The notes under the pieces are model-generated. The model was not told the DNA's origin and did no database searches. It worked only from the letters and a program-made list of their open reading frames with translations. The position numbers and the translations under genes are program-made. From Alphaproteobacteria bacterium (GTDB taxonomy: Bacteria > Pseudomonadota > Alphaproteobacteria > Rhodobacterales > Rhodobacteraceae), in NCBI GenBank assembly GCA_030427405.1, contig JAUHXK010000008.1, forward strand, positions 181,645 through 245,644: 64,000 nucleotides of DNA. The letters run 5' to 3'. Positions 1 to 64,000 of the stretch are shown in pieces. The number at the start of each line of letters is the position of its first letter. Positions within the stretch are counted from its first letter, which is position 1.

Positions 1-189
1 GGGCAACTCGATGAAACGATGGCCGTGTCTGATGGCGATGTCGTTCTGGTGCCGCGCGGGCATCACCCATGTGGCGCGCCTTATGGGTTCGAGATGTATT
101 ACCTCAACGTCATGGCAGGACCGCTGCGCAAGTGGCGTTTCGTGCCCGCGCCGCCCGTCGAATGGATCATGGAGCGCGATGCAAAATGA
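1..189 (+). CDS. iolB: 5-deoxy-glucuronate isomerase (IolB family), C-terminal part only; runs off the left edge
   Basis: Frame 1 reads GQLDETMAVSDGDVVLVPRGHHPCGAPYGFEMYYLNVMAGPLRKWRF..., an IolB-type C-terminus; TGA at 187-189 overlaps the next ATG (ATGA). Confidence 0.8.
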   Translation, partial: GQLDETMAVSDGDVVLVPRGHHPCGAPYGFEMYYLNVMAGPLRKWRFVPAPPVEWIMERDAK

Positions 190-941
190 CCGGTTTTGCG
201 CGCTATCCCAGTCTGAAGGACAAGACGGTCATTGTGACTGGCGGTGCCGGTGGGATCGGTGCGCTGACGGTCCGCGCCTTTGCCGAGCAGGGCGCCCGGG
301 TCGGGTTCGTCGACATCAACGCAGCGGCGGGGGCCGAGCTTTTGGCCGATTTGGACGGGCCTCATGCCTTTGCGCAATGCGACCTGCGTGACGCCGAGGC
401 GTTGCGCGGGGCCTTCGCGCACCTCAGCGATCAGTTGGGAAACGCGCATGTCCTGGTCAACAATGCCGCCCATGACGATCGCCACGATTGGCGCGAGGTG
501 ACACCCGAGTATTGGGACGAGCGTATGGCGACCAATATCCGCCATATGTTCTTTGCGATTCAATCGGTTGCCCCGGCAATGATTGAACGGGGCAGCGGTT
601 CGATCATCAATCTGGGATCGAATTCGTGGTGGGAAGCGGGGGCGGGGTTCCCGGCCTATGCGACGGCGAAATCAGCGGTTCACGGCTTGACCCGAACCAT
701 GGCGCGTGAATTGGGCGACCACCGCATCCGCGTGAACACCGTTGTTCCCGGCTGGATCATGACAGACCGCCAGAAAGAGCTTTGGGTCACGCCCGAGGCG
801 CTGGCAAAGCAGGTTGACCGCCAATGCCTGCCTGATCCGATCGACCCGGTCTATGTTGCCCGGATGGTCCTGTTCCTGGCCTCGGATGACGCGGCCATGT
901 GCAGCGCCGGCAATTTCATGGTTGAAGGCGGATCAATCTAG
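186..941 (+). CDS. SDR family NAD(P)-dependent oxidoreductase resembling XylB-type aldose dehydrogenases
   Basis: TGGAGGIG, NNAAHDDRH and YATAK motifs; ATG at 186 coupled to the upstream stop. Confidence 0.85.
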   Translation: MTGFARYPSLKDKTVIVTGGAGGIGALTVRAFAEQGARVGFVDINAAAGAELLADLDGPHAFAQCDLRDAEALRGAFAHLSDQLGNAHVLVNNAAHDDRHDWREVTPEYWDERMATNIRHMFFAIQSVAPAMIERGSGSIINLGSNSWWEAGAGFPAYATAKSAVHGLTRTMARELGDHRIRVNTVVPGWIMTDRQKELWVTPEALAKQVDRQCLPDPIDPVYVARMVLFLASDDAAMCSAGNFMVEGGSI

Positions 942-951
942 ACCCGTTGCA

Positions 952-971
952 GGCCCCGGTTCGCCGGGGCC
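952..971. terminator. GC-rich hairpin between convergent genes
   Basis: GGCCCCGG-TTCG-CCGGGGCC, perfect 8-bp stem; no clear U-tract. Confidence 0.55.
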
Positions 972-1004
972 GTGCTGTACCGATCCGGCGAGCCGGGATC
1001 AACC

Positions 1005-1844
1005 TCAGCGCTGCGGCGGCGCGCCAAACGTCCGCAGGACGGTACGGGCGGCCTTTTCAACGGGCGCAAGCGTATCCTTCAGGATCGTGACCCGGTCGAA
1101 CCGGCTGGGGTCGCTGTTCACCGCGTCGCGCAGCGCGGTGCCAAAGGCCATGCGCAGTTCGGTGCCGATATTGAACTTGCAAATGGAGGTTTCACGGGCC
1201 AGCCGCGCGCGTTGTTCCACAGGCACGCCCGAGCCGCCGTGAATGACCAGCGGAATATCGGTGGCGGCGTCGATCAGGCGGATTCGATCCTCGTCCAAAC
1301 CGCCTTCCTTGTTTTGCTGAAGGTGCACATTTCCGACCGAGATTGCCATGGCGTCAACCCCGCTGTCGCGGGCGAATTGCGCGGCTTCGTCAGGGTCTGT
1401 GCCAGCTGAATTCTCGCCGCCGGAATAGCCGACAAACCCGATTTCACCTTCGCAGGAAATACCCGCGGCGTGCGCCATTTCGGCTATCGCCGCTGTTTCG
1501 TCGATATTCTGCTGCAGCGGTTTGCGCGATCCGTCAAACATCAGCGACGTGAAACCGCTTTCAAGCGCCTGCTTGCATTCCTCGAACGTATAGCCGTGAT
1601 CCAGATGGGCGACGACAGGGACCGAGGCCCCCTCGGCCAGGTGGCGGAACATCTTGCCAAGAACGGGTAGGGGCGTGTGCTCGCGGCAGCTTGGCCCCGC
1701 CTGCAGGATCACGGGCGCGTTTTCCGCCTCGGCGGCGGCAACATAGGCGCACATATCTTCCCATCCAAGGGTCACAAGGCCGCCAACGGCATAGCCTTTT
1801 TCATAAGCGGGGGTCAGGACATCCGAGAGTGTGGCCAGGGTCAT
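1005..1844 (-). CDS. Class II fructose-bisphosphate aldolase family (IolJ-like)
   Basis: HLDHG, MFDGS, EGEIG, GNVH and VIHGGSG zinc/substrate motifs; ATG at 1844 overlaps the upstream stop. Confidence 0.85.
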   Translation of the reverse strand: MTLATLSDVLTPAYEKGYAVGGLVTLGWEDMCAYVAAAEAENAPVILQAGPSCREHTPLPVLGKMFRHLAEGASVPVVAHLDHGYTFEECKQALESGFTSLMFDGSRKPLQQNIDETAAIAEMAHAAGISCEGEIGFVGYSGGENSAGTDPDEAAQFARDSGVDAMAISVGNVHLQQNKEGGLDEDRIRLIDAATDIPLVIHGGSGVPVEQRARLARETSICKFNIGTELRMAFGTALRDAVNSDPSRFDRVTILKDTLAPVEKAARTVLRTFGAPPQR

Positions 1845-2677
1845 TTGAACTTTGCAATCATATCCTTGATGCCCGGGATCGTTTCGATCTGATAGGCATG
1901 GGTGGGTTGGAAATACTGAACCAGCGAACGTTGGCTCAGGCCGCCCAGAATGGTGAAATAGTACATCTCGTATCCGGGCAGCACGCAGCAGGGGTGGTAG
2001 CCCTTGTCGATGCAAACGGTTGACCCGTCGACGATGTGATAGGCGTCGCCTGGGGCGTTGTCTTCGCGCTGCAACATCTGCAGACCCGATCCCCATTTGG
2101 GTTTGAAACGGAAGTTATAGGTCTCGTCATGGCGGGTTTCGTCGGGCAGGCGGTCGGTGTCGTGCTTGTGGCTGGGAAAGCCGGACCATCCGCCCTGTCC
2201 GACGGTATACAACTCGCTGACCAGCAGGCGCCCGACCTTGTCGCTTTGTTTCTGGCCGAGTATGTGCTTGATCTTGCGATGGGTTTTCGTGTCGTCGCTG
2301 CCGTATTGAACCAGGTCATGGTTCCGAACATCGAACGGGTCCAGAACCTTGTCGTATTTTGCGCCCGCGACAAAGATTTCGGCCGCGTCGGATACACAGA
2401 CCATTTGTGCCTTGGCCCCAACAGGCACATAAACACCTTCGGGTTCGCCGTCCCAAACGTCTTCGCCCCGGTTTCCCAGCGCGGCAAACGCGACGCCTTC
2501 GATATCGACATCGACGGTGCCCGTGGCTGGCACGATGCAGGTCTCGTATCCCGGCACCTGGTATTCGAAGGCTTCGCCTTTTTTCAGTTTGACGATGTTA
2601 AAATAATTCAGCGGCACCGTGGGGTCACCGGCGTCGACGATCGGGCTGTTTTTGTTGTCAAATGGTGCAATATGCAT
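1841..2677 (-). CDS. iolB: 5-deoxy-glucuronate isomerase (second IolB-family paralogue)
   Basis: GGWSGFPSHKHD, HDETYNF and KGYHPC cupin motifs. Confidence 0.8.
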   Translation of the reverse strand: MHIAPFDNKNSPIVDAGDPTVPLNYFNIVKLKKGEAFEYQVPGYETCIVPATGTVDVDIEGVAFAALGNRGEDVWDGEPEGVYVPVGAKAQMVCVSDAAEIFVAGAKYDKVLDPFDVRNHDLVQYGSDDTKTHRKIKHILGQKQSDKVGRLLVSELYTVGQGGWSGFPSHKHDTDRLPDETRHDETYNFRFKPKWGSGLQMLQREDNAPGDAYHIVDGSTVCIDKGYHPCCVLPGYEMYYFTILGGLSQRSLVQYFQPTHAYQIETIPGIKDMIAKFK

Positions 2678-2680
2678 GGG

Positions 2681-3673
2681 TTACTCCTGATCCGGTGCTG
2701 TCGGTCCCGGGTGGGATGCAAGAAAAGCGTCCAGTTCCGATGTGGTGGGCATTGCTGGCGCGCAGCCGGGTTTGGACACGACGATCGACGCACAGGCCGA
2801 TCCCCGCATGACGGCGGTTTCCAGATCATGGCCCGCCGCGATCGAGGCAAGAAGACCTGCCATGAAACTGTCGCCCGCGCCGTTCGGCTTGACCGCTGTC
2901 ACGGGGTAAATGCCCGTGTGGATCTTTTGCCCGTCGACCAGGGTAACCGCGCCCTTTTCACCCATTTTATATATCACAATGCGGCCGGGCTTTTGTGCAA
3001 GTTCTTGCGCCTTGGCAAAACCCTTGTCGATACCGCCAGCCATGAACCCGAACTCTTCGTCATTGCCGACGATCAGGTCGCTTTGTTCCCCGGCGCGCGA
3101 CAGGACCTCGGCCGCTATGTCGGGCGATGGCCAGCTGTAGGGGCGGTAGTCGATATCGAAGATCACCGGCAATCCGACCGCACGGGCGTTGTCAAAGGCC
3201 CGGAACGTCGCGCTGCGCGATGGTTCGGCGGCAAAGACGGTTCCGGCCGAGATTATGGCAGAGAACCGGTCATACGCGACCTTGTCCATGTCGTCTTGGG
3301 TGACTTCGAAGTCGACCGCTCCATTTCTGTAGATGACGTTCTGAAAGTCCTCGATCCGGCTTTCGTAAACCGCCAGCGACGTGCGAAACTCTCCGCCGAC
3401 CATCCGAATGAATGAGGTATCGACCCCGTAGTGCCGAAGGCGGTTCAGGCAAAACCGGCCAACCGCGTCGTCTGACACCGACGTCACCAGCGAAGACCGG
3501 CACCCCAGTTTGACAAGCCCCGCGCAGATATTGGCGGATGAACCACCAAGATCGGCCCGGAAACTCTCGGCGTCTTCGCTTTTGACACCGATCGGGTCGG
3601 CGAACATGTCCATTCCCGCGCGTCCGAATACCGCAAAACGGCCGCCGGTGATTCCGTCAATCAGCGCGCTCAT
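2681..3673 (-). CDS. iolC: 5-dehydro-2-deoxygluconokinase, PfkB family (short form, 330 aa)
   Basis: GRAGMD, GGSSAN, DIDYRP and NGAGDSF motifs; lies in the iol context. Confidence 0.8.
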   Translation of the reverse strand: MSALIDGITGGRFAVFGRAGMDMFADPIGVKSEDAESFRADLGGSSANICAGLVKLGCRSSLVTSVSDDAVGRFCLNRLRHYGVDTSFIRMVGGEFRTSLAVYESRIEDFQNVIYRNGAVDFEVTQDDMDKVAYDRFSAIISAGTVFAAEPSRSATFRAFDNARAVGLPVIFDIDYRPYSWPSPDIAAEVLSRAGEQSDLIVGNDEEFGFMAGGIDKGFAKAQELAQKPGRIVIYKMGEKGAVTLVDGQKIHTGIYPVTAVKPNGAGDSFMAGLLASIAAGHDLETAVMRGSACASIVVSKPGCAPAMPTTSELDAFLASHPGPTAPDQE

Positions 3674-3863
3674 GTCGCGGTTCCGGTCGCGGCGGGGACG
3701 TGGGGCGTCCGAACAATCGGTCGATGGGTGTGGCAACAAAGCACGATAAGCTGCCGATTTCGTGCAAATCGAGGAAGGCGCATTTCGGTTTGGAAACCTC
3801 CGTTAAAAGCCCGGCGAGCAGTCGATTGAATCTTGCATTGCGATCCCTCGCACGATACAGATT

Positions 3864-3879
3864 TTGCAACCGGTTGCAA
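3864..3879. promoter_or_regulatory. LacI-type operator
   Basis: Perfect palindrome TTGCAACCGGTTGCAA in the divergent iolC/dehydrogenase gap; near-identical copy at 7273-7288. Confidence 0.75.
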
Positions 3880-3901
3880 CACTATCTTGGGAGGGGTAGG
3901 A

Positions 3902-5005
3902 ATGCCCGAAATCGGAATTGGCATCATTGGTGGCGGTTACATGGGCAAGGCGCATTCCGTCGCCATGTCCGCAGTGGGCGCGGTGTTCAACACCGGCCTG
4001 AGGCCCCGTCTTGAAATGATCTGTGCCACTACGCCGGAAAGTGCCGAACGCTATCGCGTGGCCTATGGGTTCGCGCGTGGAACCGATGACTGGATGGAGC
4101 TGGTCCGCGATGACCGCGTCGAGGCTATCGTGATTGCCTCGCCCCAAAGCACGCATCGCCCCATCGCCGAAGCCGCAATTGCACTGGGCAAGCCGGTGCT
4201 GTGTGAAAAACCGCTTGGCGCGTCGCTTGCAGACAGCCGGGCAATGGTGGATGCGGCCGAGGCTGCCGGTGTGGTCAACATGGTCGGGTTCAACTATATC
4301 CGCACACCGGCCAGTCAGTTCGCGCGCCGCTTGATTGCCGACGGCGAAATTGGCGATGTCACGTGGTTCCGCGGTGAACACACCGAGGACTTTCTTGCAG
4401 ACCCCGACGCGCCGGCGACGTGGCGCACGCAGGGGGTGGCCAACGGAACTATTGGCGATCTGGCGCCGCATATGGTCAATGGCGCGCTGGCCCTGATTGG
4501 TCCGATTGCCGAAGTGATGGCCGATATCGAGACCGTCCACCGGACCCGTCCCGGCGGCGACGTTACCAATGACGATCATGCCCAGGTCATGTGCCGGTTC
4601 GAGGGCGGGGTCATGGGCAATCTGTATTTCAGCCGCGTGGCCACAGGGCGAAAGATGGGCTACGCCTACGAGGTTTCCGGGACCAAGGGCTCCATTCGGT
4701 TCGATCAGGAGGATCAGAACGCTTTGTGGCTGTATCGGCGCGAAGGCCCCGAGGCATCGCGCGGGTTCACCAAGATCCTGACCGGCCCGGCGCATCCCGA
4801 TTACGAGCCGTTTTGCCAGGGACCCGGCCACGGCACCGGTTATCAGGACCAGATCATCATCGAGGCCAAGGACTTCCTGCAGGCCATTGAAACCGGCCAG
4901 CAGGTCTGGCCCACGTTTCGGGATGGGCACGCGGTGAATTGTGTGCTTGCCGCCGCGCTGAAATCTTCTGAAACGCGCCAGTGGCAAAGCGTGTTGAACG
5001 ACTAA
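3902..5005 (+). CDS. Gfo/Idh/MocA family oxidoreductase
   Basis: GGGYMG, CEKP and GFNY motifs; GGAGG upstream of the ATG at 3902. Confidence 0.85.
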   Translation: MPEIGIGIIGGGYMGKAHSVAMSAVGAVFNTGLRPRLEMICATTPESAERYRVAYGFARGTDDWMELVRDDRVEAIVIASPQSTHRPIAEAAIALGKPVLCEKPLGASLADSRAMVDAAEAAGVVNMVGFNYIRTPASQFARRLIADGEIGDVTWFRGEHTEDFLADPDAPATWRTQGVANGTIGDLAPHMVNGALALIGPIAEVMADIETVHRTRPGGDVTNDDHAQVMCRFEGGVMGNLYFSRVATGRKMGYAYEVSGTKGSIRFDQEDQNALWLYRREGPEASRGFTKILTGPAHPDYEPFCQGPGHGTGYQDQIIIEAKDFLQAIETGQQVWPTFRDGHAVNCVLAAALKSSETRQWQSVLND

Positions 5006-5058
5006 CTTCCAACCATGCCTCGGGGCTGTTCCGGGGTCTCTTCGAGAAAGATATATCG

Positions 5059-6192
5059 ATGGCAAAGCTGAAATGGGGAATGATTGGCGGCGGGGAAGGC
5101 AGCCAGATCGGGCCAGCGCATCGCCTTGGCGCGCTTGCCGATGGCAGGTTCGAATTCGCGGCCGGTGCATTGGATCATCGTCCCGAAGCAGGCCGCGCCT
5201 ATGCCCGGCAACTGGGTATTCCGGCAGATCGTGCCTATGGCGACTGGCAAGAGATGCTGGCCGGTGAAAAAGGTCGCGACGACAAGGTCGATCTTGTTAC
5301 GATCGCGACGCCGAACTCGACCCACTTCGAGATCGCAAAAGCCTTTCTTGAGGCCGGGTTCAACATCCTGTGCGAAAAGCCAATGACCATGACAGTGGAA
5401 GAGGGCGAAGAGATCGTTCGGGTTGCGGAAGCCTCGGGCAAGATCTGCGCGGTCAATTACTGCTATTCCGCTTATCCTATGGTGCGCCAGGCCCGCGCCA
5501 TGGTGCGGGCAGGCGAGTTGGGCAAGGTGCGCCTGGTCGTGACCAATTTCAGCCACGGTCATCACGGCGATGCGACAGATGCCGACAACCCGCGCGTGCG
5601 TTGGCGCTATGACCCGGCTATGGCGGGTGTATCGGGCCAATTCGCCGATTGCGGTATCCACGCGCTGCACATGGCGAGCTTTGTCTGTGATGACGAGGTG
5701 AAATCCCTGTCCGCAGACATGGCCTCGACGATTTCCAGCCGCGTTCTGGAAGACGACGCGATGGTGAATTTCCGAACCGAAAAAGGCACAGTCGGGCGGT
5801 TGTGGACCTCGTCGGTTGCCATCGGGCGCCAACACGGGTTCGACATTCAGATTTTCGGCGAGACCGGCGGGCTTCGCTGGGCCTCGGAACAGCCCAATCA
5901 GCTGATCTATACTCCGGTCGGCGGCCGCACGCAGATCATCGAAAAAGGCGAGGGGGGCTTGCATGCTGACGCCCAGCGTCTGTCGCGGGTGGCCATTGCC
6001 CATCCCGAGGGTTTTCCCTTGGCGGTGGCCAACCTGTATTGCGACCTGGCGGATGCCATTCAGGGCGAAACCCGCGATGGGCTGCCGACCGCACCTGACG
6101 GGGTCCGGTCGATTGCGGCGGTTCATGCCGCCGTTGCATCGGCGAAGGACGCAGGCCAATGGCACGACGCGCGCCCGCCGATGTTTCGGTGA
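5059..6192 (+). CDS. Gfo/Idh/MocA family oxidoreductase
   Basis: GMIGGGEGSQIG, TPNSTH, CEKP and DCGIH motifs. Confidence 0.85.
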   Translation: MAKLKWGMIGGGEGSQIGPAHRLGALADGRFEFAAGALDHRPEAGRAYARQLGIPADRAYGDWQEMLAGEKGRDDKVDLVTIATPNSTHFEIAKAFLEAGFNILCEKPMTMTVEEGEEIVRVAEASGKICAVNYCYSAYPMVRQARAMVRAGELGKVRLVVTNFSHGHHGDATDADNPRVRWRYDPAMAGVSGQFADCGIHALHMASFVCDDEVKSLSADMASTISSRVLEDDAMVNFRTEKGTVGRLWTSSVAIGRQHGFDIQIFGETGGLRWASEQPNQLIYTPVGGRTQIIEKGEGGLHADAQRLSRVAIAHPEGFPLAVANLYCDLADAIQGETRDGLPTAPDGVRSIAAVHAAVASAKDAGQWHDARPPMFR

Positions 6193-7191
6193 TCAGGGGC
6201 GGGGCCTAAGGGTGCCCCGCTCGACCACCCGGCAGGGGAATATCCGTGCTTCGGGATAACGGTGCGCCTGCTTCAGCATTGCTTCGACCAGATCGACGGA
6301 TGCGTGCACGATCTGCTTGATCGGCTGGTGGATGGTGGTCAGGTCAATGCTTTCCCATCGCGACATCGCCATGTCGTTCAGTCCAATGATGCCGATATCC
6401 CGTCCGGGTTTCAGCCCATGGTCGGAAAGCGCCGACAGGGCGCCGATCGACAGGATGTCGTCGCCGCAAAAATACGCCTCGGCGGGGGTTCCGGCCAACA
6501 GACGCAGCATCTCGTCGCGCCCGGCCTGGAACGAATATGCCTCGGCAAAACTGTCGCTCACCTCGATCCCGGGATGCTTGCCGATTTCTTCCAGAAATCC
6601 GCGATGCCGGTCCAGCGCCGATGTCGCGCTTTTGGGGCCGCCCAGATAGCCAAGGCGTTCATAGCCACGCGAGATCAGTTCCCGGGCGGCCATACGGCCA
6701 CATTCAACATTGTCGATCCCGACCACATTGATCTCGGGTGAGGTCGCCGAGCGGCCAAATGTGTGGACCACCGGAACGCCAGCGTCGTGGAACGCCTTGG
6801 CAAAACTTGCGGGCAGGGTCGAGGACGCGACGATGGCGGCGTCCACCGAATATTGCCGCAGCATCCGAACCGAGTTCGCAGGCTCGGTCTCGTCGGTCAG
6901 GTTGACGATCAGAGGGCGCAAGCCGCGTTCCTGTAACGCGCAGGTGAACCGATCGAAAACCTCTAGGAAGATCGGGTTGTGAAAATTGTTGGAGATCAGG
7001 CCGATCAGTTTGGTCCGCCCCGTCGTCAGCGAAGACGCCAGCGCATTCGGGCTGTAGCCAAGCTCCTTGGCGGCTTTTTCAACCTTGCTGCGCGTCTTGG
7101 CCGAAACCGACGCGCCTTCGGTAAAAGTGCGTGACACGGCCGAGCGCGACACGCCCGCAAGGTTTGCGACATCTTTCAGGGTGACGCTCAT
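6193..7191 (-). CDS. LacI family transcriptional regulator
   Basis: N-terminal HTH VTLKDVANLAGVSRSAVSRTF followed by a periplasmic-binding-like domain. Confidence 0.92.
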   Translation of the reverse strand: MSVTLKDVANLAGVSRSAVSRTFTEGASVSAKTRSKVEKAAKELGYSPNALASSLTTGRTKLIGLISNNFHNPIFLEVFDRFTCALQERGLRPLIVNLTDETEPANSVRMLRQYSVDAAIVASSTLPASFAKAFHDAGVPVVHTFGRSATSPEINVVGIDNVECGRMAARELISRGYERLGYLGGPKSATSALDRHRGFLEEIGKHPGIEVSDSFAEAYSFQAGRDEMLRLLAGTPAEAYFCGDDILSIGALSALSDHGLKPGRDIGIIGLNDMAMSRWESIDLTTIHQPIKQIVHASVDLVEAMLKQAHRYPEARIFPCRVVERGTLRPRP

Positions 7192-7272
7192 TTGAGTTGC
7201 CCGCCGCAACGGGACGCGGTGCTGTAGTCGGTTGTCTTCATGGTCAGAACACTATGCATGTTTGCAATATTG

Positions 7273-7288
7273 TTGCAATCGGTTGCAA
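7273..7288. promoter_or_regulatory. LacI-type operator, probably autoregulatory
   Basis: TTGCAATCGGTTGCAA (15/16 identical to 3864-3879), with an extra TTGCAA half-site at 7262-7267. Confidence 0.7.
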
Positions 7289-7481
7289 AGATTTGTTCCG
7301 CAACGGCGCGCGGCGTAGTTTTCTGGCTTGGATATCGCCATTTTCGCGGTGGTCAAAAAATAACCAACTAGAAAATATTTGCACGCAAAACAGGCATAGC
7401 CGCCGGATGTCGCGTTGCCAGCGATGCCCGACGATGCACGTCCTGCACGTCGGTGAGACACATTTTCGGGAAACGCTTTGC

Positions 7482-8330
7482 ATGGGGCCTCTGATTACTG
7501 ACCTTCCGACCATATCCTCTGGTGATGCCAATGCGCCGCCGCGCGCGATCGGTTCGGTGCATCTTAGGACCAAGCGGACTGGTGACAGGACCGTTCTGGA
7601 CAGGTTTCGTCAATCCGGGTCCCTGAAATGCCTGTTTCCGCGGTCGCGTGGCGCGGGCCTTGATACGGTACTCTTGAACACAGCCGGAGGGGTCACGGGC
7701 GGCGATACGATGCGAACGGCGGTGCATGTGGCCTCGGGCTGCGATCTGACGGTGACGACACAGGCATGCGAGCGCGTTTACAAGGCGCGGCCGGGGCCAA
7801 TGGGCCGCGTGCGCAACCGCCTGACGGTGGACGCTGGCGCGCGGCTCAACTGGTTGCCGCAGGAAACGATCCTGTTCAACGCAAGTGCATTGAACCGCCG
7901 TTTGACCGTCGACTTGTCGGCCGGGTCCGAATTGCTTTTGGTTGAACCGCTGGTTTTCGGACGCGCGGCCATGGGGGAAACGCTGACGGACATCCGGTTT
8001 GCGGACCGCGTGGAAATCCGCCGCGACGGCGAACCCGCCTTTCTGGACGTAACTGCATTTGACGGTGACCTGCAGGCCCATCTGGCGCGTCCCTTCGTGG
8101 CGGGCGGTGCCGGTGCAATGGCGCTTGCGGTTTTCGCCTCGCCATCGGCCGAAGGTCAATTGGCCACGGTTCGCGGCCTTTTACCGACCAGCGGCGGGGC
8201 AAGCCTGCTTGACCGTGACCTCATGGTGATCCGCCTTTTGGCCGACGATAGTTTTGAACTCAGGCAAACCCTGCTGCCACTGCTGCGGTGCCTGAACTAC
8301 CAGGAAATTCCAAGATGCTGGATGATGTGA
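7482..8330 (+). CDS. ureD: Urease accessory protein UreD
   Basis: [22 protein letters not shown] and WLPQETILF motifs; start codon uncertain. Confidence 0.88.
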
Positions 8331-8331
8331 C

Positions 8332-8634
8332 ATGAACCTTTCCCCCCGAGAAAAAGACAAGCTGCTGGTCGCAATGGCGGCAGAGGTTGCCCGCAAGAGG
8401 TTGGCCCGAGGTGTCCGGCTGAACCATCCCGAAGCGATCGCACTGATTACGGATGCGGTGGTGGAAGGTGCCCGCGACGGCCGGTCGGTGGCCGACCTGA
8501 TGGAGGCGGGGGCGCATGTCGTGTCCGCAGACCAGTGCATGCAGGGCATCCCCGAGATGATCCACGAAGTTCAGGTCGAGGCGACGTTTCCAGACGGAAC
8601 CAAGCTTGTCACCGTTCACAACCCGATCCGCTGA
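8332..8634 (+). CDS. ureA: Urease gamma subunit
   Basis: [11 protein letters not shown]...LNHPEA...[17 protein letters not shown]. Confidence 0.97.
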
Positions 8635-8646
8635 AGGAGATTTAGG

Positions 8647-8814
8647 ATGAAATACCTGCTGACCGCAGTCGCCTCGTTGATGTCCAGCCCGGTTCTGGCC
8701 CATGAAGGCGCGCATCTGCATCCGCACGGGATGGATATCACGCTGAGCGCCGTTCTGCTGGCCGCTGTCGCCGTTCTGGGGGCCGCCGTTTATTGGGGGG
8801 TAAACCGGAAATGA
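8647..8814 (+). CDS. 55-aa protein: signal peptide, His-rich motif, one TM helix (HupE/UreJ N-terminus-like)
   Basis: [55 protein letters not shown]; GAAGGAG upstream; stop overlaps the ureB ATG. Below the ORF-track length cutoff. Confidence 0.75.
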
Positions 8815-9137
8815 TCCCCGGAGAGGTGATGACCGCAAAGGGTGATCTGGTCCTGAATGCAGATCAGGCGGTTACGGTACTTCGGGTCGCAAATACCGGC
8901 GACCGACCCGTGCAAGTCGGCAGCCACTATCATTTTGCCGAGGCCAACCCGCGCCTTGATTTCGATCGCGATGCCGCGCTTGGCATGCGTCTTGATATCG
9001 CCGCGGGAACCGCTGTCCGGTTCGAGCCGGGCCAGGTGCGCGAGGTGCGTCTGATCCCGATTTCGGGTGCGCGCATCGTTTACGGTTTCAACCAGCGTGT
9101 CATGGGGCCGCTGCCGGCCCTGCAAGAAAAGGGTTAA
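8811..9137 (+). CDS. ureB: Urease beta subunit
   Basis: MIPGE...[15 protein letters not shown]...GTAVRFEPG. Confidence 0.97.
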
Positions 9138-9140
9138 AAC

Positions 9141-10850
<1,710 letters not shown>

Positions 10851-10980
10851 TGAAAAATGTCGCTGCATTGCAGCAAGCGCAATCCGGCCATGACGAAACA
10901 ACCCCTTCTAAGCGAGGAAAAAATGTCGAAATATGAACCACAAGGGAGCAGCAACGTAACCAAAGTTACCGAGGGTTCGA

Positions 10981-11205
10981 ATGGCACATACACTGAAAAT
11001 CACCCAAACCGGCATTTCTATCGGCGGGCTTCTGTCGTCGATCGGCGAGTACATCTTCTCAGCGATGATGAAGGTTGCAGAGGCAAACTCGCGTTCGAAG
11101 GAAATCGAGTTCCTGCGCGCACTCAGCGACGAAGACCTGGCCAAGCGCGGCCTGACACGCGACCGGATCGTACAGCACGTTTTTGCCGACCGGATGGTCT
11201 TTTAA
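10981..11205 (+). CDS. Small DUF1127-like protein (74 aa)
   Basis: C-terminal LRALSDEDLAKRGLTRDRI resembles the DUF1127 signature; GAGGG upstream. Confidence 0.65.
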   Translation: MAHTLKITQTGISIGGLLSSIGEYIFSAMMKVAEANSRSKEIEFLRALSDEDLAKRGLTRDRIVQHVFADRMVF

Positions 11206-11239
11206 GGCAACAAGCACACAGTTCTGAGGAGGCGCTGTC

Positions 11240-11692
11240 ATGAGCGCCATCCTCAGCACAGCGCGCAGGTATTGCGATCACCTGCATGGCGACCCCGCAG
11301 ATCACCTGAGCCTGACTTACGAAGACCGGTTCCTGCGGCGCAAGGTTCTGACCTGCGAAAGCGGCAGACAGATTCTGGTGGATTTGTCGCAGACCACATC
11401 TCTGGATCATGGCGGTGCGCTGGTTCTTGAGGATGGAGAGCAGGTCGAAATTCAGGCAGCGCCCGAAACCCTTCTGGAAATTACTGCCCCGGACCTGCCG
11501 CGTATTGCCTGGCATGTGGGCAACCGTCACACGCCCTGTCAGATTGAACCAACCCGGCTGTTGATCCAGGATGATCACGTCATTCGTGATATGCTGATCA
11601 AGATCGGCGCTGAGGTTCGCACGGTCCGCGAACCCTTTACGCCGGAAGGCGGGGCCTATGGCCATGGGCGCACGCATGGCCACGCACACTGA
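11240..11692 (+). CDS. ureE: Urease accessory protein UreE
   Basis: LTYEDRFLRR, AWHVGNRH, EPFTPEGGAYGHG and a His-containing tail. Confidence 0.93.
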   Translation: MSAILSTARRYCDHLHGDPADHLSLTYEDRFLRRKVLTCESGRQILVDLSQTTSLDHGGALVLEDGEQVEIQAAPETLLEITAPDLPRIAWHVGNRHTPCQIEPTRLLIQDDHVIRDMLIKIGAEVRTVREPFTPEGGAYGHGRTHGHAH

Positions 11693-12323
11693 CGTCCTGA
11701 CCCTTGCACAATGGTTTTCGCCTGCGTTTCCCGTGGGCGCATTCGCGTATTCGCACGGGCTGGAATGGGCCATCGACTCAGGTGATGTGGCCGATGCCGA
11801 CGCGACGCGCGAATGGGTGGAAACCGTGTTGCGTCACGGGGCCGGGTGGAATGACTGTATCCTGCTGGCTTGTGCCTATCGGGCGCAGGACACCGATGCG
11901 CTCACCTATGTGGACGCGACCGGCCGGGCCTTGGCATCCTCGCGCGAACGGCTGATCGAGACACAGTTGCAGGGTCAGGCGTTTTGCGATGCGGTTTCGC
12001 GGATATGGCCCCAAACGCTGGATGGGTTGATCTATCCGGTGGCCGTCGGCTGTGCCGCGCAGCGGGCCGGGTTGCCGCTGGAGCTGACGGCGCAGATGTT
12101 CCTGCAAGCCTTCCTGAGCAACCTGGCAGCGGCCGCGACACGCCTGGTGCCGCTGGGCCAGACCGAAGGGCAGACCATCATTCGGACGTTGACGCCGCTC
12201 TGTTCCGAGATTGCAACGGACGCGGTACAGGCGGGGCTGGGCGGGCTGAAATCCAGCGCGTTCCTGTCCGATATCGGTGCTATGAAGCACGAAACCCAAT
12301 ATTCAAGGATCTTCAAGACATGA
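11676..12323 (+). CDS. ureF: Urease accessory protein UreF
   Basis: [16 protein letters not shown] and C-terminal [11 protein letters not shown]. Confidence 0.93.
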
Positions 12324-12934
12324 CCAATATGAACGGCCCGCTGCGCGTAGGCATTGGCGGCCCGGTCGGCGCAGGCAAGACAACCCTGACCGCCGCCCTG
12401 TCCGAAGCGCTGCGCGACAGGCATTCGGTTGGCGTCATAACCAATGACATCTACACTCAGGAAGACGCAGAGGCGCTCATGCGCCTTCAGGTTCTGCCGC
12501 AAGATCGCATTATCGGGGTCGAAACGGGCGGCTGTCCGCATACGGCCATCCGCGAAGACGCATCCATCAATCTTGCCGCCGTGGCCGAAATGTGCACGCG
12601 CCATCCCGATGTTGAGATCGTCCTGATCGAAAGCGGCGGTGACAATCTTTCGGCGACGTTCAGCCCGGAACTGGCCGATCTGACGCTATACGTCATCGAC
12701 GTCGCCGCCGGAGAGGAAATCCCCCGCAAAGGTGGCCCGGCAATCACCAAGTCGGACGTTCTGATCATCAACAAGACCGATCTTGCGCCGCATGTCGGGG
12801 CCTCGCTTGAGGTCATGGACCGGGATGCCCAGAAAATGCGGAACGGTCGCCCATTCGTCTTTACCGCGCTGCGGCACCGGCAAGGGGTGGATCAGGTTGT
12901 TGACCTGATCCGCCAGATTGGTGGTTTGCAGTAG
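12320..12934 (+). CDS. ureG: Urease accessory GTPase UreG
   Basis: [21 protein letters not shown] and NKTD; ATG at 12320 overlaps the ureF stop. Confidence 0.97.
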
Positions 12935-12944
12935 CGGCCGAAGG

Positions 12945-14027
12945 TCAGGGGTTGACCCGATAGGTAAAAGCGTCGGTCCGGTCGTTCGGCTGATCCAGAA
13001 GCGCGCGCGTCACCTGCGCGTGCAGCGGTGATTTCCGGCAGATCGGGTCCGTCGCCCCCGCATCGCCCGCAAGGGCCAGCGCCTGGCACCGGCAGCCGCC
13101 AAAGTCGATCTCTTTGCGTTCGCAGCTTTGACAGGGATCAGGCAACCAGTCGGTTCCGCGATAGGCGTTGAACGCAGGGCTGTCGTTCCAGATGTCGGCC
13201 AGCGCATGGTCCCGGATATTCTGGAACTCAAGATGCGGGATAGTCTCGGCCGCGTGGCAGGGCAGGACCGTTCCGTCCGGTGTCACGTTCAGCCCGGTCG
13301 ACCCCCAGCCGTTCATGCAGGCCTTGGGGTAATCAGCGTAGTAATCCGGTGGTACAAAGTCAAAGGCCAGGACGCCCTGCAAACGCCGCGCGGCTTCGGC
13401 AACTGTTGCCTTGACCGCCTGCGTCTGCTCGCGTGTCGGCAGCAACGCGGCCCGGTTGCCCAGGGCCCAACCGTGGAATTGAACACAAGCAACCTCAAGC
13501 CGGCGGGCCCCAAGCTCGACCGCGATTTCAATCGTCCGGTCCAGGTCGTCCAGGTTTTGGCGGTGCATAACCGCGTTGAGTGTCAGCGGGATGCCGCGGG
13601 CCTTGATCTCTTGGGCGACGGCCATCTTGCGGTCAAACCCACCGCGATAGCCACCAATCCGGTCGGCCAGGGCGGCATTGGTGCCCTGCAGGGACAGTTG
13701 GATATGGTCCAACCCCTCGGCTTCGAGCTGATCCAGACGGCGCGACGTCAGGCCAATGCCCGAGGTGATCAGGTTGGTGTAAAGCCCGGCTTCCGAGGCG
13801 CCGCGGGTTAGGTCTTCGAGGTCGCGCCGCGCTGCGGGCTCGCCCCCGGACAGGTGAACCTGCAGGACGCCAAGCTCGGCCGCCTGCCGGAACGCTTTGA
13901 TCCATGTATCGGTATCCAGTTCCGCGTTCTTGCGCACCAGCTCGGTCGGGTTGCTGCAATATGGGCAACTGAGAGGGCACCGATGCGTCAGCTCGGCAAG
14001 CATCGCGATGGGCGGTTGCACGGTCAT
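12945..14027 (-). CDS. pqqE: PQQ biosynthesis radical SAM enzyme
   Basis: [16 protein letters not shown] and SPASM cysteines ([24 protein letters not shown]). Confidence 0.96.
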
Positions 14028-14311
14028 TGCCGCACCATCAGGTACAGCCGCGCGCGCAGCGTGCCAAGAAAGCGCTGCACGTCGGCCTCGATTTGATCGG
14101 GGGGCGCGTCATATGCCGCGGCCAGGTCGGTTACGATCTGGTTCATGCTCGACTGCCCATCGACGCGTGACAGGATGGCCACGCCGGGTTCGTCCAGTTC
14201 CAGAACTTTCTCGGGGGCCAGCAAAACTGTCCGGCCGCGCACCTTGTCGGCATGTACCCGAACGCCGCGCGGCAAATAGGGGCGATCTTCGGGTTTCAGG
14301 CCGACTGTCAT
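14024..14311 (-). CDS. pqqD: PQQ precursor chaperone
   Basis: LPRGVR...VLLAPE...ILSRVDG RRE-type fold; lies between pqqC and pqqE. Confidence 0.92.
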
Positions 14312-15036
14312 AGCATTCCTTCCCCCGGACGCCATGCGCCCGGTGGAATGCGGCCGGGTTCGACATAAGCGCCCCACAACGCGTCTAGCTGGGCCCACAA
14401 CACGTTGGTTTTGAAGATCAGGGCATCACAGGCCATGTCTTCTTTTTCCGCGTTGTCAGCGTGATCCAGCACCCATTTCAGCCCGAACGCGACGTCTTTT
14501 GGGGCCTCGGTCAGGCGTTTGCGGAAATACGAAAGGCTGTCGGGATTGGCGAAATCGTAATGCTCTAGCAGCCCTTCGATGCGCTGTTCGTGAATCTTTG
14601 GGGCAAATAGCTCGGTCAGCGATGATGCGACGGCCTGCAACAAGGGGCGGTCGCGGACATAGTGGATATAGGCATCCACGGCGAATTGCGTCGCCGGCAG
14701 CACGCCACGACCCGAGGCGACATAATCCGGGTCCAGCCCGACGGCCTCGGCCAGTTTCAGCCATCGCCGGATGCCACCGCCTTGGTCGATGCCGCCGTCG
14801 TGGTCCTCGATCCGTGATCGCCACTCGCGCCGCATGTCGGGGTCAGTGCAGCGCGACAGGAACGCCGCGTCTTTCATCGGGATGGCCGCCTGATAGGCCC
14901 AGCGGTTGATGACCCAGGCCCGAACCTGGTCGGGGCTGCATTTGCCGCTGTGCAACTGGTGATGAAAGGGGTGTTTGTCGTGATAGCGTTCAGCGCCGAT
15001 CTGGCGCAGGCGGCGCTCCAATGTCTCCCGGCTCAT
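14308..15036 (-). CDS. pqqC: Pyrroloquinoline-quinone synthase
   Basis: [21 protein letters not shown] and LTELFAP. Confidence 0.96.
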
Positions 15037-15920
15037 GCCACGATCTCCTGCCCGTCCCGAGCAATGCGCCACCCGGCGTCCAGAACAAAGGCATGTTCCG
15101 GCCCGTCAGGTTGCAGGATCGGGTTCGTGTTGTTGATATGAATAAAGACCTTGGCCGCATCCACCCCGGCCAGCATGGCAACAGATCCGTCCGGGCCGCT
15201 GACGGGGATGTGCCCCATTCGACGCCCGGTCTTGATCCCGGTGCCCGAGCGGATCATCTCGTCATCGTCCCACAACGTGCCGTCAAAGAACAACAGATCG
15301 GCATCTGCAAATTGGGCCAGCAAAGTGTCAGTCACCTGTGCGCATCCGGGAACGTAATAGGCGACCTTGCCGGAACCGGCCAGACGAACGCCCACGGTCT
15401 GTTCGCCGATCAGATCGGTTTGGACAGTCTCGCCTTCCATGAACAGCGGGACTTTGCCGGGCACGGCAAAGATACGGGCGCTCAACCCGTCCTGCAGCGT
15501 GAAATCGGTGTCCAGCGCAATCGGATTGCGCCCCACCTTATCGCGGCTCAGCGCGTCAAAGACCCGATTTGCTGATAACACGTCCAGGATGTCTTGGGTT
15601 GCAAACAGGGTAAACGGTGTCTGTTCGCGCAGGCTGAGCAACCCTGCGATATGGTCGATATCACCGTTGGTCAAAAGCACCGACTGCACCGGCGTATCGC
15701 GCAGGGCGCGCGGGTGCAGCTGCGTGTTGTCCAGCATTTGTTGGCGAATATCAGGGGATGCGTTCAGAACACTCCAGTGTTCGCCGTCAACCGATACGGC
15801 CAACGACGATTGGCCGGAAGGCGGGATCACGCCTTTGCGCGCATCCTCGCAATTCCGGCAGCCACAATTCCATTGTGGCAACCCACCGCCCGCAGAAGCC
15901 CCTAGAACCAGAAAATGCAC
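15033..15920 (-). CDS. pqqB: PQQ biosynthesis protein PqqB
   Basis: LGASAGGGLPQWNCGCRNC, NASPDIR, DIDHIAGL and HINNTNP; GTG start. Confidence 0.95.
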   Translation of the reverse strand: MHFLVLGASAGGGLPQWNCGCRNCEDARKGVIPPSGQSSLAVSVDGEHWSVLNASPDIRQQMLDNTQLHPRALRDTPVQSVLLTNGDIDHIAGLLSLREQTPFTLFATQDILDVLSANRVFDALSRDKVGRNPIALDTDFTLQDGLSARIFAVPGKVPLFMEGETVQTDLIGEQTVGVRLAGSGKVAYYVPGCAQVTDTLLAQFADADLLFFDGTLWDDDEMIRSGTGIKTGRRMGHIPVSGPDGSVAMLAGVDAAKVFIHINNTNPILQPDGPEHAFVLDAGWRIARDGQEIVA

Positions 15921-15948
15921 GTTGGGCCTCCGCTAGGTCAGGGGGGGG

Positions 15949-16056
15949 TCAGAACAGGTCGCGGTCCTGTTCGCGTCCTTCGTCCTCGGATGGAGAATAC
16001 ATGTTGATTTCCATACCGCAGTTAACTTCTTTGAGTTTAGGTGCGCTCCAAGCCAT
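15949..16056 (-). CDS. pqqA: PQQ precursor peptide PqqA (35 aa)
   Basis: MAWSAPKLKEVNCGMEINMYSPSEDEGREQDRDLF with E-x3-Y; GGAGG upstream; not in the ORF track. Confidence 0.93.
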   Translation of the reverse strand: MAWSAPKLKEVNCGMEINMYSPSEDEGREQDRDLF

Positions 16057-16123
16057 TAAGACCTCCCGTGGCTGCGTGGTGTTTGTGAAAAGCTACTATT
16101 GGTTCCGGTTTTCGGAAATGCTG

Positions 16124-16135
16124 CTTTGGTCGTAT
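16124..16135 (-). promoter_or_regulatory. Putative response-regulator box upstream of pqqA, shared with the NosR-like gene
   Basis: + strand CTTTGGTCGTAT; matches boxes at 57296, 58434 and 59094. Confidence 0.6.
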
Positions 16136-16254
16136 CCGACCGCGGGTCGGGATTGGTGGCCGCGATACCGCGCGCGGAAATGTGAACGGATTGCGCCGCG
16201 CGCTAGGACTTTCGTCGAATGTTGCTTGGCACTTGCGCTTTATAGTCTCCGTCC

Positions 16255-18333
16255 ATGCGCGCATTTCTTGTGATGATCACGGTTCTTGTCGTCCGCGTTC
16301 TGGTCAGCCCGGGCGCATCGGCTGATCCCTTGCCGCGTGAACAGTTGGAACCCTATGTTCGCGCGCCTTTTTCCCTGGGCGAGCGCCTGAGTGACAATGG
16401 CGTCTACGCGCTGCTGAACTCGGGCGGGAGCGAGGCCGGATACGTCTTTGAAACCGAACCGCTTGCCCCGCTTCCGGGGTTTTCCGGGGCACCGATCAAC
16501 ATGCTGGTGGTTCTGGACCTCGAGGGTCGGTTCATGGATGTCCAACTGATCGCGCATAACGAGCCGATCTTTGTGTCCGGGCTGGGCGAGGCGCCGTTTT
16601 ACAAGTTTTTCGAACAATATGGCGGTTTGTCGATATCCGATTCCATTGTGGTGGGAACGCCCTATGGCGACGGCGCATCAGGGTCGTCGCTGGTCTATCT
16701 TGACGGCGTAACCAAGGCCACGGCCAGCGTGCGAATAGCCCATGAATCGGTGATGGGCGCGGCGCTCGCTGTCGCACGCGAAAAGATGCAGGGTCTGGCC
16801 ACTACTCCGCCTGCTTTTCCCGATCCCGATCACGAAGAGGCACTGACATGGGACGATCTGGCTTCGCAGGGCATTGCAACCCGCAAGACGGTAAGCAATG
16901 CGCAGGTCGATGCCCTGTTTTCCGGGACGCTCTGGGCAGAGGATGATCCCGAGGCAAATGAGTTTCCGGATGAGGCTTTCCTTGACCTGTGGATCGTCGA
17001 TCTGGGGCCAAAGTCAATTGCGCGGGCCGTTCTGGCCGAAGATACGTTCGATGAACTTCAGCGTTTTCTGGCAATCTCGGATAATGATGAGCCGATCCTG
17101 CTGATCGAATCTGCGCGTCACGGTTTGGTCAGCGACGACTTTGTCCGCAACACAGCGCCGGATTGGATTTCGGCGGAACAGGACGGGTTTCCCATTGCGT
17201 TGCGGGATGCCGACCTGTTTGTCGAACTGGTCCCCGACGCGCCCGAGGGGGCTGCCATGATCCTGCGGACGGATCGCAGGCTGGGGTTCGACCCGTCGCG
17301 CCCCTGGACGCTCAAGGTGCTTGCGGTGCGAGAGCACGGGATGTTCCAGCCCGAGATTGGCTCGGTAACGTTGGAAAGCCAGCATCAAACGCCGCCGCGC
17401 TTCTTTCTGCAACCGGTTCAGCATGTGCCTGTGCCGCCGTGGCGCGAGGCTTTGCGCAATCGTCAGGCGGACCTTGTCTGGCTTGGCGTTTTTCTGGTCG
17501 GTTTGGTCCCGGTGCTTGCATTTGGCATGAACAGGCTTGCAGGCGCGCGCTTATTCACACCCATTCGTCTGGGTGTTCTGGCGGTGGTCGTCGGTTTTGT
17601 CGGCTGGTGGGGGCAGGGGCAATTGTCGATCGTGACGGTTTTGGGCGTGATCCGCACCGCCACCGAAGGCGGCAGCTTTGCCTTTCTTGTGTATGACCCG
17701 TTTTCGCTGGCGGTCTGGGCCGTGGCGATCCTGGGCTTCGTGGCCTGGGGCCGGGGCCTGTTCTGTGGCTGGCTGTGCCCCTTTGGCGCCTTGCAGGAAT
17801 TTGCGCACCATCTGGGGCGCGCTCTGCGCATACCGCAAGTCGAGCCTTCGCCGAAATGGGACAGGCGGTTGAAATGGCTGAAATATATTGTATTGGCCGC
17901 GCTTGTGATCACCGTGTTCGTGGCGCCGGATCAGGTCGACAAGGCGGCCGAGGTCGAACCTTTCAAAACCGCGATTACCACCTATTTCCTGCGCGAATGG
18001 TACTATGTCGCCTATGCGGTTTTCTGGATCGTGGCGGCGATGGTCCTGTTCAAGGGCTTCTGCCGCTATCTGTGTCCTTTGGGCGCCTTCATGGCCATCG
18101 GAGGGTTGCTGCGCGGGCGCGACTGGATTGCACGACGGGCAGAATGCGGATCGCCCTGTCAACTCTGCCGCGTCAAATGCAAATATGGCGCCATCGAGCG
18201 CCAAGGGAAAATACGGTATGACGAGTGTTTTCAATGTCTGGATTGCGTCACCATCCACGATGATCCGCAGCAATGTGTCCCGCTGATCCTGTCCCGCCGC
18301 AAGGGCACCCGCGACGCGGTGGCGGCACAATGA
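16255..18333 (+). CDS. NosR/NirI-like membrane protein (periplasmic FMN-binding domain, TM helices, 4Fe-4S domain)
   Basis: GFSGAPINMLV, DGVTKAT flavinylation-like site, FCGWLCPFG and FCRYLCPLG, CGSPCQLCRVKC and CFQCLDC. Confidence 0.85.
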   Translation: MRAFLVMITVLVVRVLVSPGASADPLPREQLEPYVRAPFSLGERLSDNGVYALLNSGGSEAGYVFETEPLAPLPGFSGAPINMLVVLDLEGRFMDVQLIAHNEPIFVSGLGEAPFYKFFEQYGGLSISDSIVVGTPYGDGASGSSLVYLDGVTKATASVRIAHESVMGAALAVAREKMQGLATTPPAFPDPDHEEALTWDDLASQGIATRKTVSNAQVDALFSGTLWAEDDPEANEFPDEAFLDLWIVDLGPKSIARAVLAEDTFDELQRFLAISDNDEPILLIESARHGLVSDDFVRNTAPDWISAEQDGFPIALRDADLFVELVPDAPEGAAMILRTDRRLGFDPSRPWTLKVLAVREHGMFQPEIGSVTLESQHQTPPRFFLQPVQHVPVPPWREALRNRQADLVWLGVFLVGLVPVLAFGMNRLAGARLFTPIRLGVLAVVVGFVGWWGQGQLSIVTVLGVIRTATEGGSFAFLVYDPFSLAVWAVAILGFVAWGRGLFCGWLCPFGALQEFAHHLGRALRIPQVEPSPKWDRRLKWLKYIVLAALVITVFVAPDQVDKAAEVEPFKTAITTYFLREWYYVAYAVFWIVAAMVLFKGFCRYLCPLGAFMAIGGLLRGRDWIARRAECGSPCQLCRVKCKYGAIERQGKIRYDECFQCLDCVTIHDDPQQCVPLILSRRKGTRDAVAAQ

Positions 18334-19220
18334 TTACCCGGCGGCGGTTTCTGGCCATATCTGCCGCGAGCCTGGCCAGCCCCGCACGGGCGACACCCTT
18401 TCGATGGCGGGGACACGCCTTGGGGGCCGAGGTCAGCCTGACGCTGGATGCAGACATTTCCCAGGCGCGCACCGTGATGACGCAGGTCAGGAACGCTTTG
18501 GCCGAATGTGAAAACCTGTTCAGCCTCTACCGGCCTCACTCCGCTTTGTCCCGGTTGAACCGGGATGGGTTTGTCGCGGCGCCGGACGCCCGGTTTTATC
18601 GCCTCTTGCGTCACTGTGATCATATGCATGCCGTGACCGGGGGGCGGTTCGATCCTACGGTTCACACCCTTTGGACGGCACATGCCCGGGGGCAGGATAC
18701 CGCAGCCGCCCGGATGGCGGTCGGCTGGTCCCGTGTTGGCCTGGACCGGGGCCGTATCTCACTTGGCAAGGGGCAGGGGCTGACGCTCAACGGAATTGCC
18801 CAAGGCTTTGCAACGGACTGGGTTGCGGGCCTCCTGCACGAGGCCGGGCTGAAGAACATACTGGTGAATATCGGCGAGTTTCACGCCGGTGGCAGATACT
18901 GGACACTCGGCATTTCCGACCCTGAACGTGGGCTTATTGCCACGCGAAAATTAAAGGACCGGGCCGTCGCAACATCCAGCCCCGGCGCGATGCTGCTGGC
19001 CGATGGCCAGTCGCATATCGTGAACACGATCGGCACTCGAAACCCGGTCTGGTCGACTGTCAGCGTCGAGGCGACCGACGCGACCACAGCCGACGCACTT
19101 TCCACCGCATTTTGCCACGCAACACCAAATGAGATCGCGGCAATGCTCAAACGCACACCCGGCAATCCTGTCGCGATTTGTGTTCCAACCAAGGGTGCGA
19201 TCCAAACTATTTTCGGCTAA
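18330..19220 (+). CDS. apbE: FAD:protein FMN transferase (ApbE/NosX family), Tat-exported
   Basis: MITRRRFL Tat signal; FDPTV, LNGIAQG, LVNIGE, AVATS and ADALSTA; ATGA overlap with the NosR-like gene. Confidence 0.88.
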   Translation: MITRRRFLAISAASLASPARATPFRWRGHALGAEVSLTLDADISQARTVMTQVRNALAECENLFSLYRPHSALSRLNRDGFVAAPDARFYRLLRHCDHMHAVTGGRFDPTVHTLWTAHARGQDTAAARMAVGWSRVGLDRGRISLGKGQGLTLNGIAQGFATDWVAGLLHEAGLKNILVNIGEFHAGGRYWTLGISDPERGLIATRKLKDRAVATSSPGAMLLADGQSHIVNTIGTRNPVWSTVSVEATDATTADALSTAFCHATPNEIAAMLKRTPGNPVAICVPTKGAIQTIFG

Positions 19221-19227
19221 GGAAAAA

Positions 19228-19251
19228 CCCCGGGGAATGTCTTCCCCGGGG
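19228..19251. terminator. Hairpin between convergent apbE and coxM-like genes
   Basis: CCCCGGGGAA-TGTC-TTCCCCGGGG, perfect 10-bp stem, preceded by an A-tract. Confidence 0.7.
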
Positions 19252-19278
19252 CTATTGGCTTTGGTCCGTCTTCCTTGT

Positions 19279-20070
19279 CTACAGGCTCGCCATTACGGCG
19301 CGTTTTGTCATGACGCTGACGAGATGTGCGCGGTATGCTTTGCTGCCATGCAGGTCGGCGATCATGTTTGCGGGGTTTATGCTGAGGCCGGTCAGGGCGT
19401 CGGGGCGGAATTCCTTGTTCAGGGCGGCCTCCGCCTCTGTCCAGCGGAACACGCCGTCTTCGCTGGCGCCGGTGACGGCCACACGTACGCCGTCGGCGAA
19501 CCGCGCCACGTAGACACCCACCAGTGCAAAGCGGGACGCGGGCTGCAGGAACTTCTGATAGCTCGCCGCCTGCGGCACCGGAAACCGGACCGAGGTGATG
19601 ATCTCGCCCTCTTCCAGCACGGTGGCGAACATGCCTTCGAAAAAGTCATCCGCCGCAACCTGCCGGGTATTGGTCACGATCGTGGCCCCCGAGCCCAGCA
19701 CACCCGCCGGATAGCAGGCCGCCGGATCATTGTTGGCCACCGACCCGCCAATGGTGCCGCGATTGCGCACCGCCGGGTCACCGATCTGACCGGCCAGCGC
19801 CGCCAGCGCCGGATACGATCCTGCCGCCTCGGCGGCCACGATGGCATGGGGCGTTGCCCCGCCGATGACCAGCGCCCCGTCATCCTCGACACAGACGCCC
19901 CGCATCTCGGCAATCCCGCTCAGCGACACCAGGACCGACGGCGCCGCCAGCCGCTGCTTCAGCGTCGGGATCAGGGTCTGCCCCCCACCCAGCGCCTGCG
20001 CATCTTCGGCCCCCAACGCAGCAACCGCATCGGCAATACTCGAGGGCTTTTCAAAATCGAAACTGTACAT
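19279..20070 (-). CDS. coxM: Xanthine dehydrogenase family FAD subunit (CoxM-like)
   Basis: LGGGQTLIP, IGDPAVRNRGTIGGS, NNDPAA and ASRFALVG. Confidence 0.85.
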   Translation of the reverse strand: MYSFDFEKPSSIADAVAALGAEDAQALGGGQTLIPTLKQRLAAPSVLVSLSGIAEMRGVCVEDDGALVIGGATPHAIVAAEAAGSYPALAALAGQIGDPAVRNRGTIGGSVANNDPAACYPAGVLGSGATIVTNTRQVAADDFFEGMFATVLEEGEIITSVRFPVPQAASYQKFLQPASRFALVGVYVARFADGVRVAVTGASEDGVFRWTEAEAALNKEFRPDALTGLSINPANMIADLHGSKAYRAHLVSVMTKRAVMASL

Positions 20071-20104
20071 TTCGTCTTCCTTTCCGAAAGGCGCGGATCC
20101 GCCC

Positions 20105-20150
20105 TTCATCTGGCTATAAATATCCCGGGGGTCTGGGGGCAGAGCCCCCA
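20105..20150 (+). repeat. 46-bp REP-like intergenic element, copy 1
   Basis: TTCATCTGGCTATAAATATCCCGGGGGTCTGGGGGCAGAGCCCCCA; 36/46 identical, ungapped, to the reverse complement of 27290-27335. Confidence 0.75.
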
Positions 20151-20164
20151 GCCGCACCAACCTC

Positions 20165-22525
20165 TCAGCTGTTCATCGCCGCCCAGACGCGCGACGGGCT
20201 TACCGGCATGTCGATGTGATCCACCGCCTTGCCGCCCGAATTCATCGCATCCAGAACCGCATTGACCACCGCCGGCGGAGAGCCGATGGCCCCGGCCTCA
20301 CCACAGCCCTTCACCCCCAACGGGTTATGCGTGCAGGGCGTCTGGCTGGAATGATCCACGCCGTAAAACGGCACATCATCGGCGCGCGGCATGGCGTAAT
20401 CCATGAAGGACGCGCTCAGCAGCTGGCCATTCTCGTCATAGGCGCAGTTCTCAAGCAGCGCCTGGCCGATGCCCTGGCCAATTCCGCCATGAACCTGGCC
20501 ATCCACGATCATCGGGTTGACGATGTTGCCAAAGTCATCGGCGGCGGTGAAGGCCTCGATGGTCACCTGGCCGGTCTCGGGGTCCAGCTCGACCTCGCAG
20601 GCATAAGCGCCCGAGGGGAAGGTGAAGTTGGCCGGGTCATAAAACGCGGTCTCCTCCAGCCCCGGCTCAACCTCCAGCGGGAAGTTATGCGGCACATAGG
20701 CCGTCAGGGTCACATCGCCCCAGGCCACCGATTTGTCGGTGCCTGCCACGCTGAACTGACCATCCTTCAGCTCGATATCCGCCTCCGAGGCCTCCAGCAG
20801 GTGGGCTGCGATCTTCTTGGCCTTGTCGATCACCTTCTCGGTGGCCTTCACCATGGCCGAGCCACAGACCGCAAGGCTGCGCGAGCCATAGGTGCCCATG
20901 CCAAACGGGATCTTCGAGGTGTCGCCATGCACGATCTCGACCATCGATTCATCAATGCCGATCATGTCGGCCACAACCTGCGGAAAGGCGGTCTCATGCC
21001 CCTGACCGTGGCTATGCGCACCCACCATGACACTGATCGAGCCGGTGGCATTCACCCGCACGGTCGCCGCGTCATAAAGACCCGCCCGGGCCCCCAGCAT
21101 GCCAACGATGTTCGAGGGCGCAATGCCACACGCCTCGATATAGCAGTTGATGCCCAGGCCCCGCAGCTTGCCCTTGGCCTCACTTGCCGCACGGCGCGCG
21201 GCAAAGCCTGCCAGATCGGCGGCGGCCTCAAGCTTGTCCATCGTTCCGTTGTAATCCCCGGTGTCATAGGTCAGCGCGACCGGCGTGTCATAGGGGAACT
21301 GGGTGATGAAGTTCTGACGGCGCAGGGCAATCGGGTCGACCCCCAACTCGCGCGCGGCCTTGTCCACCACGCGTTCCAGCTGGAACGTCGCCTCGGGCCG
21401 GCCCGCGCCGCGATAGGCATCCACCGGCACCGTATTGGTGAACATCGCCCGGACATTCACCTGAACGACCGGCGTCTTGTAATTGCCCGCCATCAGCGTG
21501 CCGTGCAGCCATGTGGGCACCGAGCTGGAGAAGGTCGACAGATACGCCCCCAGATTGGCATAGGTGTTGGTCCGCAACCCGATAAAGTTATTGTCCGCAT
21601 CCAGCGCCAGTTCGATTGTGCTGACATGATCGCGGCCATGGGCATCCGACATGAACGCCTCGGAGCGGCTCGAGGTCCACTTCACCGGCCGGTTACAGGC
21701 CTTGGCGGCAAAGGTACAGAACGCCTCTTCCGCATAGTGGAAGATCTTGGTGCCAAAACCGCCGCCCACATCCGGGGCCACCACGCGGACCTTGTGCTCG
21801 GGCAGGCCCAGCACGAAGGCGCACATCAGCAGGCGGATCACATGCGGGTTCTGCGAGGTGGTATAGAGCGTGTACTCATCCGTGCCCCGCTTATACTCAC
21901 CCACCGCCACGCGCGGTTCCATCGGGTTGGCGACCAGGCGGTTGTTGACCAGATCCAGCGTGGTCACATGGGCCGCACCCGCAAAGACCTCATTGACCTT
22001 GGCATCGTCAGTCTCGCCCAGTTGCCAGTCATAGCAGATGTTGTTCTTCAGATCGTCATGGACCAGCACAGCACCTTCTTGCGCGGCGGCCTTCATGTCG
22101 ATCACGGCGGGCAGTTCCTCGATCTCGAGGTCGATCGCCTCGGCCGCATCGCGGGCCTGTTCCAGGCTGTCGGCCACAACCGCGGCGATGGGATCGCCCA
22201 CATGGCGCACCTTGCCCTGGGCCAGAATGGGATGCGCAGGCTCCTGCATGGGCGCGCCGTGCTTGTCGGTCACCTCCCAGCCGCAGGGCATGCCGCCCAC
22301 GCCTTCGAAATCCTTGCCGGTAAACACCTTGACCACGCCCGGCATGGCCTCGGCCGCCGAGGTATCAAGACCGGTGATCCGGCCATGCGCGATATCCGAG
22401 CGCAGGAAATAAACATAGGCCTGTCCGGCCACGTTGATGTCGTCGGTATAATTGCCTGCTCCGGTCAGAAAGCGCACGTCCTCGCGCCGCTTGGAACTGG
22501 CTCCGATGCCACTGTCTTTGGGCAT
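20165..22525 (-). CDS. coxL: Molybdopterin-binding large subunit, form II CoxL-like
   Basis: GGGFG, AYRGAGR (21398-21418), GQG, GTYGSRS and KGCGE motifs. Confidence 0.88.
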
Positions 22526-22606
22526 TGCTTGTTCTCCTCCCATAAACGGATGCCGCAAGGCACCCCCTGTCATCCCACGGGCGTCTTGCCTACGCCCGCA
22601 GCGGCA

Positions 22607-23089
22607 TCATTCGGCGGCGATGTGGCTTACATCCTGGCCCGAAGCGGCCATGATCGCCTTGACGATGTTGTGATAGCCCGTGCACCGGCACAGGTTGCCC
22701 TCAAGATACTTGCGCACCTCAGCTTCCGTCGGGCGCGGATTGTCCTTCAGCAAGGCCGCAGCGCTCATCACCATGCCAGGTGTACAAAACCCGCATTGCA
22801 ACCCGTGATGATCCTGAAACGCCTGCTGGATCACGCTCAGAGACCCGTCCGCATGCGCCTGACCCTCGATCGTGCCAACCTCGGCCCCATCCGCCTCAAG
22901 CGCCAACATGTTGCAAGACTTCACCGCAACACCATCAACATGAACAACACACGCACCACACTGCGCCGTGTCACACCCAACATGCGTCCCGGTCAAAGAC
23001 AGCTGATCACGCAAAAATCCAGACAATAACGTCCGACCCTCAACGTCACCCTCAACCAAACGACCGTTAACGGTCATCGATACCTTCAT
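22607..23089 (-). CDS. coxS: 2Fe-2S small subunit (CoxS-like)
   Basis: [20 protein letters not shown] and CRC. Confidence 0.92.
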
Positions 23090-23245
23090 GAAATCCTCCC
23101 ACTTTTGGCGTGCCTCGCCACACCCGAGTTAAACATGGAAGTCTCTTATTGAGAACATAAAATGCCCGGCGAGCGCTTGGGGCCGGAAAGTACCCCTGCG
23201 ATCAGCGCGAAACCCGCTGCCCCATGCGCCTGTCTTTCGGTCGGG

Positions 23246-24247
23246 TTATGTCTTGCGGCCCGCACGGGGTTGTGGCCGGGTCGGGATTTCCTTGAGCAGG
23301 CCGCCGACGCCCATCCCGGCGATATCGGCGCCGGTTGTCTTGATCCCGCAGGCGACGCGCGACAATACCCAGTCTGCCCCGTTCAACGCCGGGGCACGGG
23401 CACAGCCCGGCAAGCCGATGACCGGCCTGTCACCAAGCGTGCCGAGAAACAGCAAATTGCCCGGGTCGACAGGCATACCGAACCGATCGACCTGACCGCC
23501 CGCCGCGCGCAGCGCTTCGGGGGCCACGTCAAATACATCAGATGTGGCCGATCCGGTCAGGATCATCACCACATCCCCGCCGATGTGCCGGATGGCCGAT
23601 GCAAGCGTCTCGGTCCGGTGCGCTACGGCTTGTACATCGCAAAGATCCATCCCAAGGGCCTCGACCCGACCCCTGATCGAGGCGATACCTTTTTCGTTGG
23701 GCGGGCCGCCCGGAATATCGGTCACGATCAGCCCAGCGGTCCGGTGAACAGGCCGGGCCAGCCGTATCGCATTGCGAGCCAGTTGCGACGCACGTGCGAC
23801 ATCCTCTCCCGGAACCGCGTAAGAGATCACCTTGACCGTCGCCACCATGCCGCCCGCACCCATCTGCTGATACTGAGGCACGGTCGCAATCGTGATCATC
23901 GGGTTCACATGGTTGAAGGCCTGCAAGGATGCGACATCCAGAACAGCCACGCCGGGGCCGTCGGCCAGCAGGTTCACCCGCCCGGTGAAGGGCTGCGTGA
24001 CCTTCAGCGCAGCGGCGTCAGGATCGGGGGCAAGCGCCGAGGCCAGTTTTCGGGCCGCCTCGTCCTCGTGGCAATCGCCTGGTTCAAGCCGTGCGACAAT
24101 GACCGACCCGTGACCCGCCGCCGCAAGCTGCGACAGATGATCCGGCGTCAGGATGACACCTTTGCGCAGCCTGGTGTCGCCAACCTGCACCGAATGGGCC
24201 AGGACGGCCCCCTCTGCCCCGGTCACCGGAACTGGGCCGAATTTCAT
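23246..24247 (-). CDS. Molybdopterin-binding protein (MoeA/MoCF-biosynthesis-like)
   Basis: TGRVNL, GMPVDPGNLLFLG and GLPGCAR; cox context. Confidence 0.75.
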   Translation of the reverse strand: MKFGPVPVTGAEGAVLAHSVQVGDTRLRKGVILTPDHLSQLAAAGHGSVIVARLEPGDCHEDEAARKLASALAPDPDAAALKVTQPFTGRVNLLADGPGVAVLDVASLQAFNHVNPMITIATVPQYQQMGAGGMVATVKVISYAVPGEDVARASQLARNAIRLARPVHRTAGLIVTDIPGGPPNEKGIASIRGRVEALGMDLCDVQAVAHRTETLASAIRHIGGDVVMILTGSATSDVFDVAPEALRAAGGQVDRFGMPVDPGNLLFLGTLGDRPVIGLPGCARAPALNGADWVLSRVACGIKTTGADIAGMGVGGLLKEIPTRPQPRAGRKT

Positions 24248-25212
24248 GCCTTGCCCCGCAGCACGGCCGTCATCTGCGCCAAGATGGCAACGGCGATTTC
24301 CGACGGGTCCGCCGCACCGATATCCAGGCCCACAGGCCCGTGTATCCGGTCGATTTGCGACTGGGTAAAGCCCGCAGCCTTCATCCGTTCGACCCGCTTA
24401 GCATGGGTCCGGGTCGAGCCAAGGGCGCCGATGTAAAACACGCCCGCCTGCAGCGCAGACTGAAGCGCGGGATCATCCAGCTTGGGGTCATGGGTCAGCA
24501 GCACCACGGCAGTGCGGGCATCCAACCCAAGCCTGGCAACGGCTTCGTCCGGCCAATCGGTCAGGATCGTTTCGCCGGGAAAACGCGCGGCCGAGGCAAA
24601 GGCATCGCGCGGGTCGATGATCGCGGGGTCATACCCGGCGATCCGCGCCATCGGCACAAGCGCCTGTGTGATGTGAACCGCACCGACAACAATCAACCGC
24701 AACGGGGGATTGTGAACGGCAACGAAGGTCTGGCCATCCTCTTCGAACCCCGACCTGTCCATCCGCAACCGTTCGGGATACGCGTTGCGTCGCAGTGCCC
24801 GGTGACCGGTTTCAACATTGACCTCATAGGCCAATGGTTCACGGGCCGCGCGGGCAGAAACCAGGTCGGCCAGCATCTTTTCGGGCAGGACAGAGCCAAC
24901 CGGTTCGACAAGAACGCGGATCGTGCCGCCGCAGGCCAGACCGACGGCAAAGGCATCTTCGTCGCTGACGCCGAACTCCAGCAGCCGCGCTTCGCCCTCG
25001 TCAATCGCTTCCAGCGCTTCGACGATCACCGCGCCTTCGACGCAGCCGCCCGAGACCGATCCCTCGATCCGACCGTCTGCCCCGATCACAAGCTGTGCGC
25101 CGATCCGACGCGGCGCGCTGCCCCAGGTTTCGACCACGGTCGCAAGAGCCGCACCGCCACCGGTCCGGTACCAGTTCAACGCCGTTTCCGGGCTACTGTC
25201 GAATCGATCCAT
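24244..25212 (-). CDS. XdhC/CoxF family Mo-cofactor maturation protein
   Basis: WGSAPR, GSVSGGCVE, GLACGG, THDPKLD, YIGALGS and GPVGLDIG. Confidence 0.9.
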   Translation of the reverse strand: MDRFDSSPETALNWYRTGGGAALATVVETWGSAPRRIGAQLVIGADGRIEGSVSGGCVEGAVIVEALEAIDEGEARLLEFGVSDEDAFAVGLACGGTIRVLVEPVGSVLPEKMLADLVSARAAREPLAYEVNVETGHRALRRNAYPERLRMDRSGFEEDGQTFVAVHNPPLRLIVVGAVHITQALVPMARIAGYDPAIIDPRDAFASAARFPGETILTDWPDEAVARLGLDARTAVVLLTHDPKLDDPALQSALQAGVFYIGALGSTRTHAKRVERMKAAGFTQSQIDRIHGPVGLDIGAADPSEIAVAILAQMTAVLRGKA

Positions 25213-25459
25213 GGAACCCTCCGTCCCTGTTCTGCCCTAACATAGGCAGGTTTGCGTCAATGAAAAGCGGACCGGGGGCCGCATGGGCGACGAGTGCTGA
25301 GACGTCACCTTTTTTCCCGTCGAGCGATCGGTAAGGCGGAGCGCCCCGCGACGGTCGGCACGCGCTGTGGCTTGGCTGTTTTTCGCCTGTGAACGAACAG
25401 GATGCGGTGTGGCGCAGTTCAGCATTGATTGCAGTGACTTCGGCCACTAGCCTGCCCCA

Positions 25460-25476
25460 TGCAGGCACTGCCTGCA
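25460..25476. promoter_or_regulatory. Inverted repeat, possible operator
   Basis: TGCAGGCA-C-TGCCTGCA, 36 nt upstream of the TTG at 25513. Confidence 0.35.
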
Positions 25477-25512
25477 CATTTTGCCAGACAATTTGTGAAC
25501 GGAGACAAACAG

Positions 25513-26013
25513 TTGAAACGTATTCTGACACTGGGAGCGGCATTGGGCCTTCTGGGTTCGACCGCTGCATTTGCCGACACTTACGAGCGCTATGGCGAGG
25601 TCGAAGGATGGAAGGTCTTTATCGACAACGAAAAGAAATCCTGCCTGATCGAAGCCATTGATGACGCCGAAAACGTGGTCCAGATGGGGCTGACCGCGGA
25701 CCGGGGCGTCGGCTATGTCGGTGTGTTCACCAAGGCCGAAACCGACATCAAACGCGGCGAGAAAGAAGCCGTGGCGATCCTTTTGGGCGACCAGATCTAT
25801 CTGGGCGAAGCGACCGGTATGAAAGGCAACATCACCAAAGGGTATTCGGGCGGCTACGTCCTGTCCGACAATCCCGCCTTTGCCGAGGGCCTGGCCAAGG
25901 AAAAGGTCATGGTCGTGTTTCCCGAAAAGGACTTCGCCTTTACCGTTGATCTGACGGGCACCTACAAAGCCATGGAAATGGCCGCCGAATGCAACGCCAA
26001 GCAGGTCGAATAA
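25513..26013 (+). CDS. Secreted hypothetical protein with two Cys
   Basis: TTG start with GGAG 8 nt upstream; signal peptide (..STAAFA); GC3-rich codons. Confidence 0.8.
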   Translation: MKRILTLGAALGLLGSTAAFADTYERYGEVEGWKVFIDNEKKSCLIEAIDDAENVVQMGLTADRGVGYVGVFTKAETDIKRGEKEAVAILLGDQIYLGEATGMKGNITKGYSGGYVLSDNPAFAEGLAKEKVMVVFPEKDFAFTVDLTGTYKAMEMAAECNAKQVE

Positions 26014-26017
26014 ACGA

Positions 26018-27280
26018 TTAACGCCCATCGGAAAGCGCGGTCATAAGCCGCGCTTTTTCGCCCTGGTCCTCCGGGTTGGAAATGACCGCGGCCAGGTCCT
26101 GAAGGGACGAAATGGAATGGCCTGCCCGGAAGCTGTCAACATGGGGCAACATGGACAGGATGCCTTGCGCCCTGGGGGCAAACCCATCCCATCTGAGCAA
26201 CGGGTTCAGCCAGATGAACCGACGCGCGGACAAGTGCAGTCGCTGCATCTCGTGGGACAGCTGGTCAGGGTCACCCCGTTCGAGCCCGTCTGTGATCAGC
26301 AGAACAACCGCCCCCTGCCCCATGACCCGCCGGGACCAGTCGCGGTTGAACTGATGCAGGCATTCTCCGATGCGGGTGCCGCCCTCCCAGTCCTGCGCCT
26401 CGGCCCCGGCGGCGGCCAGGGCCGCATCGACATCGCGCTGATGCAAGTGGCGCGTGATATTGGTCAGCCGCGTTCCGAAGGTGAACGCGTGAACCCGCGC
26501 CCATCCCGCGCCCCTTGCATTTGAAACAGCATGCAGGAAATGCAGGATGATCCTGCTGTACTGGCTCATGGAACCGGAAATGTCGCACAGGACCACCAGG
26601 TTGGGCCAGCGCGGTTTGGGCTGCATCCGCGCGATGTCGCGCAGCTCACCGCCCTGACGCATGGCCGATCGCAGGGTACGGGCACGGTCGATACGGTGAC
26701 CGAGATGGCTGGCCTGTCCGCGGCGGGACAAGATCGGGCGGACCGGCAGTTTCATCTGCGCCAGAATACGCTTGGCCTGTGCAATCTCGTCGGTGCTCAT
26801 CTGTTCGAAATCCAGGCTGCGCAGGCGCTCCTCGGAGGATGCGGTCTGGGTTGCGTCGACTTCGATCCCGGTCTCGCCCTGATCGTCCGGTGTTTCCGGC
26901 ACGTCCCGTTCAACACCGTCCAGCAGAGCCTCGGCCGCGCGCTTTTCGCCCGCATCCGCCTTGTGTTCTTCCTGTACGCCGCGAATGGCGGGCAGCATCA
27001 TGGCCATCATATGTTCCATGTATCGCGGGTCGCGCCAGTAGAGGCGAAAGACCTGGGCGAACACGACCCGATGTTCGGGGCGGTTCACGAAACAGGCGTG
27101 CAGGGTCCAGTAGAAATCCTGTTTGTTGGTGAACCCAGCGGCCTGAACCGCGCGAATGGCATCGACGACCCGCCCGGTCCCGATCGGCAGGCCTGCCTTG
27201 CGCAGGGCCCGCGCAAAATGGGTGATATTCTGCGCAAGCCTGGGGCTGTCGGGGATATCGAGCGGCAGGCTTTCAGCCAT
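26018..27280 (-). CDS. coxE: vWA domain protein, CoxE-like
   Basis: MIDAS DISGSM, FTFGTRLT, GGTRIG, ITDG and WLNP. Confidence 0.88.
   Translation of the reverse strand: MAESLPLDIPDSPRLAQNITHFARALRKAGLPIGTGRVVDAIRAVQAAGFTNKQDFYWTLHACFVNRPEHRVVFAQVFRLYWRDPRYMEHMMAMMLPAIRGVQEEHKADAGEKRAAEALLDGVERDVPETPDDQGETGIEVDATQTASSEERLRSLDFEQMSTDEIAQAKRILAQMKLPVRPILSRRGQASHLGHRIDRARTLRSAMRQGGELRDIARMQPKPRWPNLVVLCDISGSMSQYSRIILHFLHAVSNARGAGWARVHAFTFGTRLTNITRHLHQRDVDAALAAAGAEAQDWEGGTRIGECLHQFNRDWSRRVMGQGAVVLLITDGLERGDPDQLSHEMQRLHLSARRFIWLNPLLRWDGFAPRAQGILSMLPHVDSFRAGHSISSLQDLAAVISNPEDQGEKARLMTALSDGR
26032..26056 (+). terminator. Intrinsic terminator of the secreted-protein gene, lying inside the coxE 3' end
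   Basis: AAAGCGCGG-TCATAAG-CCGCGCTTT followed by further T residues. Confidence 0.65.
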
Positions 27281-27289
27281 CAGCGATCA

Positions 27290-27335
27290 TGGGGGCTCTG
27301 CCCCCATCCCCCCGGAGTATTTGGCAAAAGATGAA
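27290..27335 (-). repeat. 46-bp REP-like intergenic element, copy 2
   Basis: Reverse complement TTCATCTTTTGCCAAATACTCCGGGGGGATGGGGGCAGAGCCCCCA; lies between coxD and coxE. Confidence 0.75.
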
Positions 27336-27338
27336 ACA

Positions 27339-28247
27339 TCAGGCCGGTTCGAGCGTGGCCTTGGCTTCGTCCAGGATGCGCTTGGCCTCGGAGCCCTGTA
27401 GCTTTTGAATATCGTCCTGGTATTTCAGGATCGCACCCAATGTGTCGCCGATGACTTCGGGGCTGAGGTTGATCACGTCGAGCGCCAGCAGGCATTTGGC
27501 CCAGTCGATGGTTTCGGCGACGCCTGGTTTCTTGAACAGGTCCTCGGTACGCAGGCGTTGGACAAAGGCCACCACTTCGCGGCTGAGCGTCTCGGCGGCC
27601 TCGGGGGCGCGGGCGTGCAGGATTTCGATCTCGCGGTCGAAATCGGGGTAGTCGACCCAGTGGTAGAGGCACCTGCGTTTGAGGGCATCATGGACTTCGC
27701 GCGTGCGGTTTGACGTGACAATGACGATGGGAGGTTCGGGCGCCTGGACTGTTCCCAGTTCCGGGATCGTTACCTGAAAGTCGCTCAGCGCCTCGAGCAG
27801 GAATGCCTCGAACGGTTCGTCGGTCCGGTCCAACTCGTCGATCAGCAGCACCGGCGCGCCATGGGTGTCGGGGCGCATCGCCTGCAGCAGCGGGCGTTCG
27901 ACAAGGAATTCGTCGGAAAACAATTCGGTTCGCAACGTGGAACGATCCGCACCACCTGCGGCTTCGGCGGTTCGGATCGCGACCATCTGGGCCGGGAAGT
28001 TCCATTCGTAGACGGCGGTGGACGCGTCCAGTCCTTCGTAACATTGCAGCCGGATCAGGCGTCGGCCCAGCCCTGCGGCCAGGGCTTTTGCGATTTCGGT
28101 TTTGCCGACACCTGCCTCGCCCTCCAGAAACAGCGGCCGTCCGAGTTTCAGCGACAGGAACACCACCGTGGCCAAGGCCCGGCCGCAGACATATCCCTGG
28201 CTGGCAAGCATATCCTGAACGGCATCGATCGTATCTGTCTGCGTCAT
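27339..28247 (-). CDS. coxD: MoxR family AAA+ ATPase, CoxD-like
   Basis: GEAGVGKT Walker A, LLIDELD Walker B and DALKRR. Confidence 0.9.
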   Translation of the reverse strand: MTQTDTIDAVQDMLASQGYVCGRALATVVFLSLKLGRPLFLEGEAGVGKTEIAKALAAGLGRRLIRLQCYEGLDASTAVYEWNFPAQMVAIRTAEAAGGADRSTLRTELFSDEFLVERPLLQAMRPDTHGAPVLLIDELDRTDEPFEAFLLEALSDFQVTIPELGTVQAPEPPIVIVTSNRTREVHDALKRRCLYHWVDYPDFDREIEILHARAPEAAETLSREVVAFVQRLRTEDLFKKPGVAETIDWAKCLLALDVINLSPEVIGDTLGAILKYQDDIQKLQGSEAKRILDEAKATLEPA

Positions 28248-28432
28248 GTTGGGTTCTCCGCTTTGGCCCAACAGGTCACGCCAGCGCGCGCGCGTCAAGA
28301 CCGCGACGGCCTTGCCGGTTACGACGATCCGGCAGGTTGACAGACCTGCCCGATGCCCCACGCGAGACCCAATCGACGCGGATGCGCCTGCTTGGGCTTT
28401 TCGGCGCGTTCGGCCTGTGCTAGCCGGGGCGC

Positions 28433-29470
28433 ATGACCCAGAGCCTGACACTCCGCCGCCCCGACGACTGGCACCTGCATCTGCGCGATGGCGCAATGTT
28501 GCAGGCTGTTCTGCCCGAAACCGCCCGGCATTTCGCCCGTGCGATCATCATGCCCAACCTGGTGCCGCCCGTGGTGACCGGCGACCAGGCGGCCGCGTAC
28601 CGGGACCGCATCCTGCGCGCCCTGCCCGATGGCATGTCATTCGAACCGCTGATGACCCTGTACCTGACCGAGGATACCGATCCACAGGATGTGGCCACAG
28701 CCCATGCCAGCGGGCTGATCAAGGCGGTCAAGCTGTATCCTGCCGGGGCGACGACCAACTCGGCCTCGGGTGTGCGCGATTTCGACAAGGTGCGCGCGGT
28801 CCTGGAAAAGATGGCCGAGGTGGGCGTGCCCCTATGTCTCCATGGCGAGGTCACCGATGCGAAAATCGACATCTTTGACCGCGAGGCGGTGTTTATCGAC
28901 CGGGTTCTGGACCCGATCCGCAGGGAAACGCCCGGATTGCGCGTGGTGATGGAACATATCACCACCTCGAACGGTGTGGACTATGTCAGGGCCAATGACG
29001 CGGATCTGGGCGCGACGATCACGACACATCACCTGATCATCAATCGCAACCATATCCTGGTTGGCGGTATCAAACCGCATTACTATTGCCTTCCCGTTGC
29101 CAAGCGCGAGGAACACCGGCTGGCCTTGCTGAACGCGGCGACCTCCGGCGACGGGCGTTTTTTCCTGGGCACTGACAGCGCGCCGCACACGGATGACAAC
29201 AAGGAAATGGCCTGTGGCTGTGCCGGGTGCTTTACCGCGACCAATACCATGTCGCTGCTGGCCGAGATGTTCGAGCGTCAGGATGCACTGGACAAGCTTG
29301 AAGGGTTCACCTCTTTGCACGGCCCTGCATTCTATCGCTTGCCGGTCAATCAGGACACGATCACGCTTACCAAGGGTGAGGTGGTCGAATACCCCGCCAA
29401 GATCGACACCGAAGACGGCCCGGTCACAGTGTTCGATCCCGGCTTTCCGCTGCATTGGCGGGTCAGCTAA
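28433..29470 (+). CDS. pyrC: Dihydroorotase (type II)
   Basis: [27 protein letters not shown] and GTDSAPH. Confidence 0.96.
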
Positions 29471-30762
29471 CCCGCCATCCGAACAGCAAGATCCGCTGCG
29501 CGCCCACCCGTGCGCAGCATGGTCCAGATCGCGTCTGCGCTTTCCGATCCGATCAGCTTGGCCGCCTTGTCCCGAACCCGGTCTTCACGATCCGACAGCG
29601 CCATGGGCGCAAGCAGGTCGTGAATTGCTTCGCGCCGAGCGCCGTCGCGGCGCAGAAGTGCGACGCGGGCCTGGGTTTCTGACATCTCGTCATCCGCGAC
29701 CACGGTGATACGGTCCCGCAGTGACGTAAGGCGCGGATCGGCGCAAACCTTGTCGGCATAGCTGTCCGGCAAGGCCGTGTCATACCCTGTCGCCATCATC
29801 GCAATCACCGTTCGATACGAGAATTTAGCGCCTAGCCCTGTGGTCGGTGCAAGCTGATTGCACACGCTCATCCAGCGCGGGTGGGTATGCACCTTGATCT
29901 CGGCCACTTCGGGTTCGGCGATGTCCAGATCGCGGGCTGCCTCGAGCGCGGCGTGCAGACCGTGGCAGCAGGCATGGAATTTGTGACTGACGCTTTCGAA
30001 CAGCCATTCATCCCCCAGCCCGGCAAGGGCGGTGGTGGCGTCATCCGCGCCGCTATGGGTTGCGGCAAAGCCGAAGGCGCCTTGCAGCGCGTGTTCATTG
30101 GGTTGAAATCCCGCTTGGACAAGAAGCGCCGCCTCGACGCCGGACGACGCTGCAAGCCCTGCATTGTAAGGCTTTCCCATTGTTCCAAACTGCGCCTTCA
30201 GCCCGGCCGCACGCGTGGCCGTCAGGCCCAGAACCCGGCGAAACGCGGCGGCATCAAACCCGAATAACCGACCCGCTGCCACAGCGGCCCCAAAGGCACC
30301 GGCTGTTGCCGTTTGGTGAAACCCCGCCTGGTAATGCGCGCGCCCTAGCCAAAGCCCGACCCTGACCGAGGTTTCCATGCCAACCAATGCGGCCTCTAGC
30401 AGATCGACCACCGGCCTGTCGGTCCACGCAGCGACCGCCAGCACCGCAGGAAATACGGCGACTGAAGGATGCCCGATATGCGCGAAATGCGTGTCGTCAT
30501 AATCCAACGCGTGCGAAATCGTGCCGTTGACCAGTGCCGCTGCCCGCAAGGGGGCCGCGCCGCCGCCAAATAATGACGCCTGCGCCGCGCCGCCTTCGGA
30601 CAGCACCATGTCCCGGACAATTCGCGACACCGGCTCATTGGCCCCCGCCATCCCCACGGCAAACCAGTCCAGTGCAGACAAAGACGTGACAATCCGGGCC
30701 TGCGCCGTGGTCGAAACGGGGCCACCTGCAAAAGCGGCAAGCTCTGTTGAAAGATCGTTCAT
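29467..30762 (-). CDS. MmgE/PrpD family protein
   Basis: [21 protein letters not shown] and KFHACCH. Confidence 0.85.
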
Positions 30763-30800
30763 ACCGCGCAGTCTAACGTTCGTCCCGCGCGGGTAAAGCC

Positions 30801-31247
30801 TCAGCCGTACAGCGCGGCGGCGCGTTGTTCAAAGGCGCGGACGACACGGTGCATGGCCTCGTTGAACACCACACCGATAATCCCCTGCAGAACGGCATTC
30901 TTGAATTCGAAATCAACGTGGAAGGACACGTTGCACCCACCGTCCGGGGCGTCTTGGAAATGCCAGTCCGAACGCATGTACTTGAACGGGCCATCCAGAT
31001 ATTCGGTGTCGATCTTGCGCTGCTGTGCAAACAGGGTCACGCGGCTGCCGAACCGTTCCCGGAACACCTTGAACGAGATGACCAGATCCGCCTCAAGCAC
31101 CTGCGCCTCGCCGGTCTCGAATGTCCTGCGAATGCGTGCCGCCGAGCACCATGGCAGAAACTCGGGATACCGCGCGACGTCGGCAACCAGGTCATACATT
31201 TGCTGGGCTGTGTATGGCAGGTGGCGGGTTTCCGAGTGAACTGGCAT
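30801..31247 (-). CDS. RatA/Coq10 START-domain protein
   Basis: MYDLVADVARYPEFLPWC and GPFKYMRSDWHF. Confidence 0.88.
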   Translation of the reverse strand: MPVHSETRHLPYTAQQMYDLVADVARYPEFLPWCSAARIRRTFETGEAQVLEADLVISFKVFRERFGSRVTLFAQQRKIDTEYLDGPFKYMRSDWHFQDAPDGGCNVSFHVDFEFKNAVLQGIIGVVFNEAMHRVVRAFEQRAAALYG

Positions 31248-31320
31248 CGCATTCTGGCATAATTAGGTGACAATGGCGCGTCATGTCGTATGTTGCGCGC
31301 CAAAGATCAAGGGGGTAGCG

Positions 31321-31863
31321 ATGAGCCAGCGCGCATATGTGATAGATGAGATGATCTCGGCCAAAGCAATCGCTGCCCGGATCGAAGAGCTTTGCCGCGA
31401 TATCCGGACCGAGTTCGACAACACGGATAAACTTGTTGTCGTTGGCCTGTTGCGGGGCAGCTTTGTCTTTATAGCCGATCTTGTCCGCGAACTGGACCTG
31501 CCCATCGAGGTCGATTTTCTTGAGGCCTCATCTTACGGCGACGCAATGGAAAGCAGCCGGGAAGTTCGCATTCTCAAAGACTTGCGGGGCGCAATTGAGG
31601 GCCGCGACGTGCTGGTCGTCGAAGATATCGTCGACACGGGCCATACGCTGAACCATGTCACGCACCTGCTGCAAAGCCGCAAACCCAATCGCCTGAAATC
31701 CATCGCATTGCTCGACAAACCCAGCCGGCGCGAGGTTGATTTCCGGTCCGACTGGATCGGGTTCGAGATCCCTGATGAATTTGTCGTGGGCTATGGCATC
31801 GACTATGCGCAGCGCAACCGCAACCTGCCCTTTATCGGCAAGGTCAGGTTTATCGAAGACTGA
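31321..31863 (+). CDS. hpt: Hypoxanthine phosphoribosyltransferase
   Basis: [23 protein letters not shown] and FVVGYGID. Confidence 0.95.
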
Positions 31864-31902
31864 CGCGCAGCCCCCCCCCAGCGCTTTCACCAAGTCTACG
31901 GT

Positions 31903-33054
31903 TCAGGACGGGTGGCCCAGAACCGCGTCGATTGCCGACAGAAAAATGCCTGTCCCGACCGGGATAAGTTCATCGGGAAAATCATAGTCCGGGTTATGCA
32001 GTTTCGAATGCGTCCGCCCTGCACCAAGCCAGAACATCGCCGTTTTGGAACCGGTTGAAAACTGACCGAAATCTTCCGAGAATTTCTGCGGCTGATCCGA
32101 CAGTCGGCATGTCACACCTTGCGCGTGACAGGCCGAAGACAGCAGCTGAACGGCCTGTGGATCATTGGCGCAGGATGTAAAGATATCCTCGAAGGATATT
32201 GAAAAGGAAAGGTTTTCTTTGTTTGCAACTTGACCGACGAGGCTCTGCGCGTCCTCGATCAATCGCGCCATCCGGGCGTCGGAAACCGTGCGCAACGTGA
32301 CCCATAGTTCCGCATGACCCGGTGACACGCCAAAAGTCTCGGCGCCCAGCTTGGCATGTGTCACGGTCGTCAGGGCATAGGCGTCAACCAACGGGCCGTC
32401 CGCCCCCAGCGCGGCCAGCGCAGGCATCAGAGCAGCAAGGGCTGCGGCGGGCGAGCGCCCTTCATGCGGGGCGGCTGCGTGCGCTGTCTTGCCCGTCAAT
32501 CCAATCCGCATTCCGCGCGACGCACAATTGGCGGGCCCTCTGCACAACTGCACCTCGCCAAGCTCAAGCCCCGGAAGATTGTGCAACGCGAAAAGGAAGT
32601 CGGGCACAAGCGCATCAAAGGCCGGATCATCCCTGAACGCCCGCGCGCCCTGCCCGGTTTCCTCTGCCGGTTGAAAGATCAGCACCACGCGGCCCCGCCT
32701 TGGCCGCGTTGCCCCAAGCGCCCGCGCAACACCTAGGACCATGGCCATGTGACCATCATGGCCACACAGATGCCCCTTGCCCTGACGGCGCGAGGCATGC
32801 GCGGCGTGCGACAGTTCTTGGATCGGCAGACCATCCAGCTCGCAGCGGATACCAACCGTGGGACCCGGCCTGTTCCCATTGAAGACCGCCGCAACGCCGT
32901 GCCCGCCAATGCCGGTCAACAGGCTGTCAGGGGTGCAGGTCTCCAGAATCTGCGAGATCCGTTCTGCGGTTTTGCCTTCATCCCCCGAGATATCGGGAAT
33001 CTGATGCAATTCGCGCCGCAGCCCGGTCAACCAGGCCTGAACCTCTGGTGTCAC
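31903..33054 (-). CDS. M20 family amidohydrolase
   Basis: [28 protein letters not shown] and LHNP. Confidence 0.9.
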
Positions 33055-34001
33055 ATTGCGCCCAGTTTCTTTTGGCGTGCCTCGCGCAGGCGCGCGAAAT
33101 CGTCACCCGCATGATAGGACGACCGCGTCAGCGGTGTGGCCGAAACCATCAAAAACCCTTTGCCAAAGGCCGCTTTTTCATAGGCCGCAAATTCCTCGGG
33201 CGTCACGAAACGATCTACGGCGTGGTGTTTCGGCGTGGGTTGCAGATATTGGCCGATCGTCAGGAAATCGATATCCGCCGCGCGCATGTCATCCATCACC
33301 TGCCGCACCTGCTGTTCCTCTTCGCCCAGCCCGACCATGATGCCGGACTTGGTAAAGATCGCCGGATCAAGCTCTTTGACCCGCTGCAACAGGCGCAGCG
33401 AATGGAAATAGCGGGCACCGGGGCGGACTTCGGGGTACAGGCCGGGAACGGTTTCCAGGTTGTGGTTGAACACATCTGGCTTTGCCTCGACCACGGTTTC
33501 AAGAACCGATTCATCGCATTTCAGAAAATCCGGGGTAAGAATCTCGATCGTAGTCTTCGGCGACCGATGGCGCACGGCCCGAATGGTCTGGGCAAAGTGA
33601 TCGGCCCCGCCATCAGTCAGGTCATCCCGGTCGACCGACGTGATCACGACGTGGTTCAGGCCCAGTTTTTCGACCGCGTGCGCAACCCGTCCCGGCTCGA
33701 ACACGTCCAGGTCATCGGGGCGTCCGGTCGCAATATTGCAAAAGGTACAGCCGCGCGTGCAGATCTCGCCCATAATCATCATGGTGGCGTGGCCCTGGCT
33801 CCAGCATTCGCCGACATTGGGGCACCCGGCCTCTTCGCAAACGGTCACCAGGTTGTTGTCGCGCATGATCCGGCGTGTGTCTGCGTATCCCTTCCCGCCC
33901 GGCGCCTTGACGCGAATCCAGTTGGGTTTCTTGGGCTGAGCGTTGTCGGGGCGATGTGCCTTTTCGGGATGGCGTTGCTCGGGAATCTTCAGATCACGCA
34001 C
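33051..34001 (-). CDS. lipA: Lipoyl synthase
   Basis: [20 protein letters not shown] and C-terminal RSSY. Confidence 0.97.
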
Positions 34002-34265
34002 GGTCGTCTATCCTGACTTTGGGTCAATTCGGTGTTCCCATAACATAGCTTGCGCGCAAGAATTAGGCCAGCCGTGCATAACCGCTATGCATTGCCGCCG
34101 TGCAAGCGCAGAAAAACAGCACAGATCGGCCGATCAAAGCCCAAATTTTACAAGCCAAATCATAAGCCACACCTCATTTTGCAACTGCAGCGTATCTGGC
34201 ATTGAAGACCGGTCGGATTCCTTTTACTCCACATGGGAAATTTCCAAAGTCACAGGAGTTCGAAC

Positions 34266-34814
34266 ATGAAGACTGGCGCAAAACTGCCCGCGGTTACCTT
34301 TCACACCCGTGTGCGCGACGCATCGATCGAAGGCCCCAACCCGTTCCGCTGGGAAGACAAGACCACAGCCGACTATTTTGCTGGCAAGCGGGTTGTCCTG
34401 TTCTCGCTTCCCGGTGCGTTCACACCCACATGCTCGACCTACCAACTGCCCGGTTTCGAGGACAACTTTGACGCGTTCAAAGCCAAGGGTGTCGACGAGA
34501 TCTATTGCATGTCGGTCAATGACAGCTTTGTCATGAACAAATGGGCCCAGGATCAGGGTCTGAAAAACGTCAAAGTCATTCCCGATGGTTCGGGCGAGTT
34601 CACCCGCAAGATGGGTATGCTGGTCGACAAGGATAACCTTGGATTCGGCATGCGCTCGTGGCGCTATGCGGCCATCATCAATGACGGCGTCGTCGAAGCC
34701 TGGTTCGAAGAGCCCGGCCTGATGGATAACTGCCCCGAAGATCCTTATGGCGAATCGTCGCCGGAAAACCTGATGGCCCATCTGAACGAGGCCAAGGAAC
34801 CGGCCCTGGCCTGA
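34266..34814 (+). CDS. Peroxiredoxin, Prx5 type
   Basis: LPGAFTPTCS, SVNDSFVM and RSWRYA. Confidence 0.92.
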   Translation: MKTGAKLPAVTFHTRVRDASIEGPNPFRWEDKTTADYFAGKRVVLFSLPGAFTPTCSTYQLPGFEDNFDAFKAKGVDEIYCMSVNDSFVMNKWAQDQGLKNVKVIPDGSGEFTRKMGMLVDKDNLGFGMRSWRYAAIINDGVVEAWFEEPGLMDNCPEDPYGESSPENLMAHLNEAKEPALA

Positions 34815-34837
34815 GGGTTGGTGCTGGAAAAAAGCGG

Positions 34838-34866
34838 GGGCCTGCCATTTGGCGGGCCCTTTTCTT
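34838..34866. terminator. Probable bidirectional terminator between prx and oxyR
   Basis: GGGCCTGCCA..TGGCGGGCCC stem, A-tract upstream and T-tract downstream. Confidence 0.65.
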
Positions 34867-35789
34867 TAGGTCCGGGTTGCCGTGACGATACCCTGCCCCA
34901 CTTCACGAATGACGCCTGCCAGCCGGTCCAGCCGGTCTTCGTCGCCCGTCGAGCCCCGACAGACCAGCCCGATGGTCCGAAACGGTTCCGGCGCGCCGAA
35001 ACGCAGCAGTTGCAACCCAGGAACAGCCTCGGATTCGGAACGGGCCGCCAGTTCCGGCATAAGGGTCAGACCGAACCCCTCGGCCACAAGCCGCGACAAT
35101 GTTGCCAGTGACGAGGCCCCCATGTTGATCTGGGCGCTTGTCCGGTCCTGCCCGCAGACATCAAGCGCCTGATCGGTCAGGCAATGCCCGTCTTCCAGCA
35201 GCATAAGCTGGGCGGCCTTCAGATCAATCGGCCTCAGAGCGTCGGGGTCTGTGGTCAGGCGGCCCAGCCGCGCGGCGCTGCCGGCCAAAAGGAACCGGTC
35301 GTCAAACAGCGGCACCTCTTTCATATCGCTTCCGCCGGCGGGCAAGGCCAGGACGGCTGCGTCAATTTCCCCGCCGCGCAACATCGACAGCAATCGTTCG
35401 GTCCGGGCTTCGCGTATCTGAACCCGAAGCGACAGGTCGCCAGACCGCAACCCGGCCAGAACACCCGGCAACAAATAAGGCGCAACGGTCGGGATGAATC
35501 CAACCGAAAGCGACCTTTGACCGGCTGAATGATCGCGGGCAAACCTGTCAAGCTGGTCCGCCGCGCCCAGCACCTGCCGGGCATGTTCCAGAACGTCCCT
35601 GCCCAGCGGCGTCAGGAGGATATCGCGCGCGCGCCGTTCAAACAGCGCGCCACCAATCGTTTCCTCCAACGCCTTGATCTGAATTGACAAAGCAGGTTGC
35701 GACACATGGCACACCTGTGCCGCACGGCCAAAGTTGCGCTGCGCCGCCACGGCCCGGAAATATTGCAATTGCCTAAGCGTAAAATTCAT
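34866..35789 (-). CDS. oxyR: OxyR, LysR-family peroxide sensor
   Basis: LysR HTH; LEDGHCLTDQALDVC carries both redox Cys; SSLATL. Confidence 0.88.
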   Translation of the reverse strand: MNFTLRQLQYFRAVAAQRNFGRAAQVCHVSQPALSIQIKALEETIGGALFERRARDILLTPLGRDVLEHARQVLGAADQLDRFARDHSAGQRSLSVGFIPTVAPYLLPGVLAGLRSGDLSLRVQIREARTERLLSMLRGGEIDAAVLALPAGGSDMKEVPLFDDRFLLAGSAARLGRLTTDPDALRPIDLKAAQLMLLEDGHCLTDQALDVCGQDRTSAQINMGASSLATLSRLVAEGFGLTLMPELAARSESEAVPGLQLLRFGAPEPFRTIGLVCRGSTGDEDRLDRLAGVIREVGQGIVTATRT

Positions 35790-35802
35790 AACCTTTACTT
35801 AT
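35788..35802. promoter_or_regulatory. LysR/OxyR-type autoregulatory site
   Basis: ATAA-N7-TTAT (T-N11-A) overlapping the oxyR start codon. Confidence 0.55.
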
Positions 35803-35851
35803 CACGCGCGCCGAAAGCCGCAAGACAATCAAATGGGAAAACCCGGCCAAC

Positions 35852-36970
35852 CTAGCCGATCATTCGGTCCTGATCCGATTGTTCCTCGTAGTGACGCTTT
35901 AGCCGTTGCAAGGCGATCCGCAAAACGATCTTGCCGGATCTTGCCGACCAGCCCATGCGTTTTTCCGCCTGCTCCAACCCTTCAAGGTAGCAACAGCATC
36001 GCAAAGCAACGTCGCTTAACCCTGGTCCCAGGTCGGCCAGCGCCCGCGCCACACGGTCCCTCGCAGCCGATGACCCCCGCCCGGTCTCTGCCCCGAACAT
36101 GAGCCCGTTCTGTCCCCCGCCAGTCAGGAAACGCTCCCAGTTCTGCGCAACCTGCGGACCGATCTGGGCAAGCTCGAAATCTTCGCGCAGCCGCTCTCCG
36201 GCGCTGACCAGCGTTTCGTCCAGAAACAGCTTTCCGTCGCGATCCCTGCGTCGGGACAAGGCGATCAACGGGCTTTCGGAAACGCTGTAGCGGGCGCGCC
36301 TGGGCACGGCATTGCCCGGATCGCCCCCGGCCTGCGCACCGGCCGCATGAAAGGGCGATTGCGCCTCGGCCAGTCCGAATTCGCTGCGGCTTCGGGCACG
36401 GTTTTCGGCCTCGGCGACCAGATGGCTCAGCGCCGCGCGCCCTGCGGCAGATATCCGATAGCGCGAAATGCGGCCTGGTTTGTCGCAGCTGATCCAATCC
36501 TTGAGAGCCAATGCCTGCGCGATGGCGCATTCCACCACCGCCGTCCGCGTGGTTCCGGTTTCGCCATTGTCGCGCACGACCACGGCCTTATCCATTTCTT
36601 CGGCCACGGCAAGAACCGCGCCGGTTTCGCACAGCCGCCGCAGTATACGCAGCGCCTCGCCGTCAAACGTCTCTTGCTCGGATGAAAATGCATCCTCATC
36701 ACTTGGCGCAAACATGCCCGGCGCAGAGCCGGTCGTCGTGTCATCCACGGACGGAAAATGGCATTGGGCCAGCGATTGCAATGCCGCGTCCACAAGCGGG
36801 TCATCGCGCCGCATTTCAATCCGGCGTATCTGCCTGAGAATTGTTGACGCGTGACACCCGGCGGACCGAGCGATGTCACGGATGGACCGCCCCGCTTCGG
36901 TATGCGCCAGATATCTCTGTGCCCCTTCGGGAACCCATGCCGGAACGGTGAAATCCATGTGTTTTTCCAT
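35852..36970 (-). CDS. gafA: GafA-like gene transfer agent activator (HTH plus DUF6456)
   Basis: N-terminal SIRDIARSAGCHASTILRQIRR; C-terminal LEGLEQAEKRMGWSARSGKIVLRIAL; located between lipA and guaA. Confidence 0.75.
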   Translation of the reverse strand: MEKHMDFTVPAWVPEGAQRYLAHTEAGRSIRDIARSAGCHASTILRQIRRIEMRRDDPLVDAALQSLAQCHFPSVDDTTTGSAPGMFAPSDEDAFSSEQETFDGEALRILRRLCETGAVLAVAEEMDKAVVVRDNGETGTTRTAVVECAIAQALALKDWISCDKPGRISRYRISAAGRAALSHLVAEAENRARSRSEFGLAEAQSPFHAAGAQAGGDPGNAVPRRARYSVSESPLIALSRRRDRDGKLFLDETLVSAGERLREDFELAQIGPQVAQNWERFLTGGGQNGLMFGAETGRGSSAARDRVARALADLGPGLSDVALRCCCYLEGLEQAEKRMGWSARSGKIVLRIALQRLKRHYEEQSDQDRMIG

Positions 36971-37020
36971 AGTTATTCGCCCTCATCGACAGAACTACAT
37001 TCAATTGTCCGCCAAAGAAT

Positions 37021-37034
37021 TTTGGTTAACCAAA
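37021..37034. promoter_or_regulatory. Perfect palindrome upstream of gafA
   Basis: TTTGGTTAACCAAA, containing a TTAAC half-site. Confidence 0.5.
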
Positions 37035-37064
37035 TCTAACTAGAGTGGCTTTTGTTACTCGTTC

Positions 37065-37080
37065 GTTAACCGCTGGCGGC
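37065..37080. promoter_or_regulatory. CtrA-box-like site
   Basis: TTAC-TCGTTCG-TTAAC, one mismatch from TTAA-N7-TTAA(C). Confidence 0.55.
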
Positions 37081-37209
37081 ACGAACCAGAATTGATTCAA
37101 AATTATAAACAGCCGTGAAGCCATCGTTCGGCGCGAACGATCCAAAGGCAACACCCGTTTAGGTTGTGTCACAAAAGGGCGACTGAAATCAGACCGAAAG
37201 GATCGCCCG

Positions 37210-37509
37210 ATGCAGGACCTTATGACAATGATCACGACTCTGCGCCGCCCTCGCCTGTTGACGCGGGCCGCCAAGATCGGGGCGCGGGATTATGATCGGG
37301 ACCGTCACCTGCAACGCATCCTCGGATATGGTGCAATGCCGGGTTCGGGCGCTGCCCTGATCCGGTTGATCGAGATGGAAAAGGAACAGAACTCTCGTCG
37401 GCGGGACAACGATGCTGCCTATTCGCTGGTCCGGCACCTGGACCTGCTGATTGCGCTGATCGGCGAGGCGCAGCTGTTTCAGGCCAGCCGCACCTCGCAA
37501 TACCAATGA
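37210..37509 (+). CDS. DUF6477-like small protein divergent from gafA
   Basis: LRRPRLLTRAAKIG...YDRDRHL...YSLVRHLDLLIALIGEA. Confidence 0.7.
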   Translation: MQDLMTMITTLRRPRLLTRAAKIGARDYDRDRHLQRILGYGAMPGSGAALIRLIEMEKEQNSRRRDNDAAYSLVRHLDLLIALIGEAQLFQASRTSQYQ

Positions 37510-39054
37510 TCAGGTAAAGGCGTCAGGCATCGAGGCTTTCTTTTCCGCCACATAGGCCGCCAACGCGGCCGCGATGTCGGGGTCAAGCTGCGGTTGCTGG
37601 TAATTCGCCAGCAAAAAGTCAACCCGCGCGGATGCCAGTGCCCTTGTATCGCGGGCGCCTTCCTCTTCCCAGGTTTCGAAAGGCTTGTAGTCCAGCAGGT
37701 CGGTTTTCCAGAACGCTTCCTTGAAATTGGCCTGCGTATGCGCGCAACCAAGATAGTGACCGCCCGGCCCGACTTCGCGAATGGCGTCCATGGCTTGGGC
37801 ATTTTCGTCATAAGCGACGCCCTTGGCCAGCCCGTGCAGAACGCCCAGTTGATCGGCATCCATCACGAACTTTTCGAAATCGGCCACCAGACCGCCTTCG
37901 AGCCAGCCGCAGGAATGCAGCATGAAATTCACGCCCGCCATCAACCCCATGTTCAACGAATTCGCTGTTTCATAGGCGGCCTGCGCATCCGGCAGCTTTG
38001 AGCCGCAGAATGATCCGGCCGAGCGGTATGGCAGGCCCAGCCTGCGGGCAAGCTGCCCTGCGCCATAGGTGATATGGGCCGCTTCGGGGGTGCCGAATGT
38101 CGGCGCGCCGGAATTCATGTCGATCGAGGTGACAAAGGCGCCGAAGATCACCGGCGCGCCGGGGCGGATGATCTGGCTGTAGGCGACGCCGGCCAGAACC
38201 TCGGCCAGCACTTGTGTCAGGGTTCCGGCCACCGAAACCGGGGCCATCGCGCCGCCCACAATGAACGGAGAGATAATGCAGGCCTGGTTGTTCTTCGCAT
38301 AGACCTCAAGCGCGCCCATCATCACATCGTCAAACGTCATGGGCGAGTTGATATTGATCAGCGAGGTCATGACCGTGTTTTCCTGCACGAAGTCCTTGCC
38401 GAACAGTATTTCGCACATTTCGACCGAATCCTGGGCCCGGGCAGGATCGGTCACCGACCCCATAAAGGGTTTGTCCGAAAGCGTCATATGCGCCATCAGC
38501 ATATCAAGGTGCCGTTTATTGACCGGAACATCCGTCGGTTCACAAACCGTTCCGCCCGAATGGTGCAGCCATTTGGACATATAGGCCAGCTTTACGAACT
38601 TGTTGAAGTCATCCATCGTCGCATAGCGGCGCCCGCCTTGTGCGTCACGCACGAAGGGCGGCCCATAGACCGGCGCAAGCACCAGGTTGCGACCCCCGAT
38701 CACAACCGATTTTTCAGGGTTGCGGGCGTGTTGCGTGAACTGGCTTGGCGCTGTTTTGATCAACTCACGGGCCAGACCGCGCGGGATGCGGACCCGTTCG
38801 CCATCGACGCTGGCCCCGGCATCGCGCCACCGCTGCAGCGCCGCAGGATTGTCGACGAAATTTACGCCGATCTCCTCCAGAACCGTTTCCGCGTTCGCTT
38901 CGATAATCTCAAGCGCCTCGTCGTTGAGGATCTCGAAATTCGGAATGTTGCGTTCAATATACTTGGCGGTCTCGATACGGACAGCGGTGCGCTCGGCCCG
39001 GCGGGCGGCGCCACCGCCGCCTCGCGCTCTGCGTCGGGTGTTTGCCTCGGTCAT
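37510..39054 (-). CDS. Trimethylamine methyltransferase (MttB) superfamily, non-pyrrolysine
   Basis: APSQFTQHARN, CEPTD, DKPFMG, NINSP and KLPDAQAAYE; no in-frame amber codon. Confidence 0.9.
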   Translation of the reverse strand: MTEANTRRRARGGGGAARRAERTAVRIETAKYIERNIPNFEILNDEALEIIEANAETVLEEIGVNFVDNPAALQRWRDAGASVDGERVRIPRGLARELIKTAPSQFTQHARNPEKSVVIGGRNLVLAPVYGPPFVRDAQGGRRYATMDDFNKFVKLAYMSKWLHHSGGTVCEPTDVPVNKRHLDMLMAHMTLSDKPFMGSVTDPARAQDSVEMCEILFGKDFVQENTVMTSLININSPMTFDDVMMGALEVYAKNNQACIISPFIVGGAMAPVSVAGTLTQVLAEVLAGVAYSQIIRPGAPVIFGAFVTSIDMNSGAPTFGTPEAAHITYGAGQLARRLGLPYRSAGSFCGSKLPDAQAAYETANSLNMGLMAGVNFMLHSCGWLEGGLVADFEKFVMDADQLGVLHGLAKGVAYDENAQAMDAIREVGPGGHYLGCAHTQANFKEAFWKTDLLDYKPFETWEEEGARDTRALASARVDFLLANYQQPQLDPDIAAALAAYVAEKKASMPDAFT

Positions 39055-39278
39055 GAGATAATCCCGTAAGTTTGGTTAAGGTTGGCAGCGTTTTACATGA
39101 CGGCACGGGCCGACCAGATGTAGATTACGGCGCTATCGGGGGAAAAGCGACATGGGATCCCCGTCACCGGCCATTTTGCCCCTTGGCCACCCCCAGGGCA
39201 GCCCGCCGCGTTGATCAATGCGCCCGGCGGGCGTCATAGCGCTTGCACATGCAGGACTTGCGACCTAAGAGCCGGGGT

Positions 39279-40838
<1,560 letters not shown>

Positions 40839-40845
40839 GCAAAGG

Positions 40846-40868
40846 GCCGGGCACTGCCCGGCTTTTTT
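40846..40868 (+). terminator. Intrinsic terminator after guaA
   Basis: GCCGGGC-ACT-GCCCGGC followed by T6. Confidence 0.75.
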
Positions 40869-40935
40869 GTCGCCATCCGGCGTGCAATTAAAGGCTATTG
40901 GTCAATTGCAGCACCAGCGAACATCGGAGCCCGCC

Positions 40936-41835
40936 TTGGTTGAAAACAAGACCCAAATCGGCAAGGCCGCGCTGTGGATGACCGGCGCGATTGCCTCGTT
41001 TTCATCAATGGCCGTCGCGGGCCGCGAACTGAGCCTGCATCACGATACGTTCGAGATCATGATGTACCGCAGTTTCGTCGGTGTTCTGATCGTCATGGCC
41101 GTTTTGACCGCAACCGGAACCTGGGCGAAGGTTTCGACCGACCGCCTGGGTCTGCACGCAGTTCGGAACACACTGCATTTCACTGGTCAGAACCTCTGGT
41201 TCTATGCGGTGGGCGCCATCCCGCTGGCGCAGGTCTTTGCGCTGGAATTCACGCAGCCTATCTGGGTCATCCTGTTGTCGCCCTTGCTGCTCAAAGAACG
41301 CCTGACCGTGCTACGGGCAATGTCCGCGCTGATTGGATTTGTCGGCATCCTGGTTGTAACCAGACCGGGCGCGGCCACGCTCAACCCCGGGCTTGTCTGC
41401 GCGGCACTTTCTGCGATTTTCTTTGCCCTTACAACGATCTCCACCAAAAAGCTCACCCAAACTGCCAGCATTGGCTGCATCGTCTTCTGGCTGACGGTGA
41501 TGCAGGCCGTCCTGGGGTTTGCCGCCGCCGGTCTGGATGGTCAGATCGCCGCTCCGACCTGGCAAACAGCGCCTTTCCTGGTGCTTGTGGGGTGCGCCGG
41601 ACTGCTGGCACATTTCTGCATTACAAATGCGCTCGCCATCGCCCCTGCAACGGTCGTCGTGCCCTTTGACTTTGCGCGCCTGCCGACCATCGCGATTGTC
41701 GGGATGCTGCTGTACCACGAACCGCTGGACCACTGGACATTGACCGGGGCGGCAATCATTTTTGCCGGGATTTTCCTCAACGTCTGGTCCGAAAACCGTA
41801 GCAACGTTGCAACAACTCGCCGGACCGTGCGCTAA
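40936..41835 (+). CDS. DMT/EamA family transporter
   Basis: About ten hydrophobic segments in two EamA-like repeats; the TTG start at 40936 with upstream GGAG is tentative. Confidence 0.82.
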   Translation: MVENKTQIGKAALWMTGAIASFSSMAVAGRELSLHHDTFEIMMYRSFVGVLIVMAVLTATGTWAKVSTDRLGLHAVRNTLHFTGQNLWFYAVGAIPLAQVFALEFTQPIWVILLSPLLLKERLTVLRAMSALIGFVGILVVTRPGAATLNPGLVCAALSAIFFALTTISTKKLTQTASIGCIVFWLTVMQAVLGFAAAGLDGQIAAPTWQTAPFLVLVGCAGLLAHFCITNALAIAPATVVVPFDFARLPTIAIVGMLLYHEPLDHWTLTGAAIIFAGIFLNVWSENRSNVATTRRTVR

Positions 41836-41880
41836 AAATTACGTTCGGTAACGAAACCGCAGCTAACGTATGGTCACCAG

Positions 41881-41896
41881 TTGACGGTTTTTTAAC
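41881..41896. promoter_or_regulatory. CtrA-box-like site
   Basis: TTGA-CGGTTTT-TTAAC upstream of the FadL-like gene. Confidence 0.35.
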
Positions 41897-41992
41897 GTCC
41901 ACGCGATTATCAGGGACCTTTGCAAAACCGCCGGCCGGGCAACATCTGTTCGCGCATCGGAGGTTTTTTGGACAGTGAATGGGGAGGAAATA

Positions 41993-43117
41993 ATGAGAAA
42001 GGCGCTACTATCGGCTTGCGCACTATGTGTTGGGGCGACAGCAGGTTACGCGGGAGGTTTGGACCGCAGTGGACAAGGCATCAACCTGATTTTCGAAGAA
42101 GGATCAGCAGTACAATTCCGGCTGGGCTATACCAGTCCCAGCGTCAGCGGGACCTTGGGCGGTGTTGAATCGGGAAATGTCGCGAACAGCTTCTTTACCC
42201 CGCATCTTGGTTACAAAACGGACCTGACCGAAAGGTTGGATTTCGCGCTTGTCTATGACCAGCCCTTTGGTGCGGATGTCGAATACGGGTCGAACTATCC
42301 TTTGTCACAGAACCCGACCGCAGCCTTTGGCGGCCGCAGCGGCGTTCTTCAGGCATCGGCGGACACGGACGCAATCACCGCCTTGCTGCGCTACAAGTTT
42401 GATGGCGGTTTCAGTGTCATCGGCGGCCTGCGCGCGCAGCGCTTGACCGGCAACGTGACCGTCCCAGCGGCTGCCGGATACCAAACGGATATCGACCCGG
42501 AAATCGACTTTGGCTATGTTCTGGGCGTGGCCTGGGAAAAGCCCGAAATCGCCGCACGGGTGGCGCTGACCTATAACTCGAAGATCACGCATGACCTGTC
42601 GCAAACCGAATCCGCGAACGTGGTTCCGCCGATTCCCGCTGGTCTGATCTCGCAGAACACGCAGACCGAGGTTGTGACCCCGCAATCGGTGAACCTTGAT
42701 TTCCAGACGGGCGTTGCACCGAAAACGCTGCTGTTCGGTTCGATCCGCTGGGTGGACTGGCCGCAGGCGGTCTATGCCCCGCCGGTTTATGTCGGAATCA
42801 CCGGCGACAACCTGCTGGATTATGACGACGACACCTTCACCTACACCCTGGGTCTGGGCTACCAGTTCTCCGAGGAGTTTTCTGGCGCCGTGACCCTGGG
42901 GTATGAAACCTCGACCGGGTCAACCGTATCGGACCTGGGTCCGACCGACGGCTTCTGGAGCATCGGCCTGGGCGGCACCTACAGCTATGAGCAGGCAAAA
43001 ATCTCGGGTGGCATCCGCTATACCGATATTGGCGATGCGACAACAAACCAGGGCGCGCAATTCTCGGGCAACAGCGCCTGGAGCGTGGGCGTTCAAGTCA
43101 CCTACGCCCTGAACTGA
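41993..43117 (+). CDS. OmpP1/FadL/TodX family outer-membrane protein
   Basis: Signal peptide; GGLDRSGQ N-terminus; YDQPFGADV; amphipathic beta-strands. Confidence 0.85.
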   Translation: MRKALLSACALCVGATAGYAGGLDRSGQGINLIFEEGSAVQFRLGYTSPSVSGTLGGVESGNVANSFFTPHLGYKTDLTERLDFALVYDQPFGADVEYGSNYPLSQNPTAAFGGRSGVLQASADTDAITALLRYKFDGGFSVIGGLRAQRLTGNVTVPAAAGYQTDIDPEIDFGYVLGVAWEKPEIAARVALTYNSKITHDLSQTESANVVPPIPAGLISQNTQTEVVTPQSVNLDFQTGVAPKTLLFGSIRWVDWPQAVYAPPVYVGITGDNLLDYDDDTFTYTLGLGYQFSEEFSGAVTLGYETSTGSTVSDLGPTDGFWSIGLGGTYSYEQAKISGGIRYTDIGDATTNQGAQFSGNSAWSVGVQVTYALN

Positions 43118-43137
43118 TCCGCAGCACCAACCAATCC

Positions 43138-43167
43138 AAGGCCTCGCCCCACCGGCGGGGCCTTTTT
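43138..43167 (+). terminator. Intrinsic terminator
   Basis: AAGGCCTCGCC-CCACC-GGCGGGGCCTT followed by a T-tract. Confidence 0.7.
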
Positions 43168-43215
43168 CGCATGATCCGGGTCGAACCGCCCCGAAGATGA
43201 TGCGACACACAGGGC

Positions 43216-44112
43216 ATGTCTTTGCAGAAATCCCTTTCCCCGCGCACATGGGCCGAGCTGATCTTGCTGGGCGTCATCTGGGGCGCTTCATTCCTGTCCA
43301 TCCGCATCGTTCTGGACACAGTCCCGGTCGTGACCTCGGTCTTTCACCGGGTGTTTTGGGCGGCGCTCGTATTGTGGGCGGTGCTGTTGATCCAAGGCTT
43401 GGCCATACCACGGTCACCGCGCATTTGGGCGGCTTTTCTGGTCATGGGCCTGCTGAACAACGTCCTGCCATTTTCGCTTATGGCCTGGGGACAGCTTTAC
43501 GTTCCAACCGGTCTGACCTCGATCCTGAATGCGACCACAGCCATATTCGGTGTGCTCGTGGCCGCCTTGTGTTTCCGGGACGAGAGGCTGACGCGGCCCC
43601 GGCTGTTGGGGGTCGGGCTGGGATTTGCCGGCGTCGCAACGGCCATCGGGTTGGACAACTTTTCCAGTTTCAGCCTGCAAAGCGCGGCGCAGTTGGCCAT
43701 TTTGTGCGGCACGCTCAGTTATGCGCTGGCGGCGGTCTGGGCGCGCAGCCATCTGGCGGGATTGTCGCCGCAGGTAGCGGCCACCGGCATGTTGACCGCG
43801 TCGGCGGTTATGATGTTGCCCGTCATGCTGGTGGTCGACGGCGTTCCGTCATTTAACCTGACTGCCGAGACCTGGATGGCGATAGGCTATTACTCGGTTG
43901 CCGCGACGGCGGGCGCCTATCTGCTCTACTACCGGGTTCTGGCACGGGCCGGCAGCGGAAACCTGTTGCTTGTTACCCTTATCATCCCACCCGTTGCCAT
44001 CGTCCTGGGCGCATCGTGGCGCGACGAAACCCTGCCGCCCACGGCCTTTGCCGGGTTCGCCATTCTTGCAATCGGTTTGCTGGTGCTCAGCAGATCGGGT
44101 CGCCGCGATTGA
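43216..44112 (+). CDS. DMT/EamA family transporter
   Basis: IWGASF, NNVLPF and ILNATT; about ten TM segments. Confidence 0.88.
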   Translation: MSLQKSLSPRTWAELILLGVIWGASFLSIRIVLDTVPVVTSVFHRVFWAALVLWAVLLIQGLAIPRSPRIWAAFLVMGLLNNVLPFSLMAWGQLYVPTGLTSILNATTAIFGVLVAALCFRDERLTRPRLLGVGLGFAGVATAIGLDNFSSFSLQSAAQLAILCGTLSYALAAVWARSHLAGLSPQVAATGMLTASAVMMLPVMLVVDGVPSFNLTAETWMAIGYYSVAATAGAYLLYYRVLARAGSGNLLLVTLIIPPVAIVLGASWRDETLPPTAFAGFAILAIGLLVLSRSGRRD

Positions 44113-44161
44113 CGCCGGTCCCTGCCCGATTTAGCTAGGACAAAACAAGGGATGGTGGATC

Positions 44162-45034
44162 ATGATCTACGGGTCGGCACAAGACTGGCACAGTGCAGCG
44201 CGGAAGAAAGTGCTGTTTTTCGGCATGTCCGGGCTGGGCAAGACCTATGTTTCGAACATCCTGCGCGATTCAGGTGATTGGTTCCACTATTCAATCGATT
44301 ACCGGATCGGGACCCGGTACATGGGCGAGTACATCACCGACAACGCCAAGGCCCAGGCGATGAAAGTGCCCTTTCTGCGCGAGCTTCTGCTCTCGGACTC
44401 GATCTATATCGGGTCCAATATCTCGTTCGAAAACCTGACACCTGTTTCCGCCTATCTGGGCAAGCCCGGAAACCCCGACCTGGGCGGGCTGGAAATTGCG
44501 GAATACCGCAGGCGGCAGGAACAGTTTCGGCTGGCCGAAATACACGCGCTTTTGGATACCGGGTATTTCATCGACCGGGCGCAGCGGCTTTACGATTACC
44601 CGCATTTCATCTGCGATACCGGGGGGTCCATCTGCGAATGGGTTGATCCCGAAGATCCAGCCGACCAGGTCCTGACCGAATTGTCGCGCCGCACCCTGAT
44701 GGTGTGGATCAAGGGCGATGACGACCATACCAACGAACTGATCCGTCGCTTTGACAAGGCGCCCAAGCCGATGTCCTATCAGGCCGATTTCCTGACCCGC
44801 GTGTGGGATGCCTACCTGGACCACAATGGCTGCACCGAAGCCGAGGTTGACCCGGATGCGTTCATCCGCTGGACCTATGCCCAGGCCCTGGCGCACCGTC
44901 AGCCGCGGTACGCGGCCATGGCAAAGAACTGGGGCGTGGCGGTGACCGCCACCGAAATCGGACAGGTGCGGGACGCGCGTGATTTCGATGAGTTGATCGA
45001 ACGCACCCTTGAGGCGCGCCTCAGCCGCGCTTAA
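44162..45034 (+). CDS. Uncharacterised P-loop NTPase (kinase-like)
   Basis: GMSGLGKT Walker A and ICDTGGS. Confidence 0.75.
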
Positions 45035-45072
45035 GTAGCAACCTTCCTGTACCTCTGCAAAAGCCGAAGCCA

Positions 45073-45990
45073 ATGCCAATCAAGATTCCTTCCGACCTGC
45101 CTGCATTTGACGTCCTCACCCGCGAAGGCGTCATGGTCATGGCCGAGGATCAGGCCATGCGGCAGGACATCCGCCCCCTGCGGATCGGGCTTTTGAACCT
45201 GATGCCGAAAAAGATCCAGACCGAGAACCAGTTTGCCCGGTTGATCGGCGCTACGCCGTTGCAGATCGACCTGTCGCTGATCCGCATGACCGAACATCAG
45301 ACCCGGAATACGGCCGCCGAACATATGCAGGAATTCTACCGGCCGTTTCAGGACGTCAAGGATCAGAAATTCGACGGGCTGATCATCACCGGCGCGCCGA
45401 TCGAACATCTCGAATTCGACGACGTCACCTATTGGGACGAGATCCGCGAAGTGTTCGACTGGACCCAAACCAATGTGCATTCGACCTTTGGCGTGTGCTG
45501 GGGCGGCATGGCGATGATCAACCATTTCCACGGTGTCAAAAAACACATGCTGAACGCCAAGGCGTTTGGGTGTTTCCGGCATCGCAACATGAATGCGGCT
45601 TCGCCGTTCCTGCGCGGGTTTTCGGATGATTGCGTGATCCCGGTCAGCCGTTGGACGGAAATGAAACAGGCCGAGATTGACGCCGCGCCAGGTTTAACCA
45701 CCTTGCTGGGCAGCGATGATGTCGGCCCCTGTCTGGTCGAGGACAAGGCACACCGCGCTTTGTATATCTTCAATCACTTTGAATATGACAGCGACACGCT
45801 GAAACAGGAATACGACCGGGACGTTGCATCCGGCACGCCGATCAACGTGCCCACCAACTATTACCCCGACGACGACCCGACGCGGACCCCGCAGAACCGG
45901 TGGCGCAGCCACGCACATCTGTTGTACGGGAACTGGATCAACGAGATTTACCAGACGACCCCGTTTGATCTGGCGGCAATTGGGACTTAA
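45073..45990 (+). CDS. metA: Homoserine O-acyltransferase, MetA family, predicted acetyltransferase
   Basis: LNLMP, TGAPIE (Glu at the acyl-specificity position), GVCWG, NHFEY and WRSHA. Confidence 0.92.
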
Positions 45991-46933
45991 GGCGCTGATA
46001 TACCTCGGCCTTTTCGCCGTCGCGTTGATTGCTTTTGCAAACTGGCGCGCGGCCGTGATCGAAAGACGCGCAGAAGCCGCGTTTCCAATCGAAGGTCAGT
46101 TGGTCGAGGTGGACGGCGTTCAGGTTCACGCGGTGGTCATGGGAAACGGCCCCGACGTGGTGCTGATCCACGGCTCCAGCGGGAACACCCGCGACATGAC
46201 ATTTGCTCTGGCGCCGATCCTGGCCGAAACCTATCGGGTCATTGTCTTTGACAGGCCGGGGCTGGGATATTCCGAAAGTTTCAACCCCGACGGAGAAACC
46301 ATCGTCGAACAGGCCGACATCCTGCGAAAGGCCGCAGCGCAGCTGGGTGCGCACAAGCCCATCGTGGCCGGGCAAAGCTATGGCGGCTCTGTTTCGCTGG
46401 CCTGGGCGGTGACGCACCCGGATGCGCTGTCGGCCCTGGTTCTGATTGCCCCGGCGGCAGTTCCCTGGGACACGCCGCTTGATACGTTCAACACGGTCGC
46501 GGCAACCCCGGCGGGCAACGCGCTTGCGCTGCCGTTCATCACCGCCTTTGCACCGGACTGGTTTGTTGCGAAAACCCTGGATCAGGTCTTTGCCCCGCAA
46601 GTAGCCCCGGCGGGTTATGCCCGGCATTTTGGCCCCGGTCTGACCATGCGGCGTGCATCAATGCATGCAAACGCGAAACAGCGCGCCAACCTGGTGCATG
46701 AACTTGCCGACCTGCAACCGCGTTACGGCGAAATCTCGGTCCCGACGGAAATCGTGCACGGAACCGCCGACACGACCGTCGGTCTGGAATGGCATTCGCA
46801 GCGCCTGGTGGATCAAATTCCGGGTGCCGAGCTGATCGAACTGGACGGCATCGGGCATATGCCGCAGGTCGTGTCGGCCCCCGAGGTCGCGGCGGCAATC
46901 GACCGGGCCGCCCTGCGTGCGGGTTTGCGTTAG
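45980..46933 (+). CDS. Alpha/beta hydrolase with N-terminal anchor
   Basis: IHGSSG, FDRPGLG, GQSYGG, HGTAD and GHM; start uncertain. Confidence 0.85.
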
Positions 46934-46980
46934 GTCCACGCGTAATCCATAGTAGGAATTGGATTTTTGATGAGGACCCA

Positions 46981-47850
46981 ATGACCGGATCGGACAACGG
47001 CGCAATCGAAACCTACTTTCGCAATGACGCCCCCAAGGACGTTCGCCAGGCAATCGAAAAGGCGAAAAAGGATGACATCCTCAACCCGAGCTATCCGTAT
47101 TCGGAACGGATGAAGGGCAAGGATTATGACGCCGAAATGGATGCGCTGCAGATTGAATTGGTCAAGATGCAATCCTGGCTCAGGCAATCGGGGCAGCGGG
47201 TCGCTCTTGTATTCGAAGGTCGGGACGCGGCTGGCAAGGGCGGCACGATCAAGAGGTTTCGCGAGAACCTGAACCCACGGGGCGCGCGGAACGTGGCGCT
47301 TAGCAAACCGTCGGATGCAGAGCGCAGCCAGTGGTATTTTCAACGCTACATCACCCATCTTCCGTCAGCAGGCGAAATCGTGTTCTTCGATCGCAGCTGG
47401 TACAACCGCGGCGTCGTGGAAAATGTCTTTGGATTCTGCACCCCGGAAGAACGTGAACGGTTTTTCCGCCAGGTTCTGCCCCTTGAAACCGGGTTGGTGA
47501 ACGACGGCATCCATCTGTTCAAATTCTGGCTCAATGTCGGTCGGGCCGAACAGCTAAACCGGTTCCTTGCACGCGAAACGGACCCGTTGAAGCAATGGAA
47601 GTTGAGCCCGATCGACATTGCCGGCCTTGCCAAATGGGATGCCTACAGCCAATCCATCGCGGAAACGCTGACCCGTTCGCATTCCGAACGCTGCCCCTGG
47701 ACGATCATTCGGTCCGATGACAAGAAACGCGCCCGCTTGGCGGCCATCCGAACCGTGCTGAGCGCGCTGGACTATGACCAAAAGGACCGCAAAGCCATCG
47801 GAGAAGTAGATGCCAGCATCTGCGGCGGACCGGAAATGTGGGATTCTTGA
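46981..47850 (+). CDS. ppk2: Polyphosphate kinase 2
   Basis: [25 protein letters not shown] and SDDKKRAR. Confidence 0.95.
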
Positions 47851-47990
47851 CCTGATGCGACCCTTGTTTTTCGCCGTTTGGCCAATAGGTTGCTATTCGT
47901 GACACAGTTTGCGCCATCATCCTGGCCAGCAAAGAGCCGGACATCAGAACCAGCCCAGCGGCCCGCCAAATGGGGGTGTTTGAACACGCG

Positions 47991-48605
47991 ATGACCAAAC
48001 GCGGGTATCATCATGGCAACCTCAAGCAAGCCCTGATCGAAGCGGCCCTGTCGCTGATCGAAGACAAGGGGCCGACCGGGTTTACCCTGTCCGAAGCGGC
48101 CAAAACCGCCGGCGTGACCCCGGCGGCGGTCTATCGCCATTACCACGGTCGCGAAGACCTGATCGCCGAGGCGGCGCGGCAAGGGTTCGAAATGTTCGCG
48201 GACCTGATGCAATTTGCTTATGACAAGGGCCAACCCTCGGCGCTGGCTGCGTTCGAGGCCACCGGGCGCGCCTATCTGGCATTTGCGCGCAAGCATCCCG
48301 GACACTACATCGCGATGTTCGAAAGCGGTATCTCACCGAACCGGACGCCCGAACTGGCGATGGCGGCAAATAGGGCCAAGGGCGTGCTGGAAAAGGCGGC
48401 CGAGGATCTTTCGCAGCACATCCCACCTGACAAGCGCCCGCCCGCGTCAATGTTCAGCGCACATATCTGGGCAATGAGCCACGGGGTTGTCGAGCTTTAT
48501 GCGCGCAACACCGGGGCAAGCTCGCCCTTCCCGCCCGAAGACCTTCTGGAATCCGGGATCGGTATCTATCTGCGTGGATTGGGGCTTGTGCCGCCCGACG
48601 CGTGA
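47991..48605 (+). CDS. TetR/AcrR family regulator
   Basis: YHHGNLKQAL...TLSEAAKTAGVTPAAVYRHY. Confidence 0.92.
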   Translation: MTKRGYHHGNLKQALIEAALSLIEDKGPTGFTLSEAAKTAGVTPAAVYRHYHGREDLIAEAARQGFEMFADLMQFAYDKGQPSALAAFEATGRAYLAFARKHPGHYIAMFESGISPNRTPELAMAANRAKGVLEKAAEDLSQHIPPDKRPPASMFSAHIWAMSHGVVELYARNTGASSPFPPEDLLESGIGIYLRGLGLVPPDA

Positions 48606-48612
48606 CACCGGG

Positions 48613-49671
48613 CTAAAACGCCCTTCTCCCCTGCGGCACGTTCAGGCGCGAGGTGACGTTGATCAGGTCCTTCACGCCAATCCCCTTGATGTCGACCGGA
48701 CCGATATCCGACACTTGGAACTCGTCGATCAGCGCGTATTTCATCTCTTCCGGTGCGACGATATGCATGGGGTTGGCAAAGACCTGCAACCGCGATGCCA
48801 GGTTCACGGCCGGGCCGAACACGTCATAAACGTATTTCTGAATTCCAACGACCGAACCGACCGCCGCCCCCATTCCCAGGCCGACGCGCGCCTGCCATTT
48901 ATGGGGGTGGCTTTCGTTGCGCCGCTCCAGGTAGCGCAGGAACCGCACCGCGCAATGTGCAACGGCGGTTGCGTGATCGGGGGTGGCGTCCGGCATTCCG
49001 GAAACTGCCAGATAGGCGTCACCGATGGTCTTGATCCGTTCACAGCCGAATTGTTCAACGATCCGGTCGAAGGCGGTGAAGATGTCATTCAACTCGCTGA
49101 GGGTGACGGTCGGGTCCGTTTTGGCCGCGAAATCAGTGAACCCGACGAAATCCAACATGACCACTGACACCTGATCGAACAGCTGAGGCGTGACCACCCC
49201 GAAGGTTTTGAACTCTTCGTAAACGGCACGCGGCATCAGGTTGAGCAGCAGCCGCTCCACCCGCTCTTTTTCCCTCTCCAGTTCGCGCGTATTGCGTTCG
49301 ACCATGGTAGAATAACTGTCGATCATGCTTTCAAGTTCGCGAATTCGGGTGATGTTCTGACATTCGACGACCAGAATCTGTTCGTCCATCCCGTTGGCCA
49401 GCGAAATAGAGGTGGCAAAGATAAGGGTCCGGCGCTTGGGTTTGATCTGAAGTTCGGCTGAATACCTCAGGCCTGATTGTTTGACGTCATCCAACTCTCG
49501 GGGGTCAAGGTCGGGCAAGATATCCAGAATGGTCTGGCCCGGTTCGGGGGTGCCGAACCATTCGGCAAAAGGACCGTTGTGAAAGACAATGGCCAAGTCC
49601 GAGGCGCGGCACACGGCGACCCCGACGCCAATCGCGCGCAACAAATGTTCGTTGATGGCCAAAATGCTCAT
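48613..49671 (-). CDS. Class III adenylate cyclase with N-terminal PAS-like domain and signalling helix
   Basis: EKERVERLLLNLMP, LDFVGFT, IKTIGDAY, YDVFG and VNLASRL. Confidence 0.9.
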   Translation of the reverse strand: MSILAINEHLLRAIGVGVAVCRASDLAIVFHNGPFAEWFGTPEPGQTILDILPDLDPRELDDVKQSGLRYSAELQIKPKRRTLIFATSISLANGMDEQILVVECQNITRIRELESMIDSYSTMVERNTRELEREKERVERLLLNLMPRAVYEEFKTFGVVTPQLFDQVSVVMLDFVGFTDFAAKTDPTVTLSELNDIFTAFDRIVEQFGCERIKTIGDAYLAVSGMPDATPDHATAVAHCAVRFLRYLERRNESHPHKWQARVGLGMGAAVGSVVGIQKYVYDVFGPAVNLASRLQVFANPMHIVAPEEMKYALIDEFQVSDIGPVDIKGIGVKDLINVTSRLNVPQGRRAF

Positions 49672-50036
49672 GCAGCGTTCCGGGCGACGATTATAGTGCG
49701 CTTTTCTTCGATGGCAGACAGCGCGACTTGAATGTCCGCATCGGCCATTCCATGCATCTCAAGCGCCTGTGCAAACAGATCGGACATTTCGTTGAAATCG
49801 TCATGTGAGATGTTCAGGTGGCGATGGACCGCCTGTATACGGTCATCGCTGAACGACGCAGGGCCACCTACCAGCGACGAAACGAACTTGGTCTGGTGGT
49901 CGATCAGGCGCGGCATGTCGATATCTTCGAAATAGTCGCCGATCTGGTCGGATTCCAACGCCAGTTCGTAAAAAGACATCACGATCCGGCTGATGGTTTT
50001 GAACCCGCCGTATTTTTCATAGATCGACTGACTCAT
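49668..50036 (-). CDS. Group I truncated (2/2) hemoglobin
   Basis: YEKYGG, SFY (B9-B10), YF (CD1), HQ (E7 region), GGP and proximal His in AVHRHL; stop overlaps the cyclase ATG. Confidence 0.88.
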   Translation of the reverse strand: MSQSIYEKYGGFKTISRIVMSFYELALESDQIGDYFEDIDMPRLIDHQTKFVSSLVGGPASFSDDRIQAVHRHLNISHDDFNEMSDLFAQALEMHGMADADIQVALSAIEEKRTIIVARNAA

Positions 50037-50161
50037 AACAAACACCGGTGCTTACAGGATAAACACCAGAACATTACACCAAAAAGCCTATTTAGTTAAT
50101 GCATAATTGGGCGCCGCTTTGGCGCACCAAAACAGGCCCACATCCTTGCCCGAGTATGGGC

Positions 50162-51058
50162 TCAGGCGTTCAGGTCCTCGGCGCAGGGGATAAGACCGAC
50201 AAACCCGCCCTGCCGCAGCAACCTGGACTGCCCCCCCAAACGCCATTTCAGCTTTCGGCTGACCGCTTGCAGCTCTCGGCGCAGACGGAACCAAACCGGC
50301 CCCTTGTCGAGCCCGCTATTGATGCTTTTGTCCTGCGTCCGCTCGCTGGTTTTAACCAAATGGTCCGCGGTACCCTGATTGCGCGCCCACATCATTTGCA
50401 CCCCGCAGGCGGGAAAGCATTGGAACATGCGCCAATCCGGCCGGGGAAGTGTCAGGAAATCGTCCAGATGATCGGAATAGCTTTCGGACCAATCCAGCAG
50501 CTTCCGGCACCCTTCCAACGAAAGGATGTAAGCGGCCGCGCTGGGGGCCATTTCCAGAAGAGGCCGGACCGTGACAGAGCCAATCTTTGTCTCGGCCTCG
50601 AAGCGCAAAACCCGCGGAGAATAGTCAAGCTTGACCAGATCAAAGGACGTCGCATGGTTCAAAAGCTCTTGGACAATCGTTCCGGCGTGGACCGAAAGCT
50701 CGGCGTCGTCCTCGAATATGGCGGCTGCGGGCAGGCCCTGATCAACCATCAGCTTCCAAATGGCGCGATGGCTTTCGAAACACGCAATCTCGCTGATGGT
50801 CAGGCCCCAGCGGGACCCCACACCGGCAACGTATCCGTTTCCGTCCAACGCGTTGCTCTGGCGGGCATCCGTCGCGCTGAACCGTTGTGCGCCGACCAAC
50901 CCCGCCCGGGCGAACTGGGCCTCCATAAAGTCCCGGCGTTCCGGCACACGGTCCAGATTGATATAAAAGGCCCTGCCCCCTGTTTGCCGGTCGCCACTGT
51001 GCACGGGATTTCCTTTCGCTGCTCGCTTAGCCCCACTTATCGTCAGTGCGTCCTGCAA
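50162..51058 (-). CDS. Glycosyltransferase family 25
   Basis: YINLDRVPERR, EIACFESH, IFEDDA and AAYILS; start uncertain. Confidence 0.85.
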   Translation of the reverse strand: MQDALTISGAKRAAKGNPVHSGDRQTGGRAFYINLDRVPERRDFMEAQFARAGLVGAQRFSATDARQSNALDGNGYVAGVGSRWGLTISEIACFESHRAIWKLMVDQGLPAAAIFEDDAELSVHAGTIVQELLNHATSFDLVKLDYSPRVLRFEAETKIGSVTVRPLLEMAPSAAAYILSLEGCRKLLDWSESYSDHLDDFLTLPRPDWRMFQCFPACGVQMMWARNQGTADHLVKTSERTQDKSINSGLDKGPVWFRLRRELQAVSRKLKWRLGGQSRLLRQGGFVGLIPCAEDLNA

Positions 51059-51151
51059 GTCCAGATCAACAATGGGATACCCGGTAAGTGGCCCAGATCA
51101 CCCGCCACGTGCGACCGGCATTCATCGAGATGACACCCAATCACTGCGGCG

Positions 51152-53380
51152 CTATGCGTCCGTGCTGACAAGGGCGCCGCCCCGACAATCCTGAAGGAAA
51201 GACATCAGCTTTTGCGTATCTATCGGCTTTCGGATCAACGTAAACCCGTTCAACGCGCAGGCCTTGTCCAAATCCTCGGACCGGTTGGCCGAGATGACGC
51301 AGGCCGGAACCGAACCGAACTCGGCCGTCAGGTTCTGAATTGCGTCCACACCGGAACGCGCATTGTCCAACTGGTAATCGGCAATGATCAGATCCGGCTG
51401 AATTTCGATTTCGCGCAACAGGCTGGCGGCCTGCTCTTCACCCGCACATTCGATGACATGGACGCCCCAGCTTTCCATCGTCATCGTAAGCGCGTTGCGC
51501 AAATCGCCATCGTTTTCAATCAGCAGGGCAATCGTGCTTTGCGCTATGGCCGCCCCCGAGGCGTTGCCCGCCTCCTTGCCGCCTTGCACAGCGGGCGCCG
51601 AGGGCATCAGCGGCACCGTTACCGAAAACGCGGTTCCCTGGCCTACGCGGGATTGCAACCGGATCGGGTGGTTCAGCAATCCGCATGCCCTTTCGACAAT
51701 CGCCAGACCCAGCCCCATGCCCTCTGCCGCGCTTGCATCCGAATGCAGGCGCTGAAACTCGTGAAACACGATTTCCTGCTGGTCTTCTGATATCCCAATC
51801 CCTGTATCGTGAACCTCGATGCTGACGGCTTTGCCGCGTCGGCGCACGCCCACAAGCACCCTGCCCGTTTCGGTATAGCGGATGGCATTTGACACCAGGT
51901 TCTGCAGAATTCTGCGCAAATAGCTGGCGTCGCTGCGCACCACGATGCTGGTCGGAACCAGGTGAAACTCCAGCCCCTTGGCCTGTGCAACGGGCCGGAA
52001 GGCATCCCCCAACTGGGTGAACAACTCGCCCAGCGGAACCGCGGATTCATGCACCGACGCGCGCCCCGAATCCAGTTTCGAGATATCCAGAAGTGCTTCG
52101 AGGATATGCTCGACACTGTTCAGCGCGCTTTCCGCCTTTTCCGAAACCGCCCTTGCATCCATTTCGTCCAACCCCCGGCCAAGGGCTGCGACATAAAGCT
52201 TGGCCGCCGACAGCGGTTGCAACAGGTCATGGCTGGCCGCAGCCACAAAGCGCGATTTAGAGGCATTCGCCCGCTCGGCGTCTTTGAGCGCGTCGGCAAG
52301 CTCTTCGGTGCGCGCCTCGACACGATGTTCCAAAAGTTCCTTGGCCTCGACCAGCGCCTTGGCCGATTTTGTCTCGTCGGTAATATCGGTAAACGAGATA
52401 ACGAAACCGCGGTCCGGCATCTCCTGCGCAAATACCGACAGAATTTTGGAACGCCCGCTATGTATCTGCAGGTTAAGCGGCGACCGCTCGGTACTGCTGT
52501 CGATCCAGGCCAGGAATTCGGCACTGGTCGCGCCGCCCTCGAACCGAATGTTCGAGCCCAGGCGTTTGAAAATTGAAGAAAATTGCGATCCCATGCGAAA
52601 CTCGGCCGTGGGAATGGCAAGCAGCTCGCTGGCCCGGTTGTTCCACCCCACCAGCCGCTGTTTCTTGTCAAAGATGCACACGCCCTGGTCGATATGTTCC
52701 AGCGTGGCCCGGATCAGCCGCGCCTGATCGTCAAGAAGCCTGTCCCTTTCTTGTCGCTCAATGCGCATGATATCCGAGACATCGGTCTGCAGGATGACGG
52801 TTCCGCCATCGGGGGTCCGATGTTCCGAGACCTGAATCCAGCGGTTGCCGGTCAGGCGGACATTAAAGACAACATGGTCATCCGCATGCCGCGCCATGCG
52901 CTGCGTGACCCAATCTTGCGCGGTTTCGTTCTCGGGCAACGACAGGTATTCCGACTGGCTGACAAGCGCGACATAGTCGAAAAACCGCAAGCCGGGCAGC
53001 AATTTGTCCTGAATATCGGGCATGTGCATGCCAAAACGGCTGTTGCACATGACCAGGTCCTCATCGAGGTTGAACAGGGCAAACCCTTCCCGAACCGTTT
53101 CAATCGCATTGGCCAGGTTGGACCGCGCCGCTTCGGTTTCCCGGTTCGCCTCGGCCAGACGGGCGTTGGAATCGTTGAGAAGATCAAGCGCGCGTTCCAG
53201 ATCATGGGTGCGCGCGCGCACCTCTTCCTCAAGCATCGCCGCGCGCTGAAACTGCGCATAGGCCGCACCCGTGGCGTCGGTCGATTCCTCGACCCGGCGC
53301 ATCAGCGCAGCCGCGATTTTCAGCAGCTTTTCGTTCTGACGTTCCAGCGGGTCATTCGGGTCGATCAGGGACTGATGCAT
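51152..53380 (-). CDS. PAS-domain hybrid sensor histidine kinase (NahK/ErcS-like)
   Basis: Two PAS-like segments, AAASHDLLQPL H-box, N/G boxes and a C-terminal receiver domain (IIADYQL). Confidence 0.9.
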   Translation of the reverse strand: MHQSLIDPNDPLERQNEKLLKIAAALMRRVEESTDATGAAYAQFQRAAMLEEEVRARTHDLERALDLLNDSNARLAEANRETEAARSNLANAIETVREGFALFNLDEDLVMCNSRFGMHMPDIQDKLLPGLRFFDYVALVSQSEYLSLPENETAQDWVTQRMARHADDHVVFNVRLTGNRWIQVSEHRTPDGGTVILQTDVSDIMRIERQERDRLLDDQARLIRATLEHIDQGVCIFDKKQRLVGWNNRASELLAIPTAEFRMGSQFSSIFKRLGSNIRFEGGATSAEFLAWIDSSTERSPLNLQIHSGRSKILSVFAQEMPDRGFVISFTDITDETKSAKALVEAKELLEHRVEARTEELADALKDAERANASKSRFVAAASHDLLQPLSAAKLYVAALGRGLDEMDARAVSEKAESALNSVEHILEALLDISKLDSGRASVHESAVPLGELFTQLGDAFRPVAQAKGLEFHLVPTSIVVRSDASYLRRILQNLVSNAIRYTETGRVLVGVRRRGKAVSIEVHDTGIGISEDQQEIVFHEFQRLHSDASAAEGMGLGLAIVERACGLLNHPIRLQSRVGQGTAFSVTVPLMPSAPAVQGGKEAGNASGAAIAQSTIALLIENDGDLRNALTMTMESWGVHVIECAGEEQAASLLREIEIQPDLIIADYQLDNARSGVDAIQNLTAEFGSVPACVISANRSEDLDKACALNGFTLIRKPIDTQKLMSFLQDCRGGALVSTDA

Positions 53381-53386
53381 ATCAGG

Positions 53387-54553
53387 TCATTTTGCCGGAG
53401 GATAAATGGCAACCCCCGTCAGGGTCTGGTTCACATGCAGCGAATTATACTGCTCTCCGTAGGTCGAGAACCCCACCACATGGTTCTTGGCCAGCACCTT
53501 GGACAACGCGCCGGTCATCTGTTTTTCCTGGGCTTCCAGCCGTCGCAGAAGACAGTCGCAACCCAAAATGGTGTCGGGCTGCATTTCGGCCGTCAGAACC
53601 GAGATTTCCTGTTCCAGATGCCGCACCATGTCCAGCGGTTCCGCCAACGTCAGGACCAGGCCTTCGTCGATTGCGGAAAAGAACACCAGGTCGCCATTGC
53701 CCGCGACCCGCTGGATCGCACGCACGTGATGCTGTCCGCCGATCTGGACAACGACCGGATGCGCGGCAAAGGTAAACGCGGTCAGTTGCTCGGGGTCTTT
53801 GCCCAGAATGCGCGCATATTCGCGCGCCGCTGGCTCTGCGTTGATTTCGCGCACGACCCGGCGCGCCGGGTCCGCATCCGTGACGACCATGCGCTGTGCG
53901 CTTGGCACCAGGTGGTCCGATTTGAACACCTTGATCGGGCAGTTTGTGCGCACCTGGGTCAGGATGGCTGCATTTTCAAGCGCCTTGCCTTCGTGCAGGA
54001 CAAAGGTATGCCCAAAGGCCGTTCCGTCCCCCGCTGATCCGCCAAACAGCGGAACCGGCCCCAGCCCGACCGCCAGTTCCGATGTCAGATTGTCCTCTTT
54101 GGTCGACAACCCGTCGATCATCAGAAAGGTGAATTCGTGATGCCAATCCGGTTGCGCCAACATCATGGCGTTTCGGTTCCGGATCATCTCATCAATGATG
54201 TGCTGCGCATTGAACCTGTCGAGATCGGGCACCAACACCACGCGCGTCTGGAAATGCGACTGCGGGAACCCGATGGCGACAATCTGATCTTCGCTATAGC
54301 CTTCGTCAGCCAGTTCGCCAGCCGTGGTACAGCCGACGACCTGCGTGGGTGCAAAGGCGGCTTCGGCCTCGGCGATAACCGCGGCGGCATCAGCGTTTGC
54401 GCTGACGAACAAAATGACAAGCGCCAGCTTGTCTTCGCCCAGCAACTGGACGATCTCTTTCACCGGTTCATCCGAGTCGTATCGGGCGAACGCGGTTTTT
54501 ACGATGCCTGGCGCTCGGGCGCAGGCTGATGCCCACCCGGCAGCTTGGTTCAT
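53387..54553 (-). CDS. FIST-domain sensor (NosP-like)
   Basis: VVGCTTAGE, IDGLS, LFGGSAGDG and GFSTYGEQ. Confidence 0.9.
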   Translation of the reverse strand: MNQAAGWASACARAPGIVKTAFARYDSDEPVKEIVQLLGEDKLALVILFVSANADAAAVIAEAEAAFAPTQVVGCTTAGELADEGYSEDQIVAIGFPQSHFQTRVVLVPDLDRFNAQHIIDEMIRNRNAMMLAQPDWHHEFTFLMIDGLSTKEDNLTSELAVGLGPVPLFGGSAGDGTAFGHTFVLHEGKALENAAILTQVRTNCPIKVFKSDHLVPSAQRMVVTDADPARRVVREINAEPAAREYARILGKDPEQLTAFTFAAHPVVVQIGGQHHVRAIQRVAGNGDLVFFSAIDEGLVLTLAEPLDMVRHLEQEISVLTAEMQPDTILGCDCLLRRLEAQEKQMTGALSKVLAKNHVVGFSTYGEQYNSLHVNQTLTGVAIYPPAK

Positions 54554-54598
54554 CGTGCCTCCTCCCTAAAAGCGCGACGATCTCAGAAACCTTGCAGA

Positions 54599-55282
54599 TT
54601 AGCCGTGCTCTTGCAAGACGCTGGCAAAGGACGCCTTCTTTGCGATCAGCACCGCCTGGGTGCGGCTTTGCACGCCCAGCTTGCGCATGATGGCCGTAAC
54701 ATGCGCCTTTACAGTGGTTTCCGCAATCGACAGGTCAAACGCGATCTGCTTGTTCAGCTTTCCTTCGCAGATCAGGTGCAAAATACGAGCTTGCTGATTG
54801 GTCAACGTGCCCAGTCGGCTGACGGCGTCGCTTTGTTCATCCGTATCATCGGCGTCCAGCAGAACGCATCCCTCGGGCAGGAATGTCCTGCCGTGGGTCA
54901 AAGCCTCGAACGCGGTGCGAAACACGTCCCTTTGGCTGTGTTTGGGAACATACCCGGATGCCCCCGCATGTATGACCTGGCTGATGACCCGGTTGTCCGA
55001 CAGTGACGACACCACGATCACCGGTGCGTCTGCCGCCGACTTGAGGCGCACCAACCCGTCCAGCCCATCCACATCTGGCAGGTTCAGGTCCAGCATGACC
55101 GCGTCAGGCTTTAACCCATTGGCAATCAGGCCAAGCGCAGCTTCAAGCCGATCTGCGGTATGCACCTCTCCGATTTGGGCGACCGACTGCAATGTCATGG
55201 ACAGCGCATCGCAAAACAGCGGGTGATCATCCACGATCAGAACGTTTTCGAAATCCACGTCGTCAACCTTGTTCGCAAGCAT
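54599..55282 (-). CDS. NarL/FixJ-family response regulator (ErbR/AgmR-like)
   Basis: VDDHPLF and LDLNLP receiver; LuxR HTH NKQIAFDLSIAETTVKAHV. Confidence 0.92.
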   Translation of the reverse strand: MLANKVDDVDFENVLIVDDHPLFCDALSMTLQSVAQIGEVHTADRLEAALGLIANGLKPDAVMLDLNLPDVDGLDGLVRLKSAADAPVIVVSSLSDNRVISQVIHAGASGYVPKHSQRDVFRTAFEALTHGRTFLPEGCVLLDADDTDEQSDAVSRLGTLTNQQARILHLICEGKLNKQIAFDLSIAETTVKAHVTAIMRKLGVQSRTQAVLIAKKASFASVLQEHG

Positions 55283-55374
55283 AGGTCCGGCCTTTGCAAT
55301 CCAATCGTACCGTTCCAGGAAAGCCTAGCAAGCCATCAGGGGCAGGCCAACTGTCGGAAAGTCGTATAACGACA

Positions 55375-55400
55375 AACGCGCCCGGCTATGCGGGCGCGTT
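55375..55400 (-). terminator. Intrinsic terminator after the PQQ dehydrogenase gene
   Basis: AACGCGCCCG-GCTATG-CGGGCGCGTT, perfect 10-bp inverted repeat. Confidence 0.7.
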
Positions 55401-55423
55401 CTGGGTTGGTATCAGCTTTAGGC

Positions 55424-57190
55424 TTAGTTGGCCGAGGCCAGTTCCTTGGGCAGTTTAAACGTCCACAAGGTGCCACCCTGGTTGAGATAGTTGACCTTCT
55501 TGGCCACCTCGCCGCCCCACAGCGGGACCGCGCCACCCCAGCCCGAGATGATCGAGACATATTGCTCGCCATCCTGTTCCCAGGTCACGGGCTGTCCGAC
55601 GATGCCCGAGCCGGTCTGGAACGACCACAGCTTTTCGCCGGTTTCGTCATCCAGCGCGATGAACTCGCCCTCTGGCGTGCCAAAGAACACCAGCCCACCG
55701 GCCGTGGTCATCACACCCGACCAAAGCGGAGCATCGTTCTTGAATTCCCACTTCCATTCGCCGGTATCGGGATCAATCGCCTTGAGCGATCCGATATGGT
55801 CTTCGTAGTTCGGCTTGATGGTAAAGCCAGCACCCAGATAGGCCGCACCTTTCTTATAGGTGATCGGCTCGTTCCAGATATCCATGCCCCATTCGTTGGT
55901 GGGAACATAGAAATTGCCGGTCCGCTGCGAGAACGCCATCGGCATCCAGTTCTTGCCACCCAGGAAGGACGGCGACGCAAACACGACCTCGCCCTTGTTT
56001 CCGTCAGCCGCAGCCGAGGGATTGCCCGGGCGGTTGCCCTCGACAAATATCGGACGGCCCGTGTCGTCGATGCCATCAGCCCATGTGATGTCCTTGACGA
56101 AGGGGTTGGCGGAAACAAACGCGCCATCTTCGCGATTGAGGACGTAGAAATAGCCGTTACGGTCCGCGGTGGCATAACGTTTGTTACCCTCGCGGTCGGT
56201 ATAGGCCACGACCTCGTTCACGCCGTCATAATCCCACCCTTCGCGGGGGGTCGTCTGGTAATGCCACTTGATATCGCCGGTTTTCGGGTCGATCCCGATG
56301 CGGCTGGCCGCATAGAGGTTGTCGCCTTTGTTGCCCTCGGTCGGCTCGCCCGCGTCGCGCAGCCACGAGTTCCAAGGCGCAGGGTTGCCCGCCCCAAAGA
56401 TCAGCGTGTCGGTATCGGCGTCATACGAGCCGCCCAGCCAGGTCGCGCCGCCGCCGGTTTTCCACATGTCACCGGGCCAGGTCGCGTTCAACTCGCCGGT
56501 CATGGTGCTTTCTTCGCCGTTCAGCGTGCCCATATGGCCTTCGATCACCGGACGGGTCCAGACAATGTCACCCGTATTGGCATCGCGCGCCTGAACCTCG
56601 CCAACAATCCCGAATTCACCGCCCGAATTGCCAGTGATGATCAGCCCATCGACGATCAGCGGTGCCGCAGTATAGGAATAGCCCGCCTTGTAGTCAGCGA
56701 TCTTGTCACGCCAGACCACGTCGCCCGTTTTCATGTCCAGCGCCACGATGCGCGCATCCAGCGTGCCAAAGAAAATCTTGTCGCCATAAATGGCCGCACC
56801 GCGGTTCACCACGTCACAGCACGGCAGGATCCCTTCGGGCAGGCGGGCGTCGTATTGCCAGACCTCCTTGCCGGTCGCCAGGTCGATTGCGTAAAGCCGC
56901 GAATAGGACCCGGTGATATACATCATCCCGTCATAAATCAGCGGCTGCGTTTCCTGGCCGCGCTGCTTTTCGCCCCCCAGGCTGAAAGCCCAGGCCGGCA
57001 GCAGGTTTTTCACGTTGTCTTTGTTGAGCGTCTCCAGCGGGCTATAACGCTGAAGGTGGCGGCCCATACCGTTTGTCACAACCTGGGTCGTGATCGTTTG
57101 GTCATTGGCCAGATCGTCCTCGGTAACTTCTGCGGAAGCGGTGCCTGCAACTAAAACGCTTGCGACCGCAGCCATGATAAACCGGCTCAT
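55424..57190 (-). CDS. pedH: PQQ-dependent alcohol dehydrogenase, type I, predicted lanthanide-dependent (PedH/ExaF-like)
   Basis: Signal peptide; [15 protein letters not shown] vicinal disulfide, SGGEFG and WDYDGVNE (56213-56236). Confidence 0.85.
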
Positions 57191-57295
57191 CGGTATCCTC
57201 CCTAGACTTTTGTCTTTCCTCCATGCCGAATCTCCGACACTTCGGGATTATTGGCGCGATCATTATTTCCAGACCGCCTTTGTCACGAAATTGCA

Positions 57296-57307
57296 CAATG
57301 GTCGTAG
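57296..57307 (-). promoter_or_regulatory. Putative response-regulator box upstream of the dehydrogenase gene
   Basis: + strand CAATGGTCGTAG. Confidence 0.6.
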
Positions 57308-57368
57308 GGGGAATTCGGCGCATCCGGCCTAGGCTCGACAGGGTTCAAATTCCCTGACCGAGGACACC

Positions 57369-57929
57369 ATGCAGCGCACATTCCGGATAGTGTTTCTGGC
57401 CCTTCTCGGCACTTGCACCGGGGCCTTGGCAGACCCGTTTTCGGGACAGAAAGAAATCACACTCAGGGCCGTAGACGGCACCGAGATCACCATAGGCCAC
57501 GTTACATTTCACGCCGATCCCGCAACCGGAACAGCCACCTATGACCTTGATTTGTCAAGGGATGTCTTTGCACAGCATTTCCTGTCGATGCGCCCGTTCC
57601 GATGCCTAGAGGGGCCGCGGCAACATTGGTGCCACCTGCCCTATCCCTATGACATCGACCGGCGGGTCTCTGACGATGAACTGACCGATCTGGAATACGA
57701 CCTGCTGTTTGTACACAAAGGCGCCACCGACTATGGGATCGACATGTGGAACGGGTTGTATTTCAAGCTGAGCGTCGAGGGCGACCAGCTTTCAGGACAC
57801 CTTTTCGAGGTTGATATGGGCCTGTTGGCAATCCCACCAGCACCGGGGACGCGCAGGCCGATTGGGCGGGCGGATATCCACGAAACCGACCCCGACGCCC
57901 ATTGGCTGCCGGAAATCATCATCCGCTGA
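57369..57929 (+). CDS. Secreted hypothetical protein divergent from the dehydrogenase gene
   Basis: Signal peptide (..GALA-D); GAGG upstream; C-x8-C pair; acidic segment SDDELTDLEYD. Confidence 0.8.
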   Translation: MQRTFRIVFLALLGTCTGALADPFSGQKEITLRAVDGTEITIGHVTFHADPATGTATYDLDLSRDVFAQHFLSMRPFRCLEGPRQHWCHLPYPYDIDRRVSDDELTDLEYDLLFVHKGATDYGIDMWNGLYFKLSVEGDQLSGHLFEVDMGLLAIPPAPGTRRPIGRADIHETDPDAHWLPEIIIR

Positions 57930-57947
57930 TCCGACCACCTCGGCGGG

Positions 57948-58343
57948 TTATTTGCCCGAGATACTTCCCAGATACGCCAGGATGAAATCCTGAACGGTGC
58001 GATCTTCGATGCCAACATGGCGCATCTTGGTTCCGGGCATGAAACCGTCGTTATCCTCCATCCAGGCGCGCAGGGCAGCCGGGGTCCAGACAATACCCGA
58101 GTTTTTCAAGGCTGAAGAATATTCATATCCAGGAACGGTCCCGGCCTGCCGCCCGACAATATTGTCCAGTTGCGGACCATAGCTGGGGTCTGTCGGGTCC
58201 GGCGCGTGACAGCGCCTGCATTCGGAAAAGAACAGTGTCTCGCCCGCGTCGACCTTGATCCTGTCATAAGTGGATTGCGCACTGGCCGGAACCGTCCCGA
58301 CCGTCAGAAATGCCATGCCTAATGCAAGTGCGACCTGTTTCAT
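57948..58343 (-). CDS. Class I cytochrome c (c2-like)
   Basis: Signal peptide, CRRCH, GPQL..IVGR.AG and PGTKM. Confidence 0.9.
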   Translation of the reverse strand: MKQVALALGMAFLTVGTVPASAQSTYDRIKVDAGETLFFSECRRCHAPDPTDPSYGPQLDNIVGRQAGTVPGYEYSSALKNSGIVWTPAALRAWMEDNDGFMPGTKMRHVGIEDRTVQDFILAYLGSISGK

Positions 58344-58395
58344 CTGAGCCTCCTTAGATTTGCCCAAGTGTACCTTGGGCGCAGGCGGCAAAAGC

Positions 58396-58409
58396 TTGAC
58401 GCAGGTCAA
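58396..58409. promoter_or_regulatory. FNR/CRP-family-type site
   Basis: TTGAC-GCAG-GTCAA with perfect arms, 53 nt upstream of the cytochrome c ATG. Confidence 0.55.
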
Positions 58410-58433
58410 TAAAACAGGGGCAAACCCATCATC

Positions 58434-58445
58434 CTTTAGTCGTAG
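58434..58445 (-). promoter_or_regulatory. Putative response-regulator box upstream of the cytochrome c gene
   Basis: + strand CTTTAGTCGTAG. Confidence 0.6.
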
Positions 58446-58488
58446 AATCGGGCAAATTCCGGTGATTCAGACACCCAAAGTGCGGCTT

Positions 58489-59037
58489 TCAGAACAATGG
58501 CGCGTATTTCCAGTTATCCGCATCCGGCGTCACTTCGTCCAAATCATACCCCGCGCCTTGCAGGCGTTTGGCAATCTTCAAACCGTTCCGGGCGGCCTCA
58601 TCGACATAGGCGCGACCCAGATCCTCGTTTCGCGCCACGCCGTGCCCCCGCATGAGGTCCAGCCCGTAATTGAACTTGCCAACCGGATCGCCAAGATCGG
58701 CGGCCCGCTTATCCCACCGGGCCGCAGCATCCGGGTTATAGTCACCGCCCAGAGCGTTGTTGTCCAGCTGGCTCATCCAAGTCATGGCGCCGGTATACCC
58801 GGCCTCGGCGCAGGCTTCGAACAAGGCGCGCGCCATTTCGTGCCTGCCGGACTTGGTGATGTAATACCCCGTGGCACAGGTCGGCATGTCGATCACACCG
58901 TTTTCGATATTGCTCAGGACGCGGCCAAACCCCGTGTCCTGAGGGTTCAGCGTACCGTGTTCATCTTCGACGGTTTGCGCCAGGGCCGCCATCGGCAAAT
59001 ACGCCCCAACAAGACAGGCAACAGCAATGCGAAACAT
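58489..59037 (-). CDS. Secreted Sel1/TPR-repeat protein
   Basis: Signal peptide; ALFEACAEAG, AARWDKRAADLG, FNYGLDLMRGHG and AYVDEAARNG; AGGAGG upstream. Confidence 0.8.
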   Translation of the reverse strand: MFRIAVACLVGAYLPMAALAQTVEDEHGTLNPQDTGFGRVLSNIENGVIDMPTCATGYYITKSGRHEMARALFEACAEAGYTGAMTWMSQLDNNALGGDYNPDAAARWDKRAADLGDPVGKFNYGLDLMRGHGVARNEDLGRAYVDEAARNGLKIAKRLQGAGYDLDEVTPDADNWKYAPLF

Positions 59038-59093
59038 GGGGGTCCTCCTGTTTTTGGGCAAAATACACCAGGTCTCCGTCGGTTTCACGCCTG

Positions 59094-59105
59094 CTATGGT
59101 CGTAG
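59094..59105 (-). promoter_or_regulatory. Putative response-regulator box upstream of the Sel1 gene
   Basis: + strand CTATGGTCGTAG. Confidence 0.6.
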
Positions 59106-59117
59106 AAAGGGTCACCT

Positions 59118-59903
59118 CTACTGACGCTTCATGCCTCGCGCCGGGTCATAACCCCACAAAGCGGCACCCGCAAAGACAAGCCCTGCCAGCATTGTCCAGA
59201 ACAAGGCCATCGCGTTGAACTGCCCGTAAAGGGCAAAGCGGATCAATTCGACCGCATGGGTGAACGGATTGATCGCGCAGATATCGCGCAGAAGCGCCGA
59301 ACTTTCAGCCATTTTCCAAAGCGGGTACAGCGCGGATGACAGGAAAAACATCGGGAAGATGACAAAGTTCATCACGCCGGCGAAATTCTCAAGCTGACGA
59401 ATGGCGGACGACAGCGCAAGGCCAAGCGCCCCGAGCATCAGGCCGCTGACCAGCAGCGCAGGCAGAACCAGCACATAGCCCTGCCAGGGCATGTCGATAC
59501 CATAAAGTGCGGCAACCGCCAGAAACGTATACACTTGCAGAACAGAAATCGCGGTGCTGGCGAACAGCCTGCAAAACAGCAGCCACCACCGCGGCAGCGG
59601 GCTGGTCAGCAACAGGCGCATCGACCCCATCTCACGGTCATAAACCAAGCTAAGAGAGCTTTGCATGCCGTTGAAAAGAATGATCATTCCGCACAGGCCG
59701 GGAACAATGTAAATCTCGTAGGTGATATAGGTCTGATATGGCGGCGTAATCGACAGACCCAGCGCGGCGCGAAACCCTGCGGCGAATACCACCAGCCAGA
59801 CCAGCGGGCGGATCAGCGCCGCAATGAACCGGCTGCGCTGGCGGACAAAGCGCAGCCCCTCGCGAATGGTGATGGCCTGCAATGCGACCAGTGCGGGCGT
59901 CAT
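59118..59903 (-). CDS. ABC-2 type permease of the PQQ-dehydrogenase-associated system (PedC-like)
   Basis: YIVPGLCGM, DREMGSMR and FFLSSALYPLW. Confidence 0.88.
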   Translation of the reverse strand: MTPALVALQAITIREGLRFVRQRSRFIAALIRPLVWLVVFAAGFRAALGLSITPPYQTYITYEIYIVPGLCGMIILFNGMQSSLSLVYDREMGSMRLLLTSPLPRWWLLFCRLFASTAISVLQVYTFLAVAALYGIDMPWQGYVLVLPALLVSGLMLGALGLALSSAIRQLENFAGVMNFVIFPMFFLSSALYPLWKMAESSALLRDICAINPFTHAVELIRFALYGQFNAMALFWTMLAGLVFAGAALWGYDPARGMKRQ

Positions 59904-60619
59904 GCGGTTTCACCGGTCATGGTCAGAAACACATCCTGCAGCGGCTGGCCTGCGGTCAGTGCGCTGCATTGCGCCTGTTTCAAAAGCCTGCCGCGATGCA
60001 GGACGGCGACTTGGTCGTCCGGGGCGATTTCATCCGTCAGATGGGTGGCCCACAAAACCGTCATGCCGTCCTGCCGGGACAGGTCGTGGACATGGTGCGT
60101 AATCGCCTTGCGCGATGCGGCGTCCAGCCCCACCGTGGGTTCATCCAACAACAGGACCGAGGGGGCGTGGATCAGGCAGCGCGCGATTTCCAGCCGCCTG
60201 CGATGCCCCCCGTTCAGGTCCCGCGCCCGCTCTGCCGCGCGCTCCGCCATGTCCAGCCGTTCCAGCGCGGCCGTGATCCTGTCCTGCGCCAACCGGCCCG
60301 ACAGACCGTGCAGGGCTGCGAAATAGGACAGGTTGCGCTGAACGCTCAGGTCCAGATCCAGAGTGGGCTGCTGAAACACCACACCGATCTGCGCAAGCGC
60401 CTTTCTGGGCGAGCGCGCCAGGTTGTGCCCGGCGATCTCGATCTCTCCTTCAGAGGTCGTGAACAGCCGCGTCATCAGCGAAAACAGGGTGGACTTACCT
60501 GCCCCGTTCGGGCCCAGCAAAGCGCAAAACGCACCCTGCGGGACGTGAAAGCTCACATCATCCAGGGCGCGTTTCGAGCCGTAGCTATAGCTGACGTTGC
60601 GGACTGCAAGCCCGGTCAC
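59900..60619 (-). CDS. ABC ATP-binding protein (PedB-like)
   Basis: GPNGAGKS, LNGGHRRR, LLDEP and ATH; GTG start. Confidence 0.92.
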   Translation of the reverse strand: MTGLAVRNVSYSYGSKRALDDVSFHVPQGAFCALLGPNGAGKSTLFSLMTRLFTTSEGEIEIAGHNLARSPRKALAQIGVVFQQPTLDLDLSVQRNLSYFAALHGLSGRLAQDRITAALERLDMAERAAERARDLNGGHRRRLEIARCLIHAPSVLLLDEPTVGLDAASRKAITHHVHDLSRQDGMTVLWATHLTDEIAPDDQVAVLHRGRLLKQAQCSALTAGQPLQDVFLTMTGETA

Positions 60620-61071
60620 TTGATGGTAATCTCCAATCTCTGCGTTTCCCCGGTGCTGCCGGGAACCTTCAGATAATAGCTGCCGGGCTTGATCGCGACA
60701 AAGCCTATTTCCATTTCGCCCGCCTCGTCGAATTCGATGGAATCCAGACCCAGTGGCCGAACTTCCAACCCTTCGACGACAATCTCGTCAATCCAGATGG
60801 CGCGGAAAAACTCGGGCCCGACTATGGCAAGCTCCTGACTGCCGTCACCCTGGATCTCGAACTCGTAATAGGTTCCTGATTTCAGCTCCCAGGGCGCGTC
60901 TGACAAGGGCATGCCAGCAGACAGGATCACCGGCGGAAGGTCCTCTTTGTTGCCCGCAGACAATAGCCCGGCCAACCCGAACCCGTCGTCGTCATCGTCG
61001 TCATTGTCCGCCAGCGATGCCGCAGGGAGTGCAAGCGCCAGCATCGCGGCCACGGCCACCAGTTTTCTCAT
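60616..61071 (-). CDS. Secreted protein with N-terminal poly-Asp tract and a possible cupredoxin-like beta domain
   Basis: Signal peptide then DNDDDDDDG; ELKSGTYYEFEI and FVAIKPGSYYL; AAGGAG upstream. Confidence 0.8.
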   Translation of the reverse strand: MRKLVAVAAMLALALPAASLADNDDDDDDGFGLAGLLSAGNKEDLPPVILSAGMPLSDAPWELKSGTYYEFEIQGDGSQELAIVGPEFFRAIWIDEIVVEGLEVRPLGLDSIEFDEAGEMEIGFVAIKPGSYYLKVPGSTGETQRLEITIK

Positions 61072-61092
61072 GATCAAATCTCCTTGATAAGT

Positions 61093-62055
61093 TCAGTCCG
61101 TCGGTCGGAAGGCAGCGCCCCAGGGGAACCGCCCGACCTTTATGGTCTTGATTGGCTCGCGTGCGGCGACATCAATCACCGTCACGTCGCCCGATACGCC
61201 GTTGGTCGTAAACAACAGCGATTTGTCCGAATTGAAATCCATGTGCCAGACACGCCGACCGACAAGGATGTAATCCTCGACCTCATAGGTTTCGGCATCC
61301 ACGGCGGCGACGTGGTTCGACGGGCCCAAGGCAACAAATGCCGTCTTGTCCCCGTCAGACAGTTCAAACCCCACGGGCTGAACCCGGTCAGGGTGCACGC
61401 CTTCGACCTCGAACGATATCTTTGCCTTTTCGGTCTGTGTTTCCACGTCGAACACGGTGATGGTGCCGCCGATCTCGGAACTCACCCACAATTCGGTTCC
61501 GTCCTTCACGAATTCTGCATGACGGGGCCGGGAATCGACCAGTGTGTTGGCAAACAGCTCTTGGGATTCGGTGTCTATCCAGTGGGCCATGTTGGTGGTT
61601 TCGGATGTGGTGATCGCAATTTTCCCATCCGGGGAAACGGCCATGCCCTCTGGTTCGATCCCGACATCGATCTGCGCGATGACCTGACGGGATTGGGTGT
61701 CCACCACAGTCGTGATCGCATCGTCTTCGTTGGCGATGTAAAGATGCCGGTCATTGGGGTGCAGGACGAATTGTTCGGGGTCTTCGCCCGAGGGAAGATC
61801 GTGCAGGATTTTGCCGGTTTCCGGGTCCATGACCTGAACCGCGTCGCTATCGGACGCGCAGATATACAGAACGGAATAATCCTTGGAAAAGGTGATCCCG
61901 CGCGGTCGTTCGCCCGTGTCATATGTCTTGATGACCTCAAGCGTTTCGATGTCGATAACGCTGACCGTGTCGTCCTTTTCATTCGATATCCATATCTCAT
62001 CAGCCGCTGCGGTCGTACAAAAGAACCCAAGCGCGAGTGTCGCGATTTTCCTCAT
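61093..62055 (-). CDS. YVTN-family beta-propeller associated with PQQ-dehydrogenase systems
   Basis: Repeats SNEKDDTVSVID, GERPRG, GEDPE, GIEPEG and GRFPWG. Confidence 0.88.
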   Translation of the reverse strand: MRKIATLALGFFCTTAAADEIWISNEKDDTVSVIDIETLEVIKTYDTGERPRGITFSKDYSVLYICASDSDAVQVMDPETGKILHDLPSGEDPEQFVLHPNDRHLYIANEDDAITTVVDTQSRQVIAQIDVGIEPEGMAVSPDGKIAITTSETTNMAHWIDTESQELFANTLVDSRPRHAEFVKDGTELWVSSEIGGTITVFDVETQTEKAKISFEVEGVHPDRVQPVGFELSDGDKTAFVALGPSNHVAAVDAETYEVEDYILVGRRVWHMDFNSDKSLLFTTNGVSGDVTVIDVAAREPIKTIKVGRFPWGAAFRPTD

Positions 62056-62060
62056 TACCT

Positions 62061-63227
62061 TTACTCCGTAAACGCAGTGCACAGGCTTTCGGCCTGATCG
62101 ACGCCAAGTGTATCCAGTTCTGTCCGTTCGTGCAGAAACCCTTCGATTGGCGCCATGGCGACAACCGCCCGATCCGTGACCAACGGGATCGGCTGGCGCA
62201 GTTGTCCGTTCCAGGGGCGGAAATTCATTGCCCGCCCTTTGAACCCCGCCAATTCGAATTCGGCAGACAGAAGATAGGATCGCAGAACCGCAGGATCGTC
62301 AGAATTTGTGCGGGTTACCGCCTCACCCAGGGCGCGCATCCCCGCCCAGGCGGCATAATCCCGCGGCAGCATCCCCCGGCCTGCGTGATCGGCGAACCGG
62401 TTCTGCATCTGAACCGCGCCCCATTGTTCGATCACCGGCGACCAGGTGACAGGTTGCAGGCCCTCAGTCCCTGCAACCGGACGCGGCTGCCAGGTGTTGT
62501 AGGCAATATAGCGGCCGAAATCGTCCAGCGCATCGGCGACCAGCAACACGTCGTAATCACCGAATTCCTGCGTGAACAAAGGCACTTCCTGCGCTGCGTT
62601 GCGCCGCATATCCGCGTCGAAAACCCAAGTCTTTTCGCCCTGCAAGCTCAGGCGGAACTTTGCGACAGACGTCCTGAGCGCATCGGCAAAGGCCCGGTCG
62701 CCGGGGTGATCGCCGGCCACCAGCACCAGGTCATCCCAGCGCCGGCGCACCAGAAACTGAACCAGCGCGTCGCCGCGCATCAGGTCGGATGGCAGCGTGT
62801 GCAACAGGTTCGCCCGGCAATGATCCTGCCGCAGGGCAATATCAGGCGCCGAGGCATTGAAAAGGACCGCGCCCTGCGCTTCGGGCAGGTCAGCCACGGC
62901 AAGCTGGGCCGCCGCCGGAGCATCCAGGATCAAAAATGGGCTTTCGGCCAGAACCTTGCGCGCGGCGGCGGTGAAATCACCATCTTCAGGAACGGTTTCA
63001 ACCGTCAGACTATAAGCATGACCCAGGAATTTGGCCGTGGTCAGGTTATCCGCCAACCCAAGGGCGGCCCCAGCCACTCCCAAGTCATCGGGAATTGGGT
63101 CAAGGTTCGAAAGAACCGGCGGACGGGCGACCTGCAACTGCAGATAGGTAACGGGGATCGCAACCTCTGCCAGGGCAGACATAGGCAACGCCAGAACCGC
63201 AAGCACGATACGGAAAATTCGGTTCAT
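62061..63227 (-). CDS. ABC substrate-binding protein, branched-chain-amino-acid fold (PedA/LutA-like)
   Basis: Signal peptide; DNLTTAKFLG, LQGEKTW, GAVQMQNRF and FRPWNGQLRQPI. Confidence 0.85.
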   Translation of the reverse strand: MNRIFRIVLAVLALPMSALAEVAIPVTYLQLQVARPPVLSNLDPIPDDLGVAGAALGLADNLTTAKFLGHAYSLTVETVPEDGDFTAAARKVLAESPFLILDAPAAAQLAVADLPEAQGAVLFNASAPDIALRQDHCRANLLHTLPSDLMRGDALVQFLVRRRWDDLVLVAGDHPGDRAFADALRTSVAKFRLSLQGEKTWVFDADMRRNAAQEVPLFTQEFGDYDVLLVADALDDFGRYIAYNTWQPRPVAGTEGLQPVTWSPVIEQWGAVQMQNRFADHAGRGMLPRDYAAWAGMRALGEAVTRTNSDDPAVLRSYLLSAEFELAGFKGRAMNFRPWNGQLRQPIPLVTDRAVVAMAPIEGFLHERTELDTLGVDQAESLCTAFTE

Positions 63228-63284
63228 CTGCTGGTCGTCCTCCTCAGGGGGCATTTAAGAACGGCGCCAAGCTGCGATGAAATC

Positions 63285-63329
63285 CGACCTTAGTCGCAAC
63301 TAGCGGCCCATGTTCAACCAAGGTCGAAT
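63285..63329. promoter_or_regulatory. Two degenerate, more palindromic versions of the regulator box in the SBP/pedF divergent gap
   Basis: CGAC-CTTA-GTCG (63285-63296) and TTCAAC-CAAG-GTCGAA (63313-63328). Confidence 0.45.
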
Positions 63330-63384
63330 TTCGCGCTGATTCTACGTCGGCTATGACCGGGGAAAGCGTCTGAAGGAGGACAAG

Positions 63385-64000
63385 ATGCGTCTCGGATTTT
63401 ACTGTGCCCTGTTCGCTGCCATGACAGCCGGAAACATGGCGCTTGCCCATGGTGATGTGGCGCCACAACCGGTCGATACCGATGCCCTGCCCGATGTGGG
63501 GGAAGAATGGCTGATCGAAAACCCTTATCGCGGGCTGGGCGAAGACACCTGGGCCGAGGCGATCAAGATCGGGGATTCGGGCTATAATCAGAACTGCGCG
63601 CGCTGCCACGGGCTGGGCGTTGTTTCGGGCGGTCTGGCCCCCGACCTGCGTTACCTCGAAGCCGAGGAATATGGCGACGAATGGTATATCGAACGCTTTC
63701 GCGAAGGATACACGCAGAACGGCATCACCAAGATGCCGGCCTTCGGGGACCTGCTCGGCCAAAAAGCGGCCTGGGCAATCCGGACCTATATCGAAACCCG
63801 GCCCGACGACGGGGCGCTGGATGACCATTCGGAACGGCTCAAGCAGATCCGCGATCAATTGGCGGCGATGGCAGACGGCGCCGATGGCGACACAAATGCG
63901 CTTCAGGCTGAACTGACCGAGATCGCCGGAACCATCGAGACCGGCTCGGGTGCACCGGTCGCCGACAGTGTCGCGCTGCGGGCCGCCCTGCTGATCTCGG
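63385..64000 (+). CDS. pedF: Cytochrome c-550, PedF/ExaB-like; runs off the right edge
   Basis: MRLGFYCALFAAMTAGNMALAHGDVAPQPVDT...ENPYR...NCARCHG...APDLR...KMPAF...AWAIRTY; GGAGG upstream; absent from the ORF track because no stop falls in the window. Confidence 0.88.
   Translation, partial: MRLGFYCALFAAMTAGNMALAHGDVAPQPVDTDALPDVGEEWLIENPYRGLGEDTWAEAIKIGDSGYNQNCARCHGLGVVSGGLAPDLRYLEAEEYGDEWYIERFREGYTQNGITKMPAFGDLLGQKAAWAIRTYIETRPDDGALDDHSERLKQIRDQLAAMADGADGDTNALQAELTEIAGTIETGSGAPVADSVALRAALLIS

Follow-up and report, generated by a model that had tools for sequence, protein, structure and literature searches.

Alcohol oxidation that depends on PQQ and lanthanides is common among marine Rhodobacteraceae, and our literature search found no account of how it is switched on there. 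The window analysed here is a stretch of 64,000 nt. It contains the pqqABCDE operon (12945..16057, minus strand; pqqA read from sequence), a PQQ dehydrogenase of the methanol/ethanol family with a DYD (lanthanide-type) motif and a Cys-Cys pair (55424..57190, minus strand), and the transporter genes pedA1-pedA2-(153-aa protein)-pedB-pedC (59118..63254, minus strand; TIGR03863, TIGR03866). Membership in the ped type of cluster is further reflected by TIGR03075, by ABC-2 and ABC_tran domains and by a CxxCH cytochrome at 63385. An earlier note had proposed a regulon in which one 12-bp box, bound by the 54599-55282 regulator, co-ordinates cofactor synthesis, the enzyme, its electron acceptors and transport, and all computational tests run here agree with this proposal. 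Exact matches to CWWTRGTCGTAK were found in the window scan at the four positions claimed, 16124, 57296, 58434 and 59094, all of them on the plus strand; read in the direction of the minus-strand genes, they comprise MTACGACYAWWG. The boxes are indeed intergenic, in one orientation and upstream of minus-strand starts, with a measured distance of 56-105 nt from the gene-proximal end to the ATG (pqqA 66 nt, PQQ dehydrogenase 105 nt, cytochrome c 90 nt, 'Sel1-like' gene 56 nt).

Since the consensus was derived from these four sites, it has to be considered whether the matches are a chance product of it. The shuffle expectation of 0.02 matches for CWWTRGTCGTAK is an inflated figure, as the consensus was built from the same sites, and GTCGTA alone was not enriched in the window (16 found compared to 11.3 expected). 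In a genome-wide comparison of intergenic and coding copies, the 12-mer occurs seven times in 3.62 Mb, and the three copies outside the window all lie within crude coding ORFs. The 9-mer TRGTCGTAK showed 43 copies, of which 35 were coding and 8 intergenic, the latter including the boxes at 16124, 57296 and 58434 as well as three identical tRNA-like stretches; the 'Sel1' box at 59094 was counted as coding because the longest-ORF gene call runs past the true ATG. Outside these promoters, the frequency of the box is at chance level. In a scan of their own genome with a matrix built from other genomes only, the four boxes took ranks 1-4 out of 7.2 million positions, and the PQQ-dehydrogenase site scored best.

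The conservation at orthologous promoters, determined for 80 Rhodobacteraceae loci from marine genomes, points in the same direction, and about 80 genomes retain the box at the corresponding promoters. For the PQQ dehydrogenase, sense TACGACY was found upstream in 71 of 80 loci, its spacing constant in spite of divergent flanks; TACGAC within 260 nt upstream was present in 74 of 81 loci, nearly always at -105 to -130. The corresponding amounts were 29/33 for the cytochrome c orthologues, 28/55 for the 'Sel1' gene and, with a strict match, 8/44 for the regulator, where many of the remaining orthologues carry by eye a variant TAAGAC-CTTT-TGACAA followed by GTGACn. Five internal operon genes used as a control gave only 0-2 upstream TACGACY matches each. 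Binomial P values on these enrichment counts ignore the kinship among the genomes. In the case of pqqA, TACGACCAAAG was located at -76 to -82 in all seven genomes with the same pqqA type, and more distant genomes showed the variant CGACCAAAGTCTA. Because the box is conserved in orthologous loci and holds the top four ranks by an independent matrix, it is real in spite of its after-the-fact consensus. A chance origin of the four matches is therefore refuted by the orthologue conservation, the matrix rank and the control genes, and we regard its probability as negligible.

The full site spans 16 bp and is an imperfect inverted repeat, TACGAC-N4-GTCGTA-like, of which the box forms the strongly conserved half on the side away from the promoter. 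In gene orientation, the general form of the site is TA-NN-ACC-WW-GGT-NN-TA. Accordingly, the 12-mer holds as the strong half plus the spacer and the first base of the second half, but it was over-fitted at both ends as a consensus; the GAC-N4-GTC core suggested for it was correct. Across the sites, the left half does not vary and G10, A15 and T16 are retained, while the promoter-proximal half is otherwise weakly conserved. At the PQQ dehydrogenase, the information content amounts to 1.2-2.1 bits over positions 0-11 and to less than 0.3 bits at most flanking positions. The pedA1 and pedF sites and many orthologue sites are fuller palindromes, and the symmetry suggests binding by a dimer.

For pqqA, the site TACGACCAAAGCAGCA (16119..16134, minus strand) has its first T 77 nt before the ATG (16057), with a predicted -10 TAGCTT at 16090-16095. 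The weaker copy at 55356, before the response-regulator gene (ATG 55282), was also recovered as the candidate autoregulatory site TACGACTTTCCGACAG (55351..55366, minus strand), followed by a predicted -10 TAGGCT at 55322-55327. The dehydrogenase site TACGACCATTGTGCAA (57291..57306, minus strand) lies 116 nt before its ATG (57190) with a predicted -10 AATAAT at 57262-57267, and the cytochrome c site TACGACTAAAGGATGA (58429..58444, minus strand) 101 nt before its ATG (58343) with a -10 candidate TACACT at 58367-58372. Between the latter site and its gene, the palindrome TTGACGCAGGTCAA (58396..58409) was observed. A TTGAT-N4-ATCAA-like palindrome is seen by eye in most of the cytochrome c orthologue promoters shown, and from the FNR consensus we take it to be the site of an FNR/FixK-type factor. 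The 'Sel1-like' gene (182 aa, ATG 59037; the Sel1 repeat match is weak, E 0.0044) is preceded by TACGACCATAGCAGGC (59089..59104, minus strand), followed by a -35-like GTGAAA and a predicted -10 TATTTT at 59060-59065.

The transporter and pedF promoters do not carry the 12-mer; the two CGAC-N4-GTCG-like palindromes that the note had described for the pedA1/pedF gap were confirmed as fuller variants of the site. These are TGCGACTAAGGTCGGA before pedA1, the substrate-binding protein gene (63283..63298, minus strand), and TTCAACCAAGGTCGAA before pedF, the cytochrome c550-type gene (63313..63328, plus strand; 72 nt before the ATG at 63385, -10 candidate TATGAC at 63352-63357). Such a palindrome occupies the same place in most of 22 loci with a readable gap. 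Judging from the N-terminus, with its signal peptide after Met10, translation of pedA1 probably begins at the second Met (63227). A further candidate, TACGACCAACGGCGTA in the pedA2 3' end (61195..61210, minus strand), 133 nt before the gene of the 153-aa acidic protein, was conserved in only 3 of 41 orthologues despite a matrix score of 19.2.

A conserved TAnnnT -10 was found at +39 to +44 in the PQQ-dehydrogenase, pqqA and regulator promoter classes, and the 'Sel1' class showed a conserved -10 near +39 to +45. The -35-like hexamers lie at +16 to +21, so that the site abuts the -35: the site runs directly into GTGAnn in the promoters of the 'Sel1' gene and of the regulator, and for a divergent 186-aa gene into TTGACA or TTGnCn in 6 of 8 loci. 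A simple promoter scan returned a different -35 for the PQQ dehydrogenase, GTGACA, which is not conserved. From the -10 and -35-like hexamers, a site position of about -51 to -36 relative to the predicted starts was obtained. The fixed distance to a -10-like hexamer in several promoters, together with the poor -35 regions, could also mean that an alternative sigma factor recognises the box itself as a core promoter element, for example as an ECF-type -35. This is highly improbable, as TACGAC, 33 nt from the -10, is too distant to serve as a -35, a canonical TTGACA directly follows the 16-bp site in divergent promoters, and the pedA1/pedF sites and those of another proteobacterial class are dyad-symmetric, as for a dimer-bound operator.

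The site is thus best read as an operator, and the adjacent response regulator (54599..55282, minus strand) is the proposed binder. With Response_reg (4.4e-21) and GerE (4.9e-19) domains in Pfam, i.e. REC and a LuxR/GerE HTH, it belongs to the NarL/LuxR family. Its best NCBIfam model is ErdR, with 156 bits well below the cut-off of 390, and it is the sole ErdR-like match in the genome; an AgmR model does not exist in NCBIfam. Downstream follow a FIST protein (53387-54553, minus strand) with 403 bits for NosP (cut-off 450) and a hybrid histidine kinase (51152-53380, minus strand) with 428 and 372 bits for NahK and ErcS', both below the cut-offs. This NosP-like and NahK/ErcS'/PedS1-like neighbourhood is that of AgmR/PedR1/ErbR, with a different gene order. 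An orthologue of the regulator (56-84% identity) was present in 29 of 29 box-positive genomes checked, whereas two genomes with the enzyme but without the box (L016/G011, L134/G106) contain only a 42% paralogue. Judged from these sequence relationships, the regulon is most likely controlled by this AgmR/PedR1-like regulator.

A real conserved operator could nevertheless serve another binder, either the second NarL-type regulator of the genome or a protein of another family, with the adjacent regulator acting elsewhere or indirectly. The binding by the adjacent regulator is itself deduced from sequence, about 35 of 80 loci gave no regulator match in the fetched flanks (in genomes sampled, it lies elsewhere), and the second, FNR-type site at the cytochrome c promoter indicates that several factors act on these promoters. 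Furthermore, 4 of 15 family genomes without this dehydrogenase still hold the regulator-NosP-NahK module, and therefore the regulator is not strictly tied to the enzyme. We consider another binder unlikely all the same. By tblastn, only two full-length NarL-type regulators exist in the genome, and the recognition helix of the second, MctR-like one (contig C9) differs. The box and the orthologue occur together as described, the promoter of the adjacent regulator carries the site, and the operator of CrbR/ErdR, the closest family to have been characterised, is similar to it. That the regulator is a repressor or anti-activator at the site is conceivable, as NarL-family proteins are able to repress and activation is here deduced indirectly, but it is very unlikely: the site lies upstream of the -35 and abuts it, not over the -10 or the start, the weak -35 hexamers are typical of activator-dependent promoters, and in Pseudomonas both AgmR/PedR1 and CrbR activate transcription (PMC12997753, PMC13390443, PMC5715377).

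Altogether, the site is probably an operator bound by the adjacent AgmR/PedR1/ErbR-like regulator as a class II-type activator of the regulon. A dimer of the 54599-55282 protein would bind the 16 bp, which, ending at the -35 start and with the TAnnnT -10 at positions 39-44, would be centred near -43.5; such a position would make the regulator an activator of class II type, acting on weak sigma-70 promoters. A site occurs at seven conserved promoters of the window, namely those of pqqABCDE, the alcohol dehydrogenase (PQQ-dependent, lanthanide-type), the cytochrome c, the 'Sel1-like' gene, pedF, pedA1 and the regulator operon. Joint activation would thereby extend from the synthesis of the cofactor to the enzyme, its electron acceptors, the transporter and the regulator, the last by positive autoregulation. 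The NosP/NahK-like module may supply the phosphorylation input.

Related sites were also observed in syntenic ped clusters of another proteobacterial class, where TAsTAC-CwwG-GTAsTA stands at fixed distances before the PQQ alcohol dehydrogenase, pedF, pedA1 and the regulator gene. All 12 matches of at least 14/16 lie outside annotated ped genes, ten of them 99-145 nt before a ped gene and two further away. The window regulator shares 37-40% identity overall with the regulators at the AgmR position of these clusters and a near-identical HTH segment (IAETTVKAHVtAImRKL; common IAETTVKAHV-AI-RKL), so their presumed orthology rests mainly on synteny and this segment. It is possible, if somewhat short of probable, that AgmR/PedR1/ErbR-type regulators of both Alpha- and Gammaproteobacteria generally use TA-NN-ACC-WW-GGT-NN-TA as their operator; our literature search found no operator described for them. 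Tentatively, the TACGAC... form would belong to Rhodobacteraceae and the TAsTAC... form to Pseudomonas-like clusters. If this holds true, pqq and all ped promoters are direct targets of the regulator, and its recognition code is common with that of the acetate regulator CrbR/ErdR, which makes cross-talk between the alcohol and acetate regulons possible. A paper of 2026 still debates whether PedR1 acts directly on catabolic promoters (PMC13390443), and the predicted operator at the ped promoters, pqqA and the regulator gene offers a testable DNA target for this question. It could also be used for regulon prediction from sequence and as a part for alcohol-responsive biosensors.

The mechanism is not of a new kind. 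The published DosR consensus TTSGGGACTWWAGTCCCSAA has the same GAC-N4-GTC core. DosR and NarL operators share with the window sites the GerE-type HTH dimer family and the spacing of this core, while their flanking bases, regulons (hypoxia, nitrate respiration) and sensor partners differ, and NarL uses heptamers. EmaSR of Acinetobacter baumannii is a two-component system for the metabolism of ethanol and acetate and is said to be the counterpart of PedS1/PedR1. For it, too, a common upstream box was proposed in silico (AAxCTTAxxxxTAxxxTT; PMC10891947), but this box is AT-rich and not obviously the window motif.

The gene set matches that of AgmR/PedR1/ErbR. In Pseudomonas, genetics alone defines this regulon, with AgmR as the activator of both the pqq operon and the ped core genes (Gliese et al. 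2004; review PMC12997753), and agmR/pedR1/erbR sits beside nosP-like and nahK/pedS1-like genes (PMC12997753). Both systems comprise a PQQ alcohol dehydrogenase, a cytochrome c550, a ped transporter region, a distant pqq operon and a LuxR-type regulator beside such genes, and the related palindrome marks the same promoters in the syntenic clusters of the other class. In contrast, the regulator comes first in the gene order of the window, and its cluster has no PedS2/PedR2 second tier.

With regard to the DNA site, the closest characterised motif by sequence is the ACTU motif of CrbR/ErdR. It is bound by CrbR, of the LuxR family, in Pseudomonas fluorescens and other Gammaproteobacteria (Sepulveda & Lupas 2017, PMC5715377); ErdR is the counterpart in P. 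putida and P. aeruginosa (PMC12997753), the systems being CrbS/R and, in P. putida, MxtR/ErdR. Activation depends on ACTU, which occupies positions -52 to -36 right in front of the RpoD promoter; TACGACTAAAGTCTAAA and TACTACCATCGTCGAAT are examples (PMC5715377). The window sites show the same imperfect inverted repeat TACGAC-N4-GTCGTA at a predicted -51 to -36 (starts predicted), and TACGACTAAAGTCTAAA equals the cytochrome c box over its first 11 bases. In both cases the binder, here the proposed one with ErdR as its best NCBIfam model, is a response regulator of the LuxR family. The window sites have a far more degenerate promoter-proximal half, and while CrbS/CrbR, with an SLC5-domain kinase, controls the acetate-utilisation genes acs and actP, the window system is connected to ped and pqq genes, a NahK-like kinase and a NosP-like protein.

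Judged from the encoded proteins, the gene set is that of a ped-type cluster. The minus strand carries genes for the substrate-binding protein PedA1 (62061-63254, TIGR03863), the beta-propeller protein PedA2 (61093-62082, TIGR03866), a 153-aa acidic protein (60616-61077), an ABC ATPase (59900-60619), an ABC-2 permease (59118-59903), a 182-aa protein with a weak Sel1 repeat (58489-59037, E 0.0044), a cytochrome c (57948-58343), a PQQ dehydrogenase of the methanol/ethanol family (55424-57190), an AgmR/PedR1-like response regulator comprising REC plus GerE (54599-55282), a NosP-like FIST protein (53387-54553) and a NahK/ErcS'-family hybrid kinase (51152-53380), as well as pqqABCDE (12945-16057). 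A 186-aa protein without assigned function (57369-57929) and a PedF-type cytochrome c with a CxxCH haem motif (CARCH, 63385 onward) are encoded on the plus strand. The dehydrogenase shows an adjacent Cys-Cys pair at residue 124 and at residue 320 the DYD motif, which is typical of lanthanide-dependent enzymes. Within the window's ped cluster no PedS2/PedR2-like second two-component system was found. When pedA1 is called as the longest ORF, its start (63254) overlaps with the predicted -10 element; since a typical signal peptide begins at the second Met (63227) and is preceded by the ribosome-binding site GAGGAGGA, the true start is likely located there. The long minus-strand ORF 63244-63999 was rejected as a shadow of the pedF gene, and its tblastn matches in other loci stem from this conserved plus-strand gene.

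The earlier note had placed one 12-bp box before pqqA, the PQQ dehydrogenase, the cytochrome c and the 182-aa gene. Exact matches to CWWTRGTCGTAK were found at 16124, 57296, 58434 and 59094, always intergenic and on the plus strand; read toward the minus-strand gene, the sequence is MTACGACYAWWG, ending 66 nt, 105 nt, 90 nt and 56 nt before the respective ATG. Shuffled sequence would give 0.02 matches, a figure that is inflated because the consensus was drawn from those four sites. A matrix built from orthologues only nevertheless ranks the four boxes 1-4 among 7.2 million positions of the own genome (3.62 Mb, 20 contigs; the window is 181645-245644 of contig C18), which independently answers the concern about a consensus derived after the fact. 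The 12-mer occurs seven times in this genome, and the three copies outside the window lie within coding ORFs and are probably due to chance. The shorter 9-mer TRGTCGTAK gave 43 matches, 35 of them coding. Among the eight intergenic ones are three of the boxes (16124, 57296 and 58434) and a tRNA-like stretch that occurs three times in identical form; box 59094 was counted as coding only because the longest-ORF call for the 182-aa gene extends beyond its true ATG. The core GTCGTA by itself is not enriched in the window (16 observed, 11.3 expected). Outside these promoters, the box thus occurs no more often than chance would give. A further candidate site at 61195-61210 was dropped, since it is not conserved in orthologues.

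Conservation was determined in 80 orthologous loci from Rhodobacteraceae and close relatives (one genome per species scanned, dehydrogenase identity 82-94%). In 74 of 81 loci, the window included, TACGAC occurs in the 260 nt preceding the dehydrogenase gene, and its distance to the ATG is nearly always 105-130 nt. Sense-strand TACGACY was found upstream of the PQQ dehydrogenase in 71 of 80 loci, of the cytochrome c in 29 of 33, of the 182-aa gene in 28 of 55 and of the response regulator in 8 of 44, compared to 0-2 loci for each of five internal operon genes used as controls. The conservation in orthologues on which the earlier note had made its box depend is therefore present. The strict 12-mer was observed in 18/80, 25/33 and 7/55 loci for the first three genes. 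In the anchored alignments, positions 0-11 and 13-17, counted in gene orientation from the first T, hold 1.2-2.1 bits, and most flanking positions less than 0.3 bits. Binomial P values for the counts take no account of the relatedness of the genomes, but this divergence of the flanks argues against simple inheritance of the box.

Accordingly, the conserved unit exceeds 12 bp and comprises TACGAC (positions 0-5), C-A-W-W, G10 and a variable stretch up to A15 and T16. These alignments define the site as an imperfect dyad of 16 bp (TACGAC-N4-GTCGTA-like), with a strong distal and a weak promoter-proximal half. The 12-bp box is thus real and conserved, but it is this dyad rather than the 12-mer that forms the conserved unit, and the proposed GAC-N4-GTC core fits it. 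Fuller inverted repeats, two per locus, appear in the divergent pedA1/pedF gap of most of the 22 readable loci (for example CGACCAAGGTCTTA and TATTGGACTTTGGTTG). The window's own pair consists of TGCGACTAAGGTCGGA for pedA1 (63283-63298, minus strand) and TTCAACCAAGGTCGAA for pedF (63313-63328, plus strand), so that the two palindromes noticed in this gap are confirmed. The regulator promoter reads TACGACYTTT in the nearest relatives and, by eye, TAAGAC-CTTT-TGACAA followed by GTGACn in many other orthologues.

A second conserved block, aATa.T, was observed at +39 to +44 of the aligned dehydrogenase promoters. From orthologue alignments and direct reading of the sequence, the predicted -10 elements at this distance are AATAAT (PQQ dehydrogenase), TAGCTT (pqqA), TAGGCT (regulator), TATTTT (182-aa gene) and TATGAC (pedF). 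The divergent promoters of the dehydrogenase and the 186-aa gene contain an opposite-strand second site in many genomes; in six of eight loci, TTGACA or TTGnCn directly adjoins it, at exactly +16 to +21. Since this hexamer and the -10 lie at these distances, the site is predicted to abut the -35 and to span about -51 to -36, a spacing that would correspond to a class II-type activator layout.

Other readings of the same promoters were considered. The 12-bp palindrome GGTCGTACGACC, present in many orthologues, could itself be taken as a dimer site. Its 6-bp half-site spacing is unusual for GerE dimers, and it is better explained by divergent promoters that each have their own 16-bp site, the two opposed sites overlapping by TA. 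An RNA element was rejected: no Rfam match was found in 54500-64000 at E up to 1, and the conserved block is located upstream of the predicted start. For the PQQ dehydrogenase, a promoter scan gave GTGACA (57281-57286) as the -35, a hexamer that the orthologues do not share.

At pqqA, TACGACCAAAG stands at -76 to -82 in all seven genomes sharing the window's pqqA type, and more distant genomes show CGACCAAAGTCTA-type variants at the corresponding place. Several genomes encode, no more than about 10 kb from pqq, a second regulator paralogue (41-46% identity); in their pqqA promoters, CTTAGAA-N-ATAAGA follows the CGACCAAAGTCTA variant. Directly upstream of the window's pqqA site lies the dyad CCGACCCGCGGTCGG (16136-16150; 6-bp arms, 3-bp centre), and in relatives, a CGAC-N4-GTCG dyad precedes the main site by 21-25 bp. 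The dyad 16136-16150 could act as a second site or, alternatively, serve the divergent NosR-like gene (16255-18333). Of 30 genomes searched, 18 contain pqqB; the other 12 gave no match despite their PQQ dehydrogenase cluster, and their PQQ may come from outside the cell.

An FNR/FixK-type palindrome, TTGACGCAGGTCAA, was observed at 58396-58409, some 30 nt downstream of the site for cytochrome c, followed by a TACACT -10 candidate (58367-58372). By eye, similar palindromes (TTGAT-N4-ATCAA-like) are present in most of the orthologous promoters of this gene, which suggests, by analogy to FNR plus NarL promoters, that a factor responding to oxygen or NO shares in the control. A near-perfect full site, TACGACTTTGGTCTTA (C18:50475-50490), was found beyond the window, about 131 kb upstream, where a DUF3305-like gene and a gene for a 4Fe-4S protein diverge. 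A neighbouring gene encodes a Tat-signal molybdoenzyme that matches formate dehydrogenase alpha best, with a score of 476 bits that is below the cut-off. This site may mark an extra regulon member.

Upstream of PQQ dehydrogenases of at most 68% identity, strict TACGACC is largely absent (one isolated match, locus L149) and was rejected as the site there, where a related but different half-site occurs. In another class of the same phylum, clusters ordered pedF / pedA1-A2-B-C / regulator / kinase / NosP carry TAsTAC-CwwG-GTAsTA (for example TACTACCTTGGTACTG and TAGTTCCTTGGTAGTA) at fixed distances upstream of the PQQ dehydrogenase (133-144 nt), pedF (128-145 nt), pedA1 (99-107 nt) and the regulator gene (about 200-230 nt). 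None of the 12 matches with at least 14/16 positions falls inside an annotated ped gene; the distance to a downstream ped gene is 99-145 nt for ten of them, while two are more remote. With the threshold lowered to 13/16, 20 matches were counted, compared to 9.8 in shuffles. A degenerate 12-position consensus is not enriched in the distant loci at low thresholds, and only matches of at least 13-14/16 with a CWWG spacer stand out. Read from these sequences, the form common to both classes is TA-NN-ACC-WW-GGT-NN-TA. The other-class regulators are 37-40% identical overall to that of the window, with a nearly identical HTH segment (IAETTVKAHV-AI-RKL).

The best candidate for the putative binder is the adjacent regulator 54599-55282, since the site occurs in its own promoter, where positive autoregulation is predicted. 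An orthologue (56-84% identity) was found in all 29 box-positive genomes checked. Hoeflea (L016/G011) and genome G106 (L134), which have the dehydrogenase but no box, contain only a 42% paralogue each. By tblastn, the window's genome encodes only two full-length NarL-type regulators, the second being MctR-like with a different recognition helix. Against a strict link, four of 15 family genomes without the dehydrogenase (Rhodobacteraceae loci L161-L164) retain the regulator-NosP-NahK module. In L163 a strong site, CCTACGACCAAGGTTCCATA, lies just beyond the kinase gene, and in L161 a variant precedes the regulator gene. Altogether, the promoter site and the co-occurrence support the regulon that had been proposed for this regulator.

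The refined picture predicted here comprises a 16-bp dyad, seven conserved promoters, positive autoregulation and a geometry like that of ACTU, the operator of the acetate-utilisation regulator CrbR. The imperfect inverted repeat ACTU occupies -52 to -36 and directly adjoins an RpoD promoter; TACGACTAAAGTCTAAA and TACTACCATCGTCGAAT are published examples (PMC5715377). The predicted position of the window's sites, about -51 to -36, is alike, and TACGACTAAAGTCTAAA is identical to the cytochrome c box over the first 11 bases. ErdR, the name of the CrbS/R-type regulator in P. putida and P. aeruginosa (PMC12997753), is also the best NCBIfam model for the window's regulator (156 bits, below the cut-off of 390). 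For AgmR/PedR1/ErbR, no operator was found among the accessible papers; a concrete candidate makes direct control by AgmR-type regulators testable. In the window, the regulator gene stands together with those for NosP and NahK, which mirrors the Pseudomonas layout of agmR (pedR1/erbR), pedS1 (nahK) and PP_2663 (nosP) (PMC12997753), and the predicted regulon would follow the same regulatory logic as the AgmR regulon known from genetics.

Follow-up and report, generated by a model that had tools for sequence, protein, structure and literature searches.

We describe a NosR-family transmembrane iron-sulfur flavoprotein, here called S, together with the ApbE-type transferase encoded beside it, and we conclude that S is probably a third electron conduit of the NosR/NirI type, one dedicated to quinoprotein alcohol oxidation, with its flavinylation, electron transfer, client and direction of flow all predicted. 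This reading is based on the architecture of S, its conserved ligands, the gene pairing, the phyletic and positional linkage to alcohol-oxidation genes, and a common promoter box. Lanthanide-dependent alcohol oxidation would have in S a near-obligate and so far unrecognised component, in a bacterial group that is plentiful in the ocean. The role of NosR-type proteins is debated even for N2O reductase, and with S a machine of this type is linked almost one-to-one to a periplasmic enzyme that is aerobic and easy to assay, in marine bacteria that can be cultured, Ruegeria and Phaeobacter among them.

The two genes lie in the window, by which we mean the whole 64,000-nucleotide stretch of DNA that was analysed, and the features discussed here are collected in Table 1. 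They overlap by an ATGA (18330-18333), with the ApbE start codon at 18330-18332 and the S stop codon TGA at 18331-18333, and the pair is divergent from pqqA across a gap of 198 bp (16057-16254). A sequence-only reading of the window had described this arrangement, along with two CX3CP and two ferredoxin-type Cys motifs, a DGVTKAT motif and the lack of nos and nir genes in the window, and each of these observations holds: the motif corresponds to D150-T156 of S, and the whole contig that contains the window is free of nos and nir genes, nosZ and nirS being on other contigs. The ApbE start at 18330 suffices, and a longer open reading frame from 18273 is unnecessary. The source genome is a metagenome bin, from biofloc, and its sequence turned up in no RNA run.

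Table 1. Features of the window; positions count from its first nucleotide.
Feature	Position	Strand	Basis
pqqB, pqqC, pqqD, pqqE	12945..15920	-	Pfam; pqqC also by TIGR02111
pqqA, 35 aa, EINMY core, starts MAWSAPKLKEVNCGMEINMY	15949..16056	-	read by hand
Box GACTTTCGTCGAAT, consensus GACCwwGGTCGnATA	16207..16220	+	orthologous upstream regions
-10-like TATAGT, 8 nt before S ATG	16241..16246	+	read from sequence
S, NosR-family transmembrane Fe-S flavoprotein, 692 aa	16255..18333	+	ORF reading, NCBIfam, Pfam, AF2
Predicted signal peptide of S, MRAFLVMITVLVVRVLVSPGASA / DP (putative cleavage site)	16255..16323	+	sequence; helix 2-17 in model
D-G-V-T-K-A-T motif variant; predicted FMN-linked Thr156 = 16720-16722	16702..16722	+	profile alignment
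First CX3CP motif CGWLCP, C504-P509, invariant	17764..17781	+	79 homologues
Second CX3CP motif CRYLCP, C603-P608, Cys invariant	18061..18078	+	79 homologues
Two ferredoxin-type Cys clusters, C631/635/638/642 and C658/661/664/674	18145..18276	+	alignment
ApbE/NosX-type FAD:protein FMN transferase, predicted Tat-exported	18330..19220	+	Pfam ApbE, ATGA overlap
coxM / coxL / coxS-type molybdenum hydroxylase, convergent with ApbE	19279..23089	-	Pfam
ped regulators: NahK/ErcS'-like hybrid kinase, NosP/FIST sensor, ErdR-like response regulator	51152..55282	-	NCBIfam
PQQ alcohol dehydrogenase, methanol/ethanol family, PedH-like	55424..57190	-	TIGR03075, 765 bits
ped-type transport operon: PQQ_ABC_bind, beta-propeller, secreted poly-Asp protein, ABC ATPase, PedC permease	59118..63254	-	tblastn, NCBIfam-typed orthologues
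Two box copies between PQQ_ABC_bind and pedF, divergent region	63279..63332	.	PWM scores 20.4, 18.9
pedF cytochrome c-550, continues past window end	63385..64000	+	TIGR04494 on orthologue

From its N terminus S consists of a signal peptide, a periplasmic FMN-bind domain, a NosR middle domain, a membrane domain and a cytoplasmic di-cluster ferredoxin tail, which is the architecture of the NosR/NirI superfamily, where a signal peptide and a periplasmic FMN-bind domain go with two CX3CP motifs and, at the C terminus, two Cys clusters of the ferredoxin type. All 12 Cys residues are invariant among 79 diverse homologues. The NCBIfam NosR equivalog model NF046105 matches S end to end (residues 41-683 of 692) with 443.8 bits, against a cut-off of 1000 and a score of 805.8 bits for the genome's own NosR; the Pfam score for Fer4_5 (PF12801) is 49.8 bits, and that for FMN_bind is weak (13 bits). 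When all of S was searched by sequence against the PDB, nothing matched. The N-domain in the AF2 model (pLDDT 91.7) has RnfG as its best structural match (7zc6_G, E 6e-4), and S shares this fold with the covalent-FMN subunits RnfG and NqrC, on whose flavinylated Thr the S motif aligns; these differ in being single-domain subunits of ion-pumping complexes with a canonical (S/T)GAT.

The partner of S scores 139.5 bits with Pfam ApbE (PF02424, cut-off 25.6). Translated from 18330 it begins MITRRRFLAISAASLASPARA, a twin-arginine signal, and it keeps the FAD/metal-binding and catalytic motifs FDPTV, GIAQG and H-I when aligned with solved ApbE chains, all conserved in 45 orthologues. ApbE adjoins S in 45 of 49 orthologous loci, and the source genome has just two ApbE genes, the S-linked one and nosX. 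NosX reportedly serves as a factor for maturation that is specific to its system, and NirX is unable to take its place (PMC7660919). Judging from the sequences, S and its ApbE appear to be a cognate pair, with FMN transfer predicted.

The predicted flavinylation motif of S is DGVTKAT, not the canonical D-x-x-S-G-A-T. In a profile alignment it falls on the ITGAT, ITGST and FAGAT motifs of solved RnfG chains, Thr156 is at least 90% conserved among 79 sequences, and 49/49 orthologues of S carry the Lys; the corresponding residue of NirI paralogues is Arg (SRAT), and nosZ-adjacent homologues have SGAT or AGAT in 7/7 cases. Because the Lys is fixed, NirI has Arg, and the Thr is near-invariant and aligned with the flavinylated Thr of RnfG, the Lys reads as a trait of the clade and not as decay. 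These observations, with the dedicated ApbE encoded alongside, make it unlikely that the change from Gly to Lys abolishes flavinylation, as had been suggested earlier. A Gly-to-Ala change at the equivalent position did reduce flavinylation of a different substrate (PMC12052999). A bolder and rather unlikely proposal is that the position two residues ahead of the flavinylated Thr, occupied by Gly in NosR, by Arg in NirI and by Lys in S, is a determinant of specificity or redox tuning, matching each protein to its own ApbE paralogue or raising the flavin potential, and that the lanthanide-dependent PQQ alcohol dehydrogenases of marine Rhodobacteraceae need the Lys-type protein as their obligatory reductive activator; if true, S would be the aerobic counterpart of NosR's part in N2O reductase. 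The Lys-type relatives outside the family (L076, L077, L079, L082 and L084) have unrelated neighbours, with neither ApbE nor ped genes among them. We also considered a charge swap between the substrate Lys and the transferase, the S-linked ApbE having GIAQG in place of the canonical GIAKG, but this was rejected as NosX, the partner of an SGAT-type NosR, has GIAQG too.

Identity to S is bimodal, with orthologues at 52% or above and NosR and NirI at 29-37%, and the three form separate clades in a tree whose rows NosR_L102 and NirI_L099 are wrong-strand ORFs that are to be disregarded and that also distort the midpoint root. In Pseudomonas (Stutzerimonas) stutzeri and in Paracoccus denitrificans, NosR depends on ApbE or NosX for its maturation, and it resembles S in domain order, the periplasmic FMN-bind domain with its Thr target, the two CX3CP motifs, the two ferredoxin-type clusters and a dedicated Tat-exported partner of the ApbE family. 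Unlike NosR, S has TKAT in place of SGAT, never adjoins nosZ, is 31% identical to the NosR of its own genome, and has a phyletic pattern that tracks the PQQ alcohol dehydrogenase and not nosZ. The NirI/NirX pair of P. denitrificans is likewise a NosR paralogue with an ApbE-type gene; NirI shares a basic residue in the motif, and NirI paralogues are divergent from the operon of their client, being found opposite nirS in 5/5 genomes. However, NirI forms its own clade (29-34% identity to S) and has cd1 nitrite reductase as client. The source genome has nirS, on contig C3 and apart from S, and no NirI.

The phyletic partner of S is the alcohol dehydrogenase of the window. In a sample of 301 genera of Rhodobacteraceae, 58 with an S orthologue and 243 without, the window-type PedH-like clade (defined by at least 79% identity) is found in 57/58 S genomes and 3/243 of the others, a difference that may partly reflect one island gained or lost whole and to which related genera do not contribute independently. 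Both S and the window-type dehydrogenase are kept in genomes where they are more than 100 kb apart (G042, G084 and G233). At one locus (L074) a FIST sensor and a PAS kinase, the pair also present among the ped regulators of the window, come directly after a 49%-identical S homologue and its ApbE, which also favours the alcohol-oxidation client. At 49 orthologous loci in other genomes, ped genes lie within 10 kb of S in 39 and pedF is present in 38; upstream, S usually has an ABC permease gene beside it (31), and pqq genes are beside S in only 10, a minority arrangement.

Previously it had been proposed that S serves PQQ maturation or quinoprotein reactivation rather than N2O reduction, with co-occurrence with pqq and pedH as against nosZ as the check. 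The exclusion of N2O reduction and the quinoprotein connection are borne out, the latter as a tie to the PedH-like system, but the tie to pqqA is not. For S to be a second NosR/NosX set for N2O reductase is hardly credible, family resemblance being all that points to it, and the phyletic pattern has already refuted it: nosZ occurs in 13/58 S genomes against 12.3 expected, which is the chance level, leaving 45/58 without it, and in a phylum sample nosZ lies within 2 kb of 7/7 SGAT-type but 0/5 Lys/Ser-type homologues. The source genome is moreover a denitrifier with its own nosR-nosZ...nosX set on other contigs, its NosR adjoining nosZ; C3 and C13 carry matches to nosZ, C3 also has cd1 nirS-type genes, and no nirK was found in the genome. 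It is also highly unlikely that S acts in PQQ biosynthesis or maturation as the partner of the divergent pqqABCDE, a reading that the phyletic pattern largely refutes. While the pqqA-divergent arrangement recurs at nine other loci, a weak copy of the promoter box (16115-16133) faces pqqA, and pqqC is enriched in S genomes (26/58 against 10 expected), 32/58 do without pqqC, and among genomes with a ped cluster it is present in 26/55 with S and 22/34 without. The frequency of the ABC permease as upstream neighbour likewise argues against this role, as does the location of the PQQ enzymes in the cytoplasm, the flavin domain of S being periplasmic.

The dehydrogenase of the window has the lanthanide-type WDYDGVNE motif and a vicinal Cys-Cys, and belongs to a cluster at 51-64 kb; it is 37 kb from S, a separation apparently due to rearrangement. 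After pedF, the contig continues with a moxJ-like binding protein and coxG (C18:244951-247254). The promoter box, which had been noted in the 198-bp gap, is indeed present there and conserved at about 40 orthologous loci, being positioned at -48 to -50 from the S ATG in about 40 of 46 upstream regions. The position of TATAGT would imply that the S mRNA is leaderless or nearly so, and a cTAg-like element occupies this position in most orthologous loci. A PWM built from S-upstream regions only has four matches scoring at least 16 in the window, about 0.25 being expected, and the box is upstream of PQQ_ABC_bind in 22/37 loci. Two other clients were rejected: a thiol-redox partner in the ped cluster, the small secreted proteins at 60616-61077 and 58489-59115 having poly-Asp stretches and Sel1-like repeats and no CXXC; and a periplasmic molybdenum hydroxylase, the coxS small subunit having no export signal at its N terminus, Tat signal included.

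In the mechanism that we propose, the transferase would attach FMN to Thr156 in the periplasmic domain (residues 24-390) of S, which would then carry electrons across the membrane between the cytoplasmic [4Fe-4S] tail and NapH-like membrane clusters, on the side of the quinone pool, and the periplasmic flavin. The client in the periplasm would be the lanthanide-type PQQ alcohol dehydrogenase system, that is the PedH-like enzyme and cytochrome c-550 PedF, as opposed to N2O reductase or the enzymes that make PQQ. As to direction, we tentatively favour an outward, NosR-like flow, in which low-potential electrons would keep the dehydrogenase or the cytochrome active, and reactivation of the quinoprotein would be one viable mechanism for S; a flow inward from the dehydrogenase to the quinone pool seems somewhat unlikely. 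With cytochrome c-550 already there for the dehydrogenase, it is not obvious why electrons should need a second route. To our knowledge, PedH/ExaA of Pseudomonas work without an S-like protein.

The S pair appears to belong to a class predicted in silico by Méheust et al. 2021 (eLife 10:e66878; PMC8238504): ExaA-associated NapH-like systems with a PF12801 membrane Fe-S protein, an N-terminal extracytosolic FMN domain, apbE and a PQQ ethanol dehydrogenase. S has PF12801 and the FMN-bind fold, and apbE is in its cluster. NapH-like flavinylated clusters with exaA are counted in 172 genomes in that paper (PMC8238504), a purely computational study that took a K00114-type PQQ alcohol dehydrogenase within five genes as part of the cluster; in the window the dehydrogenase is 37 kb off, while elsewhere ped genes are within 10 kb at 39/49 loci. 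Neither the motif variant nor the near one-to-one tie to one dehydrogenase clade was found in the portions of the paper that were searched, and K00114 and Rhodobacter were not found in the supplementary text covered.

Exactly for such exaA-linked NapH-like proteins, that study proposes an alternative acceptor (PMC8238504), and S might act likewise, passing electrons from PQQH2 (or PedF) through periplasmic FMN and Fe-S clusters to the quinone pool. We consider this possible but doubtful, and its consequence, that alcohol oxidation would yield more energy than with cytochrome c or be coupled to anaerobic respiration, similarly uncertain. The genomic linkage fits this reading and the dedicated conduit equally well, and NapH relatives are quinol/quinone-reactive. 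However, the flavoprotein of the published model replaces cytochrome c-550, yet the S genome has PedF as well, as do most S loci. Electron flow in the prototypes NosR and NapH is outward. The potentials of ferredoxin-type clusters and of covalent FMN usually lie lower than that of PQQ, so that an inward flow would be uphill.

It is improbable that the client of S is instead its cytoplasmic neighbour, the CoxSMLG-type molybdenum hydroxylase, which would be a dehydrogenase of aldehydes or CO, with S taking up electrons at its ferredoxin tail and delivering them to the periplasm or quinone pool: an aldehyde-oxidising enzyme would suit an alcohol-oxidation island, coxG is beside moxJ, and coxM-coxL-coxS follow ApbE convergently in the window and in 15/49 orthologous loci, but this is about a third of loci, and elsewhere S-ApbE directly adjoins moxJ-pedF. 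Early genetics connected NosR and NirI with nosZ and nirS transcription, and both were originally described as regulators. A mainly sensory or regulatory S, required for expression of alcohol-oxidation genes, would agree with the NCBIfam label of the family, 'transcriptional regulator NosR', and with a locus (L074) in which a 49%-identical S homologue and ApbE are followed by a FIST sensor and PAS kinase typical of ethanol-oxidation clusters. It is nonetheless very improbable, as neither Pfam nor the AF2 model shows a domain for DNA binding or signalling output in S, which keeps all of its redox-cofactor ligands, and as NosR is viewed in current work as an electron donor (PMC12052999, PMC7660919). 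The representatives with 46-49% identity are on short contigs, and the second of them shows only an ABC transporter. Annotating S orthologues as '4Fe-4S binding protein', 'regulatory protein NosR' or 'regulator of nitric oxide reductase' is misleading.

P0001, the NosR-family transmembrane Fe-S flavoprotein encoded beside pqqA, is tied by position, phyletic pattern and promoter to a PedH-like PQQ alcohol dehydrogenase (ped) system, whose genes lie at about 51-64 kb of the window. In a survey of 301 genomes of the source organism's family, one per genus, matches to P0001 fall into two distinct groups (orthologues sharing at least 52% identity, paralogues sharing 29-37%), as do those to the window's PQQ alcohol dehydrogenase (at least 79% or at most 56%). 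The orthologue is present in 58 genomes. With the caveat that the genera share ancestry and the island could be moving as one unit, the window-type dehydrogenase occurs in 57 of these 58 and in 3 of the 243 others, and the Ped-type beta-propeller (TIGR03866) in 55 and 34 respectively. The one genome with P0001 and no such dehydrogenase has P0001 at a contig edge, and in the three converse cases the ped locus ends, with its contig, where P0001 is expected; ped clusters in genomes without P0001 are mostly of another type, with dehydrogenases 35-41% identical. Both genes are kept in three genomes (G084, G233 and G042) where 140 kb to 2.1 Mb separates them.

The sequence-only reading had proposed that the pair serves PQQ maturation, quinoprotein reactivation or metal handling and not N2O reduction; the quinoprotein connection and the separation from N2O reduction hold up. 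nosZ is found in 13 of the 58 genomes with P0001 (12.3 expected) and in 51 of the 243 without. The emphasis on pqq does not hold up: pqqC is present in only 26 of the 58, against 26 of 243, and among ped-cluster genomes it is no commoner with P0001 (26 of 55) than without it (22 of 34), so that the pqq enrichment is explained by the ped cluster.

Coordinates of features in the window
Feature	Position	Strand	Remarks
P0001, 692 aa ORF	16255-18333	+	NCBIfam NosR model, Pfam Fer4_5
DGVTKAT motif of P0001	16702-16722	+	read from sequence
ApbE-family protein	ATG 18330		N-terminus MITRRRFLAISAASLASPARA; Pfam ApbE 139.5 bits
pqqA	15949-16056	-	divergent, 198 bp upstream of P0001; pqqBCDE follow; 35 aa, acidic tail beyond Glu-x3-Tyr core (MYSPSEDEGREQDRDLF)
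Promoter box of P0001	16207-16220		conserved upstream motif
TATAGT	16241-16246		8 nt before P0001 ATG
Urease operon	7197-12934		ureD, alpha subunit, ureF, ureG; directly upstream of pqqE
PQQ alcohol dehydrogenase	55424-57190		WDYDGVNE (lanthanide-type extra Asp), vicinal Cys-Cys
Small cytochrome c-550-like gene	57948-58409		second of its kind
Secreted proteins	58489-59115; 60616-61077		conserved in ped block
Top box matches	63314-63332; 63279-63297		divergent region between pedF and PQQ_ABC_bind
Weaker box match	57287-57305		before dehydrogenase
Weaker box match	16115-16133		facing pqqA
Further box copy	49298-49316		TCGACCATGGTAGAATAAC, score 17.9; inside globin and adenylate-cyclase region

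The genome has its own NosR system elsewhere. Contig C3 carries a second NosR-like gene, 31% identical to P0001 and with a score of 805.8 bits against the NosR model; the contig ends within the Tat-type nosZ that comes next, and the rest of nosZ opens contig C13. A few kb further downstream, in the position of nosX, is the genome's one other ApbE gene (44.5% identical). P0001 is a paralogue and not the organism's NosR. NosX is reported to mature its own system specifically, with NirX unable to substitute for it (PMC7660919), which fits one transferase per NosR-type protein. C3 also carries cd1-type nirS and nor genes; the denitrification island (C3:95000-120349 and C13:1-5341) comprises three cd1-domain genes, nor genes, an FtrB-like regulator, nosR, the split nosZ and nosX, and no NirI paralogue was found in the genome. 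In a FastTree phylogeny of 92 sequences (two wrong-strand rows disregarded) P0001 and P0124-P0126 form a clade separate from those of NosR and NirI. Beyond the family, in a sample of 401 genomes from the phylum, SGAT-type genes (one AGAT) lie within 2 kb of nosZ in seven of seven cases. Near four SKAT-type genes and one of TSAT type there is no nosZ, no ApbE and no informative neighbour.

At 49 orthologous loci we screened the flanks of P0001, to a distance of up to 9-10 kb either way, with the window's proteins. The usual order begins with a divergent ABC permease, P0001 and ApbE; at roughly one locus in three a convergent coxM-coxL-coxS-coxG set comes next, and the series then continues with a moxJ-like binding protein, pedF (cytochrome c-550), PQQ_ABC_bind, a PQQ-associated beta-propeller, a small secreted protein, an ABC ATPase, the PedC permease and the dehydrogenase. 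At 39 of the 49 loci P0001 has ped genes within 10 kb; pqqBCE adjoin it at 10 of 50, the window included. Here the ped block is inverted, and moxJ and coxG lie just beyond the window (contig C18, 245791-247254). Where other genera have coxS followed by coxG-moxJ-pedF, about 45 kb intervenes in this genome (23100-64000), which looks like a rearrangement (inversion or insertion) with one breakpoint between coxS and coxG. The block also includes an ErdR-like regulator, a NosP/FIST sensor and an NahK/ErcS'-like kinase, and a 49%-identical homologue of P0001 in another assembly has FIST and PAS-kinase genes immediately after its ApbE. The two secreted proteins gave no family match; one has an Asp run behind its signal peptide, the other an acidic stretch (EDEH; EDDDD in an orthologue) with Sel1-like repeats, and both might bind a metal (lanthanide or calcium).

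A box, GACCwwGGTCGnATA, precedes P0001 at 42 of 46 loci, its first base lying 48-50 nt ahead of the ATG at about 40 of these, with a cTAg/TATAGT-like element some 22 nt downstream; it is presumably the box remarked on in the sequence-only reading. The spacing is fixed in about 40 genera, which favours the ATG at 16255 as the genuine start over the downstream Met7 that a 686-aa database entry would imply. Because TATAGT lies so close to this ATG the mRNA is probably leaderless, and no Shine-Dalgarno sequence is seen in 16241-16255. A weight matrix built from the sites upstream of P0001 alone finds four matches scoring at least 16 in the window, against about 0.25 in Markov simulations, the best outside its own site falling in the ped block; elsewhere the box precedes PQQ_ABC_bind at 22 of 37 loci. 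Its occurrence upstream of both P0001 and ped genes points to one regulon. The copy in the globin region may reflect chance or an internal promoter.

The architecture, conserved cofactor ligands and cognate transferase of P0001 are established. It scores 443.8 bits on the NosR model (cut-off 1000) over residues 41-683, and Pfam finds Fer4_5 and, weakly, FMN_bind (13 bits, E 0.15, residues 76-166). All twelve cysteines (CGWLCP, CRYLCP, C631/635/638/642 and C658/661/664/674) are invariant among 79 homologues with identities down to 24%. Its TGA (18331-18333) overlaps the start of ApbE, which retains FDPTV, GIAQG and the His of the H-I motif. The reading frames, their overlap, the pqqA gap, the cysteine motifs and DGVTKAT had all been described correctly.

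A profile of the N-terminal domain matches RnfG chains of known structure (E 5e-6 to 9e-5) and places 'ldGvtkAT' on their ITGST, ITGAT and FAGAT motifs, making Thr156 the counterpart of the flavinylated Thr. In the AlphaFold model (pLDDT 91.7, pTM 0.78), whose closest fold match is RnfG 7zc6_G, Thr156 sits at the N-end of a long helix. Across the superfamily the Thr is at least 90% conserved, and the residue two before it may be G, K, R, S, T, M, A, Q or H. Lys holds that place in all 49 orthologues examined (TKAT in 44, TKGT in three, QKAT in one). Within the source organism's family, nirS-linked NirI paralogues have SRAT: of five (loci L096-L100, in G145, G178, G042, G183 and G058), the four readable ones have D-[IV]-I-S-R-A-T, the fifth being a wrong-strand ORF that was left out, so a basic residue ahead of the target Thr is an ordinary feature of this known family. 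A NosR-like clade (P0144, P0145, P0147, P0151, P0154, P0135) has lost the motif's Asp and Ala and kept the Thr, as in HGVLRGT, NGVTAGT and QGVNHGT. Gly-to-Ala at the corresponding position of another substrate reduces flavinylation without abolishing it (review, PMC12052999). We infer that the Lys is a fixed clade trait, selected along with the Thr and with a transferase of its own, so that flavinylation is probably kept and the earlier suggestion of its loss is probably wrong.

FMN would thus be attached to Thr156, and P0001 would move electrons across the membrane with the PedH-like system as its client; taken whole, we regard this conduit as a likely reading. As to direction, NosR is required for N2O reductase to stay active even though that enzyme, too, is served by a cytochrome donor; since a cytochrome, PedF, is likewise present here, outward, activating flow is somewhat ahead. 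Electrons might instead pass inward to the quinone pool, with an energetic gain from feeding quinone. The model of Méheust et al. (2021, PMC8238504), who counted 172 genomes in which NapH-like flavinylated gene clusters include an ethanol oxidase, argues for this inward route. The pair belongs to a class already predicted computationally, and no experiments following up the ethanol-oxidase-linked class were found in the papers searched. The metagenome bin carrying the window is present at full identity in eight runs from two studies (biofloc and another metagenome).

Follow-up and report, generated by a model that had tools for sequence, protein, structure and literature searches.

A truncated haemoglobin gene overlapping a PAS/class III cyclase gene in Rhodobacteraceae: a conserved pair and a candidate trans-acting haem sensor

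We analysed a stretch of DNA of 64,000 nucleotides (the window), in which two genes on the minus strand form a pair (Table 1). The upstream gene encodes a truncated globin, and the downstream one a protein made of a PAS-like domain, a helical linker and a class III cyclase domain. The original prediction had the globin stop codon overlapping the ATG of the cyclase; this overlap proved to be exact (ATGA), with both genes at the positions listed. Such an arrangement suggests that translation of the two genes may be coupled, and a zero-gap junction is also found in most of the 77 related loci that have the full pair. A GTG at 50045 was considered as the start of the globin and ruled out, since orthologues begin at the methionine encoded by the ATG at 50036. 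The closest homologues of the cyclase are Ruegeria proteins (88–91% identity), and the source of the window is a genome of that genus. No NCBIfam model was found for the globin or for the cyclase.

Table 1. Features of the globin–cyclase locus (positions within the window)
Feature	Position	Strand	Basis or remark
Truncated globin gene	49668-50036	minus	ATG 50036 to stop 49668, 122 aa
PAS/helix/cyclase gene	48613-49671	minus	352 aa
Overlap of globin stop and cyclase start (ATGA)	49668-49671	minus	Read from the sequence
PAS-fold domain of the cyclase, residues 1-106	49354-49671	minus	AlphaFold models, generic PAS matches in PDB, conservation
Signalling helix (coiled coil) and cyclase-transducer-like helix, residues 107-160	49192-49353	minus	AlphaFold, weak HNOBA tail match
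Class IIIa cyclase catalytic domain, residues 161-341	48649-49191	minus	Pfam Guanylate_cyc (6.8e-40), PDB matches
Upstream intergenic region, 125 nt, lower G+C	50037-50161	minus	Composition, alignment A3, hairpin

The pair had also been credited with an AT-rich upstream region of its own. We indeed found that the composition of the 125-nt gap in front of the globin gene is biased, with a G+C content of 0.50 as compared with about 0.58–0.60. The gap contains a hairpin (50045-50069) and, at about 50071-50100, a motif for which the consensus in relatives is GCGTTAACAAAACTGnCAATTTGATATAAnCT (alignment A3). This motif is shared by Ruegeria, Leisingera and Cribrihabitans, whichever gene stands upstream, and its conservation thus fits with a putative promoter belonging to the pair itself. 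Scans of the gap for consensus promoters and terminators gave hits at chance level, and no match was found in Rfam.

The globin matched the Pfam family Bac_globin (PF01152) with a score of 54.1 bits (E 2.3e-14; cut-off 21), and this instead of Protoglobin, for which there was no match. Its closest relatives in the PDB (about the top 20) were all group 1 truncated haemoglobins, originating from Tetrahymena, M. tuberculosis, cyanobacteria and Chlamydomonas. These results upheld its assignment to the group I 2/2 globins. The features by which group I is recognised (Gly-Gly hinge motifs, His F8, Phe CD1, Tyr B10 and Gln E11) are all present, the key residues of the protein being Gly10-Gly11, Tyr23 (B10), Phe36 (CD1), Leu44 (E7), His47 (E10), Gln48 (E11) and His71 (F8). 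In an alignment of nine orthologues sharing 39–64% identity (alignment A1), G10-G11, Y23, F36, the stretch D46-H47-Q48-T49-K50-F51 (E9-E14), G57-G58-P59, H71 and R113 were invariant. The same held, with few exceptions, in a larger set of 175 unique members of the subfamily: Gln E11 was kept in all 175, His E10 in 174 of 175 and His F8 in 173 of 175, while Tyr B10 was found in 172 of 172 sequences and Phe CD1 in 173 of 174. These conserved residues suggest that the globin binds haem b.

The conservation of a histidine at E10 bears on the coordination of the iron. In Synechocystis GlbN the residue serving as sixth ligand is His46, which is consistent with the offsets of the PDB alignments, since His47 and His71 of the globin fall on residues 46 and 70 of the cyanobacterial chain. 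In group I globins with a hexacoordinate haem, the residue at E10 provides the sixth ligand; Chlamydomonas THB1, 2 and 4 use a lysine there, and the Synechocystis and Synechococcus globins show a structural change that depends on the ligand (PMC7082302). As a working hypothesis based on these residues, the resting state of the globin would be bis-histidyl, and its opening upon ligand binding could be the switch.

The second protein matched Pfam Guanylate_cyc (PF00211) with 137 bits (Table 1), the other Pfam signals being a weak match to PAS_8 and a sub-threshold one to HNOBA. In an AlphaFold model computed from an alignment of 36 sequences (mean pLDDT 84), an N-cap helix and a PAS fold of five strands (residues 3-106) are followed by two helices, one long (108-145) and one short (148-156), and by a cyclase fold (163-341). 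The model and the Guanylate_cyc match thus bore out the predicted order of a PAS-like domain, a coiled coil and a class III cyclase. The region of the signalling and transducer helices is the best-conserved stretch of the protein (mean identity of 94% over 93 pairs). In the PDB, the nearest catalytic domains were those of mammalian AC8 and AC5 and of mycobacterial Cya (class IIIa), and the alignments to AC5, AC8 and the mycobacterial Cya homologue start in the pre-catalytic helix.

The catalytic Asp, Asp, Asn and Arg that had been read from the sequence were all found, as D174 and D218 (metal binding) and N290 and R294 (transition state), and so were the two residues taken to indicate ATP, K214 (in IKTIGD) and D283 (in YDVFG), which occupy the specificity positions. 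Both sets are invariant in 36 homologues (alignment A2). The six residues align with their counterparts in the mycobacterial Cya homologue, and D174, D218, N290 and R294 also with those of mammalian cyclases. Because all six are invariant, the protein is predicted to be a homodimeric adenylate cyclase, forming cAMP.

Modelled alone, the PAS domain reached a pLDDT of 91, and its best structural matches were LOV and NtrB PAS domains (TM about 0.7), not the PAS domain of soluble guanylate cyclase (sGC). Alignments of homologues showed no conserved His or Cys in this domain. It is therefore unlikely to hold haem itself and would need an outside sensor, like the PAS domain of sGC. We propose that it is the docking and receiver domain for the globin.

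The cyclase had been described as sGC-like, and this description stood for the architecture and not for family membership. Among PDB entries, only the alpha and beta chains of sGC align across all 352 residues (365–400 columns, E about 1e-18). The animal enzyme has the same order of PAS, long helix and class III cyclase, and it likewise combines a haem-containing sensor with a PAS domain devoid of cofactor. On the side of family membership, the HNOBA signal in the cyclase amounted to 17.6 bits, below the cut-off of 23.4, and covered only profile positions 163-214, corresponding to the helix. Identification of the domain as an H-NOX-associated PAS was rejected for this reason, LOV and NtrB PAS domains providing a better fit, and no HNOB (H-NOX) match was found in the globin or the cyclase with Pfam. 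Since the PAS is generic and HNOBA remains sub-threshold, the likeness to sGC is one of design rather than of family. The two systems also differ in that the haem domain is here a 2/2 globin on a separate polypeptide, whereas sGC has an H-NOX domain, and in that sGC is a GTP-specific heterodimer, whereas the protein studied here is predicted to be a homodimer with a Lys/Asp pair (ATP). One cyclase chain contains all the catalytic residues, unlike a heterodimer with one active site.

Conservation of the pairing had been set as a test of the prediction, and the outcome was strongly positive in all the samples that we used, which were drawn from the order, the class, the clade and metagenomes. 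At the level of the order (301 genomes), the globin was found in 32 genomes and an ortholog of the cyclase in 29, and in all 29 the cyclase followed the globin on the same strand at a distance of 0–30 nt. Some genomes have a second, diverged pair in which adjacency is kept; its globin shares about 45% and its cyclase about 61% identity with those of the first pair. At the level of the class (401 alphaproteobacterial genomes), globins of the subfamily were present in 29 genomes, representing about 25 families. When only those with an E-value below 1e-40 were considered (n = 20), a PAS–helix–cyclase gene was directly downstream in 18; the remaining two were a globin at a contig edge and an orphan globin (G719). 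In another genome of this sample (G999), the cyclase behind the globin has an N-terminus that is divergent. Altogether, 20 of the 21 assessable genomes of the class sample contained the pair, and these pairs came from about 20 families. At least 573 relatives with the motif [LM][IVM]DHQTKF were found in a species-level genome collection, and the full cyclase is present at 77 of the 80 closest loci, which belong to Ruegeria, Leisingera and related clades. In each of four separate metagenomic globin clusters, defined at 50% identity, the gene next downstream of the globin encodes a cyclase of about 350 aa.

Adjacency thus persists down to about 40% globin identity while the flanking genes change. 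Conservation of the flanks was not found outside the Ruegeria/Leisingera clade, which indicates that the globin and the cyclase form a unit. Their pairing is not due to chance, and recurs in every sample examined.

The pair is broken or degraded in a few instances. At three of the 80 close loci (L045, L063 and L062), an intact globin is accompanied by a deleted or truncated cyclase. The loss of the cyclase is clean in Ruegeria sp. EL01 and R. meonggei, in which the globin is intact, and only residues 251-352 of the cyclase are left in Silicibacter lacuscaerulensis ITI-1157. The cyclase is split over three frames in one genome, and in another one it is without the Lys and the Asn. The orphan globin G719 adjoins a Rieske oxygenase. 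The maintenance of the globin after loss of the cyclase indicates that it can persist alone, and it may have a second role or partner. One apparent globin fusion (G051), in a 667-aa open frame, was discarded as a spurious frame in high-G+C DNA, the globin having its own ATG.

What stays constant next to the globin is the PAS domain, while the output can differ. In the globin cluster P0199, the next gene is an overlapping one that encodes a 320-aa GGDEF protein, and the N-terminus of this protein is matched by a profile of the PAS domain plus helix (E 2.4e-8). The PAS profile picks up the N-termini of all the globin-adjacent partners, and the fused proteins as well. Two natural fusions were found: P0209, a globin-PAS-GGDEF protein of 442 aa, and P0186, a protein of 239 aa that consists of globin and PAS only and whose gene, on a contig of 1.3 Mb, is complete. 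The PAS part of P0186 shares 30% identity with residues 10-105 of the cyclase; when used as a query, it matched only itself. By the Rosetta-stone argument, these two fusions are indications that the globin and the PAS domain work together. According to the distances calculated for each domain, the divergence of the globin follows that of the cyclase as a whole and not that of the PAS domain specifically. In a partial Mantel analysis, the correlation of globin with PAS, given the catalytic domain, was significant (r = 0.37), and that of globin with the catalytic domain, given PAS, was 0.54. Since the former is the weaker of the two, we dropped the idea of a domain-specific co-evolution of globin and PAS.

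The conserved pairing and the two natural globin-PAS fusions support in silico the central point of the original prediction, i.e. that the globin is a sensor acting in trans. We consider it probable, with about two chances in three, that it serves as a haem sensor for the cyclase, acting through the PAS domain to control the synthesis of cAMP. It is the genomic context that suggests a physical interaction of the two proteins. In the mechanism that we envisage, the globin would hold its haem through His71 (F8), and in the resting protein His47 (E10) would be the sixth ligand or lie near the iron. The binding of a gas (O2, NO or CO) or a shift in oxidation state would alter the E-helix surface of the globin. 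The cyclase homodimer would offer its PAS domain as the docking site for the globin, and the signalling and transducer helices would relay the signal to the class IIIa catalytic dimer. The synthesis of cAMP would thereby change, and the cAMP would be read by one or more of the nine cNMP-binding proteins of the genome. The signal may be O2, NO, CO or the redox state, and the regulation may be of either sign. The same genome encodes 11 class III cyclase domains and a single, canonical H-NOX protein, the gene of which lies on another contig and overlaps a GGDEF gene, a classical layout for a stand-alone haem sensor.

Another reading is that the globin is an ordinary enzymatic truncated haemoglobin, devoted to NO dioxygenation or to the handling of O2 or peroxide, and that it does no more than share a transcript with a PAS-cyclase responding to another signal, without crosstalk between the two. 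Its pocket does have the Tyr B10, Gln E11 and Leu E7 of M. tuberculosis trHbN, and this reading would account for the globin outliving the cyclase at the three loci mentioned above, for the orphan G719 and for the AurF-type and OsmC genes that stand beside some pairs. Yet it is at odds with an adjacency that has been held across some 20 families despite changing flanks, with the presence of the same PAS domain behind a globin when the output is GGDEF, and with the natural globin-PAS fusions. Moreover, no conserved reductase partner was found nearby, and the invariant His E10 sets the globin apart from the detoxifying trHbN. We therefore regard a purely enzymatic globin as quite unlikely.

Closer to a sensor function is the possibility that the module responds not to a gas but to the redox state or to the availability of haem or iron, through the ferric/ferrous or the apo/holo forms of the globin. 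With a bis-histidyl (E10/F8) haem such as the one predicted here, electron transfer would tend to be fast and gas binding slow, a point cited in PMC7082302, and NO is already covered in this genome by an H-NOX/GGDEF pair. Nevertheless, the Tyr B10/Gln E11 network is typical of pockets that stabilise a ligand, and no in silico feature separates redox from gas sensing; we hold a redox or haem sensor to be unlikely. It is also conceivable that the globin fold contains no haem, and that the protein carries another ligand or is only a structural regulatory subunit, since non-haem globin sensors such as RsbR and photoglobin are known (PMC8717448). The near-invariance of His F8, Phe CD1, Tyr B10 and Gln E11 among the 175 members, and the fact that the matches are to haem-binding group 1 truncated haemoglobins and not to the RsbR or photoglobin families, make this highly improbable.

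If, as we think, the globin is a trans-acting haem sensor, the conclusion might be extended to its relatives. We incline, by little more than an even chance, to the view that the clade of group I globins with His E10-Gln E11 in the motif D-H-Q-T-K-F comprises dedicated trans-acting sensors, which would dock on cognate PAS domains to drive a class III adenylate cyclase or, in other lineages, a GGDEF enzyme, with displacement of His E10 as the switch. This would be the first signalling role for a 2/2 globin, and an independent bacterial version of the sGC design.

Truncated haemoglobins are widespread, and their accepted roles are enzymatic (NO dioxygenation, O2 or peroxide chemistry), while signalling by means of haem is attributed to H-NOX, NosP, haem-PAS and 3/3 sensor globins. 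Several of these systems resemble the pair described here. H-NOX proteins, which are paired with histidine kinases and with GGDEF/EAL enzymes (HaCE), and NosP (FIST) proteins, paired with kinases, are encoded by genes directly upstream of, or overlapping, that of the enzyme they control. The H-NOX/GGDEF overlap in the genome itself follows the same design principle as the globin/cyclase pair. In contrast with H-NOX/NosP pairs, the sensor is here a truncated globin, which would act on its output, a class III adenylate cyclase, by way of a dedicated PAS domain. Globin-coupled sensors (DosC/YddV, HemAT, HemAC-Lm) also have a haem sensor with a globin fold that controls a second-messenger enzyme, and HemAC-Lm from Leishmania is, like the present protein, an adenylate cyclase producing cAMP. 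However, these are single polypeptides with a 3/3, protoglobin-related sensor globin, whereas the globin described here is of the 2/2 group I type and is encoded by a separate gene; the fused relatives P0209 and P0186 carry a 2/2 globin as well, unlike the S-family globin-coupled sensors. According to a 2020 review, bacterial chimeric T globins occur only in groups O and P, and sensing belongs to the S family (PMC7475203).

As far as the individual proteins are concerned, the globin resembles M. tuberculosis trHbN, a NO dioxygenase, in its fold, Tyr B10, Gln E11 and Leu E7, and the bis-histidyl cyanobacterial GlbN in its fold and in the sequence His E10-Gln E11. To our knowledge, neither trHbN nor GlbN is encoded with, or regulates, a signalling enzyme. 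The nearest bacterial catalytic domain is that of mycobacterial Cya/Rv1625c (37–38% identity), which shares the six catalytic residues and the transducer helix. Rv1625c differs by its six-helix membrane anchor, the cyclase studied here being soluble and having a PAS domain and a globin partner. No account of a pairing between a truncated globin and a cyclase, or a GGDEF enzyme, was found in the literature searched (full text, with few subscription journals), and a hit concerning Legionella proved irrelevant. The module would operate in the manner of sGC and of the bacterial H-NOX or NosP pairs, but it lacks the defining features of sGC, of H-NOX/NosP pairs and of S-family sensors. It is best described as a haem sensor with a second-messenger enzyme, which is a known kind of system. 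If the sensor function is confirmed, it would represent a new class of haem sensor and provide a physiological role for part of the trHbN family. It would also link O2, NO or the redox state to cAMP in marine bacteria of the Roseobacter group, and offer a simple, soluble two-protein bacterial model for haem-driven PAS/coiled-coil/cyclase machines such as sGC. The small size and solubility of the two proteins make the proposal directly testable.

We also looked at the other genes in the neighbourhood. Convergent genes for a TetR regulator and PPK2 are kept at 74 of the 80 close loci, including those from which the cyclase has been deleted, and we read this arrangement as synteny by descent. The window also contains a FIST/hybrid-kinase pair. 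A functional link of the globin and cyclase to the FIST, hybrid-kinase and LuxR genes was rejected, as neither the kinase gene nor the FIST gene occurs within 4 kb at any of the 80 related loci, and so was a link to a glycosyltransferase, which is present at only 34 of the 80. At certain distant loci the cyclase has a cNMP-binding protein as its neighbour, either a CRP-type regulator or a kinase.

The cyclase partner of the truncated globin decays at several related globin loci, namely L045, L063, L062 (identical to L002), L124, and L001. Ruegeria sp. EL01 and R. meonggei (loci among L045, L063, and L062 = L002) have an intact globin and a clean deletion of the cyclase, while in Silicibacter lacuscaerulensis ITI-1157 the cyclase is cut down to residues 251-352. 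The cyclase of one sampled genome (G922) is broken across three frames, and in that of another (G051) the specificity Lys is replaced by Arg and the Asn/Arg motif is gone. The PPK2 and TetR genes both remain where the cyclase has been deleted. They were found in 74 of the 80 related loci, in which the TetR protein shows 80-95% identity, a conservation above that of the cyclase. At a further locus, L132 (G719:C1:1253500-1258500), the subfamily globin is an orphan, without a PAS partner, and is followed on its own strand by the gene for the alpha subunit of a Rieske ring-hydroxylating oxygenase.

NosP-type NO sensors are FIST proteins adjoining kinases. The window contains a FIST gene beside a kinase gene, in a NosP-type arrangement, so that another candidate system for haem-based sensing lies roughly 1.1 kb away from the globin pair. 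The closeness of the two looks accidental, because such a FIST/kinase system was found within 4 kb of the globin pair in none of the 80 related loci. The genome itself has a single H-NOX gene, located on another contig (C13). Together with the GGDEF-type gene that it overlaps, it makes up a canonical H-NOX/diguanylate cyclase pair, in the same organism as the globin pair.

Features in the window and on contig C13 of the same genome
Feature	Position	Strand	Remark
PPK2 and TetR genes	window 46978-48605	+	convergent on cyclase; stop codons 7 nt apart
Hairpin, 11-bp stem, T-rich tail	window 50045-50069	-	after motif, directly before start codon
Conserved upstream motif, consensus GCGTTAACAAAACTGnCAATTTGATATAAnCT	window 50071-50100	-	about 30-60 nt before ATG
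PAS/HisKA/HATPase/receiver hybrid kinase	window 51152-53380	-	
FIST_N/FIST_C protein	window 53387-54553	-	6 nt upstream of hybrid kinase
LuxR-type response regulator	window 54599-55282	-	precedes FIST gene; whole block 51152-55282
H-NOX gene (209 aa) and GGDEF-type gene (330 aa)	C13:209222-210840	+	H-NOX overlaps start of GGDEF-type gene

The upstream motif is common to Ruegeria, Leisingera, and Cribrihabitans, and within it lie a TTAAC half-site and a sequence resembling a TATAA box. The hairpin is described for the window's own sequence.

Some neighbour genes recur beside the distant globin-cyclase pairs (L097-L099, L103-L105, and L100). A gene for an AurF-type di-iron oxygenase lies immediately upstream of the pair in two unrelated clusters. 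Also among the neighbours are an OsmC gene and a second globin gene behind the cyclase (L097), L103-L105 have a convergent CRP-type cNMP-binding regulator and a small PycTM-domain protein beside the pair, and at L100 the pair is adjoined by a cNMP_binding-HATPase protein.

The best profile matches among the protein representatives (P0121-P0153) were very long proteins, each carrying between 3 and 13 truncated-globin domains in tandem (13 in the 1882 aa of P0121), and are probably eukaryotic multi-unit T1 globins. Two other representatives were chimeras, one combining an MCP signalling domain with three globin domains (P0204) and the other a C-terminal globin with an AAA_16 ATPase (P0192). Weaker globin matches were found within open frames longer than 1000 aa in two alphaproteobacterial genomes (G984:C61:54646-55005 and G1026:C138:22873-23220).
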